Of a stretch of 59,794 nt of DNA, positions 1 through 59,794 are shown one piece after another. Source of the stretch: Octopus sinensis (lineage: Eukaryota). The translations under genes were made by a program, and so were the position numbers. Under the pieces are notes generated by a model. The model worked only from the letters and a program-made list of their open reading frames with translations. It was not told the DNA's origin and ran no database searches. Within the stretch, counting starts at the first letter, position 1, and the number at the start of each line of letters is the position of its first letter. The stretch covers positions 1 through 59,794 of the forward strand of contig NW_021833849.1 of NCBI RefSeq assembly GCF_006345805.1, written 5' to 3'.

Positions 1-97
1 TAGATTGCTTACGAACCATATGGTCCCGGGTTCAGTCCCACTGCGTGGTACCTTGGGCAAGTGTCTTCTGCTATAACCTCAGGCCGACCAAAGCCTT
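1..97 (+). mobile_element. tRNA-derived SINE head fragment (cut by window start)
   Basis: B-box-like gggttcagtccc followed by actgcgtggtaccttgggcaagtgtcttct; the same motif occurs at 37300-37460 and inverted at 16700-16780. Confidence 0.75.
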
Positions 98-276
98 ATA
101 TGATATAACGTCATAAGTAGCTAATAGAAAGAGTAGGGATACCCATAGTGAATGTTAAATATAAAAGAAATTAAAGTTTGAATTATATATAATTATAGAG
201 ACTACTTATATGCACTAAATGTATGTTTCTGCCAATGCTTACATCTGTATGCTCGCTTTATAACCGTGCTTACTAG

Positions 277-350
277 AGTATTTTTAGAAAAAATAATGAA
301 AAATAGCTCAGAATTGCAGAGAAGACAGAAATTCTTGCCTTTGTCATATG
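277..350 (+). CDS. Candidate internal exon of an unannotated host gene (VFLEKIMKNSSELQRRQKFLPLSY)
   Basis: Acceptor gtgcttactAG at 275-276 and weak donor GTatcg at 351; 74 nt open frame ending in phase 1, matching the next exon. Confidence 0.45.
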
Positions 351-395
351 GTATCGAAATTGAGAGAATCAACCATTCTAACTGAAATTGTTCAT

Positions 396-458
<63 letters not shown>

Positions 459-695
459 AGTACATGGAACTGTGTATGTGTACAAACATGCATTTATATA
501 TGTGTTTATACATGTAGATGCAGATGTATTAATGTGAGTCTGTATGTTCGTATATATATATATTTATTTATAGTATTTTTAAGTGTATATGTGATTATGA
601 ATGTATATTTTTATCTACGTATGTGGGTTTTATGTGCATCTATGACGTGTGTCTCATTTATAAATACAGCAATTATTTTCTATATCAATCCATAG

Positions 696-778
696 GCTGG
701 ACCAAATCCTTCGCATTTCGTTTGATTTTAAAATCTTTCAACGAATATAAAAAACCTGCTGAGAACATATCAAGAGCC
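696..778 (+). CDS. Candidate exon (G-WTKSFAFRLILKSFNEYKKPAENISRA)
   Basis: Acceptor ttttctatatcaatccatAG and donor GTgagt at 779; 83 nt, starts with 2 nt and ends in phase 0. Confidence 0.65.
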
Positions 779-1124
779 GTGAGTAGATATCTGCCCTCTC
801 TTTCTCCGAACACACACACACACACACACGCGCTGAACACGCGCACACATGCATACATTCACACACACACACACCACACACACACACATGCATATTTTAT
901 ACAAGAAATGCAAAACGTCAATTTAAATAGTGAGTGAGCTCAATACGTTTCGTAGATAGTGATATCGATTTTGTTAGCCTGATCAGCTTAAACACAAATA
1001 CATACATATGTAAAATTATTTCCTTATCTGTATCTTTTTATACTTCTCAACGCTTTTAAATCAAACTTTGTTTCTTGAATTTAATGTATGCATATATATA
1101 TATATACACATCTGGCTTTTGCAG

Positions 1125-1177
1125 ATGGAGCATGAGGTTTTAACCGTGACTGGAAAATTCCGAGTTGAATATCCTGG
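1125..1177 (+). CDS. Candidate exon (MEHEVLTVTGKFRVEYP-G)
   Basis: Acceptor tctggcttttgcAG and donor GTaagc at 1178; only frame 0 is open; ends in phase 2. Confidence 0.7.
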
Positions 1178-1451
1178 GTAAGCAAAAGCTTCTAACACAT
1201 TTATTCAAATTTATTTTGTTTTGTTCCAAACATTCGATTTTATCGCATGTATTATACGTCACCATGATCAACAGTGTTTTACTTGTGGCCCACAATATAC
1301 TAATTCGTACCTTCGACGAAATTCTTAAGTGTTTATCAATGTTTTATTATACAAAGGACAAACAAACCCATATAAAGATAAAGAGAGAACTGTGTATATA
1401 TATATATATATATGCATATATACATACACATACATACCCATATATATATAT

Positions 1452-4400
1452 AATCTAACAATAATTTAACATTACTTGAAAAGGTAGTGGGTAGCGAACT
1501 TCTTCACTACTTCAGGGAGTGACGACCCTGCCTGACACGAGTTCCGGGCTCAGCTGGCTCCGGCTGACAGTACCCGGTATGGGCCCCTATCAAGGGTTAC
1601 GGAAAGGAGACAACCTTCAAAGAAATCCGGAGTGGAGCCATGAAGGCGGTCTAGTGTTCGACTCGACACTCTTCCGGCAGCTCCTGCAACCAAGCTGGTG
1701 CCAAACGTAATGCACTGCACTCCTTTGGACTACATCAGCAAGGTCGAGAGAGGAAACCTGACGATTGGGTTACTCAGGACTTTCTGATCTATAGCCCAGA
1801 CCTGCGCAAACCTGGAGAGGACACTTCAGTGCTGCTGTAAAAAGCTGCAGAAACAACACGGGAGGTAACAGTCACGAGTGATAAGTCTATTCAGATTGGC
1901 GTAAAATATGGGCGCTACGGGTTACCTCTGACGGTGGGAGGGACCTCCGTGTCCTATTGGTTAGCTACTGCCCACCTCAAGCTGGGCAGCCCCCAGTTAA
2001 TAAGGTGCTGACCCGCCACAGGTCGCCTGCTTCATTGGGTGCTTGAAGCTAAGAGTATGACTTGAAAAGCGGCCTGCAACCTCTGCACCAGGCAAACAAC
2101 TAAAAGTCAAGAAAACACCAGTTGTGCGGTTGGCAAGCTGGAATGTGAGGACCATGTGCCCTGGAATATCTGATGATCTACTCAGGGTTGAAGACACAAG
2201 GAAAACGGCCATCATTGACCGTGAACTAAAGAGGATCAACATAGATATTGCTGGGCTGCAGGAGACAAGTCTCCCCTCAAACGGCAAACTCAAAGAGCAG
2301 GATTTCACCTCCTTTTGGCTGGAAGCGATCCAGAAGAACCTCGTCAGCATGGCGTTGGCTTTGTGGTGAGAAACTCATTACTCTCCTCAATAGAACCACC
2401 ATCAGGAGGCACTGAGCGTATCCCCTCACTGCGCCTCTCGACTTCTTCTGGCTCAGTACATCTACTCAGCATCTCTACTCCCACTCTCTACAGCTCAGAG
2501 GAGACCAAGTACCAGTTCTACAAAGATCTCAACTGTGTCATAGAAAATATACCAACGACTGAAAATATCTACCTTCTGGGGGATTTTAACGCTCGCATGG
2601 GATCTGACCATGATTCGTGGCCCAATAGTGTTGGACACTTTGGTATTGGCAACATGAATGACAATGGTCAGAGACTACCCGAATTCTGTACATACCACAA
2701 CCTGTGCATCACAAACACATTCTTTACCAACAAGCCTTCCCACAAGGCATCTTGGAGACATCCAAGATCTCACCACTGGCATCAGCTGAATCTCATCATT
2801 ACACGGAGATCCTTTCTGAATTCTTCTCTATTGACCCGCAGTTACCACAGCGCGGATTGTGACACAGACCACTCACTAATTAGAAGTAGGGTGAGGATTC
2901 TGCCTAAAAAAGTCCATCGCTTCAAGAAAGTGGGCCGACCACGCATTAACACTGCCAGAACCTCGGAACCTACACTGCGAAAATGTTTTGCTGCTTCTAT
3001 CAAGGTTGCCCTCAGTAGCTGCCCAACCTCCTCTGCTGAAAGTAGGTAGAACTATATCAGGGAAGCTTTGTATACGACATCAATAGATACTTTCGGCATG
3101 AGAGAAAGGCAAAGCTCAGATTGGTTTAATGCTTGGCTCTCAGAGCTGGAACCAGTTATCAAAGCAAAGCGTGCAGCTCTGATGGAATACAAGAGTGATT
3201 CTTCTACAAAGTCACTCGAAGAACTCAGAAAGGCACGAAATAAAACCCAACTGACAGCCAGACGCTGTGCAAATAGGTATTGGCAGGAAATCTGTCAGAG
3301 TATCCAGTCAGCTGCTGACAGTGGCGACACCTGTGGGATGTATGCCGGTTTGAAGAAGGCCCTCGGTCCATCCGCAACCAAGTCAGCCCCTCTGGAGATC
3401 TCATCAGGGATCAAGGCAAGCAAATGGATAGATGGGTGGAGCACTAACAGGATCTCTACTCACGGGAGACTACAGTGGCTGAGGTTGCAGTCGAGAGTGT
3501 CAAGATCTTGCCAGTAATGTGCGAACTTGACAGTCCGCCATCTATAGCAGAGCTCACCAAGGCTGTTGACTCCCTAGCAAGAAATAAGGCTCCGAGAAAA
3601 GACGGCATCCCCTCAGATATCATCAAAGCCGGCAAAAACACCATCCTGCTTCGGCATCTTCATGAGCTTCTGTGTCAGTGCTGGGAAGAGGGTACAGTCC
3701 CTCAGGATATGCGGGATGCCAACATCATTACGCTTTACAAAAACAAAGGTGACCGTGGTGATTGTAACAATTACCGTGGTATATCTCTTCTAAGCACTGT
3801 TAGAAAGACCTTTGCCCGCGTTATCCTGGCAAGGCTACAACTACTTGCTTCTCGTATCTATCCGGAATCGCAGTGTGGCTTTAGAAGAAGCAGATCAACT
3901 AACGATATGACATTCTCCGTACGCCAACTTCAGAGAGCAGAAAATGCCATTATATATGGCCTTCATTGATCTAACAAAGGCTTTTGACTCGGTAAGCAGA
4001 ACAGGCCTCTTCCTCCTGCTCCAAAAAATCGGATGTCCACCAAAGCTGCTGAGGATCATCAAGTCTTTCCATGATGACATGCAAGGCACCTTACAGCACA
4101 AAGGTTCAACATCAGCCGCCTTCCAAATAAAAAACCGGGTAAAGCAAGGTTGTGTCCTCGCTCCTACATTGTTTGGCATCTTCTTCTCGCTCTTACTCTC
4201 ACAAGCCTTTCAGACATAGATGATGGAGTGTTTCTACACAGTAGAAGTGACGGGAAACTGTTCAATCTCTCGCGCCTGTGTGCCAAGACCAAAATCAGAA
4301 ACGTCCTGATCAAGGAGATGCTATTTGCTGATGATGCCGCTCTGGTATCAGACACAGAAGCCCTCCAAAGGTTCATTGACTGTTTTGAGCAAGCATGTAA

Positions 4401-5330
4401 CGACTTTGGCTTAGCTATCAGCCTTAAGAAGACCAACATCATGGGTCAGGCTACATCGGACATCCCAAACATACATATTGGAGACCACAGATTACAAGAG
4501 GTGGAGAAGTTTACCTATCTGGGCTCTACCGTCACCTACAACCTATCCCTTGACGCTGAGCTCAATATACGCATTGGCAAGGCAGCTGCTGCGATGGCCC
4601 AACTCTCCAAACGGGCTTGGGACAACAATAAGCTGATCAAGACCACGAAAATGAAGATCTACCAGGCATGTGTACTCAGCACTCTACTGTATGGAAGTGA
4701 GACTGGACGCTATACACACGCCAAGAGCGTCGCCTAAACATCTTTCACCTGCGCTGCCTCCGAAAAATCCTCCACATCAAATGGCAGAATCATATCCCCA
4801 ACAAAGATGTCCTCAGGCAAGCAGGAATACCAAGCATGTTTGCACTCCTCACACAAAGACGTATGAGATGGCTTGGGCATGTTAGCCGTATGAAAGATGG
4901 CAGAATCCCCAAGGACATACTCTACGGAGAGCTTGCTAGCGGTACCAGGTCTGTGGGTAGACCGATCTTACGTTACAAGGATGTTTGCAAAAGGGACATG
5001 AAGGCCTGCAACATCAATATTAGCGGTTGGGAGGCAGTTGCCGGCAACCGTGGAGAATGGCGTCGTACAGTAAAAGAGGGAATACAAAGGAGTGACAGAG
5101 AGAGAGAGGAGAAATGGAAAGAAAAGAAGAGACGTCAACAAGAAACTATGACATTACAACCAGCCAGGAACAGTCTTCGCTATATTTGCGGTACCTGCCA
5201 GAGGGAGTGTTTGTCCAGGATAGGACTACACAGCCACAGCAGGAAATGTATCAGGATATGAAATATAAAAGCCGGACTGGACTATTTTATGCGCAACTCC
5301 ATTGTCTCCCGAGACAAAAAGGATGCCAAC

Positions 5331-5334
<4 letters not shown>
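1452..5334 (+). mobile_element. Full-length but inactivated RTE-clade (BovB-like) LINE, copy A
   Basis: APE start RLASWNVRT, GDFNARMG, DHSL; RT motifs NYRGISLLS, DLTKAFDSV, QGCVLAPTLF, LFADD; C-terminal CGTCQRECLSRIGLHSHSRKC; ~650 bp 5' UTR; broken by frameshifts and a TAG at 3047-3049. Confidence 0.95.

Positions 5335-5390
<56 letters not shown>
5335..5390. repeat. (TA)n microsatellite at the RTE 3' end
   Basis: Perfect TA run of ~56 nt. Confidence 0.95.
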
Positions 5391-5392
<2 letters not shown>

Positions 5393-5707
5393 CAAATTAA
5401 GGAACGTCCATAATAGGCCGTTCAACCCACTAGAAATAACAGCCAAGGCTTCAACCGCAAAATAGTAGTAATTCCGCAAACCAGGAGAAAATTAAAAAAA
5501 ACATTTACCCTGTTACACTTTATACAATGCATTGTTTCATCGATTTTTAATGGTAAATCTGCCTGATTAAATTGAATCAAGCTAATCTTACATACGCCAA
5601 CAGATTCATCAGTAAAGTAAGCCAGGAGGGAGAGATATTTACACGAGGCAGCACCACTACCGCTTCGGCAATATCTAACCTAAAATTTGTTGCTACCCTA
5701 TATTGAT

Positions 5708-5741
<34 letters not shown>

Positions 5742-6077
5742 GAAGGATAAGATCAATATTTAAATATCGATTTTATCAGGTGGCCAGCATGGGAATAAAA
5801 ACCATCAAAGGTAACACTTATTTAAAATTATAATGTAGGGTAATAGCAGTCAAAACTTGACTCTAGAGCCACATTAAATGTTCATATAGCACCAGGAGAG
5901 AAGACGAAGAGACAAAATAGAATAGCAAACATTTCTGGATAATTCCAGATCCCGGATTTCTGACTCTGCATAAGAAATGCTCTGCCTTCATCAGTGGAAT
6001 ATACTCAGAAAAGCAAATAAATACAAATATATACATATACAACATACGATATACTTACATATACGAATGTATTTATA

Positions 6078-6175
<98 letters not shown>

Positions 6176-6286
6176 CGTGTATATATAAATCAAGGCGGCT
6201 ATCAGCATTTTAAGACCAACAGGGAAATAATTCACAATCACTAAAGGTGACAAGAGTGCGGTGAGCACCAGCATTATTAGAAATAT

Positions 6287-6516
6287 TAGTCATAGACTAT
6301 TTCGTTTTGGGATTTGGTTTGCAAGATTCTTTATATGAGTTCGTGTGTTGAAGCATATTCTGTTCTGTCTGGGGAGAGCCATTTTCTTTTTGTGCCTTAT
6401 AATTCCACACACTCACTAGTAATATTTCAACGTATTTCTTATTTTTATTTTCCTAAAACATTTCGTTGAGTCTTGCAAACTTTTACCAGTGATTGTGTTA
6501 AATTATAGTCATAGAC
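6287..6516. repeat. ~210 bp interspersed-repeat-like segment bounded by an 11 bp direct repeat
   Basis: tagtcatagac at 6287-6297 and 6506-6516; family not identified. Confidence 0.4.
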
Positions 6517-6799
6517 ACCTTAGCCATAAAAAAAAACACATAGTGCATTGGCAGGGGGGGGAGAACATTCCCCACGGTAAGCCAGATGGATTAGATTAAC
6601 ATGGTAATTTCTTATAAGAAGTTAATACTCATCAGCAATGCTCACTCCATTACGGCTGGTGGAGGTTAACTCCCGCCTGTCAATATCATTGAGAATGACA
6701 TAAAAATGAGTGATTGATTTCACAAAATGGCAATGTGAAGATTATAAAATAATTAAGGTGGCTAACACGCAATTTAAAACCAACCAGGTAATTACATAT

Positions 6800-6830
<31 letters not shown>

Positions 6831-7083
6831 GATACGTTTATAAAAATTTATACACGGAGGGAAGACCACCATGTGGATTTCTTACATGCTAAAGAGGGCA
6901 AGCCACGGTACTGGACGAATATGTTCTTAACACTAACTTTTAGTCACCCGCTTGTAGTTCTAGCCTTCTTCACTAATTCTGTTCTCAACCATACTGAATG
7001 CGGTTATTTTACCTATGATGATCCAATCCTAAGCTATATTTGAATATAGAAATAATTGAAACAAAACAATTAATCTCTTTAAG

Positions 7084-7166
7084 TGTTCAAAGTCAACTGC
7101 GGCGCAATATCTCCCAAGTTTTGAACAAATTCCAGGCATTGCTCAACATGAATTTGCTTGATGAAA
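7084..7166 (+). CDS. Candidate exon (VQSQLRRNISQVLNKFQALLNMNLLDE)
   Basis: Acceptor attaatctctttaAG and donor GTaagt at 7167; the only open frame begins with 1 nt, completing GG|T from exon 1125-1177; ends in phase 1. Confidence 0.65.
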
Positions 7167-7456
7167 GTAAGTATCGTGTTTCTTCATTTTTTTATCACCA
7201 TTACCGTCATAATTAGCTTCATCAATCACCATTACCATCCTCTTCGTCGTTGTCGTCATCATCAACCACAATGGATGATACCTTAGGACACAGACTCCCT
7301 CCCTCTCTCTCATACATACAACTATTCATTTACATTTTCTCGAAGCTTGGATAATTTCAATAAATCAGCATTTTATTTGGCTCTTTTCCGTTTCTTGTCC
7401 CTACGGAACGGTTTGTCTAACCGAGGGCAAAAATGTTTTCTTCTAATTTTGTATAG

Positions 7457-7551
7457 AAGTAGAAGATGCAGACTCTACTGGGCAGAATAATTCACACAAT
7501 TCCAGTACTTTCTTTAATTCACTCAGGAAAATTATTCAATGCTGCAAATAA
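7457..7551 (+). CDS. Candidate terminal coding exon (K-VEDADSTGQNNSHNSSTFFNSLRKIIQCCK*)
   Basis: Acceptor ttctaattttgtatAG; phase matches the previous exon (A|AA); TAA at 7549-7551. Confidence 0.6.
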
Positions 7552-8029
7552 TTTTCCTCAGCGAAAATTCATTTTGTTCGACGTGATCATATTAATTTTT
7601 GAATTAGGATCGATAGATACACACACAGCTTATACGCTTTAACTCATCTCTAAGAGATATAAAAGAGGAATAAATCACATCCCATTGCCGAACAATGATA
7701 TAATTTTTTTTCTCTTCGTTTCCATTCATTTCATTTTACCACTGCCAAATCAATATAATGTCTATCTATTTCCGGCATAAAAGAGGTTTATGCGCATCCG
7801 GTCAGTATGTCTAAGTAGTGGTCAATATTGAGGAAATGCAACAATGGAGGCCGCGAAACAGACAGAAGCATTTTTACTAGTCAAATCCCGTAACAAATTA
7901 TATATTGCTCGGGAAAATGTAAAAATATATATACATATACACGTACATATTTCGGGATGGTCATGTTATTTATTATTTAAAAAAATATATAAATGAATAA
8001 ATATATGTGTGCATATATATATTGTGTGC

Positions 8030-8203
8030 CCAGGTAGAGTACACGGGGATCTCTACGTTCATCAGTGTTCGGGCAAACAGATCACATCGGCATAATTTGA
8101 AGAAGGCTGTCAAAGTAGTTTCTCATGGATTCAGATCTACGTTTCGAGCATTGTCTTCTGTGAAATATACACGCTGGCCATTTTCAAGATGTACGGATAG
8201 ATT
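8030..8203 (-). mobile_element. Helitron Rep/helicase coding remnant
   Basis: Minus strand reads NLSVHLENGQRVYFTEDNARNVDLNP*ETTLTAFFKLCRCDLFARTLMNVEIPVYSTW, matching the conserved Helitron VHLENGQRVYF...TTLTAFF..C...FARTLLY..P..YTW segment. Confidence 0.85.
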
Positions 8204-8553
8204 TTAGGAAAGTGTTCCTACATGTAAACAGGATGTGACATTTGTGTTGACAGTGTATTTGTCTAAAAGCAGAACCGTCCTTCCATCAGCGCTTGTCAAT
8301 TGGCTGAAGTAACAAGAAAGGCATCGTCATTCATTGTATATTCGTGAATAAGTCACAAACTGAAATACGTTGATCTATTGTTTAGGGAAATATTATTTAC
8401 TTGTTTAAGGGTTGTACTGGATACATAGCGAAAACAGCTCTAACAGTTCGAATAGTAAGAAATAAACATATATATATATATACAAATTCATACTATCCGG
8501 TAATTAATGTGCTTAAACTTTTATATTTTATGTTTTTTTCATTATGTTTCCAG

Positions 8554-8606
8554 GTTCAAGTACTGGTAATGGAACAGAGGATAGAACAGCAGAAACAAAC
8601 TTTTGA
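8554..8606 (+). CDS. Possible alternative terminal exon (S-SSTGNGTEDRTAETNF*; another open frame reads VQVLVMEQRIEQQKQTFE*)
   Basis: Strong acceptor tttttttcattatgtttccAG at 8552-8553; compatible with phase 1 from exon 7084-7166. Confidence 0.4.
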
Positions 8607-8667
8607 GTGAAAATCGAAAAAGAGCCTCCAAGAATCGTCTTTGATGATATTTTATGCTATAAAACGA

Positions 8668-8983
8668 TATTTTCTGCATATATAATACAAAATAAAATTT
8701 TCTCCATATATAATATAAAATAATATTTTCTCCATATATAATATGAAATAATATTTTCTCCATATATAATATAAAATTATATTTTCTCCATATATAATAT
8801 AAAATTATATTTTCTCCATATATAATACAAAAATAAAATTTTCTCCATATATAATATAAAATAATATTTTCTCCATATATAATACAAAAATAAAATTTTC
8901 TCCATATATAATATGAAATAATATTTTCTTAATATATGATATAAAATAATATTTTCTCCATATATAATATAAAATATTCTTTC
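8668..8983. repeat. AT-rich minisatellite, ~28 bp unit, 11 copies
   Basis: Unit ttttctccatatataatataaaataata; the paralogous site 22261-22378 has 4 copies. Confidence 0.9.
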
Positions 8984-9427
8984 CTTGTAACGACACTATA
9001 ATTGTACGTTTCAATACAACACTATGCATGCATGAGACTGTATAATCCACCATGATGTAATTTAAACAAGTTTCAGGGCCTCACTATGGCTTGAAACAGA
9101 AAATATTGCATGATTTGAAATTATATTGATATTCTATCTTCTTGCCAATTTAATGTTATCAATGTAAGCTTTAGAATTGTTAAATAAAGGATTAAATCTG
9201 ATCTGTTGCTACCGTTCGTTTTCTAGATGAAATACTGTAATCCCGCAGACTAAGATCAAATACTACCGGAAGAGGCATTGATTCCATTTGTTATTTTAAA
9301 CATTCCACTAAAATGTTAAAACTTGCAAAATGTATCATGTTGATTAGATTTACGATCATTTATCTAATTAGTATTATCAGGTCATTCAATTGTCATTGTT
9401 CAAGTAATCAACATTTCACAAACAGCT

Positions 9428-10074
9428 GGAATGGAAGCACTCCGTCGGTTACGACGACGAGGGTTCCGGTTGATCCGAATCAACGGAACAGCTTGCTCGT
9501 GAAATTAACGTGTAAGTGGCTGAGCACTCCACAGACACGTGTACCCTTAACGTAGTTCTCGGGGATATTCAGCGTGACACAGAGAGTGACAAGGCCGGCC
9601 CTTTGAAATACAGGTACAACAGAAACAGGAAGTAAGAGTGAGAGAAAGTTGTGGTGAAAGAGTACAGCAGCGATCACCACCACCCCTTGCAGGAGAACTC
9701 TGTCGGTTACGACGACGAGGGTTCCGGTTGATCCGAATCAATGGAACAGCCTGCTCGTGAAATTAACGTGTAAGTGGCTGAGCACTCCACAGACACGTGT
9801 ACCCTTAACGTAGTTCTCGGGGATATTCAGCGTGACACAGAGAGTGACAAGGCCGGCCCTTTGAAATACAGGTACAACAGAAACAGGAAGTAAGAGTGAG
9901 AGAAAGTTGTGGTGAAAGAGTACAGCAGGGATCACCACCATCCCCTGCCGGAGCCTCGTGGAGCTTTAGGTGTTTTCGCTCAATAAACACTCACAACGCC
10001 CGGTCTGGGAATCGAAACCGCGATCCTATGACCGCGAGTCCGCTGCCCTAACCACTGGGCCATTGCGCCTCCAC
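9428..10074 (-). mobile_element. tRNA-derived SINE with a duplicated body, flanked by a 12 bp TSD
   Basis: Head ggaggcgcaatggcccagtggttag (A box) ... ggtttcgattccc (B box); bodies at a ~258 bp period; TSD tcacaaacagct at 9416-9427 and 10075-10086; empty site at ~22811. Confidence 0.92.
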
Positions 10075-10529
10075 TCACAAACAGCTACATTCCAATCAAA
10101 GCACCGGACGTAGATTCGTCTTCTACACGTTCATGTCTACTTTCACTCCATCAATGTTACACTAACACGGGACTGCGCATGCCTCAATGTCTTCATTGAA
10201 GTAGTTTCTTAGTTATATTCTCTACATGATATTCGGGCCCATTAGGCCGCAGTCTCTCTCGGGATCCAACATATTCCAACCCCCGGGGATAGAAGACACC
10301 CCACTAAAAGAGATGCCAGTCTGTTGCAAGTTTAACCCTTGGTTGTTGCTGGTATTTCTTCTCAGATGACTGCACTGGAAGTGTTTAAGGACACTTTAAG
10401 AAGCATGTGGAGAAATATAGTCCAATAGGGGATGCTAGAAATAACAGCCAAGTATGTTAAAGTTTGGTTTTGTGTTTCATATGAAAATGAAGGACACTTC
10501 GAAACTCTTCTGTCTCCTTCCTCATTCTG

Positions 10530-12480
10530 CATTAATACCTCATCCTTCCCCTCTTCCTTTCTCTAATACATGATAGACTCCCTCTCTTATCACACACATC
10601 ATTCCCTCTCCTTCTCTCCTCCTCTCCCTCCCCCTCTTTCACTTATTTATGTTATTGTTTAACCCCGCCTCCCTCATCCCTCGTTTTCTCTCAACTCTTA
10701 CTCTCCCTCCCTCACAAAGCATATATCTCATACGTCATCTCTATTTCCTTCCCCCTCCCTCACTTTTTGTCTCTCTCTCCCTCCCACTTTACCACCTCAT
10801 ATCTCATACTCTCCCTCTACCTCTTTTGCGCTCCGCCCCACGTCACACTCTCCCTCTCTTTCTAAACCTATGTATCCTTCTCTCTCTCCCTCCACCTCCT
10901 TATATAATATTCTCTCATTCTCTTACCTCTTTCCTTCTCTCCCTTTCTCCTCCCTTTCCCTCTCCCTCTCTTTCTCTATGTCTGTCTCTCTCTTTCTCCC
11001 TCTCGCTTCTTATGTCTCTCTCTGTCTCCGTGTCTCTGTTTGTCTGTCTCTCTCCTTCTCCCTCTCTCTCCCTCTCCCTCTCTCTATTACCTTATTATAT
11101 ATTAACATTTATTTCTCTAATCCCTCCTCCTTCCATCCCTCTCTCTCTCCCTCTCCCTCTTTCTTCTCATCATTTTTACAGAATTACGTCGCCTTCCTCT
11201 CTATCTCTCTCATTCTTTCTATCTTCCTTTCTTTCTTTCTTTCTTTCTTTCTTTCTGTTTTTCTTCATCTTATGTCTTTCTTTCTTTCCTCTTTCCTTCT
11301 TTCTTTCCTCCTTTCTTTCTTTCTTCTTTCTTCTTCCTGCCTTACTTCACTTCTCTCATTCGTTATTCTTTCTTTGCTTCTTATTTCTTTCATTATTTTT
11401 TCTTTCCTCATTTCTTATTTATTTCTTTCTTTCTTTTTTTCCTGAATTTCTCGTATCTTTTTATTTTCTTATTACATTTTTTCTTTCTTCGTTACTTTTC
11501 TTCCTTTTTTTGTCGTGCTTCTTTTCCTTTCCTTTTCTCCTTTTTCTGTCTCTCCCTCTCACCCTGCTCTTATCCTTCTCACTTTCTTTCCTTCTTTTTT
11601 CCTTCTTTCTTTTTCCTTTTTTCCCCTTCATTCTTTCTATTTTTCTCTCTTTTTCCTTCTATCTTTACTTCTTTGTTCTTTCCATCTTTCCTTCTTTTTA
11701 TTCTTCTTCATTCTTCTATCTTTCCTTCGTTTTCCTTCTATCCTTCCTTCTTTTCTTCTCACTTTCTTTCTTTATTTCTTTCTTACTTCTTTATTTCTTT
11801 CTTTTTCCTTTTTTTTGTTTCTTTTTCCTTTCTTTCTTTCTTACTTTCTTTTTCCCTTTCCTTCTTTCTTTCATTCCTTCTTTCATTCTTTCTTACGTTC
11901 TTTCTTTTTTACTTACTTTCTTTCTCCCTTTCTTTCTTTCCATTTTACATTCTTTTTTCTTTCTTTCTTTCTGTCTCTCTTTCTTTCATTCCCTCTTTTT
12001 TTTTTTCTTTATTTCTTTTTTCTTTCTTTATTTATTTCTTCCTGCCTTTTTTCTTCCTTTTTTCTTTCTTTCTTTCTGTCTCTCTTTCTTTCCTTCTTTC
12101 TTTTTTTCTTTATTTATTTCTTCCTGCCTTTTTCTTTCCTTCTTTCTTTCTTTCTTCCTTCTTTTTCTTTCTTTTTCTTTTTTTTCTTTCTTCTTTCTTT
12201 TTTCTTTCTTTCCTTCTTTCCTTCCTCCCTTCCTTCCTTCCTTTCTTTCTTCCTTTCTTTCTTTCTTTCTTCCGCTCTCATTTCATGCATTTTTACAGAA
12301 TCACGTTACTTTATTCCTTCCTTTCTCTTTTCGTTCATTCCTTCTTTTTTTCTCTTTTCATTCTTCCTTTCTCTCTCTCTCTCTCTCTCACACACTTTCT
12401 TTCATTCTTTCCTTCCTTTTACTCTTTCTCTCTCTCACTCTCTTTCCTTCCCTTAATCTCATTGTTTCCCTCCCCAAACC
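10530..12480. repeat. ~1.9 kb polypyrimidine (CT/CTTT) low-complexity tract
   Basis: Plus strand is overwhelmingly C/T. Confidence 0.95.
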
Positions 12481-12939
12481 AATTCGACTTTTATAAAAGA
12501 ATCTCACCTCTCTATTGTCTCGCATCATTCGTGAAACAGCAACCAAACACCTTGAAATTCCTAAAGTTATTTTCTATATCAAAGCAGGACACTTGAGGAA
12601 GCGTCTATCAAATATATTGTCCTACATGTGGTCGGGAAATATGCTAGAAAAAACAGTTCAGTACACTGTATTCTGCATTGTTTTGCATGAAAGATTGAAA
12701 GAGACTTTAAGAAGCATCTGGAGGAATAATACACAATTGGTGGTCCTACGTGATGCTAGAAATAACAGCCAAGTATATCAAAGTTTTGTGTTGTCACTCA
12801 TATTAAAATTAAAGGTACTTAGAAAATCCTCTCTCTCCCACCTCAGCATGTATTAATATATCAACCCAAATCTAAGCCGAATACCCCTAACCTCTAAGCC
12901 ACTTGCCTTCACTCCAGCGACCATGCAAACTGTGTGATT

Positions 12940-13203
12940 CTATGGGTTTGGCATTTGGCGAAGGAAGGAGTTTTATACCGCTGTCCTCTTGAGTTTCTCG
13001 CCTTGATATTGATTTATCTGTGATCTTGGCTAGCAAGAAGTCCAGTTGTTTCTTGAAAATATCTACTCCGATTCCATAGAGATCCCTCCGATATTTTGGT
13101 GAGGAGTTAAATAGCAGTGCTCCCTTGAATCCCAAGATGAGACAGCTGGAACTTTTTGGAACAGTGCAGTGCGGTCCATTTCGAGGTCTAGTATTATTCT
13201 CAA

Positions 13204-13205
<2 letters not shown>
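12940..13205 (-). mobile_element. CR1/L2-group LINE 3' fragment
   Basis: RPRNGPHCTVPK...GFKGALLFNSSPKYRRDL...FKKQLDFLLAKITD resembles the CR1 C-terminus also seen at 43350-43600. Confidence 0.7.
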
Positions 13206-13206
<1 letters not shown>

Positions 13207-13234
<28 letters not shown>

Positions 13235-13380
13235 TGTATGTATGTATGTATGTATGTATGTATGTATGTATGTATGTTTGTATGTATGTATGTATGAATG
13301 TATATATGAATGTATGCATGCACGCACGCACGCACGCACGCGGATATGTGTGTGTGCATGTGTATTGCGCGCGTGTGTAT
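13207..13380. repeat. (ATGT)n and mixed GC/GT microsatellites
   Basis: Directly visible. Confidence 0.9.
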
Positions 13381-13389
13381 GTATTTATG

Positions 13390-16010
13390 TGTGTGTTAGT
13401 GTGAGGTTTAAGTTTAGGGCCATAGTGTTAGTGGTCTCTGTCTTCTTTCTCTTCCCTACACAATTACTTCGACCTATGTCCACCTTGTTCGTCTTATTAT
13501 GTCTGCTACTTTTCGTTCACCTTGTCTCTTCCATGTCAATACTTTAATCTCTTCCTTAGCAAGTTTCGTTCCTTCTTGATGTAGAAGATATCTAGTTATA
13601 TTTCACGTCCCCTTGTCACAAATAATTAATTAATCACACCCCATTCCATACTAGAATCGTTGAAATGTAACCAGGTATTGTAACATGTAGTTTTACTCAT
13701 ATTTTTTAACCTCTGGACATGGTGATCTCCTGCTACACGTATTCATGAAGATGTTATGTTTAAATCACGAAAAGGAAGAGGTGTTACATAATAATTCTCA
13801 TTGTAGTGTAAGGATATATTTCAAATACCGCTTGTTATTTATGTGTGGTTAAAAAGTTTTCTTCGATCTTGATTCGGGGGATTAAGAACTACAGAAATAG
13901 TAGTTAAAAAAATTGTAAACGATGGCCATAATTATAAACATCTTTATACCCAATTAAATGGATTAAGAACTTGCTTGTCTCTCATGGATACATTGAATCG
14001 TTTCCTTTCTAGACAACACAACGTAATAGTACATACATTGTATTGATGAAACAAAGGTATAAAGTCGACCCATGCGGAATCTGAAGTTGGTACATACACT
14101 TTGACGAAGTAGTGCTAAGAATTATTTGCCAGGCGTTCGAACAATTCTGCCAACTCATATATATTTAAATAAACACACCTAGACACACACACATATATAT
14201 ATATATATATATTTATATATGTCAAGTTTTGTTCCTTTCGAGAAGTAGAATATATCTTATTATATTTCACGTCCCCTGGTAATAAATATCGAATCATGCC
14301 CCATTCTCTACTACAGTAGGAGAAATGTAACCAAGGAAGGCATCGTATTTCTACTGTTAACTACTGGACTCAGAAGGCCACACATCTGCAATATTCAACA
14401 GCCTATGGTTTCTGGTCGACTTCCCTAACGAATCCTCAACCCAACTAATAATTTTTGACCATCATGAGCATAATGAACCTTGCGAGTCCTGGATACAATA
14501 CTTTCTACACCCATCCCTTCATCACTACCTTCATTCAAACCGACGCAGGCATCGGGTTTCGACACTTCCCTTTCACGACCGACCCAAGTTATCCGTTACT
14601 TGCTATGGGCAGACACTGGATGCCAGTTGTGCCTCTCTGGGAAAAGTCTCCTATTGAAACAGGGCCTGGATTAGCGTGAACTTAAGTAGTCAACATAACA
14701 TTGAGTGCCGCTCAAAGCAGCTCCATTGATATCATCGGTGCCCTGATCCTACGAATATCTGGGACTGTTCCATCATCTGCGAAGTTCACGAGCCGCCAAT
14801 TTCTGTACATCACTCCTTCAACTGACAAACATTTTTTTCTCTCCAAGTGTGTACCACCCTCGTTATTCATCCGCATTCTTCAGAATTGTAGAAAAGTGTG
14901 GAAATATAGGCACCACGATGGAAACATATCGAAACGATGTTATCTTCTTCATATTGGAGAAATGGAAAACAACCTATACTATTACGTTGTGTTGTTTAGA
15001 AGAAAAAAAGATTCAATGTATCTGTGAGAGACGGGCAAGTTCTTAACCCATGTAATTGGGTATAAAGATGTTTATAATTATGGCCATCGTTTTCAAATGG
15101 GGATTATATTTTCACACTTGTCATGGCAAGAGTTATTTTTCTTGTTTGCAAGGGAGGTAACTTGAAAAAAAGTCTTGGTATTTTCACAAATCTTAGATGT
15201 TAGTGTTACTTCCCTTACAAAGGAATTTATATTTTTGAATTTTTAACTGATATTTTAACTGAAATATCATAAATGTGGCAGGAATAATGTATGGACCCAA
15301 GGGTATGGGAGTGAAGTCGAATCAGACGGTATTAGAACTCGGAACATAAAGTCTGACAAAATATAAAATTATCTCATGTATTTTTCTTTAATACACGCAC
15401 ACGTGTTTGTGGATATATCTGTACTGTTTTCATTAAGGTGTCTGTATGCGTGTACGTGTTTGTGTTGGGCGTTTGTACGTGTGCGCATTGTGTGTGCATC
15501 TATATGTATGTATGTATGCATGCATGCGTCTTAGCGTGAGGTTTAGTGTTAGGGCTACAGGGTTCGTCGTCTTCTTTCTTGTACACGATTACTTCGACAT
15601 AGGGTCACCTTGCTCGTCTTATATCGGCTATTCGTCGTTCACCGTGTCGCCTCCATCTCAGCACTTTCCTATTAAGGCTTGTTCCTTTCGTGAAGTAGAA
15701 GATATCTTGTTATATATCACGTCCCCTGGCAATAAGCATTCAACCATGCCCCATTCCCTATTACAATAGGAGGAATGTGAGCAAGGAAGGCAACATGTAG
15801 CTCTTCTACTGTTAACCAAGGATATAGTAATTTCCTGTTACATATATTTCGTGAAGATATTATGTTTACATCATGAAAAGTACTAGTGGCTACATAATAA
15901 TATCCGTTGCTGCATAAGGAGAAGATATTTCTGATATCTCCTGCTATGTATGTGTGGTTAAAATTTCTTTTGGATCTTGTTTGTGAGATTCAGAAGGAAA
16001 AATGGCGGTT
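13390..16010. repeat. Cluster of degenerate local repeats (13390-13910, 14221-14365 partial, 15530-16010) plus a ~115 bp inverted repeat (13917-14031 / 14977-15093)
   Basis: Shared anchors such as gtagaagatatc, tttcacgtcccct, catgccccattc and gtgaagatattatgttt; inverted arm aaacgatggccataattataaacatctttatacccaatt. Confidence 0.75.
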
Positions 16011-16099
16011 AAGGAAGTAGGAAACAGAACTGTGTATACTGTCTGTCAGTGCACTCAATACCGTAATGTTCGTGAATTCGACAATTCTCCTTCAACTTT

Positions 16100-16690
16100 C
16101 AGTTACAATTTTATTCGTTGATCATTTTTTGCCTCTAACCCTTGCCTTGCTTTGTAGACATCAGTACTCATCGGAATGCCTAGCAACAGGCAACTCCAAT
16201 GAAAGTCTTATCCGAGAAGGTCCGCTGCAACGTCATCTCCGAAGCTGGATCTAGCAAAAAGTGGGCTAACTTTGAGCTGAGATGTTCAGACTACACACAA
16301 GCTAGTGGACTTATGCGTAACGAAGTAGTCTTTCAGCTTAACGAATACTGCAACGAGACCCTCAGAAAAGATTTTACATAGGCGTTCGATGCGTTGGCCT
16401 CCAGCGATGAGCGAGCTGTCCTCACTCACATTAAGTCCATGGTTCTCCGCCAAGAAAATGTGATTGTCATTTCTGTGCAGATACAGCAAATGTACCTGGA
16501 TGGGGACGAACCCGTTAGGATATTTGCAGCGTGTCGTAGATGACAGTGAGGTGTTTGCAAATTCAAATTGGAATGCCTTTGGAACGTCATATTTCGCGAT
16601 GTTCTTGTATGTGGGTTGGAGGACTAGGAGGTAGGCCTTGACACAATGGGTGACTCCAAGTAATACATGACTCTGAAAGAAGACACTTCC
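16100..16690 (+). mobile_element. Ty3/Gypsy-type gag remnant
   Basis: EKVRCNVISEAGSSKKWANFELRCSDY...QLNEYCNETLRKDF*...IKSMVLRQENVIV...QMYLDGDEPVRIFAA...VCKF...IFRDVLVCGL..EV.LD.MGD matches the Gypsy gag pattern (SSEEW..F..RW.DY; LRKDL; V.EEN; RQD.DE..R.F.ARL); in-frame stops; no LTR seen. Confidence 0.75.
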
Positions 16691-16699
16691 CCAATATGA

Positions 16700-16830
16700 C
16701 ACGCAGTGAGACTGAACCCGAATCCATGTGGTTGGTAAGCAAGCTATTTACCACACAGCCACTCCTGCACTTATACACATATATACGACGGGCTTCTTTC
16801 AGTTTTCGACTCCCAAATCCAAAGCAAGCT
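16700..16830 (-). mobile_element. SINE head and adjoining SINE body fragments
   Basis: Reverse complement reads gcaggagtggctgtgtggtaa...gggttcagtctcactgcg and aactgaaagaagcccgtcgtata. Confidence 0.7.
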
Positions 16831-16951
16831 ACTTATCACAAACCTGCTCCTACGCCTATCAATATATATATACTGCGTGGGATTTAAGTAGTTAATAAAT
16901 AATATGAATTGGTATTATCTGTAAGTTGATGATTGAATGGAAACTGTTCCT

Positions 16952-16954
<3 letters not shown>

Positions 16955-17016
<62 letters not shown>

Positions 17017-17097
17017 TATATACATATATATATACATACATACATACATACATACATACCTACATATACATACACACACATACATACACACACACAC

Positions 17098-17165
<68 letters not shown>
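16955..17165. repeat. (TA)n/(TACA)n compound microsatellite
   Basis: Directly visible. Confidence 0.95.
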
Positions 17166-17168
<3 letters not shown>

Positions 17169-17743
17169 CTGTGAGTAATTTGAATTTCCCTCAAAATAAG
17201 TTAAGGAACTTACATATCTACAACTTTGGACACACAAACGAACACCTAACAAAAAAATTAGAAATATAAATATCCCCAATTCTGTGTGAACATCTTGTCG
17301 TCCCCTCTTCCTATCAGAATATGAAAAAATGCCTTTTATTGTAACAACACAACTAAATGCACGATAAAAGAAAAATTATGGAAGTAAGCACCTGCTAATA
17401 TATACATGTATATACTTAAAAACTTAAATATATTACCCAAACATGTAAACACAACTTTTACAACTTTTATTGCAACAACACAATTGAATTCAGGAATTTT
17501 TAAAATATGTGTGGTGTATGTGTGTATGTATACATATGTATGTATGTGTGTGTATATTATATGTATTATTATTTTCTTACCATTAATTGCAAATACAAGT
17601 TGAATTGCTTTTCGAGCCAGCGCTCCCAGTATCAACTGGTTTTGGCCTCTCTTGACCCAAAGGGTCCTTTGTACTCTATGTACTCTATGGCCGACCTCGC
17701 CACCATCTGCTGAATCTATTTATAGATTACCTCTTGCTAACCA

Positions 17744-17992
17744 ACTACTACTACTACTACTACTACTGCGGCTGCTACTGTTGCTGCTGCTACTGCTACT
17801 ACTACTGCTGCTGTCACTACTGCTGCTACTATTGCTACCACTGTTGCTGCTGCTTCTGCTGCTACTACTGCTGCTGTTGCTGCTGCCACTACGGCTACTG
17901 CTACTGTTGCTGCTGCCATTACTACTGCTGTTACCACTGCCTCTGCTACTGCTGATAGTGATATTGCTGCTGCTGCTGATGATGATGATGAA
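17744..17992. repeat. Compound CTA/CTG/GAT trinucleotide repeat
   Basis: Directly visible. Confidence 0.9.
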
Positions 17993-18043
17993 TGTTAGTG
18001 GCTGAAAATAAATATATAAAACAAACGTAGGAAAAAGAATGAA

Positions 18044-21000
18044 AAATCTAATAATAATTTAACATTACTTGAAAAGGAAGTGGGTAGCGAACTTCTTCAC
18101 TACTTCTGGGAGTGACGACCCTGCCTGACACGCGTTCTGGGCTCAGCTGGCTCCGGCTGACAGTACCCGGTATGGGCCCCTATCCAGGGTTACGGAAAGG
18201 AGACAACCTTCAAAGAAATCCGGAGTGGAGCCCCGAAGGCGGTCTAGTGTTCGACTCGACACTCGTCCGGCAGCTCCTGCAACCAAGCTGGTGCCAAACG
18301 TAATGCACTGCACTCCTTTGGACTACATCAGCAAGGTCGAGAGAGGAAACCTGACGATTGGGTTACTCAGGACTTTCTTATCTATAGCCCAGGCCTGCGC
18401 AAACCTGGAGAGGACACTTCAGTGCTGCTGTAAAAAGCTGCAGAAACAACACGGGAGGTAACAGTCACGAGTGATAAATCTATTCAGATTGGCGTAAAAT
18501 ATGGGCGCTACGGGTTACCTCTGACGGTGGGAGGGACCTTCGTGTCCTATTGGTTAGCTACTGCCCACCTCAAGCTGGGCAGCCGCCAGTTAATAAGGTG
18601 CTGACCCGCTACAGGTCGCCTGCTTCATTGGGTGCTTGAAGCTAAGAGTATGACTTGAAAAGCGGCCTGCAACCTCTGCACCAGGCAAACAACTAAAAGT
18701 CAAGAAAACACCAGTTGTGCGGTTGGCAAGCTGGAATGTGAGGACCATGTGCCCTGGAATATCTGATGATCTACTCAGGGTTGAAGACACAAGGAAAACG
18801 GCCATCATTGACCGTGAACTAAAGAGGATCAACATAGATATTGCTGGGCTGCAGGAGACAAGTCTCCCCTCAAACGGCAAACTCAAAGAGCAGGATTTCA
18901 CCTCCTTTTGGCAGGAAGCGATCCAGAAGAACCTCGTCAGCATGGCGTTGGCTTTGCAGTGAGAAACTCATTACTCTCCTCAATAGAACCACCATCAGGA
19001 GGCACTGAGCGTATCCCCTCACTACGCCTCTCGACTTCTTCTGGCTCAGTACATCTACCCAGCATGTCTGCTCCCACTCTCTACAGCTCAGAGGAGACCA
19101 AGTACCAGTTCTACAAAGATCTCAACTGTGTCATAGAAAATATACCAACGACTGAAAATATCTACCTTCTGGGGGATTTAAACGCTCGCGTGGGATCTGA
19201 CCATGATTCGTGGCCCATTTGTGTTGGACACTTTGGTATTGGCAACATGAATGACAATGGTCAGAGACTACTCGAATTCTGCACATACCACAACCTGTGC
19301 ATCACAAACACATTCTTTACCAACAAGCCTTCCCACAAGGCATTTTGGAGACATCCAAGATCTCACCACTGGCATCAGCTGGATCTCATCATTACATGGA
19401 GATCCTTTCTGAATTCTACTCTATTGACCCGCAGTTACCACAGCGCGGATTGTGACACAGACCACTCACTAATTTGAAGTAGGGTGAGGATTCTGCCTAA
19501 AAAAGTCCATCGCTTCAAGAAAGTGGGCCGACCACGCATTAACACTGCCAGAACCTCGGAACCTACACTGCGAAAATGTTTTGCTGCTTCTATCAAGGTT
19601 GCCCTCAGTAGCTGCCCAACCTCCTCTGCTGAAAGTAGGTAGAACTATATCAGGGAAGCTTTGTATACGACATCAATAGATACTTTCGGCATGAGAGAAA
19701 GGCAAAACCCAGATTGGTTCAATGCGGGGCTCTCAGAGCTGGAGCCAGTTATCGAAGCAAAGCGTGCAGCTCTGATGCAATACAAGAGTGACTCTTCTAC
19801 AAAGTCACTCGAAGAACTCAGAAAGGCACGAAATAAAACCCAACTGACAGCCAGATGCTGTGCAAATAGGTATTGGCAAGAAAATCTGTCAGAGTATCCA
19901 GTCAGCTGCTGACAGTGGCAACACCTGTGGGATGTATGCCGGTTTGAAGAAGGCCCTCGGTCCATCCGCAACCAAGTCAGCCCCTCTGGAGATCTCATCA
20001 GGGATCAAGGCAAGCAAATGGATAGATGGGTGGAGCACTACCAGGATCTCTACTCACGGGAGACTACAGTGGCTGAGTCTGCAGTCGAGAGTGTCAAGAT
20101 CTTGCCAGTCATGTGCGAACTTGACGGTCCGCCATCTATAGCAGAGCTCATCAAGGCTGTTGACTCCCTAGCAAGAAACAAGGATCCGGGAAAAGACGGC
20201 ATCCCCTCAGATATCGTCAAAGCCGGCAAAAACCCCATCCTGCTTCGGCATCTTCATGAGCTTCTGTGTCAGTGCTGGGAAGAGGGTACAGTCCCTCAGG
20301 ATATGCGGGATGCTAACATCATTACGCTTTACAAAAACAAAGGTAACCGTGGTGATTGTAACAATTACCGTGGTATATCTCTTCTAAGCACTGTTAGAAA
20401 GACCTTTGCCCGCGTTATCCTGGCAAGGCTACAACTACTTGCTTCTCGTATCTATCCGGAATCGCAGTGTGGCTTTAGAAGAAGCAGATCAACTATCGAT
20501 ATGACATTCTCCGTACGCCAACTTCAGAGAGCAGAAAATGCCATTATATATGGCCTTCATTGATCTAACAAAGGCTTTTGACTCGGTAAGCAGAACAGGC
20601 CTCTTCATCCTGCTCCAAAAAATCGGATGTCCACCAAAGCTGCTGAGGATCATCAAGTCTTTCCATGATGACATGCAAGGCACCTTACAGCACAACGGTT
20701 CAACATCAGCCGCCTTCCAAATAAAAAACGGGGTAAAGCAAGGTTGTGTCCTCGCTCCTACATTGTTTGGCATCTTCTTCTCGCTCTTACTCTCACAAGC
20801 CTTTCAGACATCAGATGATGGAGTGTTTCTGCACAGTAGAAGTGACGGGAAACTGTCCAATCTCTCGCGCTTGTGTGCCAAGACCAAAATCAGAAACGTC
20901 CTGATCAAGGAGATGCTATTTGCTGATGATGCCGCTCTGGTATCACACACAGAAGAAGCCCTCCAAAGGCTCATTGACTGTTTTGAGCAAGCATGTAACG

Positions 21001-21375
21001 ACTTTGGCTTAGCTATCAGCCTTAAGAAGACCAACATCATGGGTCAGGCTACATCGGACATCCCAAACATACATATTGGAGACCATAGTTTACCTATCTG
21101 GGCTCTACCGTCACCTACAACCTATCCCTTGATGCTGAGCTCAATATACGCATTGGAAAGGCAGCTGCTGCGATGGCCCAACTCTCCAAACGGGCTTGGG
21201 ACAACAATAAGCTGATCAAGACCACGAAAATGAAGATCTACCAGGCATGTGTACTCAGCACTCTACTGTATGGAAGTGAGACTTGAACGCTATACACACG
21301 CCAAGAGCCTCACCTAAACATCTTTCACCTGCGCTGCCTCCGAAAAATCCTCCGCATCAAATGGCAGAATCATAT
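18044..21375 (+). mobile_element. RTE LINE copy B (duplicate of copy A, 3' end deleted)
   Basis: ~96-97% identical to 1452-4795 by eye; shares copy A's lesions, such as the stop in agtaggtag and deletions near gagatctcatcaggg and cttcagagagcag. Confidence 0.95.
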
Positions 21376-21626
21376 AAAAGAGGTTTATGCGCATCCGGTC
21401 AGTATGTCTAAGTAGTGGTCAATATTGAGGAAATGCAACAATAGAGGCCGCGAAACAGACAGTAGCATTTTTACTAGTCAAATCTCGTAACAAATTATAT
21501 ATTGCTCGGGAAAATGTAAAAATATATATAGATATACACATACATATTTCGGGATGGTCATGTTATTTATTATTAAAAAATATATATAAATGAATAAATA
21601 TATGTGTGCATATATATATTGTGTGC

Positions 21627-21800
21627 CCAGGTAGAGTATACGGGGATCTCTACGTACAACAGTGTTCGGGCAAACAGATCACATTGGCATAATTTGAAGA
21701 AGGCTGTCAAAGTAGTTTCTCATGGATTCAGATCTACGTTTCGAGCATTGTCTTCTGTGAAAGATACACGCTTGCCATTTTCAAGATGTACAGATAGATT
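21627..21800 (-). mobile_element. Helitron remnant, duplicate copy
   Basis: Reads FARTLLYVEIPVYSTW, closer to the Helitron consensus than copy A. Confidence 0.85.
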
Positions 21801-22147
21801 TTAGGAAAGTGTTCCTACATGTAAACAGGATGTGACATTTGTGTTGACAGTGTATTTGTCTAAAAGCAGAACCGTCCTTCCATCAGCGCTTGTCAATTGG
21901 CTGAAGTAACAATAAAGGCATCGTCATTCATTGTATATTCGTGAATAAGTCACAAACTGAAATACGTTGATCTATTGTTTAGGGAAATATTATTTACTTG
22001 TTTAAGGGTTGTACTGGATACATAGCGAAAACAGCTCTAACAGTTCGAATAGTAAGAAATAAACATATATATATATACAAATTCATAGTATCCGGTAATT
22101 AATGTGCTTAAACTTTTATATTTTATGTTTTTTCATTATGTTTCCAG

Positions 22148-22200
22148 GTTCAAGTACTGGTAATGGAACAGAGGATAGAACAGCAGAAACAAACTTTTGA
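22148..22200 (+). pseudogene. Orphan duplicate of candidate exon 8554-8606
   Basis: Identical exon and acceptor; the two upstream exons are removed by the deletion. Confidence 0.4.
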
Positions 22201-23165
22201 GTGAAAATCGAAAAAGAGCCTCCAAGAATCGTCTTTGCTGATATTTTATGCTATAAAACGATATTTTCTGCATATATAATACAAAATAAAATTTTCTCCA
22301 TATATAATATGAAATAATATTTCTTAATATATGATATAAAATAATATTTTCTCCATATATAATATAAAATATTCTTTCCTTGTAACGACACTATAATTGT
22401 ACCTTTCAATACAACACTATGCATGCATGAGACTGTATAATCCACCATGATGTAATTTAAACAAGTTTCAGGGCCTCACTATGGCTTGAAACAGAAAATA
22501 TTGCATGATTTGAAATTATATTGATATTCTATCTTCTTGCCAATTTAATGTTATCAATGTAAGCTTTAGAATTGTTAAATAAAGGATTAAATCTGATCTG
22601 TTGCTACCGTTCGTTTTCTAGATGAAATACTGTAATCCCGCAGACTAAGATCAAATACCACCGGAAGAGGCATTGATTCCATTTGTTATTTTAAACATTC
22701 CACTAAAATGTTAAAACTTGCAAAATGTATCATGTTGATTAGATTTACGATCATTGATCTAATTAGTATTATCAGGTCATTCAACTGTCATTGTTCAAGT
22801 AATCAACATTTCACAAACAGCTACATTCCAATCAAAGCACCGGACGTAGATTCGTCTTCTACACGTTCATGTCTACTTTCACTCCATCAATGTTACACTA
22901 ACACGGGACTGCGCATGCCTCAATGTCTTCATTGAAGTAGTTTCTTAGTTATATTCTCTACATGATATTCAGGCCCATTAGGCCGCAGTCTCTCTCGGGA
23001 TCCAACATATTCCAACACCCGGGGATAGAAGACACCCCACTAAAAGAGATGCCACTCTGTTGCAAGTTTAACCCTTGGTTGTTGCTGGTATTTCTTCTCA
23101 GATGACTGCACTGGAAGTGTTTTTCTCGTGGACAGAACGCATCGGACCAATAGTCCATGTGTCTA

Positions 23166-23219
<54 letters not shown>

Positions 23220-24559
23220 TGTGTGCGTGCGTGCTTGTCTGTCTATGTATGTGTGTGCTTTTTAGCTCCTTCTGTTTTCCGGATCATTGGTCGCTCTCTT
23301 GCCAGCCGGAACACCGCTTCGCCCTTCTTTTATACTCTGCTTGTTGCTGTTAAAAGATATATGTAGCCGTTTATCGTAACAGCTCTGTCATTTCTACCAC
23401 TTATTATATGGCCTGTGGTTTTAGATGTCTTGGTACATCGACTGAACTAAGGAATTATCTTTTAGTTTCCTCCTAATTAGATGGTCGCACCATTTCACTC
23501 TCTTCCATCTGACTACTTCAGTTCTGGTTTATGTCATGTAAATAACGTTTCTTATACAAATTACGCCAGTCTCACTATAATATCTTTTTAGTTTTAAACA
23601 CATCTTAATAACCTCTTACTTATGTGTTTCTAGACCCTGATTAGAGAAACAAAAATGTGCAACCTATCAATGCAACCCTGGCTGATGTCCTACAAGCTCC
23701 AGATCCTGTTTCTTAAATCTCTCAAATGCTATACATGCTAGCGTGACCTGTCTTTTCTAACCTGTGTGCCTAGTGCGACGGATACTACACAGCTCTCTTT
23801 GACATGTTCAACATAAGAACCATTCAGTGTAATTATTTCCTTTGCGTTGTGTAATTAATCTGTATATAATGCTATTCATTTTCATAGCCCATTTTCCCCA
23901 TATTTCGTCTGAGACCATCAATATTAGGTTTGCTTCCCAACCACATAATTCCGATTTTTTTTCTTGGTCTCATCGTGTGACATGGCACTTTGGGCAATTT
24001 CCACCATACTGAGAGAAAAGTACTAGGGTCAATTCGTTCGACTAAAACTTATTCCAGGGGCCCTCCACCTCCTCCAGCATGGCTGCAGTCTCATGACTGA
24101 AATAAAGGAAAAAGTTTTAAAATATATATTTCCTCACTTCGTTATTATCTGTGAACACATATTTTCTCTATTCTCCTTTCAGTGAAGAAAACAAATCTGT
24201 CTCCATGACATTTCTCCTTTACTCACTCTCTATCTCTTTTGCTACTTCTCTCTCTCTCTCTCCTCTCTCTTATAGCTTTGCCTCTCCCATACACTTCCAT
24301 CATCACTCCATGCTTCTCTCTCTCTCCCATATCACATGTTGCTTCCCTGCGCGTGGAGAATTAAGCCAGCAAAGACGTTCAACATTTTTATAATTGTTTT
24401 TCATCTCCGCTGTTTCGTTTAACATATTTTCTCTCTTCATTGTGAACCACAAACATAATCATTCTTCATTATTTTTCACACCATAACTTACTTCTCCTTG
24501 ATCTGTTTCTCTCTGCCTTTCGGTCCTGATATGGCCCCTCCTCCATACCATTGCCCACA

Positions 24560-24990
24560 ATCTCCATAGGTTCTACAACGATGAGCCCCCAATATACTAC
24601 AAGCACTATGACGAACAACCTGGTTATGAATCTAACTCCGCAGGTTCACAATGTTCAAAAACACACCTACAGACATCTACACATCTGTGCCTTACATCAA
24701 TATACAACACTTAACCTATATTGGGTGCTTGTCACACGTAGTTGCAGTACTTACAATCTTGTGAAAATATGACATACAACAGACAATTTGTAATACGTCC
24801 AGGCTGACAAGCAAGCTTTAATACGTGACTGCACGAAGATGTTGAATCCTATACAAACACAACATATAAATGGAACTAGTAGATTATAAACCGTAATGGT
24901 TAGCACAAGGTTTATCGAAGAATCAAATTCTGGATTAGTTACATCCACATCTTGGCTATGGGCTCCAAGAAGGGAAGTGCTGTTCCCTTG
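24560..24990 (+). mobile_element. Possible highly decayed Penelope-like GIY-YIG remnant
   Basis: ASFNT*LHE (like GRSFNTRLxEH with CGA>TGA), then YKW..II.R...RRIK; several stops. Confidence 0.35.
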
Positions 24991-25293
24991 CATATTCCGC
25001 TATAATGCCTAGACGAATAGTAAAATTCTGAACATATGGACGTGATAGATGTGTAGCGAGACCAATTTCTATTATTGTATATTTGGAAACATTAAGTTAG
25101 TTTCTGAAAGCTCACCACGCTACTCTGTTGAGATTGGTTAAAATAACTATCATAAAAGTCATTGGACATTTATTGAACCCTGTGTTGTGATTAGCTGAGT
25201 GTTGCGCCGGCGCTGGATCGAAGGTCTAATAACGTTACGCGTTATATATTTCTGGAACCTCATTTCTTTTCATAAATTGGTGCCATAAATTAT

Positions 25294-25617
25294 TTACGAG
25301 TCAGAGAGGTGAGAGTCATTCATCGAGGTGAAGTATGCGGATTCTGCCGTTTTCAGCATTAATTTGCTTACTCCATCTAATTTTTGAGAGCGGTCGAGTT
25401 CACTTTTAGTATTCTCGTTTGTGAGAGCAGTCGAGTTTATTTCAGATATTCTCATTCTAAAAATCATCTCTGGCTCATCGTTGAGAGGATGTTGGTATTG
25501 TCTCGGCGGAGGTTTGCACATTTTAAGTGCTCTACTGATTATTGTTATTGTTGTTGCTGCTTCTGCTGCTGCTGCTGCTGCTGATGATGATGATGATATA
25601 CAAGGTAATTCGGTAAA
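25294..25617 (-). CDS. Possible terminal exon or ORF of unknown function (FTELPCI-S5-A6...MCKPPPRQYQHPLNDEPEM...DSHLSDS*)
   Basis: Open for 108 codons after an atattttcAG acceptor; mirrored at 59673-59794 with an in-frame difference of one Ala; no recognisable domain. Confidence 0.25.
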   Translation of the reverse strand, partial: FTELPCISSSSSAAAAAAEAATTITIISRALKMCKPPPRQYQHPLNDEPEMIFRMRISEINSTALTNENTKSELDRSQKLDGVSKLMLKTAESAYFTSMNDSHLSDS

Positions 25618-25959
25618 CTGAAAATATCATTTCAGTCACCTATTCGATTGATTTATTTACAGAGTAATTCAGTTAACTGAAAGTACCTTTTCAGTTATCC
25701 ATTCGGATGTTTAATTTAAAGAGTTTACAGGTTTATCCGTGATCCATCCTTGCCTCATTCGTTACTGTTGTGGAAGGATTCCGACAACTCCCATATGATT
25801 AAAAGTGAATTGTCACAACATTTGCTATGAATAAAGAACTGTCGAGTTATCAGCAGTTCGCTGTGAGCCGTGTAACCTCGTATAACAGGAAGCCTCGTGC
25901 GTTCGTGTAAATACTTCGTTAAATTATTTATCAAACATACAAGGATAAAAAGTTACTTA

Positions 25960-27010
25960 TAAAGGAAATATACTTACACCATACCTCACGTTTTTGACAG
26001 TATCCGCGGAAGGAAGAGACTTGTGGATGACATGAATTACATATTATGAAGCACAGAAACAAAACGCTGATGAATCTAAGACTTACAGGAAATTCGAAAT
26101 TATGTCCTGTAACGCTCGAGTGCACATTAGGATACATGATGAAGATCATACCATAATTCAGCACATTGGTGAAGATCCTCATTGTTCATGTGCTTCAAAA
26201 TCCATGCATCATATTCAGGTGGGGTTATTCAGTGTCCCGCAGTTGTTTTCATTACCCCCACCCAAAAATAAACTTACAGCCGCCTTTTTTATAAGCTAAA
26301 TGAATTACTCCAAAGACTGAGCCCTGAAGATTTTATGAGGGATTTTGAAAAAGCTCTTATTAATAGCATTGTATCTGTTTCCTACTACTTCCATCTCATG
26401 CTGTCTTTTTCATCTATCACAAAATATATACAGAAAACATGTGAATTTGGCTTGAAGGACAGATACCATCATGATAATGAGTTTAGCATTAAAATCAGAG
26501 GTTTTTAAGCATTGCTAATTCTTCGTCTCGATGATGAGATTGACGGAGTCGAAAATCTTGTAGATGACGATGATCTTCCGCAAGAACTTGTGACCTACTT
26601 TAGATTATCGTACCTATGATAAGTGTGAAGTAAAGGAATGAGACCACGAAGGACTTCTCCCTAGTTTCCCATTGTCGAACATCTTGTAGATGACGATGAT
26701 CCTCCTGCTAGAACTTGTGACCTACTTTGGATTATCGTACCTAAGAAGAGTGCAAAGTAAAGGAATCAGACTACAAAGGACTTCTCCCTAGTTTCCTATT
26801 GGTAGTTGGAATGTCCGCTTTAAAACAGAATCGGATATGCCTCGCACTAATAACCTTTTAGAGGGATTTCACAACGCCCTACAAATTTCCTTAATTTGTT
26901 CACATCCGAATATATGGAGATAATTACTGCATTGAGAAGGGAAGAACACTTGGCACAGCTGAGAAAGGTTGAATTTGATGGAGGTGGGATCTGCGAGACC
27001 AAACAAAAAT
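25960..27010 (+). mobile_element. Mutator/MULE transposase pseudogene with an N-terminal FLYWCH-like finger
   Basis: SIRGRKRLVDD...CNARVH...H; DFEKALINS...SCCLFHLSQ; DDDDLPQELV.YF; FPIGSWNV...PRTNNLLEGFHN...HPNIWRLI; frameshifted. Confidence 0.85.
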
Positions 27011-27929
27011 AAAAGAAAGGATATAAGCAAACGGATAAGTATTGAGCGACATAGTCCCGAAAATAAGATGGATTTTATATGAGCAATGGCCCCTAACCTT
27101 CATTTTTATTGAAACTTTTAGTAATAATTTTAGGTTTTACTCGACTTTTTATTTCATCCTTATTCAACGTTTTATTTTTTGTAATATCGGGAGTGAGATT
27201 GACTTGTAGTCAAATTACCGGAGTCAAAATACCGTGTGTGAAGTTATCAGGATTCAAATTACCTGTCGCCAATTCAGTCGATGTCTGAGGGATACGGGTT
27301 CGAGTGCAACTTTTTTCCATCTCATAAGGGTACCCAGTCTTTCTCTGCTATCTCTACAGCTTTACTGGGTTTGAAATGTCCTTCCTTATCTGCAAGGTAT
27401 CGCGTTTAAAATGGTTAAGTATGTTATCATTTATTTATGCAGAAGAGATAACATTACATGACAGGGAGTAGCTTTAATGGAAGAAAAACATTCGCAAAAT
27501 ATATAAATTCCTACGTCTCTTATTAAGAGAGACTAATGAGTGTTTCTCTCGATGCCACAGGGAATGTTAACCATCTTCTAAATTTATGTCCCAGATTCCA
27601 GATACAGTTTTGAAGAATCACATGAATACTTTGATCACCTATAAACAAAAAGAAACTTGTTACTATGGAATTGCTTCAACGTAATCATTGGAGACCTCCG
27701 CTTCAATGAAGAAGCAGGCTGAAGCAAGAACTGACCAAATGCTATAGAAAGATAAAGCTTTAGCAAACCAAAAGAGAAGCGAGCATAATTACTACGTTTG
27801 TGTGCAATAAGGGGTCTCATGATAACAAACACTGTGTCCGGAAAAGACTGTCTGGAAGCTAAATCAATATATATATTATTCTTCAATTCATTACTTTGAA
27901 CAACGATCGTCAAGTTTGCTTTGGCAATT

Positions 27930-28720
27930 CTAAAGATATTTTGGTGTCACGAATTGTGTCACCAAAACAGATAAAATAACCTTTAAAGTTCAATACCTGA
28001 ACTTCAAATTTTACTATCCAACATATACAAAACGCAATATCCCATACAACCTAGCCGAGAAAATGTGTACGTTTGTGGAGGATGTGAGAATCAGAGACAA
28101 AAGCCTAACAAAACTAAAAGAATCTCTACCCAAGCAAAAATATCCGTCTCTACTCATAGAAAATGGTGTACAGCTTGATATAGAAATACCCATACAAGAA
28201 CTTAGGGCCACCCGAGGATGAGGAAAACGAGAACAGATCATACCAGTTATAGTGGCACACAACCCATGTTACCGGAATACCTTAAGCATTGCAAATCAAA
28301 CTTGCCGATCATTATTCAAAGTAATGAATTAGAAGATATAATCACGGATGGAGTAATGGCTCTAAGTAAAAGACAGTCGAAAGACTTGAAACATTTAATA
28401 AAGGCAAAGTGTGATCTTAGCAACAATACGAATCATTCATTGTGACTAAGTACAATGATAATCGATGTGGGACATGTCAGTTCATACATATCGGTCAATA
28501 TTGGAACAAAAAATAAACGGAAGAATATTTGCAAATTTAAATATGAACAGCAAAAGCAGAAATTTAATTTACTGCATCAAATGCCAGAATTCTGAAGAGA
28601 TATACGTTGGCCAGACTTGGATGCACTAGTGGAACGGTCACGTGTGCTCCAACAGTAAATAAGAGATCCTGATGTCGGCCAGATGATCCGTTAAACCGAC
28701 CACTGGCAACTTGTGGTCTA
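27930..28720 (+). mobile_element. Penelope-like element remnant (RT thumb, linker and GIY-YIG)
   Basis: QYLNFKFYYPTYTKRNIPYNLA; CGTC; SKSRNLIYCIKCQNSEEIYVGQT...R....Q*IRDP. Confidence 0.85.
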
Positions 28721-28809
28721 CACAACTGAAGACAAGGCGAGAGAAACGTAGAGAGAAAAAATTTATTGATAAACTGAAACCATTTTTAAATGGGCAAAAC
28801 TAATAATAG

Positions 28810-28868
28810 TTATAGTAACGGTGATGACTGGAATGATGATGATGATGATGATGATTATGATGATGATG

Positions 28869-28917
<49 letters not shown>

Positions 28918-29009
28918 TGATGATAATAATAATAATAATGATGATGATGATGATAATAATAATAATAATAATGATGATGATAATAATAATAATAACAATG
29001 ATAATAATG

Positions 29010-29040
<31 letters not shown>

Positions 29041-29098
29041 TAATAATAATAATAATAATAATATAATAATAATAAGAGTAATAATAATAATGATGATG

Positions 29099-29165
<67 letters not shown>

Positions 29166-29209
29166 TAATAATGATAATAATAATAATGATGATAATAATA
29201 ATAACAATG

Positions 29210-29243
<34 letters not shown>

Positions 29244-29482
29244 TAATAATAATAATGATAATAATAATAATAATAATGATAATAATAATGATAATATTAA
29301 TAATAATAATAATAATGATAATAATGATAATATAATAATAATAATAATAATTAATAATAATAATAATAATAATGATAATAATAAATAATGATAATAATAA
29401 TGATAATAATAATAATAATAATGATAATAATAATATAATAATAATAATAATAAGATAATATTAATAATAATAATAATATATG

Positions 29483-29525
<43 letters not shown>

Positions 29526-29559
29526 TAATAATAATGATAATAATATAATAATGATGATG

Positions 29560-29594
<35 letters not shown>

Positions 29595-29637
29595 TAATGA
29601 TAATATAATAATAATAAATAATAATAATAATATAATA

Positions 29638-29671
<34 letters not shown>
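28810..29671. repeat. ~860 bp (AAT/GAT)n microsatellite
   Basis: Directly visible; mirrored at 55631-56470. Confidence 0.97.
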
Positions 29672-31500
<1,829 letters not shown>

Positions 31501-31960
31501 AACTTCTACTAAAGGCAGAAGGCCTGAAATTTGGCGAAGGATGATTAGTCAATTACAATGACCCCAGTGTTTCACTGATAGTTAATTTATTGACCCTGAA
31601 AGGATGAAAGTCAAAGTCTACCTTGGTGGAATTTGAACTCAGAACATAAAGGTGAATAAAATGTTGCTATGCATTTTGTCCAATGTGCTAATGTTTCTGC
31701 CAACTTGCCGCCATAATGATAATGATGATGATGACGATGAAGATAAAAATAATTTCAAATTGTTGGCACTTGTGCCAACAATTTTGGTAAAGTGGAATAT
31801 ATAGTTCATTAATCAACCCCAGTACTCAACTGGTACCTATTTTACTGACCCTAACAGGATGAAAGGCAAAGTCAGCTTCATGGTAATCAGAATTTGGAAT
31901 GTAAAGTCAGAAGAAATGCTACTAAGCGTTTTGCCTGATGTGCTCACATTTCCGTCACCT
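31501..31960 (-). mobile_element. Two decayed SINE copies in tandem (31501-31712 and ~31750-31960)
   Basis: Both carry ttgaccctgaaaggatgaaag(t/g)caaagtc...gaatttg; a third fragment is at ~32605-32700. Confidence 0.7.
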
Positions 31961-33871
31961 TAACAACAATAACAACAACAATACTAATAATAAAATGTGC
32001 TGTTTAGCCCTTGGTCAACCCTGACTGCGCAGGCCTCAGATCAAAAGCATTCTAGCTGTGACCATCCTGTCTTTTTCCTATTTGCAGTGACCATATAACC
32101 ATGTGAGTTCACATGTCCTTGTTTTAAGATACGAGGCAGATGTGGCTGCTACATCTAACAGACCTAACCACCACATACACGATCTCTCATTGGTTCATTA
32201 TTAGCTTGTGCAAATAAATAGACAGGAACAGTTTGACAGGACCCTGCTTAGATTTTCAGTAGACGCATCAGATAGCATTTTTATCTGATGTACTTACTAC
32301 TACCACAGATAACTGTGGTTGTTCAATAGGATTGAGTATTGGGTATATCTATTGATGAGGGGGTCTATTCATATCCATTCCCTGTCTTCAGTCATCATAT
32401 GTTGTCAGAATCATAAGGACGCCTTCCTCACACTCATATTTGGGTATTTTAAACATGATGTAGCTAACCCCTCTCTCTGTCAAACCACAGTGGAAATCTT
32501 TCAAGGAAAGAGAGAGAAGAGAGAGAGGAGAGAGAGAGAGAGAGAGAGAGAATGAGAGAGTGCAAAATATAATGATGTATTCCTTTCAGTACCTGATGTT
32601 GTATTGAAAGAATGAAAAAGCAAAGTTGACGTTGATGGGATTTGAACTCAGGGCACAGAATGCCAGAATGACTACTTCAATACATTCTAAGCAATCCGCT
32701 AAAAATCCTGTCGAATCCCCAAGTAACAACTGGCAGGTATTTAATGCATGGAACATGCTTGGATGGAGTTGAAAGGCAAGGGGAGGTAATCCCTGTTTTT
32801 CTTTACCAGTGAGTGTTGCTAATTAAACCATCACCCATGTTGCTAATTGCACTTTAATTAGCAGATCGTTCGCAGTCATTATCTCCTGTGTTAACATTAT
32901 TTTATTTACATTTGACAGCAGTTCATTATAAAAAATCTATTTGAAATGTCTCATCTTGTCAATCGGTTTCTACTATTTGGTTATTAATAACCAAATTTTG
33001 AATATGTTTTCATAATGATGCCTTTAATTGACTTATGTCTGCAAGTTTATTTGAAGTATGATAATTTTTTTTGTTTTTATTCCAGTTTGTGAATTTGTTT
33101 CATATTAAAATTTTGTATGAAGTCACTACGTTTTACCCCCTTAATACATTTTGTTTGATTTTTAAATTTTTAAATTTAAAGCAAGATAAAAAGAAAAGAA
33201 AAACAGTTTTCATTAGGAGCAGTGTTATATATTTTTTAATATAAAAATGAGAAATTTAAAAGCAAATATTTGAACAGCATTGTTAAAAACAACAACATTG
33301 TGTAATTCCTTCTGTCAAATATAATTCTTCAGAAAAGAACAAGCATTATCAATGTATTCTGTTTTTAATTTAATTATTTCTTCTCAATTCAATTTAGCTG
33401 TTTTCAAATTATTTCAGAGATTGCACTTGTGTAGATAATGCAACACTTAAGGGACATTGATAATTGAACAAGACAAGTTTACATATTTTCAGTTAATAAT
33501 CTCATTACTTAATTTCAACAGGAATAATCCTTTACAAGAGTCTTCCCCATGACCACCACCTCTCCTCCCGCTCATCCTTCCACACCTTCTCTTCAGGCTA
33601 AAAAATTATTCTCAATTTTCAGTTTTCCAGGAAGCAAACGAATGTATCTGCCAATAATTTCCCAGACATATTTTTGATATTGTTGAGCAAACAGACAACT
33701 GACTAAAATCATTATTATTATTATTATTATTATTATATAACATATTGAATTCTTCAGGCTGGAATTACCTATAAAGATATTTATATTGGAGTATTAGAGT
33801 GTATGGGGATGGGGGGAAGGAAGAATATTTTTAAATCCTTCATTTACTGATGAAGTAATTTTAATTACACA

Positions 33872-34410
33872 AGACCCGGCAGGACAAGTGAGACCATAAC
33901 CCGTGGCCTCTACACGGGATGTAGCCAGTCCACTTATGCATACCACTCCTTCTTGGGACACAAAACTCTACTTGTGAAGACCTGTTGAGGCAAGTGAGAA
34001 TCGTAATCGATCAGCATCAATGGAAATTGCAGCTGTGATACTAGTGCCGGTGGCACGTAAGAGAACCATCCGAACGTGGCTGTTGCCAGTGCCGCCACGA
34101 CTGGCCTCGTGCCGGTGGCACGTAAAAAGCACCATCCGTTCGTGGCCGTTTGCCAGACTCGCCTGGCCCCCGTGTCGGTGGCACGTAAAAAGCACCATCG
34201 AATCGTGGCCGTTTGCCAGACGGGTCTGGCACCTGTGCCGGTGGCACGTAAAAAGCACCCACTACACTCAAGGAGTGGTTGGCGTTAGGAAGGGCATCCA
34301 GCCGTAGAAACATTGCCAGATCAGACTGGGCCTTCTGGCTTCCCAGACCCCAGTTGAACCGTCCAACCCATGCCAGCATGGAAAGCGGACGCTAAACGAT
34401 GATGATGATT
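33872..34410 (+). mobile_element. Short retroelement (SINE or LINE tail) with four ~63 bp internal repeats and a (GAT)n tail; left arm only
   Basis: gtg(c/t)cggtggcacgtaa at 34044, 34109, 34172 and 34235; ends ccagcatggaaagcggacgctaaacgatgatgatg; absent from the right arm and all tandem units. Confidence 0.8.
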
Positions 34411-34599
34411 ATGAATTTAATGAGTTAAAATAAACAAAAGACACTGGAACGCCATCCTTCTCCACCGCCATTAATACAAAGATAATGAAGAACATAATCC
34501 AACCAACATCTATTTCACAAAGACACAAATATTAAAGTAAACAATATTCTAGAAAAAAACTTTCTTATTTTTTTTTTTTTTGTTTTCAAAGAATTTCAT

Positions 34600-35900
34600 T
34601 CTCGTTGCTTTCTTTGAAATGTACAGTCCAGTTTTCCTTATTCTTGTTCCAAACAATTCGTCAATTTCTCGACTCTCTCTCTCTCCAACAGTACTGCTCT
34701 TTCCTCGCTACCAAACACCTCTTCATCCAGTCTTACTCTTATTAAATTCTTCACCTTTGCAATCTTTTCCTCAATTCACACAATCTTATCGTAAATTATC
34801 ATCATTCAGTCGGCTGCTTTCTTTGCCTCACATATTCCATTCTCCTCCTTACTTCCCCTTTCCACTCCTCATATTTCTCCTCTTTGTCTATTTCTTCTCT
34901 CCTTCTTGTTGTTGGCTCTGGGGTTCGATTTTCACTCGTCTCTTTTCTCTACTAATTTTTTCTCTTGTACTTTTACCGCTTTTTTCTTCTTTTTCAGTTT
35001 TGGGCGGTGACTCCGCACTTGTTCTTTTTCTGCCCCCTATTTCCTCCTCCTTTTCCTCCACCACTATTACTTCCTCCACCTCTGCTTAGTTCTCCGTTCT
35101 TTCCTCGTCTCTGGGGACACCTTGCCTTCATGTGTCCTCTTGTACCGCAATTATAACATACTGGAGGCTTCCCTTCCACCACAATTCTCAGCCGGGTGTC
35201 ATCGGGGAGCACCAACTCCTCTGCTATCTTGTACAAGTCAAGCAGGGTTATATGGACCAAGATTTCCAGTCTAAATCCCCATCAGTTTATCTCAGCCAAT
35301 TTTGCCACCTTGATAATCTTGGTCTCCTCCTCACAGTTGTACAGGATAGTTTCCAACAGCCATTCCTCATCTATTTTGGGTGGCACTCTCCCTATCTGTA
35401 CTCTTGCCACTCTTTTACCACATTAGGTTGGCAAAAGTGCCCACCTGGCTGATCTCAACAGCATCGTGGAGTACTTTTTCGTTTCCTCCTCATTCACGAA
35501 GTGAACCTCCACCGTGCCGTACTTCCTTCCACGAGTATAAAACGTCGTTACTCCCTTCACTTCGCTCAGGCATTCATCTGCTACTTCCACTCTTTTTGTT
35601 TCTACATCCAGCATTCTGTATATTATTATTTTCCTCTCTGCTCTTTCCATCGCTTCTCCCGGGGGTATCAGCCTAAGGCAGTCTCCCTCTTTTTTAAATA
35701 ATCCTTGTACTTTCCGAAATCCTTCTGCTCCAACACAAATTCTTTCAATCGCAGAATGTCAGCTGGCAGGCTTTTGCCCGCCACCGCGGTGTAACTGCCT
35801 ATTCGTTTTTCCTCCATTTCACCCAAAAATGGGGAAGAAAAAGAAACAGCATTAACAACAATTAACAAATCTCAAAAAATAACATTATCCAAAGTACAAC
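34600..35900 (-). mobile_element. L1/Tx1-like ORF1 remnant with a CCHC zinc knuckle
   Basis: ATG at 35817; SYTAVAGK; YGTVEVHF; LRIVVEGKPPVCYNCGTRGHMKARCP at 35117-35185; K/E-rich tail; frameshifts; no ORF2 visible. Confidence 0.75.
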
Positions 35901-36059
35901 AATGCACAACTCGCATCGACAATGCTATTCAAATTTTCTAACACCCACAAAAGAAAAACAACATTATTTCATTACTTAAACATGCAATTGGTTGTCGTTA
36001 ATAGAAATTCAAACGGGCCGGTTTCAAATTCCCGTAAGCCTATACAATTTTATTACAAC

Positions 36060-36400
36060 CATTTTTATTTCTATACCCTTTCAAAGAGTAGATGAAAACC
36101 TATGGTTGCAGAAAGGGATCACCTCAGCAAATTTAAAGTTTTGGGCCCAAAAAACTTAAGGATGGAAGGGATTCCTTAACACATAGCTTATACTTATTTA
36201 TATTTACTCTGAAGTAAGGGTCCCTCAAAATAACAGACCATTCCAAAGAATATCTTTTCTCATTACTCTTTAAACCATGTATATAAGAGGCAAGTGTAGT
36301 AGAATTAAAGTGGGCCCTATGCCTACTGTACTGCCTTTATAAAATTTATCTAAATTACCCTCCTCTTTAGCAACGCATGACTAATCTAAAAGTTAAACCC
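36060..36400 (-). mobile_element. Penelope-like GIY-YIG C-terminal remnant
   Basis: KFYKGST...NSTTLASYIHGLKSNEKRYSLEWSVI...KLCVKE...TLN resembles the STTLS.YIW.LK...Y.IKW.I...C.LC..EK..LLN pattern. Confidence 0.6.
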
Positions 36401-36599
36401 AGCAGACTAGTTCAAATTTTCTGACACCCAGCCACAAAAAAAACGAATTATTTTATTGCTAATCATGCAGGTGGTCGTTGTTAATAGAAATCCAAACCGT
36501 ATAAACATACACATATACACATATATTTGTATATACATATATATATATACACATACACACACACCTATATTTGTATATAGCCGAGCCGAGCCCTGGCCG

Positions 36600-36760
36600 C
36601 CATAGCGCTCATTGTGGGGTCGTAGCCTTGGACAGTGAGCCTCAACAGGTCTTTGCAAGCAGAGTTTAGTGTCCAATGAAGGAAAGGTACGCATAAGTAG
36701 GCTGGCATAGGCCATGAGGTTATGGTCTCACTTGGCTTGTAACCCATAAAAGCCCTCAAT
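36600..36760 (-). mobile_element. Fragment of the same repeat family as 33885-33990
   Basis: Reverse complement reads caagtgagaccataacc...cttatgcgtacc...aagacctgttgaggc. Confidence 0.65.
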
Positions 36761-37299
36761 GACTCAACAGAGCTCAGAAACACGTCCTCCTCCGCCACGT
36801 CACCTTCAACACCATGGAGTTATTTAAACTAATACAAAACCCTGAATCAATTAGTCATGGTTCTAACAACGGAATGCTCACACCGAACCTGATCATGTCA
36901 AGACTACATCACTCACTTCTGACATTTCCTTTTATTTTTTAACTGGTTCCAATCAGACTGTGGCCATACTGGAGCACTGATTTCAGAGTTTTATTTGATT
37001 TTATTCAGACTTGTACTTCTGTACTTTTCACTGGTGGTGTTGGTGATGGCAGTGGCGGAAGTTTGACCAAAACCCCTCAGATACCAAAAGATAAGTTCAT
37101 TAAAAAGACAAACAAATAAAAAAAAACAGTAAAGAAAAATAAAAGTTGAAAAGCTTTTTTCTTTCTTTCGAAATGGTTTCTCATTCGATGGTTGATGCGA
37201 TGAAAGGAGACTGAATGAATTTTGTTAACTTTTAGTCATGGTTTGGGCCAAAGTTTATTAGTTTGCATCTCTTAATGCTAATTAATTATTAGAAGCCAT

Positions 37300-37460
37300 G
37301 AGTGCAGGTGTGGCTTTGTGGTTGGGAAGTTGGCTTCCCACTCATATGATCCTGGGTTCAGTCCCACTGTGTGGCACCTTGGGCAAGTGTCTTCTACTAC
37401 ATTCCCAGACCAAGCACAGCCTTGGGAGTGGATTTGGTAGACAGAAACTGAAAGAAGGTG
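37300..37460 (+). mobile_element. tRNA-derived SINE 5' part
   Basis: gcaggtgtggctttgtggtt (A box), ctgggttcagtccc (B box), ccttgggcaagtgtcttctac, gaaactgaaagaag. Confidence 0.75.
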
Positions 37461-37956
37461 GCGTGTTGGCAGAAATTTCCAGAGATATCTCTGGAAATTT
37501 AAATCCACACTATGGATTGATTCATCTTCTCTTCGAAACTAATAAGCTTTTAAAAATCTGTGATAAGACTGTGCATCATCATTAAGGAACTTTGGAAAAC
37601 TGTTTACAACCTATATCTGCCTCTAATGGAACTATCTCCAATATTTCATGAGTATAACCTCACCCACTAAGATGTCTAGAGAACACAAATGTATTTTAGC
37701 TGATGAGTACGGGACACTTTTATCTGCTGCAATTTTTGCAACTTGTAATAAAGCCTGTCTTTGTATGAAACAATTGTACTAAAAACCAATCCATTCCTGT
37801 TGCTTCTTTCTCGTTTATAATCACCCCACATTACTGTATGGATAACACCATATAGTTTTTCTGGTGCATCTAAGTTAAGTACCACATTCAAGTAAATTCA
37901 TTGGAAGTTACTTGAATCTTAATTGCTTTGATTGTATATATATATATATATATGTA

Positions 37957-39267
37957 TGAAACAAATCGCTTGCCGTGAATTACCGTCCAATCTCACTCAC
38001 CTCTCATATCATTAAGGTATTTGAGAGAGTGCTGAGATCGCGTATGACTCACTTCCTTCAGAGTCATGATATGCTGAACTCCAACCAGCATGGATTCCGT
38101 AATGGAAGAGATTGCCTGACGCAGCTACTGCATCATTTTGATGATATTTTGAGAGCCTTGGGAGAGGGCTCCACACTGATGTCATCTTCCTTGATTTCAG
38201 CAAGGCCTTTGATAGGGTTGATCATAAGATCCTTTTGAGAAAGCTGTCCAATATTGGTGTCACTGGAAAGCTGCTGCAGTGGATCAAGGGCTTCCTGTCT
38301 AACAGAACCCAACATGTTGTAGTCGAAGGAGTCAAATCCAGCCCAGCCAAAGTCAGCAGTGGTGTCCCACACGGCACTGTGTTGGACCCACTTCTCTTCA
38401 TCATCTACATAAATGATATTACTGACACCATGAAACACAATAACATCAGAACTTTCGCTGATGATTCCAAGCTCCAGAAGAAATTCTCATGGCGTCTAAC
38501 AACATCAGAGACTTGGGAGTAACAGTGGACAACAACATAAGCTGGGCTACACATATAAGCAGCAAAGTTGATATGGCCCGCAGAATGTGTTCCTGGATTC
38601 TCAGAACCTTCCAGTCGAGAGATTCCCACACCATTATCCTTCTCTTCTCCACTTTTGCCCGACCCCACCTTGAATACTGCTGTTCACTGTGGTCTCCCTA
38701 CACAAAACAAAATATTAAAGAATTGAAGCTCCCCAAAGGTCAATCAGGAAAAAGATAGATGGCATGTCAGACCTTGACTACTGGGGTAGACTAAAGAAAC
38801 AGAAACTGTTTTCACTCCAACGACGCCGTGAACGCTAAATTATCTGTATGATGTGGAAAATATTCCATCAGCACTAGCACTGTCCGAATGATGTTGGCAT
38901 CACCTTCAAAATACATCCAAGGCTTGGACCACGTGCCATCCGTCCACAACAAAAATCTAAATCGCATCTCATAACAACAATACGGCACAATCATTTCATC
39001 TCAATTGGACCCACTCTCTTCAACATTACACCAGGACACGTCAAAACAGAAACTGACCACACAAAATTCAAGAAGTCTTCGGACAAATTCCTTCAAACAG
39101 TCCCGGACAAACCACCCACACCCGGATATGTCTCCGCAAACAATAACTGTCTGCTCGAATGGGCCTTGGTGCCCAAATCCTGAATTGAAAGACTTCGCCA
39201 GGTGGTGCTATAAAGTTAGACATGGCCTGGGCCAATACTGGCCAAAACCTTTCTAAGTTATTCTAAG

Positions 39268-39270
<3 letters not shown>
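37957..39270 (+). mobile_element. 5'-truncated CR1-group LINE, unit 1 (163 bp internal deletion, 1 bp frameshift)
   Basis: [20 protein letters not shown]; junction ctccagaag|aaattctc; 3' tail ttctaagtta x2. Confidence 0.92.
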
Positions 39271-39312
<42 letters not shown>

Positions 39313-39433
39313 CTATATATACACATGTATGTATATATGTATGTATATATGTATGTATATATGTGTGTATGTATATACCTATATATATCTATATATATAT
39401 GCATGCATATAACTATGTATATATATGTATATA

Positions 39434-39494
<61 letters not shown>

Positions 39495-39497
<3 letters not shown>

Positions 39498-39578
39498 TAA
39501 ACAATATTCTTGAAAAAAAATTTCTCCTTCTCATACATACTCATACATACGCTTATACTCATACATACAAATATATAT

Positions 39579-39610
<32 letters not shown>

Positions 39611-39958
39611 AGGCATACATACATGTATATATACATAAATATATACATGTATGTATGTATGTATATATATATATATATTGTTATATGCATGTATATATAT
39701 ATAGATATATATATACATACATACATATATACATAAATACATATATACATACATATATACATACATGTGTATATATATATATATACATGTGTATATATAT
39801 ATATATATATATATGCATACATACATGTATATATACATAAATATATACATGTATGTATGTATATATATATATTGTTATATGCATGTATATATATATAGAT
39901 ATATATATACATACATACATATATACATAAATACATATATACATACATATATACATAC

Positions 39959-40002
<44 letters not shown>

Positions 40003-40086
40003 ATATATATTTGTATGTATGAGTATAAGCGTATGTATGAGTATGTATGAGAAGGAGCAATTTTTTTTCAAGAATATTGTTTACTT
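39495..40086. repeat. Local fold-back inverted repeat around a rearranged TA/TACA block
   Basis: 39495-~39600 is the reverse complement of ~39985-40086 with one mismatch. Confidence 0.9.
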
Positions 40087-40834
40087 TAATATTTGTGTCT
40101 TTGTGAAATAGATGTTGGTTGGATTATGTTCTTCATTATCTTTGTATTAATGGCGGGGGAGAAGGATGGCGTTCCAGTGTCTTTTGTTTATTTGAACTCA
40201 TAAAATTATGTGTAATTAAAATTACTTCATCAGTAAATGAAGGATTTAAAAATATCCTTCCTTCCCCCCATCCGCATCCACTCTAATACTCCAATATAAA
40301 TATGTTTAATAGGTAATTCCAGCCTGAAGAAGAATTCAACTATATATAATGATGATAAGTCATTAAAGGCATCATTATGAAAACATATTCAAAATTTGGT
40401 TATTAATAACCAAATAGTAGAAACCGATTGACAAGATGAGACATTTCAAATAGATCTTTTATAATGAACTGCTGTCAAATGTAAATAAAGGAAATGTTAA
40501 CACAGGAGATAATGACTGCGAACGATCTGCTAATTAAAGTGCAATTAGCAACATGGGTGATGGTTTAATTAGCAACACTCACTGGTAAAGAAAAACAGGG
40601 ATTTCCTCCCCTTGCCTTTCAACTCCATCCAAGCATGTTCCATGCATTAAATACCTGCCAGTTGTTACTTGGGGATTCGACACGATTGTTAGCGGATTGC
40701 TTAGAATGTATTGAAGTAGTCATTCTGGCATTCTGTGCCCTGAGTTCAAATCCCATCAACGTCAACTTTGCTTTTTCATTCTTTCAATACAACATCAGGT
40801 ACTGAAAGGAATACATCATTATATTTTGCACTCT

Positions 40835-40882
<48 letters not shown>

Positions 40883-41578
40883 TTCCTTGAAAGATTTCCA
40901 CTGTGGTTTGACAGAGAGAGGGGTTAGCTACATCATGTTTAAAATACCCAAATATGAGTGTGAGGAAGGCGTCCTTATGATTCTGACAACATATGATGAC
41001 TGAAGACAGGGAATGGATATGAATAGACCCCCTCATCAATAGATATACCCAATACTCAATCCTATTGAACAACCACAGTTATCTGTGGTAGTAGTAAGTA
41101 CATCAGATAAAAATGCTATCTGATGCGTCTACTGAAAATCTAAGCAGGGTCCTGTCAAACTGTTCCTGTCTATTTATTTGCACAAGCTAATAATGAACCA
41201 ATGAGAGATCGTGTATGTGGTGGTTAGGTCTGTTAGATGTAGCAGCCACATCTTCCTCGTATCTTAAAACAAGGACATGTGAACTCACATGGTTATATGG
41301 TCATTGCAAATAGGAAAAAGACAGGATGGTCACAGCTAGAATGCTTTTGATCTGAGGCCTGCACAGTCAGGGTTGACCAAGGGCTAAGCAATAAATTTGT
41401 TCACAAGGGATGTATGTATGTTTATCCCTCCAACACCGATTGACAACCGGTGCTATTGTGTTCATGTCCCCCGTAACTTAGCGTTTCGTCAAAAAGAGAA
41501 AGATAGATTAAATACTAGGCCCACAAAGAATAAGTCCTGGTTTCGATTTTCTCGAATAAAGGCGCTGCTGCGGCATGG

Positions 41579-41633
<55 letters not shown>

Positions 41634-42129
41634 GCCGATAGTTTAAATACTAGGCCTACAAAGTATAAGTCCTGGGGTCGATTTGCACGAATAAAGGCAT
41701 TGCTCCACCATGGCCGCAGTCAAATGATTGAAAAATTAAGTGTGTAAAATAGAAAATAACCAGAAAAGTTTATATTCTCTTAACTACATCAGTAAGGGAG
41801 ATAACTAAAAATCAACTTTTAGAGTTACTTTCCTTGACATATTAATAAAACACATGACAGTTTAAGATGTAGGCGCGTTTATATTTCCCATGCGAAGGGC
41901 ACGCTTGCATTCGCGCAGGAAGATACAAACATACACATGCAAATTTTCTGCTGTTAACTTTAACAAATAAACATTATAATTTACATTTAATTACACCCGA
42001 AAACTATGTAAAGTACTCACCATATCTAGTACTACCCTTTGGACATGATCAGGTTTTCTTTTGTTTTAGATAGTATATATGCGTATGTGGGTATATACAC
42101 GTGTATATGTATGAATGCATGCATTTATG

Positions 42130-42216
<87 letters not shown>

Positions 42217-42224
42217 ATATATGT

Positions 42225-43702
42225 ATGAAACAAATCGCTTGCCGTGAATTACCGTCCAATCTCACTCACCTCTCATATCATTAAGGTATTTGAGAGAGTG
42301 CTGAGATCGCGTATGACTCACTTCCTTCAGAGTCATGATATGCTGAACTCCAACCAGCATGGATTCCGTAATGGAAGAGATTGCCTGACGCAGCTACTGC
42401 ATCATTTTGATGATATTTTGAGAGCCTTGGGAGAGGGCTCCAACACTGATGTCATCTTCCTTGATTTCAGCAAGGCCTTTGACAGGGTTGATCATAAGAT
42501 CCTTTTGAGAAAGCTGTCCAATATTGGTGTCACTGGAAAGCTGCTGCAGTGGATCAAGGGCTTCCTGTCTAACAGAACCCAACATGTTGTAGTCGAAGGA
42601 GTCAAATCCAGCCCAGCCAAAGTCAGCAGTGGTGTCCCACACGGCACTGTGTTGGACCCACTTCTCTTCATCATCTACATAAATGATATTACTGACACCA
42701 TGAAACACAATAACATCAGAACTTTCGCTGATGATTCCAAGCTCCAGAAGGTCATCAATGGCGTGGATGACCGAATAAGCCTTCAGTCAGACCTACTGGC
42801 TGTTCTCCAATGGTCGGAAAAGAATAACATGTTACTAAACGAAGACAAATTCGAACTGATCCACTTTGGAAGGGAGGACGCTCTAAAACTCCCATACTCC
42901 CTTCCTTCTGGAGAAATTCTCATGGCGTCTAACAACATCAGAGACTTGGGAGTAACAGTGGACAACAACATAAGCTGGGCTACACATATAAGCAGCAAAG
43001 TTGATATGGCCCGCAGAATGTGTTCCTGGATTCTCAGAACCTTCCAGTCGAGAGATTCCCACACCATTATCCTTCTCTTCTCCACTTTTGCCCGACCCCA
43101 CCTTGAATACTGCTGTTCACTGTGGTCTCCCTACACAAAACAAAATATTATGAGAATTGAAGCTCCCCAAAGGTCAATCAGGAAAAAGATAGATGGCATG
43201 TCAGACCTTGACTACTGGGGTAGACTAAAGAAACTGAAACTGTTTTCACTCCAACGACGCCGTGAACGCTAAATTATCTGTATGATGTGGAAAATATTCC
43301 ATCAGCACTAGCACTGTCCGAATGATGTTGGCATCACCTTCAAAATACATCCAAGGCTTGGACCACGTGCCATCCGTCCACAACAAAAATCTAAATCGCA
43401 TCTCATAACAACAATACGGCACAATCATTTCATCTCAATTGGAACCGCTCTCTTCAACATTACACCAGGACACGTCAAAACAGAAACTGACCACACAAAA
43501 TTCAAGAAGTCTTTGGACAAATTCCTTCAAACAGTCCCGGACAAACCACCCACACCCGGATATGTCTCCGCAAACAATAACTGTCTGCTCGAATGGGCCT
43601 TGGTGCCCAAATCCTGAATTGAAAGACTTCGCCAGGTGGTGCTATTAAGTTAGACATGGCCTGGGCCAATACTGGCCAAAACCTTTCTAAGTTATTCTAA
43701 GT

Positions 43703-43704
<2 letters not shown>
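42225..43704 (+). mobile_element. 5'-truncated CR1-group LINE, unit 2 (342 aa open RT core at 42244-43272)
   Basis: DVIFLDFSKAFDRVDH, GVPHGTVLDPLLF (mutated from GVPQG.VLGP), FADDSKL, RDLGV, RPHLEYC; stops at 43270 and cactag. Confidence 0.95.
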
Positions 43705-43750
<46 letters not shown>

Positions 43751-43873
43751 ATAATATATATATATATAATATATATATATATATATGTGTGTATATATGT
43801 ATCTATATATATCTATATATATGCATGCATATAACTATGTATATATGTATGTATATATATATGTATATATATA

Positions 43874-43923
<50 letters not shown>

Positions 43924-44068
43924 GTATGTATATATGTATGTATATATGTATTTATGTATATATGTATGTATGTATATATATATATCTATATATATATACA
44001 TGCATATAACTATATATATATATATACATACATACATGTATATATTTATATATATATACATGTATGTA

Positions 44069-44111
<43 letters not shown>

Positions 44112-45729
44112 ATATATATTTGTATGTATGAGTATAAGCGTATGTATGAGTATGTATGAGAAGGAGCAATTTTTTTTCAAGAATATTGTTTACTTTAATA
44201 TTTGTGTCTTTGTGAAATAGATGTTGGTTGGATTATGTTCTTCATTATCTTTGTATTAATGGCGGGGGAGAAGGATGGCGTTCCAGTGTCTTTTGTTTAT
44301 TTGAACTCATAAAATTATGTGTAATTAAAATTACTTCATCAGTAAATGAAGGATTTAAAAATATCCTTCCTTCCCCCCATCCGCATCCACTCTAATACTC
44401 CAATATAAATATGTTTAATAGGTAATTCCAGCCTGAAGAATTCAACGTTATATAATAATGATAAGTCATTAAAGGCATCATTATGAAAACATATTCAAAA
44501 TTTGGTTATTAATAACCAAATAGTAGAAACCGATTGACAAGATGAGACATTTCAAATAGATCTTTTATAATGAACTGCTGTCAAATGTAAATAAAGGAAA
44601 TGTTAACACAGGAGATAATGACTGCGAACGATCTGCTAATTAAAGTGCAATTAGCAATATGGGTGATGGTTTAATTAGCAACACTCACTGGTAAAGAAAA
44701 ACAGGGATTTCCTCCCCTTGCCTTTCAACTCCATCCAAGCATGTTCCATGCATTAAATACCTGCCAGTTGTTACTTGGGGATTCGACACGATTGTTAGCG
44801 GATTGCTTAGAATGTATTGAAGTAGTCATTCTGGCATTCTGTGCCCTGAGTTCAAATCCCATCAACGTCAACTTTGCTTTTTCATTCTTTCAATACAACA
44901 TCAGGTACTGAAAGGAATACATCATTATATTTTGCACTCTCTCATTCTCTCCCTCTTTCTCTCTCTCTCTCCCACCCTCTCTCTCTCTCACTCTCTTTCT
45001 CTCTCTCTCCCTCTCTCTCTCTTTCTCTCTTTTTCTTTGAAAGATTTCCACTGTGGTTTGACAGAGAGAGGGGTTTGCTACATCATGTTTAAAATACCCA
45101 AATATGAGTGTGAGGAAGGCGTCCTTATGATTCTGACAACATATGATGACTGAAGACAGGGAATGGATATGAATAGACCCCCTCATCAATAGGTATACCC
45201 AATACTCAATCCTATTGAACAACCACAGTTATCTGTGGTAGTAGTAAGTACATCAGATAAAAATGCTATCTGATGCGTCTACTGAAAATCTAAGCAGGGT
45301 CCTGTCAAACTGTTCCTGTCTATTTATTTGCACAAGCTAATAATGAACCAATGAGAGATCGTGTATGTGGTGGTTCGGTCTGTTAGATGTAGCAGCCACA
45401 TCTGCCTCGTATCTTAAAACAAGGACATGTGAACTCACATGGTTATATGGTCATTGCAAATAGGAAAAAGACAGGATGGTCACAGCTAGAATGCTTTTGA
45501 TCTGAGGCCTGCACAGTCAGGGTTGACCAAGGGCTAAGCAATAAATTTGTTCACAAGGGATGTATGTATGTTTATCCCTCCAACACCGATTGACAACCGG
45601 TGTTATTGTGTTCATGTCCCCCGTAACTTAGCGTTTCGTCAAAAAGAGAAAGATAGATTAAATACTAGGCCCACAAAGAATAAGTCCTGGTTTCGATTTT
45701 CTCGAATAAAGGCGCTGCTGCGGCATGGA

Positions 45730-45795
<66 letters not shown>

Positions 45796-46316
45796 GCCGA
45801 TAGTTTAAATACTAGGCCTACAAAGTATAAGTCCTGGGGTCGATTTGCACGAATAAAGGCATTGCTCCACCATGGCCGCAGTCAAATGATTGAAAAATTA
45901 AGTGTGTAAAATAGAAAATAACCAGAAAAGTTTATATTCTCTTAACTACATCAGTAAGGGAGATAACTAAAAATCAACTTTTAGAGTTACTTTCCTTGAC
46001 ATATTAATAAAACACATGACAGTTTAAGATGTAGGCGCGTTTATATTTCCCATGCGAAGGGCACGCTTGCATTCGCGCAGGAAGATACAAACATACAAAT
46101 GCAAATTTTCTGCTGTTAACTTTAACAAATAAACATTATAATTTACATTTAATTACACCCGAAAACTATGTAAAGTACTCACCATATCTAGTACTACCCT
46201 TTGGACATGATCAGGTTTTCTTTTGTTTTAGATAGTATATATGCGTATGTGGGTATATACACGTGTATATGTATGAATGCATGCATTTATGTATATAAAT
46301 ATATATATAATATATA

Positions 46317-46402
<86 letters not shown>

Positions 46403-46410
46403 ATATATGT

Positions 46411-47888
46411 ATGAAACAAATCGCTTGCCGTGAATTACCGTCCAATCTCACTCACCTCTCATATCATTAAGGTATTTGAGAGAGTGCTGAGATCGCGTAT
46501 GACTCACTTCCTTCAGAGTCATGATATGCTGAACTCCAACCAGCATGGATTCCGTAATGGAAGAGATTGCCTGACGCAGCTACTGCATCATTTTGATGAT
46601 ATTTTGAGAGCCTTGGGAGAGGGCTCCAACACTGATGTCATCTTCCTTGATTTCAGCAAGGCCTTTGACAGGGTTGATCATAAGATCCTTTTGAGAAAGC
46701 TGTCCAATATTGGTGTCACTGGAAAGCTGCTGCAGTGGATCAAGGGCTTCCTGTCTAACAGAACCCAACATGTTGTAGTCGAAGGAGTCAAATCCAGCCC
46801 AGCCAAAGTCAGCAGTGGTGTCCCACACGGCACTGTGTTGGACCCACTTCTCTTCATCATCTACATAAATGATATTACTGACACCATGAAACACAATAAC
46901 ATGAGAAATGTCGCTGATGATTCCAAGCTCCAGAAGGTCATCAATGGCGTGGATGACCGAATAAGCCTTCAGTCAGACCTACTGGCTGTTCTCCAATGGG
47001 CGGAAAAGAATAACATGTTACTAAACGAAGACAAATTCGAACTGATCCACTTTGGAAGGGAGGACGCTCTGAAACTCCCATGCTCCCTTCCTTCTGGAGA
47101 AATTCTCATGGCATCTAACAACATCAGAGACTTGGGAGTAACAGTGGACAACAACATAAGCTGGGCTACACATATAAGCAGCAAAGTTGATATGGCCCGC
47201 AGAATGTGTTCCTGGATTCTCAGAACCTTCCAGTCGAGAGATTCCCACACCATTATCCTTCTCTTCTCCACTTTTGCCCGACCCCACCTTGAATACTGCT
47301 GTTCACTGTGGTCTCCCTACACAAAACAAAATATTATGAGAATTGAAGCTCCCCAACGGTCAATCACAAAAAAGATAGATGGCATGTCAGACCTTGACTA
47401 CTAGGGTAGACTAGTGAAACTGAAACTGTTTTCACTCCAACGACGCCGTGAACGCTACATTTACTGTATGATGTGGAAAATATTCCATCAGCACTAGCAT
47501 TGTCCGAATGATGTTGGCATCACCTTCAAAATACATCCAAGGCTTGGACCACGTGCCATCCGTCCACAACAAAAATCTAAATCGCATCTCATAACAACAA
47601 TACGGCACAATCATTTCATCTCAATTGGAACCGCTCTCTTCAACATTACACCAGGACACGTCAAAACAGAAACTGACCACACAAAGTTCAAGAAGTCTTT
47701 GGACAAATTCCTTCAAACAGTCCCGGACAAACCATCCACACCAAGATATGTCTCCGCAAACAATAACTGTCTGCTCGAATGGGCCTTGGTGCCCAAATCC
47801 TGAATTGAAAGACTTCGCCAGGTGGTGCTATTAAGTTAGACATGGCCTGGGCCAATACTGGCCAAAACCTTTCTAAGTTATTCTAAGT

Positions 47889-47890
<2 letters not shown>
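46411..47890 (+). mobile_element. 5'-truncated CR1-group LINE, unit 3
   Basis: Same motifs; VADD variant; TGG>TAG at 47402-47404. Confidence 0.95.
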
Positions 47891-47933
<43 letters not shown>

Positions 47934-48041
47934 CATGTATGTATATATGTATGTATATATGTGTGTATATATGTATCTATATATATCTATATATATGCAT
48001 GCATATAACTATGTATATATGTATGTATATATATATGTATA

Positions 48042-48091
<50 letters not shown>

Positions 48092-48238
48092 GTATTATAT
48101 ATGTATGTATATATGTATATTTATGTATATATGTATGTATGTATATATATATATCTATATATATATACATGCATATAACTATATATATATATACATACAT
48201 ACATGTATATATTTATATATATATACATGTATGTATGC

Positions 48239-48277
<39 letters not shown>

Positions 48278-49160
48278 CATGTAATATATATTGTATGTAT
48301 GAGTATAAGCGTATGTATGAGTATGTATGAGAAGGAGCAATTTTTTTTCAAGAATATTGTTTACTTTAATATTTGTGTCTTTGTGAAATAGATGTTGGTT
48401 GGATTATGTTCTTCATTATCTTTGTATTAATGGCGGGGGAGAAGGATGGCGTTCCAGTGTCTTTTGTTTATTTGAACTCATAAAATTATGTGTAATTAAA
48501 ATTACTTCATCAGTAAATGAAGGATTTAAAAATATCTTCCTTCCCCCCATCCGCATCCACTCTAATACTCCAATATAAATATGTTTAATAGGTAATTCCA
48601 GCCTGAAGAATTCAACGTTATATAATAATGATAAGTCATTAAAGGCATCATTATGAAAACATATTCAAAATTTGGTTATTAATAACCAAATAGTAGAAAC
48701 CGATTGACAAGATGAGACATTTCAAATAGATCTTTTATAATGAACTGCTGTCAAATGTAAATAAAGGAAATGTTAACACAGGAGATAATGACTGCGAACG
48801 ATCTGCTAATTAAAGTGCAATTAGCAACATGGGTGATGGTTTAATTAGCAACACTCACTGGTAAAGAAAACAGGGATTTCCTCCCCTTGCCTTTCAACTC
48901 CATCCAAGCATGTTCCATGCATTAAATACCTGCCAGTTGTTACTTGGGGATTCGACACGATTGTTAGCGGATTGCTTAGAATGTATTGAAGTAGTCATTC
49001 TGGCATTCTGTGCCCTGAGTTCAAATCCCATCAACGTCAACTTTGCTTTTTCATTCTTTCAATACAACATCAGGTACTGAAAGGAATACATCATTATATT
49101 TTGCACTCTCTCATTCTCTCCCTCTTTCTCTCTCTCTCTCCCACCCTCTCTCTCTCTCAC

Positions 49161-49192
<32 letters not shown>

Positions 49193-50216
49193 TTTTCTTT
49201 GAAAGATTTCCACTGTGGTTTAACAGAGAGAGGGGTTAGCTACATCATGTTTAAAATACCCAAATATGAGTGTGAGGAAGGCGTCCTTATGATTCTGACA
49301 ACATATGATGACTGAAGACAGGGAATGGATATGAATAGACCCCCTCATCAATAGATATACCCAATACTCAATCCTATTGAACAACCACAGTTATCTGTGG
49401 TAGTAGTAAGTACATCAGATAAAAATGCTATCTGCTGAGTCTACTGAAAATCTAAGCAGGGTCCTGTCAAACTGTTCCTGTCTATTTATTTGCACAAGCT
49501 AATAATGAACCAATGAGAGATCGTGTATGTGGTGGTTCGGTCTGTTAGATGTAGCAGCCACATCTGCCTCGTATCTTAAAACAAGGACATGTGAACTCAC
49601 ATGGTTATATGGTCACTGCAAATAGGAAAAAGACAGGATGGTCACAGCTAGAATGCTTTTGATCTGAGGCCTGCACAGTCAGGGTTGACCAAGGGCTAAA
49701 CAGCACATTTTATTATTAGTATTGTTGTTGTTATTGTTGTTAAGGTGACGGAAATGTGAGCACATCAGGCAAAACGCTTAGTTGCATTTCTTCTGACTTT
49801 ACATTCCAAATTCTGATTACCATGAAGCTGACTTTGCCTTTCATCCTGTTAGGTTCAGTAAAATAGGTACCAGTTGAGTACTGGGGTTGATTAATGGACT
49901 ATATATTCCACTTTACCAAAATTGATGGCACAAGTGCCAACGATTTGAGATTATTTTTATCTTCATCATCATCATCATCATTATCATTATGGCGGCAAGT
50001 TGGCAGAAACATTAGCACATTGGACAAAATGCATAGCAGCATTTTATTCACCTTTATGTTCTGAGTTCAAATTCCACCAAGGTAGACTTTGACTTTCATC
50101 CTTTCAGGGTCAATAAATTAACTATCAGTGAAACACTGGGGTCATTGTAATTGACTAATCATCCTTCGCCAAATTTCAGGCCTTCTGCCTTTAGTAGAAG
50201 TTATCATTATTATTAC

Positions 50217-50271
<55 letters not shown>

Positions 50272-50316
50272 TATTATTATTACTACTATTAATTATTATT
50301 ATTATTATTATCATCA

Positions 50317-50348
<32 letters not shown>

Positions 50349-50349
<1 letters not shown>

Positions 50350-53300
50350 TATGTTTGACTTTTGCTTTATATTTGTACAAGTTGGCTCCAAGTCTCACCC
50401 AGAGACCTCAAGAGACAACAGGGTTGGAAGTTCATGTTGTTGTTATGCCTAGTGTGCCATATATTTGGGGGGTGGGGATGTTGTTGTACTAATGAATGTC
50501 TAAAAAAAAAGTTTTTTTTTTTTTTTTTTTTAAACCGAAAATTATGTTTGTTTTAAACCTTGAGATTACATAGAGAGTATTTTGCGTAGGATATGAGCAG
50601 TTCCCATGAGCACTATCTTTTGAACTTCTGCCATTTTTGGGTTTCCTGGTATCTGAGTTAGGTAGCTATCAGCCCCTTTTGCTATCATTCCCAGGGCACC
50701 TATGACAACAGGTATTGTTTTAGTCTTCAGCTCCACATTTTGCTGATTTCTATTTCAAGATCTTTATATTTGCTCAGTTTTTGGTAGGTCTTGACAGATA
50801 CGTTTATATCGATTGGGACAGTCATATCAATGAGGAGGCATGTTCTTTGTTTGAAGTTTTTCAATATGATGTCTGGCCTATTTGCATCTATCTTCCTGTC
50901 AGTTTGAATGGTGAAGTTCCAGAGGAGTGAGATGTGGTCATTTTCAAGCACTGGGGGTGGTTTGTGTTCCCACCAGTTTTTTTCATGGGGCAAATCCAGG
51001 TTTTTACAGATTACCCAGTGAATATATTGTGCAGCTCTATCGTGCCTGTTGAGATACTCTGTAGGCGCTAGAAGACTGCACTTGGAGACCACATGGTCAA
51101 TGGTTTCATTTTGTTGCTTGCATACACGACACGTTGGACTGCTTCTGATCTTTAATATGTTGGCCTGGTAGTTTCTTGTTGGGAGGCATTGATCTTGAGC
51201 TGCTATGATAAACCCCTCCTGTTTCAGATTTTAAGCCAGAGGCCATTAGCCATTGATGGGTCAGGGCTTTGTCGATATCTGCATTATTCGCTCTCTTTGG
51301 GTATTTGCCATAGAGAGGTTTTTCTTGCCATTTATTATTCAGAATATCTAAGGCCGCAGTTTTGGCACGGGTTTTCATGCGCCTAGCTTTTTTGTGCTTG
51401 TTTTTGTATATCTATCTCTAATTCCGAAATTGGTTGTATTCGGAATTCACTTAGATATTCCTTTGCCTGTTTTGTGACTGAGTATGATGCTTTCTTGTTT
51501 TCATGTTTTGAGACAAGTTTTAGCATCCAGTCCTCAGAGTTTTTCAGGTAGGTGTCTAGGCCAATTGTAGCAATCTTCATTGTTATTGCCAGTTGCAAAA
51601 GACCACGGCCTCCCTCTTTTCTTGGCAGATAGAGTCGTTCTGTATCTGCCTTAGGGTGGTGCATTCTATGCATTGTCAACAGTTTCCTTATTTTTCTGTC
51701 GAGCTGACATATTTCAGTAATTGACCAGTTACAATATTGAAACTGTAAGTCACGACTGTATAGCTAATGCATTGATTGCTTCGATCCTGTTTCTTGCATT
51801 CAGCTCTGTCTTGAGTATTGCTCTCACTCTTCGATAGCATTCTCTCCTGATCCTTTCCTTCATCTCTGAATGCCTTATTCCGTTCCCTTCAATTATCCCT
51901 AGGTACTTGTAGCTCTCCGCTGGGTCTAGTTCTTTTATGACATTCTGTTGGTCAAGGTTAACGTTAGATGTTTCTGTCATTTTTCCTTTGATAAAGGTAG
52001 CCTTTGCACATTTATCGAGGCCGAATTGCATTCTGATGTCGTCACTGAATTGTTTGACTATCGCTAGTAAGCCCTTGAGTTGTTGATCATTTTTTGCAAA
52101 AAGCTTTAAATCATCCATGTAAACGAGATGATTTATATTTTTATCAAACATTTTATACCCGTACTGCGCGTCATTGAGCAGCTTTGAGAGAGGTATTAAG
52201 GATAAACAAAAGAGGAGTGGTGACAGTGAGTCACCCTGGAAAATGCCACACGAAATTTTTACATCACCAGCATTTAGGGATTCACTGTCACTGTTCAGAG
52301 TTAGTGTGGTTCTCCATGATCTCATACTTACAGTCAAGAAGTTTCGCAGAGTTGGTGCTATCTTATACATTTCAAGGCATTTCCTAATCCAGCTATGTGG
52401 TAGGCTATCAAAAGCCTTTTTATAGTCTATCCAGGCTATTGATAAGTTTTTGTGTCGTTTGTGACAATCTTCTAAGATCATCTTATTGATGAGTAGTTGG
52501 TCTTTACAGCCGTAGGATCCACGTTTACATCCTTTCTGTTCATTAGGGAATATGCTGCTGTCTGTTAAAAAACTATAGGTATATTCCGTCAGGACAGATG
52601 TTAGTGTTTTGTACATAGTTGTTAAGCAGGTTATGGGTCTATAGTTTTTTGGTTCATTTGTTTCTTCACTTTTTGGAAGCAGGAATGTTAACCATTAACT
52701 AGCCAAGGAGGCATCCTACTAGGGTGTTGCAAAACATCATTGTACAGTTCTGTTAGCAGTTCATGGCTCTCTGGGAAGGCATTCAGCCAGAAGTTAGGAA
52801 TTTTATCCTTTCCTGGAGACTTCCATTTGCTTGACCTCCTGAGAGCAGATCTTATATCTTCTACCTTGACACCCTCCCACTTTTGCTCTTCTAAGGGGTC
52901 CATTTCTGTAGATATTCTGTCAATCCAGGGGGCCTTTTCGTTGGTGTTTTTTCTTCTGCCCAGATTTTATTCCAAAATCTCTGCACTTCTTCTTTTGATG
53001 GTACAGACCCTGCAGTAAACGCTTTTTTCCTATCTTCCTGTAAAAATTCTTGGTGTTATTTTTGAACATGTTGTTGTCCTTGAAAAATCTAACACGCTTT
53101 TCATACCTCGCTATGCGGGCAGCTTTGGCAGATACCTTTTGTTTGATGGTTTCTATGGTGGCATCAATATCAAGTATAGTTTTCATATTGTATTTTTTCA
53201 GTAATTTTTGGGTTTTTGTAGGTTTGGTAATCTTGTGAGCCTTAAGGTTTTTCAAATATTCAATGTCAGATCTAAATATTTTAATTTGTTGTTGCAGACG

Positions 53301-53930
53301 CTCTTGCCAAGAAGGCTTTTTGTGGGACTGTTGCCGTTTTCTAATCTTTACACCACATAGGATCGGTTGATTTTCGCGGATGCATAGTATAGGTGGTTGA
53401 GGTTTGTGATATCAACATCATTAACTGAAATTATATCCTTAAGTGCAAGCCGGATTTTACCAATTATTTTCATGTTTTGGTTAGAGTTGCGGATTTTAGG
53501 AAGTGTATCACGCTCATCCATGCTGGTTTCTTTAATTTTCAGCCATTCAATCATGATTTGATTTTTTAGCTCATAGTGTGTTCTGTTGGGTCATATTTGT
53601 GTGACTTTCTTTATCTATTTGATGCTCATCTGTCTTAGTGTTTATGATTGGTTCAGGGCGTATTTCACTTTGCCTATCACTTATACTAACTCTTTCAATC
53701 CTCTCTTCGTTTTTATCCGCCCTGGGCTGGTCTATAATCATTTCCTCTGTATTATCTTCTCTAGCTGCAGCTTCGTTCATTTTATCCGATATTGCTTGTC
53801 TAACCTGATCAATCTCTACTTCAGTCAGTAATTTCTTTTTTATAATGTTTCTTCTAACATTGGCAAGCTTGTTACTGTCTATGTAGGGTCTTACCTCAGG
53901 GTGTTTCTGTCTCCAGTTTAAGTATGCTTG
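50349..53930 (-). mobile_element. Near-full-length R4/Dong-like RLE retrotransposon (family 2) inserted in (TAA)n; right arm only
   Basis: N-terminal AYLNWRQKHP..DSNKLANVRRNIIKK; KSPGKD, NYRPITCL, EQKGC, DYKKAFDS, GIFQGDSLSPLLF, YMDDLKL, YKYLG; CCHC finger, RHD, RPDII..LIDMTVP; stop at 50566-50568; ~220 bp 3' UTR; several frameshifts. Confidence 0.95.
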
Positions 53931-53963
53931 TATTATTATTATTATTATTATTATTATTTTTCA

Positions 53964-54021
<58 letters not shown>

Positions 54022-54068
54022 CATCATTATTATTATTATTATCATTATTATTATTATTATTATTATTA

Positions 54069-55630
54069 CTTTTTTTTCCTTCTTTCAAATTTGCTTCCAT
54101 TTCTTGCCGAGTGTCTTCCCGACTCCTACGGCAAAGAAACTCATAGTATACATTGGTAGGCCATTAAACCAAACTCAGTAGTTCGTTCATTTTTTTTTTT
54201 TTAAAGTTAAATTAAAATACATGAGCAGCAACAGTTCTCACATCGACAATGCTCTTCTCAATACGTGTGATGTACAGTTAAGACAATCTTTTGCACTTCT
54301 TGCAGGGATGGTAAGCCAGGGATCATTCTCATATAATTTTCGGTTCCCTTCTTGATCATTCCTAGTGCTCCTACGATCACTGGTATTGTAACCGCCTTGA
54401 GATGCCACATTTTCTCAATTTCAATGAGTAGGTCTTTATATTTTCTGAGCTTGTCAAAACTTTCGCCGAGATATTATGATCACAGGGGATGCTCATGTCG
54501 ATCATAAGCAAACTTTATTGTTTTGGTCTTTCAAAACAATATCTGGTTTATTGGCCTTGATGGTTCGGTCTGTATGTACTGGAAAGTCGCACAGAATGGT
54601 TACATTTTCTCCTTCAGTTACAGCCTCAGGGTGGTGATTATACCACTTGTCGGCAGTTTTGATATTGTAATGCCTACTCATTAGCCAGTGGAGATATTGG
54701 CCAACTCTGTCATGTCTTAATTTATACTCCACTGGTGCTAAGACTTTACATCCAGAGATTAGGTGGTCCACTGTTTCAATCATGTCGTTGCAGAATCGGC
54801 ATTTTGGGTCTGCTCCATTTTTCATCACATTGGCCTGGTAGTTCCGGGTTAATAGGCTTTGATCTTGAGCAGCCAGGATGAAACCTTCGCTCTCTGCTTT
54901 TAGCCCTGAGCTCCGTAGCCACTGATGGGTTTGCTTCTGGTCAACATCAGCTTGTTTGCTGCGGGCCACATATTTGCCGTGCAGAGGTTCTCCTTCCACC
55001 TATCAGCCAATTGCTCGTGCGCTTTTTTCGTTGCCATTATTTTTACCTTCTTTGCAACAATAGCTGCCGTACTTCCCTCGGGTTGTTCAGTTTGGGTATC
55101 CTGCACGAGATCAATAGCAAATTTTGCGTTCCTTTATGATAGAATGAAGCTTCTTTCGTCTCTCGTGATTTTCCACGAGCTTTAGCATCCAGTCATTCGT
55201 TATTTCGAGATATTTAGCCAGTCCAGTTGTGGTTGTTTTGTAAGCTAGTTCAAATTGGATCAGGCCTCGACCTCCTTAGGCTCTGGGAAGGTAAAGGCGA
55301 TCTCCGTCTGCCTTGGGTGGTGCATCCTATTACATCTCAGCAGCTTGCGTATTTTCCTATCTATATTCTTTACTTCACTCATATTCCAGTTCAATACATT
55401 GTAGATATAAATAACAACTGGAATTGCTAAGGAATTTATAGCTAACACCTTGTTACGTGCATTTAGTTCAGATTTCAGGACTGCACGAACTCTCCTATAA
55501 CATTCCTTCCTGATTTTCTCTTTCATGCTTGCATGCTGAATACCAGAGCCTTCATTTATCCCTAAATATTTGTATGTTTGCTCTGGCTCAGGCTCTCTTA
55601 TGACTGTGTCAACATCTAACACGACTGAAT
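54069..55630 (-). mobile_element. Mirror copy of the R4/Dong-like family 1 fragment
   Basis: Same 5' truncation point and same TAA stop (55275-55277); single 3' terminus. Confidence 0.93.
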
Positions 55631-55662
55631 TATTATTATTATTATTATTATTATATTATCAA

Positions 55663-55746
<84 letters not shown>

Positions 55747-55793
55747 CATTATTATCATCATCATCATTATTATTATTATTATCATTATTATTA

Positions 55794-55831
<38 letters not shown>

Positions 55832-56050
55832 ATTATCTTTATTATTATTATTAATATTATCATTATTATTATTATTATTATTATTATCATTATTATTATC
55901 ATTATTATTATTATTATCATTATTATTATTATTATTATCTTATTATTATTATTATTATTATCATTATTATCATATTATTATTTTATTTAATCTTATCATT
56001 ATTATTAATCATTATTATTATTATTATTATCATTATTATTATTATTATTA

Positions 56051-56084
<34 letters not shown>

Positions 56085-56470
56085 CATTATTATTAATTAT
56101 TATTATTATTATTTTATCATTATTATCATTATTAATATTATTATTATTATTAATTATTTTATTAATTATTATTATTATCATATTATTATTATATCTTATT
56201 ATTATTATTATTATCATTATTATTATTACTCTTATTATTATTATATTATTATTATTATTATTATTATCATTATTATTATTATTATTATTTTCATTACCAT
56301 TATTATCATTGTTATTATTATTATTATCATCATCTATTATTATTATTATTATCATCATCATCATCATTATTATTATCATCATCATTATTATTATTATTAT
56401 TTATTATTATTATATATTATTATTATCATTCATCATCATAATCATCATCATCATCATCATCATTCCAGTC
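55631..56470. repeat. (ATT/ATC)n microsatellite, mirror of 28810-29671
   Basis: Directly visible. Confidence 0.97.
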
Positions 56471-56575
56471 ATCACCGTTACTATAACTATTATTAGTTTT
56501 GCCCATTTAAAAATGGTTTCAGTTTATCAATAAATTTTTTCTCTAACGTTTCTCTCGCCTTGTCTTCAGTTGTGT

Positions 56576-57360
56576 AGACCACAAGTTGCCAGTGGTCGGT
56601 TTAACGGATCATCTGGCCGACATCAGGATCTCTTATTTACTGTTGGAGCACACGTGACCGTTCCACTAGTGCATTCCAAGTCTGGCCAACGTATATCTCT
56701 TCAGAATTCTGGCATTTGATGCAGTAAATTAAATTTCTGCTTTTGCTGTTCATATTTAAATTTGCAAATATTCTTCCGTTTATTTTTTGTTCCAATATTG
56801 ACCGATATGTATGAACTGACATGTCCCACATCGATTATCATTGTACTTAGTCACAATGAATGATTCGTATTGTTGCTAAGATCACACTTTGCCTTTATTA
56901 AATGTTTCAAGTCTTTCGACTGTCTTTTACTTAGAGCCATTACTCCATCCGTGATTATATCTTCTAATTCATTACTTTGAATAATGATCGGCAAGTTTGA
57001 TTTGCAATGCTTAAGGTATTCCGGTAACATGGGTTGTGTGCCACTATAACTGGTATGATCTGTTCTCGTTTTCCTCATCCTCGGGTGGCCCTAAGTTCTT
57101 GTATGGGTATTTCTATATCAAGCTGTACACCATTTTCTATGAGTAGATATTTTTGCTTGGGTAGAGATTCTTTTAGTTTTGTTAGGCTTTTGTCTCTGAT
57201 TCTCACATCCTCCACAAACGTACACATTTTCTCGGCTAGGTTGTATGGGATATTGCGTTTTGTATATGTTGGATAGTAAAATTTGAAGTTCAGGTATTGA
57301 ACTTTAAAGGTTATTTTATCTGTTTTGGTGACACAATTCGTGACACCAAAATATCTTTAG
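56576..57360 (-). mobile_element. Penelope-like remnant, mirror copy
   Basis: SKSRNLIYCIKCQNSEEIYVGQTWNALVER. Confidence 0.85.
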
Positions 57361-58278
57361 AATTGCCAAAGCAAACTTGACGATCGTTGTTCAAAGTAAT
57401 GAATTGAAGAATAATATATATATTGATTTAGCTTCCAGACAGTCTTTTCCGGACACAGTGTTTGTTATCATGAGACCCCTTATTGCACACAAACGTAGTA
57501 ATTATGCTCGCTTCTCTTTTGGTTTGCTAAAGCTTTATCTTTCTATAGCATTTGGTCAGTTCTTGCTTCAGCCTGCTTCTTCATTGAAGCGGAGGTCTCC
57601 AATGATTACGTTGAAGCAATTCCATAGTAACAAGTTTCTTTTTGTTTATAGGTGATCAAAGTATTCATGTGATTCTTCAAAACTGTATCTGGAATCTGGG
57701 ACATAAATTTAGAAGATGGTTAACATTCCCTGTGGCATCGAGAGAAACACTCATTAGTCTCTCTTAATAAGAGACGTAGGAATTTATATATTTTGCGAAT
57801 GTTTTTCTTCCATTAAAGCTACTCCCTGTCATGTAATGTTATCTCTTCTGCATAAATAAATGATAACATACTTAACCATTTTAAACGCGATACCTTGCAG
57901 ATAAGGAAGGACATTTCAAACCCAGTAAAGCTGTAGAGATAGCAGAGAAAGACTGGGTACCCTTATGAGATGGAAAAAAGTTGCACTCGAACCCGTATCC
58001 CTCAGACATCGACTGAATTGGCGACAGGTAATTGAATCCTGATAACTTCACACACGGTATTTTGACTCCGGTAATTTGACTACAAGTCAATCTCACTCCC
58101 GATATTACAAAAAATAAAACGTTGAATAAGGATGAAATAAAAAGTCGAGTAAAACCTAAAATTATTACTAAAAGTTTCAATAAAAATGAAGGTTAGGGGC
58201 CATTGCTCATATAAAATCCATCTTATTTTCGGGACTATGTCGCTCAATACTTATCCGTTTGCTTATATCCTTTCTTTT

Positions 58279-59329
58279 ATTTTTGTTTGGTCTCACAGAT
58301 CCCACCTCCATCAAATTCAACCTGTCTCAGCTGTGCCAAGTGTTCTTCCCTTCTCAATGCAGTAATTATCTCCATATATTCGGATGTGAACAAATTAAGG
58401 AAATTTGTAGGGCGTTGTGAAATCCCTCTAAAAGGTTATTAGTGCGAGGCATATCCGATTCTGTTTTAAAGCGGACATTCCAACTACCAATAGGAAACTA
58501 GGGAGAAGTCCTTTGTAGTCTGATTCCTTTACTTTGCACTCTTCTTAGGTACGATAATCCAAAGTAGGTCACAAGTTCTAGCAGGAGGATCATCGTCATC
58601 TACAAGATGTTCGACAATGGGAAACTAGGGAGAAGTCCTTCGTGGTCTCATTCCTTTACTTCACACTTATCATAGGTACGATAATCTAAAGTAGGTCACA
58701 AGTTCTTGCGGAAGATCATCGTCATCTACAAGATTTTCGACTCCGTCAATCTCATCATCGAGACGAAGAATTAGCAATGCTTAAAAACCTCTGATTTTAA
58801 TGCTAAACTCATTATCATGATGGTATCTGTCCTTCAAGCCAAATTCACATGTTTTCTGTATATATTTTGTGATAGATGAAAAAGACAGCATGAGATGGAA
58901 GTAGTAGGAAACAGATACAATGCTATTAATAAGAGCTTTTTCAAAATCCCTCATAAAATCTTCAGGGCTCAGTCTTTGGAGTAATTCATTTAGCTTATAA
59001 AAAAGGCGGCTGTAAGTTTATTTTTGGGTGGGGGTAATGAAAACAACTGCGGGACACTGAATAACCCCACCTGAATATGATGCATGGATTTTGAAGCACA
59101 TGAACAATGAGGATCTTCACCAATGTGCTGAATTATGGTATGATCTTCATCATGTATCCTAATGTGCACTCGAGCGTTACAGGACATAATTTCGAATTTC
59201 CTGTAAGTCTTAGATTCATCAGCGTTTTGTTTCTGTGCTTCATAATATGTAATTCATGTCATCCACAAGTCTCTTCCTTCCGCGGATACTGTCAAAAACG
59301 TGAGGTATGGTGTAAGTATATTTCCTTTA
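58279..59329 (-). mobile_element. MULE transposase pseudogene, mirror copy
   Basis: Reverse complement of 25960-27010. Confidence 0.85.
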
Positions 59330-59794
59330 TAAGTAACTTTTATATCCTTGTATGTTTGATAAATAATTTAACGAAGTATTTACACGAACGCACGAGGCTT
59401 CCTGTTATACGAGGTTACACGGCTCACAGCGAACTGCTGATAACTCGACAGTTCTTTATTCATAGCAAATGTTGTGACAATTCACTTTTAATCATATGGG
59501 AGTTGTCGGAATCCTTCCACAACAGTAACGAATGAGGCAAGGATGGATCACGGATAAACCTGTAAACTCTTTAAATTAAACATCCGAATGGATAACTGAA
59601 AAGGTACTTTCAGTTAACTGAATTACTCTGTAAATAAATCAATCGAATAGGTGACTGAAATGATATTTTCAGTTTACCGAATTACCTTGTATATCATCAT
59701 CATCATCAGCAGCAGCAGCAGCAGAAGCAGCAACAACAATAACAATAATCAGTAGAGCACTTAAAATGTGCAAACCTCCGCCGAGACAATACCA

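Follow-up and report, generated by a model that had tools for sequence, protein, structure and literature searches.

A large inverted repeat with diverged inner and near-identical outer arms in transposon-rich DNA of Octopus sinensis

The large inverted repeat in this contig raises the question of whether it is a genuine, aged duplication or, in whole or in part, a product of assembly. The window, that is, the whole stretch of 59,794 nt analysed here, was compared with itself by ungapped and gapped alignment, and 25493-34565 proved to be the reverse complement of 59794-48336. One collinear inverted chain joins the two arms, which is beyond anything chance could yield. The arms and the blocks of the chain are as follows:

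25493-34565, forward strand: left arm, 9.07 kb visible, its partner continuing off the window end.
48336-59794, reverse strand: right arm, 11.46 kb, reverse complement of the left arm, ending at the window's last base.
25493-31247 paired with 59794-54060, inverted: first block, a 5.79-kb alignment of 97.7% identity counting gaps.
31337-33036 paired with 50367-48631, inverted: second block.
33724-33871 paired with 48634-48489, inverted: third block.
34414-34565 paired with 48487-48336, inverted: fourth block.

The arms lie 13.77 kb apart (34566-48335); their alignment extends to the window's final base, 59794, and their lengths are visible minima. A sequence-only reading had described a giant palindrome, with arms of at least 9 and 11.5 kb around a spacer of ~13.8 kb, in which the right third of the window mirrors 25495-34560. 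The measured extents bear out these figures, and "giant" overstates the visible extent of arms in which no gene was found. The expectation that the palindrome extends beyond the window accords with a match that reaches the last base, the outer limit lying outside the window. At 34565 and 48336 the inner boundary is clean, but inspection for microhomology placed it in low-complexity sequence diverged by ~2%.

The arms are collinear across mixed material, comprising anonymous DNA, a microsatellite array with common interruptions, and a LINE fragment with its flank. Their contents are a common 5'-truncated Dong/R4-like LINE (LINE-A), microsatellites, a SINE and anonymous sequence. No protein-coding genes were detected in the visible arms, whose only open reading frames (ORFs) of note are those of LINEs; the search for genes in the arms that had been proposed earlier thus came back empty there, and no gene in the visible arms suggests selection for keeping a palindrome. 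The outer left segment (25493-28800) holds no ORF of at least 110 aa and no LINE-like coding sequence, and its longest ORF has no homologue. The LINE copies that inform the history of the arms are the following:

29674-31502, forward strand: left LINE-A, a 5'-truncated Dong/R4-like LINE with the C-terminal part of the reverse transcriptase (RT) and a CCHC zinc-finger/endonuclease-like domain.
53931-55628, reverse strand: right LINE-A, whose 124-bp unit is not doubled and whose (TAA)n tail occupies 53931-54068; several derived indels of 1-2 bp shift its reading frame.
50201-53930, reverse strand: LINE-B, in the right arm only, a related RT-bearing LINE with its body at ~50349-53930 and its own (TAA)n tail at 50201-50348.

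The left LINE-A retains a reading frame unbroken across 462 codons (tblastn), and its 3' UTR, in which the 124-bp unit is doubled (31108-31363), is followed by a (TAA)n tail at 31365-31502. Both LINE-A copies share one 5' truncation point (29674 and 55628), and an independent LINE copy, L001, reaches 338 bp further 5' and carries one 124-bp unit. The common truncation, set against the longer L001, identifies the arms as copies of one locus, and the single unit of L001 marks the left duplication as derived. LINE-B sits head-to-tail within the (TAA)n tail of LINE-A as a clean insertion: (TAA)n borders it at either end, and the final microsatellite units ahead of the flank are identical to those of the left arm. 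Its coding region is in at least five pieces. Pfam profiles detected RVT_1 in LINE-B (2.5e-23) and zf-RVT in LINE-A (21 bits, below the curated 27.5-bit cut-off), C..C..H..C and KPD...D...K motifs were noted by eye, and the N-termini of the LINE copies are truncated. Like Dong/R4-clade LINEs, these elements have (TAA)n 3' tails and fixed-orientation insertion in (TAA)n/(ATA)n microsatellites, LINE-A lying between (ATA)n and (TAA)n and LINE-B inside (TAA)n, and their remaining domains may follow the order of that clade, with a Cys/His zinc-finger and a PD...D...K-like C-terminal domain behind the RT domain. However, neither copy in the window is intact, each being truncated or broken, and the likeness is one of features. 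Targeting of (TAA)n by Dong elements is known, a mollusc being one of the hosts (PMC3812793), and in Octopus vulgaris the family is reported to be abundant and to have been active recently (PMC13282606).

The spacer has the length first described but is not simple, as it contains a tandem array with two extra copies of the inner arm:

34566-37934: the portion of the spacer that occurs once in the window, without a second copy in either orientation, starting in CT-rich low-complexity sequence.
37935-49710, forward strand: tandem array of 2.8 units of ~4.15-4.27 kb each (U1, 37935-42203; U2, 42204-~46390; U3, ~46390-49710).
40056-41398, 44165-45548 and 48336-49710: inverted copies within the array, each repeating the arm's innermost 1.34 kb.
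41399-42203 and 45549-46367: junction segment J, 806 bp, found only between units.

Every unit starts in a (TA)n tract and comprises an RT fragment of a further LINE (LINE-C), a (TA)n tract and an inverted inner-arm copy. The innermost arm segment is therefore present in four copies, not two, namely the left one (L, 31993-34565) and three inverted ones in the array. At 21 sites L is set apart from U1-U3, making it the outgroup to the three right-hand copies, and identities are 97.5-97.8% between L and the units and 98.8-99.1% among the units. Judging from the sequence, the spacer would have been ~5.5 kb long prior to tandem amplification.

The arms also differ reciprocally, much as the sequence-only reading had reported. 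Two segments are confined to the left arm:

33037-33723, forward strand: 687-bp segment, missing from all three right-hand copies.
33872-34413, forward strand: SINE-like retroposon in which internal repeats of 63 bp accompany a conserved core and a (GAT)n tail.

These extents nearly coincide with the 33037-33715 and 33872-34410 given earlier, and the other two proposed differences were recovered as well: the left-only 124-bp duplication in the 3' UTR (TRF period 124, 2.1 copies at 31108-31363, one copy in the right arm) and the right-only 3.58-kb retrotransposon, which is LINE-B (~3.56-3.58 kb at 50349/50368-53930). No clear target-site duplication was seen around the 687-bp segment, and either insertion or deletion could account for it. 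Substitution divergence in the inner arm is 1.2-2.3%, with derived changes on both arms. When LINE-A substitutions were polarised with L001, five were derived on the left and nine on the right; derived indels fell mostly in the right copy (seven events versus two on the left). The divergence is uneven, at 1.2% in LINE-A versus 2.3% in the four-copy segment (p=0.03).

Arm identity steps sharply within an (ATA)n array of ~870 bp, which divides each arm into two parts:

25493-28800, forward strand: near-identical outer left segment, separated from its partner, 56495-59794, by 3 substitutions and 7 small indel events over 3.3 kb.
56495-59794, reverse strand: near-identical outer right segment, paired with 25493-28800.
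28801-29673, forward strand: left imperfect (ATA)n/(GAT)n microsatellite array, homologous to the right array over its full length.
55629-56494, reverse strand: right (ATA)n array copy, with interruptions in common with the left array.
31503-33036, forward strand: anonymous inner left arm, in two copies over 31503-31995 (8 substitutions in 493 bp) and in four from 31993 inward.

Inside the array, in the inner arm, 57 substitutions were counted in 3391 bp, against 3 in 3300 bp outside it (Fisher p=6e-14). The inner part has 25 times the divergence of the outer 3.3 kb (97.7-98.8% versus ~99.9% identical by substitutions). Divergence next to the array is 1.2% and drops to 0.09% beyond it, and the step is located in the array itself, where many small slips separate the two copies throughout and at no internal point do they become identical. 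The outer indels are length changes in homopolymers or microrepeats and outnumber the substitutions (7 versus 3); together with the indel excess in the right LINE-A, this partly resembles consensus error close to the end of a sequence. All reciprocal differences lie in the inner, diverged part (left coordinates above 28800) and none in the outer 3.3 kb. Of the earlier description of the structure as real and aged, the age is borne out over the inner ~5.8 kb in each arm, with its 1.2-2.3% divergence and its derived changes on both sides; the outer 3.3 kb has only three substitutions. The argument from reciprocal differences to a real structure leaves the outer arm uncovered.

Our favoured explanation is a real, aged inverted segmental duplication in transposon-rich non-coding DNA, a structural relic rather than a functional system, and we give it about an even chance of being correct. 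A block consisting of anonymous sequence, the (ATA)n array, the truncated Dong/R4-like LINE with its (TAA)n tail and ~3 kb downstream would first have been copied in inverted orientation, leaving a spacer of ~5.5 kb between copies whose visible inner arms are now 1.2-2.3% apart. Structural differences between the arms would then have built up around the centre: in the right arm, another Dong-like LINE probably entered the (TAA)n tail; the SINE and the 687-bp segment became left-specific; and the left 124-bp 3' UTR unit was doubled. A 4.2-kb block across the boundary of spacer and right arm may meanwhile have been amplified in tandem to 2.8 units, ~1% apart, which would have stretched the gap to 13.8 kb. 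Arm-to-arm gene conversion, still active over long unbroken homology, is the most likely reason why the outer arms remain ~99.9% alike, heterologies having split the inner arm into blocks of at most 1.6 kb. Primate X palindromes offer a precedent for such a centre-weighted pattern, their rearrangements gathering at the spacer and inner arm while the arms are >99% identical (PMC8327919). The sequence shows the anatomy, the copy phylogeny and the identity step; the duplication mechanism, the gene conversion and the correctness of the assembly are inferred. Either gene conversion or a younger extension would account for the likeness of the outer arms, and the sharp two-level step fits a younger second copying as well as it fits conversion; the arm differences are too few for a test of GC-biased conversion. 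It also counts against the favoured reading that the right arm stops exactly at the window end, as would be expected from a contig break or fold.

An assembly mis-join of the outer part is possible, although we regard it as unlikely. The inner repeat and spacer would be real, and 56495-59794 would be the left locus or the other haplotype used twice, the assembler having passed from the right repeat copy to left-flank reads of the reverse strand, with the true right flank missing. The few substitutions and the homopolymer and microrepeat length changes of the outer arms fit consensus noise or allelic variation, and derived indels of 1-2 bp are in excess in the right copy. The switch would fall at an 870-bp low-complexity array beside a 1.6-kb segment of 98.8% identity, where noisy-read overlaps can mis-pair, and the right arm continues to the last base of the window. 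Yet the arrays differ over their entire length with no internal switch to identity, and the sequence contains no gaps or runs of N. The outer segment is no more than 0.9-2.5 kb away from the right-arm markers, LINE-B and the derived LINE-A variants, so ordinary long reads are likely to link them to it, and any read longer than 5 kb should expose a false join. False or chimeric inverted duplications in long-read assemblies similarly show a near-identical inverted copy running to the sequence end with small indels dominating. In that class, however, the arms meet directly or across a very short spacer, as in palindromes from missed adapters, and the copies are identical bar consensus noise. Here the arms lie 13.8 kb apart and the near-identical segments 27.7 kb apart, and identity bar noise holds for the outer 3.3 kb but fails for the inner 5.8 kb, which carries reciprocal transposon insertions, bidirectional substitutions and microsatellite arrays that differ throughout. 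A simple fold-back read chimera is rejected on the same distance and reciprocal inner differences, in agreement with the sequence-only reading. Only the raw reads can tell whether the near-identical outer part is genuine.

A two-step origin, which we consider doubtful, would begin with an older inverted repeat of ~5.8 kb (array, LINE-A and inner flank). A break or stalled fork beyond one copy would later have led to intrastrand fold-back or template switching on this repeat, and DNA synthesis would then have copied the adjoining flank outward into new, almost identical outer arms, the old repeat and the spacer forming the loop. AT-rich microsatellites are plausible break sites. The two levels of divergence, changing abruptly at the outer edge of the older repeat (1.2% to 0.09%), fit this origin. 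Human germline fold-back inverted duplications have spacers of 0.77-70 kb and are in some cases primed by inverted LINEs or SINEs 82-95% identical (Hermetz et al. 2014, PMC3907307). The locus resembles them in its inverted duplication flanking an unduplicated kilobase-size spacer (34566-37934 is single-copy), in inverted repeat copies that can act as a fold-back pairing site, and in a putative ancestral spacer of ~5.5 kb within the reported range. Those events are, however, de novo, megabase-scale and situated next to terminal deletions or translocations, whereas the event here is old, its junctions are eroded and its distal end lies outside the window. Classical fold-back would also yield a dicentric chromosome or a terminal deletion needing healing, and a limited, fixed extension demands a second template switch with a junction outside the window. 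Furthermore, this origin requires the older repeat to stop precisely where the array has its outer edge, and the inner divergence is not perfectly flat.

A far larger palindrome, kept by gene conversion in a cephalopod genome, may continue well past 25493 and 59794, with the outer 3.3 kb as its inner margin, but we hold this to be rather improbable. It may then represent an ampliconic, sex-chromosome-style palindrome outside vertebrates, decaying from the centre outward as insertions fragment the inner arms. 

The locus resembles mammalian sex-chromosome palindromes (human Y P1-P8; primate and mouse X) in its inverted arms of at least 9 kb around a spacer, where arms of at least about 8-10 kb are expected, in a visible outer arm of ~99.9% identity, and, as in the primate X palindromes, in insertions, deletions and rearrangements clustered at the spacer and inner arm. 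Unlike those palindromes, in which >99% identity runs along the arms, its inner 5.8 kb is only 97.7-98.8% identical and broken by insertions, and no protein-coding gene family was found in the visible arms. The host is an invertebrate.

A head-to-head join of the two haplotypes of a locus is very improbable; the sequence-only reading had allowed for a join of two haplotypes. In highly heterozygous marine invertebrates, alleles can differ by transposon presence or absence and by ~2% divergence, as the inner arms do. Nevertheless, alleles should mirror each other past the inner arm ends, and 34566-37934 has no inverted partner in the window; this lack of mirror symmetry in the spacer led us to reject the join. 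The 21 diagnostic sites make the left copy the outgroup to three right-hand tandem copies, and a single allelic comparison does not predict an outer segment with a 25th of the divergence of the inner one. Chance neighbouring of the same transposons inserted independently in opposite orientation is hardly credible, even though the arms are mostly transposon-derived and Dong-like LINEs target (TAA)n in fixed orientation, and it is rejected on the shared LINE-A truncation point, the common microsatellite interruptions, >6 kb of collinear non-LINE flank on both sides, and an outer arm without a coding remnant or homologue pointing to a young element.

On the favoured reading the structure is an ordinary inverted segmental duplication, and its general significance is modest either way, since neither a gene nor a new mechanism is involved. 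If the outer part is an artefact, the locus flags a mis-join that hides the true right flank in the assembly. Inverted repeats this large can drive inversions and further rearrangements at a locus. If real, the locus would document nested, orientation-specific insertion of Dong-like LINEs in (TAA)n tails, and it would be a tidy natural case of how an inverted duplication ages, its centre eroded by transposon insertion, tandem amplification and microsatellite drift while its outer arms, homologous over a long unbroken stretch, stay almost identical.

The two arms are mirror images joined by one collinear inverted alignment in gapped self-BLAST of the window, and an ungapped repeat search found 25.5–28.6 kb and 56.7–59.7 kb to share exact inverted matches of 1310, 888, and 473 nt. 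The left arm as visible (25493-34565, forward strand) is 9.07 kb long and the right arm (48336-59794, reverse strand) 11.46 kb, with 13.77 kb between them, confirming the mirrored arms and ~13.8 kb spacer described in the sequence-only reading. The inverted match reaches the window's very last base, 59794, so the outer end of the arms lies beyond view. No runs of N occur in the window.

Inverted blocks joining the arms (self-BLAST)
25493-31247 with 59794-54060, inverted
31337-33036 with 50367-48631, inverted
33724-33871 with 48634-48489, inverted
34414-34565 with 48487-48336, inverted

The arms contain anonymous sequence, microsatellites, and retroelements, and all four arm-specific differences noted earlier were recovered.

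Arm contents and arm-specific differences
25493-28800, left outer arm: anonymous non-coding sequence, 3.3 kb
28801-29673, left arm: imperfect (ATA)n/(GAT)n array, 870 bp
29674-31363, left arm: LINE-A, a 5′-truncated Dong/R4-like LINE, with its (TAA)n tail at 31365-31502
within 31108-31363, left only: extra 124-bp unit
33037-33723, left only: additional segment
33872-34413, left only: SINE with 63-bp internal repeats
~50349-53930, right only: LINE-B, a LINE related to LINE-A

The outer arm (25493-28800) holds no ORF of at least 110 aa and has no similarity to the LINE proteins; no homologue was found for its longest ORF, and a metagenome scan with an outer-arm 53-mer across both clean arm-specific substitutions gave no match. 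Inward of LINE-A, toward the spacer, lies ~3 kb of anonymous SINE-bearing sequence with a clean end at 34565. The LINE-A ORFs match widespread animal LINEs in the reverse transcriptase (RT) C-terminal and zinc-finger regions. In homology searches, both the C-terminal ORF of LINE-A and the RT ORF of LINE-C, a fragment in the spacer, matched LINE relatives only, with no named close relative among them. The best match was L001, a 96% LINE-A copy in a sewage metagenome contig. L001 reaches 338 bp further 5′ than the arm copies, so both arms share one specific truncation event, and it carries a single 124-bp 3′ UTR unit, so the left-arm duplication of this unit is derived. The contig (ENA ERZ22666216, 1983 bp) is of sewage type with a name suggesting Bologna, Italy; its LINE presumably comes from an animal eaten as food, which lends weak circumstantial support to an edible cephalopod as the source. 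The shared truncation point, shared array pattern, and collinear flanks exclude separate insertions of these transposons in the two arms.

LINE-B and the right LINE-A share a strand, and LINE-B sits within the (TAA)n tail of LINE-A, with (TAA)n on both sides, and the last microsatellite units before the right flank are identical to those of the left arm. LINE-B is a clean retrotransposition into the microsatellite. LINE-A is flanked by the (ATA)n array and the (TAA)n tail (28801-31502 in the left arm), and in the right arm LINE-B sits head-to-tail within the tail (50201-54068). Two related Dong-like LINEs have inserted in succession at one site, each targeting a microsatellite. Targeting of (TAA)n by elements with (TAA)n tails is a hallmark of Dong elements, described also in a mollusc (PMC3812793), and in Octopus vulgaris Dong-R4 LINEs rank among the most abundant elements with recent activity (PMC13282606).

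Other SINE-like sequences in the window comprise two tandem copies of a 258-bp unit at 9439-9953 (97% identity) and a tRNA-like SINE head at the window start (1-100). ARAGORN and Rfam call none of the SINE-like units at 9439-9953, 1-100, and 33872-34413, and Rfam and tRNA scans of the whole window gave no matches. The SINE core sequence was not found in searches of the literature and supplements, and an exact look-up of ten window ORFs in a 15-billion-protein collection found none. The window's SINE sequences are probably octopus-type; they and the abundance of Dong-R4 elements in octopus suggest an octopus-like source.

A tandem array (37935-49710) of 2.8 units of ~4.15–4.27 kb runs through the spacer into the right arm. 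Each unit holds a LINE-C reverse-transcriptase fragment and a (TA)n tract, in which it begins, together with one inverted copy of the arm's innermost 1.34 kb.

Inverted copies of the innermost arm segment, one per unit
40056-41398, first unit
44165-45548, second unit
48336-49710, third unit

The third unit continues straight into the remainder of the right arm. An 806-bp junction segment (41399-42203 and 45549-46367) is found only between units, which suggests that unequal exchange came after a duplication with an insertion at the junction. When the four copies are aligned, the left one differs from all three right-hand copies at 21 sites, and substitution identity is 97.5–97.8% between left and right-hand copies vs 98.8–99.1% among the latter. 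The left copy is therefore an outgroup, placing the inversion-duplication first and the tandem amplification of the spacer/arm-boundary block later, with an ancestral spacer of ~5.5 kb (34566-40055). Compared with units 2 and 3, unit 1 carries an internal deletion (about 42750-42912). The outgroup position of the left copy and the lack of a mirror partner for 34566-37934 contradict a join of two haplotypes, the option in the sequence-only reading that the unmirrored spacer leaves without support; its other judgment, that the structure is not a simple fold-back read chimera, stands, as the 13.8-kb separation rules out a missed-adapter read. The interpretation in that reading is thus supported in part. 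With the fold-back, haplotype-join, and independent-insertion readings rejected, the inverted repeat of the inner ~5.8 kb is a real feature of the genome, as are the spacer and the tandem array, and their history can be read.

Arm identity is stepped along the repeat, the outer arm being nearly identical between the two sides.

Substitutions between the arms (left-arm coordinates)
25493-28800, outer: 3 in about 3300 bp, 0.09%
29674-31247, LINE-A: 19 in 1574 bp, 1.2%
31503-31995: 8 in 493 bp, 1.6%
four-copy segment: 30 in 1324 bp, 2.3%

Of the three outer substitutions, two are clean and one lies beside an indel; seven small indel events in this segment fall in homopolymers and short repeats. 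The substitution rate differs between outer and inner arm (Fisher p=6e-14) and between the outer arm and LINE-A alone (Fisher p=2e-7). The step coincides with the (ATA)n array and not with the LINE-B insertion. The left and right arrays are homologous over their full length, with interruption motifs in common and many slips throughout, and no internal point was found where they become identical. A smooth divergence gradient fits less well than a step at the array, since the 212 bp just inward of it (29788-29999) hold nine of the 19 LINE-A substitutions (~4% locally). Ectopic conversion from another LINE copy, or error-prone repair beside the array, could account for this cluster. When L001 serves as outgroup, both arms show derived LINE-A substitutions (5 left, 9 right), and small indels of 1–2 bp are derived mostly in the right copy (seven events at 54069-55628 vs two at 29674-31247), reflecting either real decay or poorer consensus toward the window end. 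A single frame runs through 462 codons of the left LINE-A, while frameshifts interrupt the right copy.

For the near-identical outer arms, we give about an even chance to a real structure with arm-to-arm gene conversion. Conversion would persist where arm homology is long and unbroken, while heterologies have cut the inner arm into blocks of at most 1.6 kb. The concentration of rearrangements in spacer and inner arm known from palindromes (PMC8327919) is matched here. An assembly mis-join through the older repeat could also yield such arms, and the right arm does stop at the window end and the outer differences are mostly indels; we consider it unlikely, as right-arm-specific markers lie just 0.9–2.5 kb from the outer segment, a distance that ordinary long reads should have bridged, and the arrays lack a switch point. 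Less probable still is that the outer arms are a younger extension, synthesized outward from the older repeat through fold-back or template switching. The parallel would be human inverted duplications that have kb-scale spacers, some of them primed by LINE or SINE copies in inverted orientation (PMC3907307). The small remaining probability falls to minor rival readings. A young transposon inserted independently at both arrays is improbable, lacking coding sequence, termini, or relatives in support. If the source is octopus-like and the substitution-rate calibration from O. vulgaris repeats (JC 0.09, about 25 My) applies here, pairwise divergence would date the inverted duplication to roughly 3 My, the tandem amplification to roughly 1.4 My, and the outer arms to roughly 0.1 My.

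The window also carries a second, direct segmental duplication of 97–99% identity (1452-10386 vs 18045-23122), containing a LINE with AP-endonuclease and RT domains.

Direct duplication blocks
1452-4795 with 18045-21375
7777-8777 with 21374-22370
8855-9427 with 22252-22822
10075-10386 with 22811-23122

Copy 1 has two extra segments, 4796-7776 (including the C-terminal ORF of this LINE) and 9428-10074. Between the copies, a (TTCT)n microsatellite of 268 units (~1 kb, 11213-12271) is part of a 2-kb region with extreme strand asymmetry (GC skew -0.61, AT skew -0.55), and the region gives spurious long ORFs. With this duplication beside the tandem and inverted ones, the window is a cluster of direct, tandem, and inverted duplications.

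The structure is best classified as an inverted segmental duplication or palindrome of known kind, a new instance and not a new kind. It resembles large palindromes in size and spacer and partly in identity, but differs from them in gene content. It is an ordinary structural feature of a repeat-rich genome, in which two details are useful: the step in arm identity and the tandem array within the "spacer."
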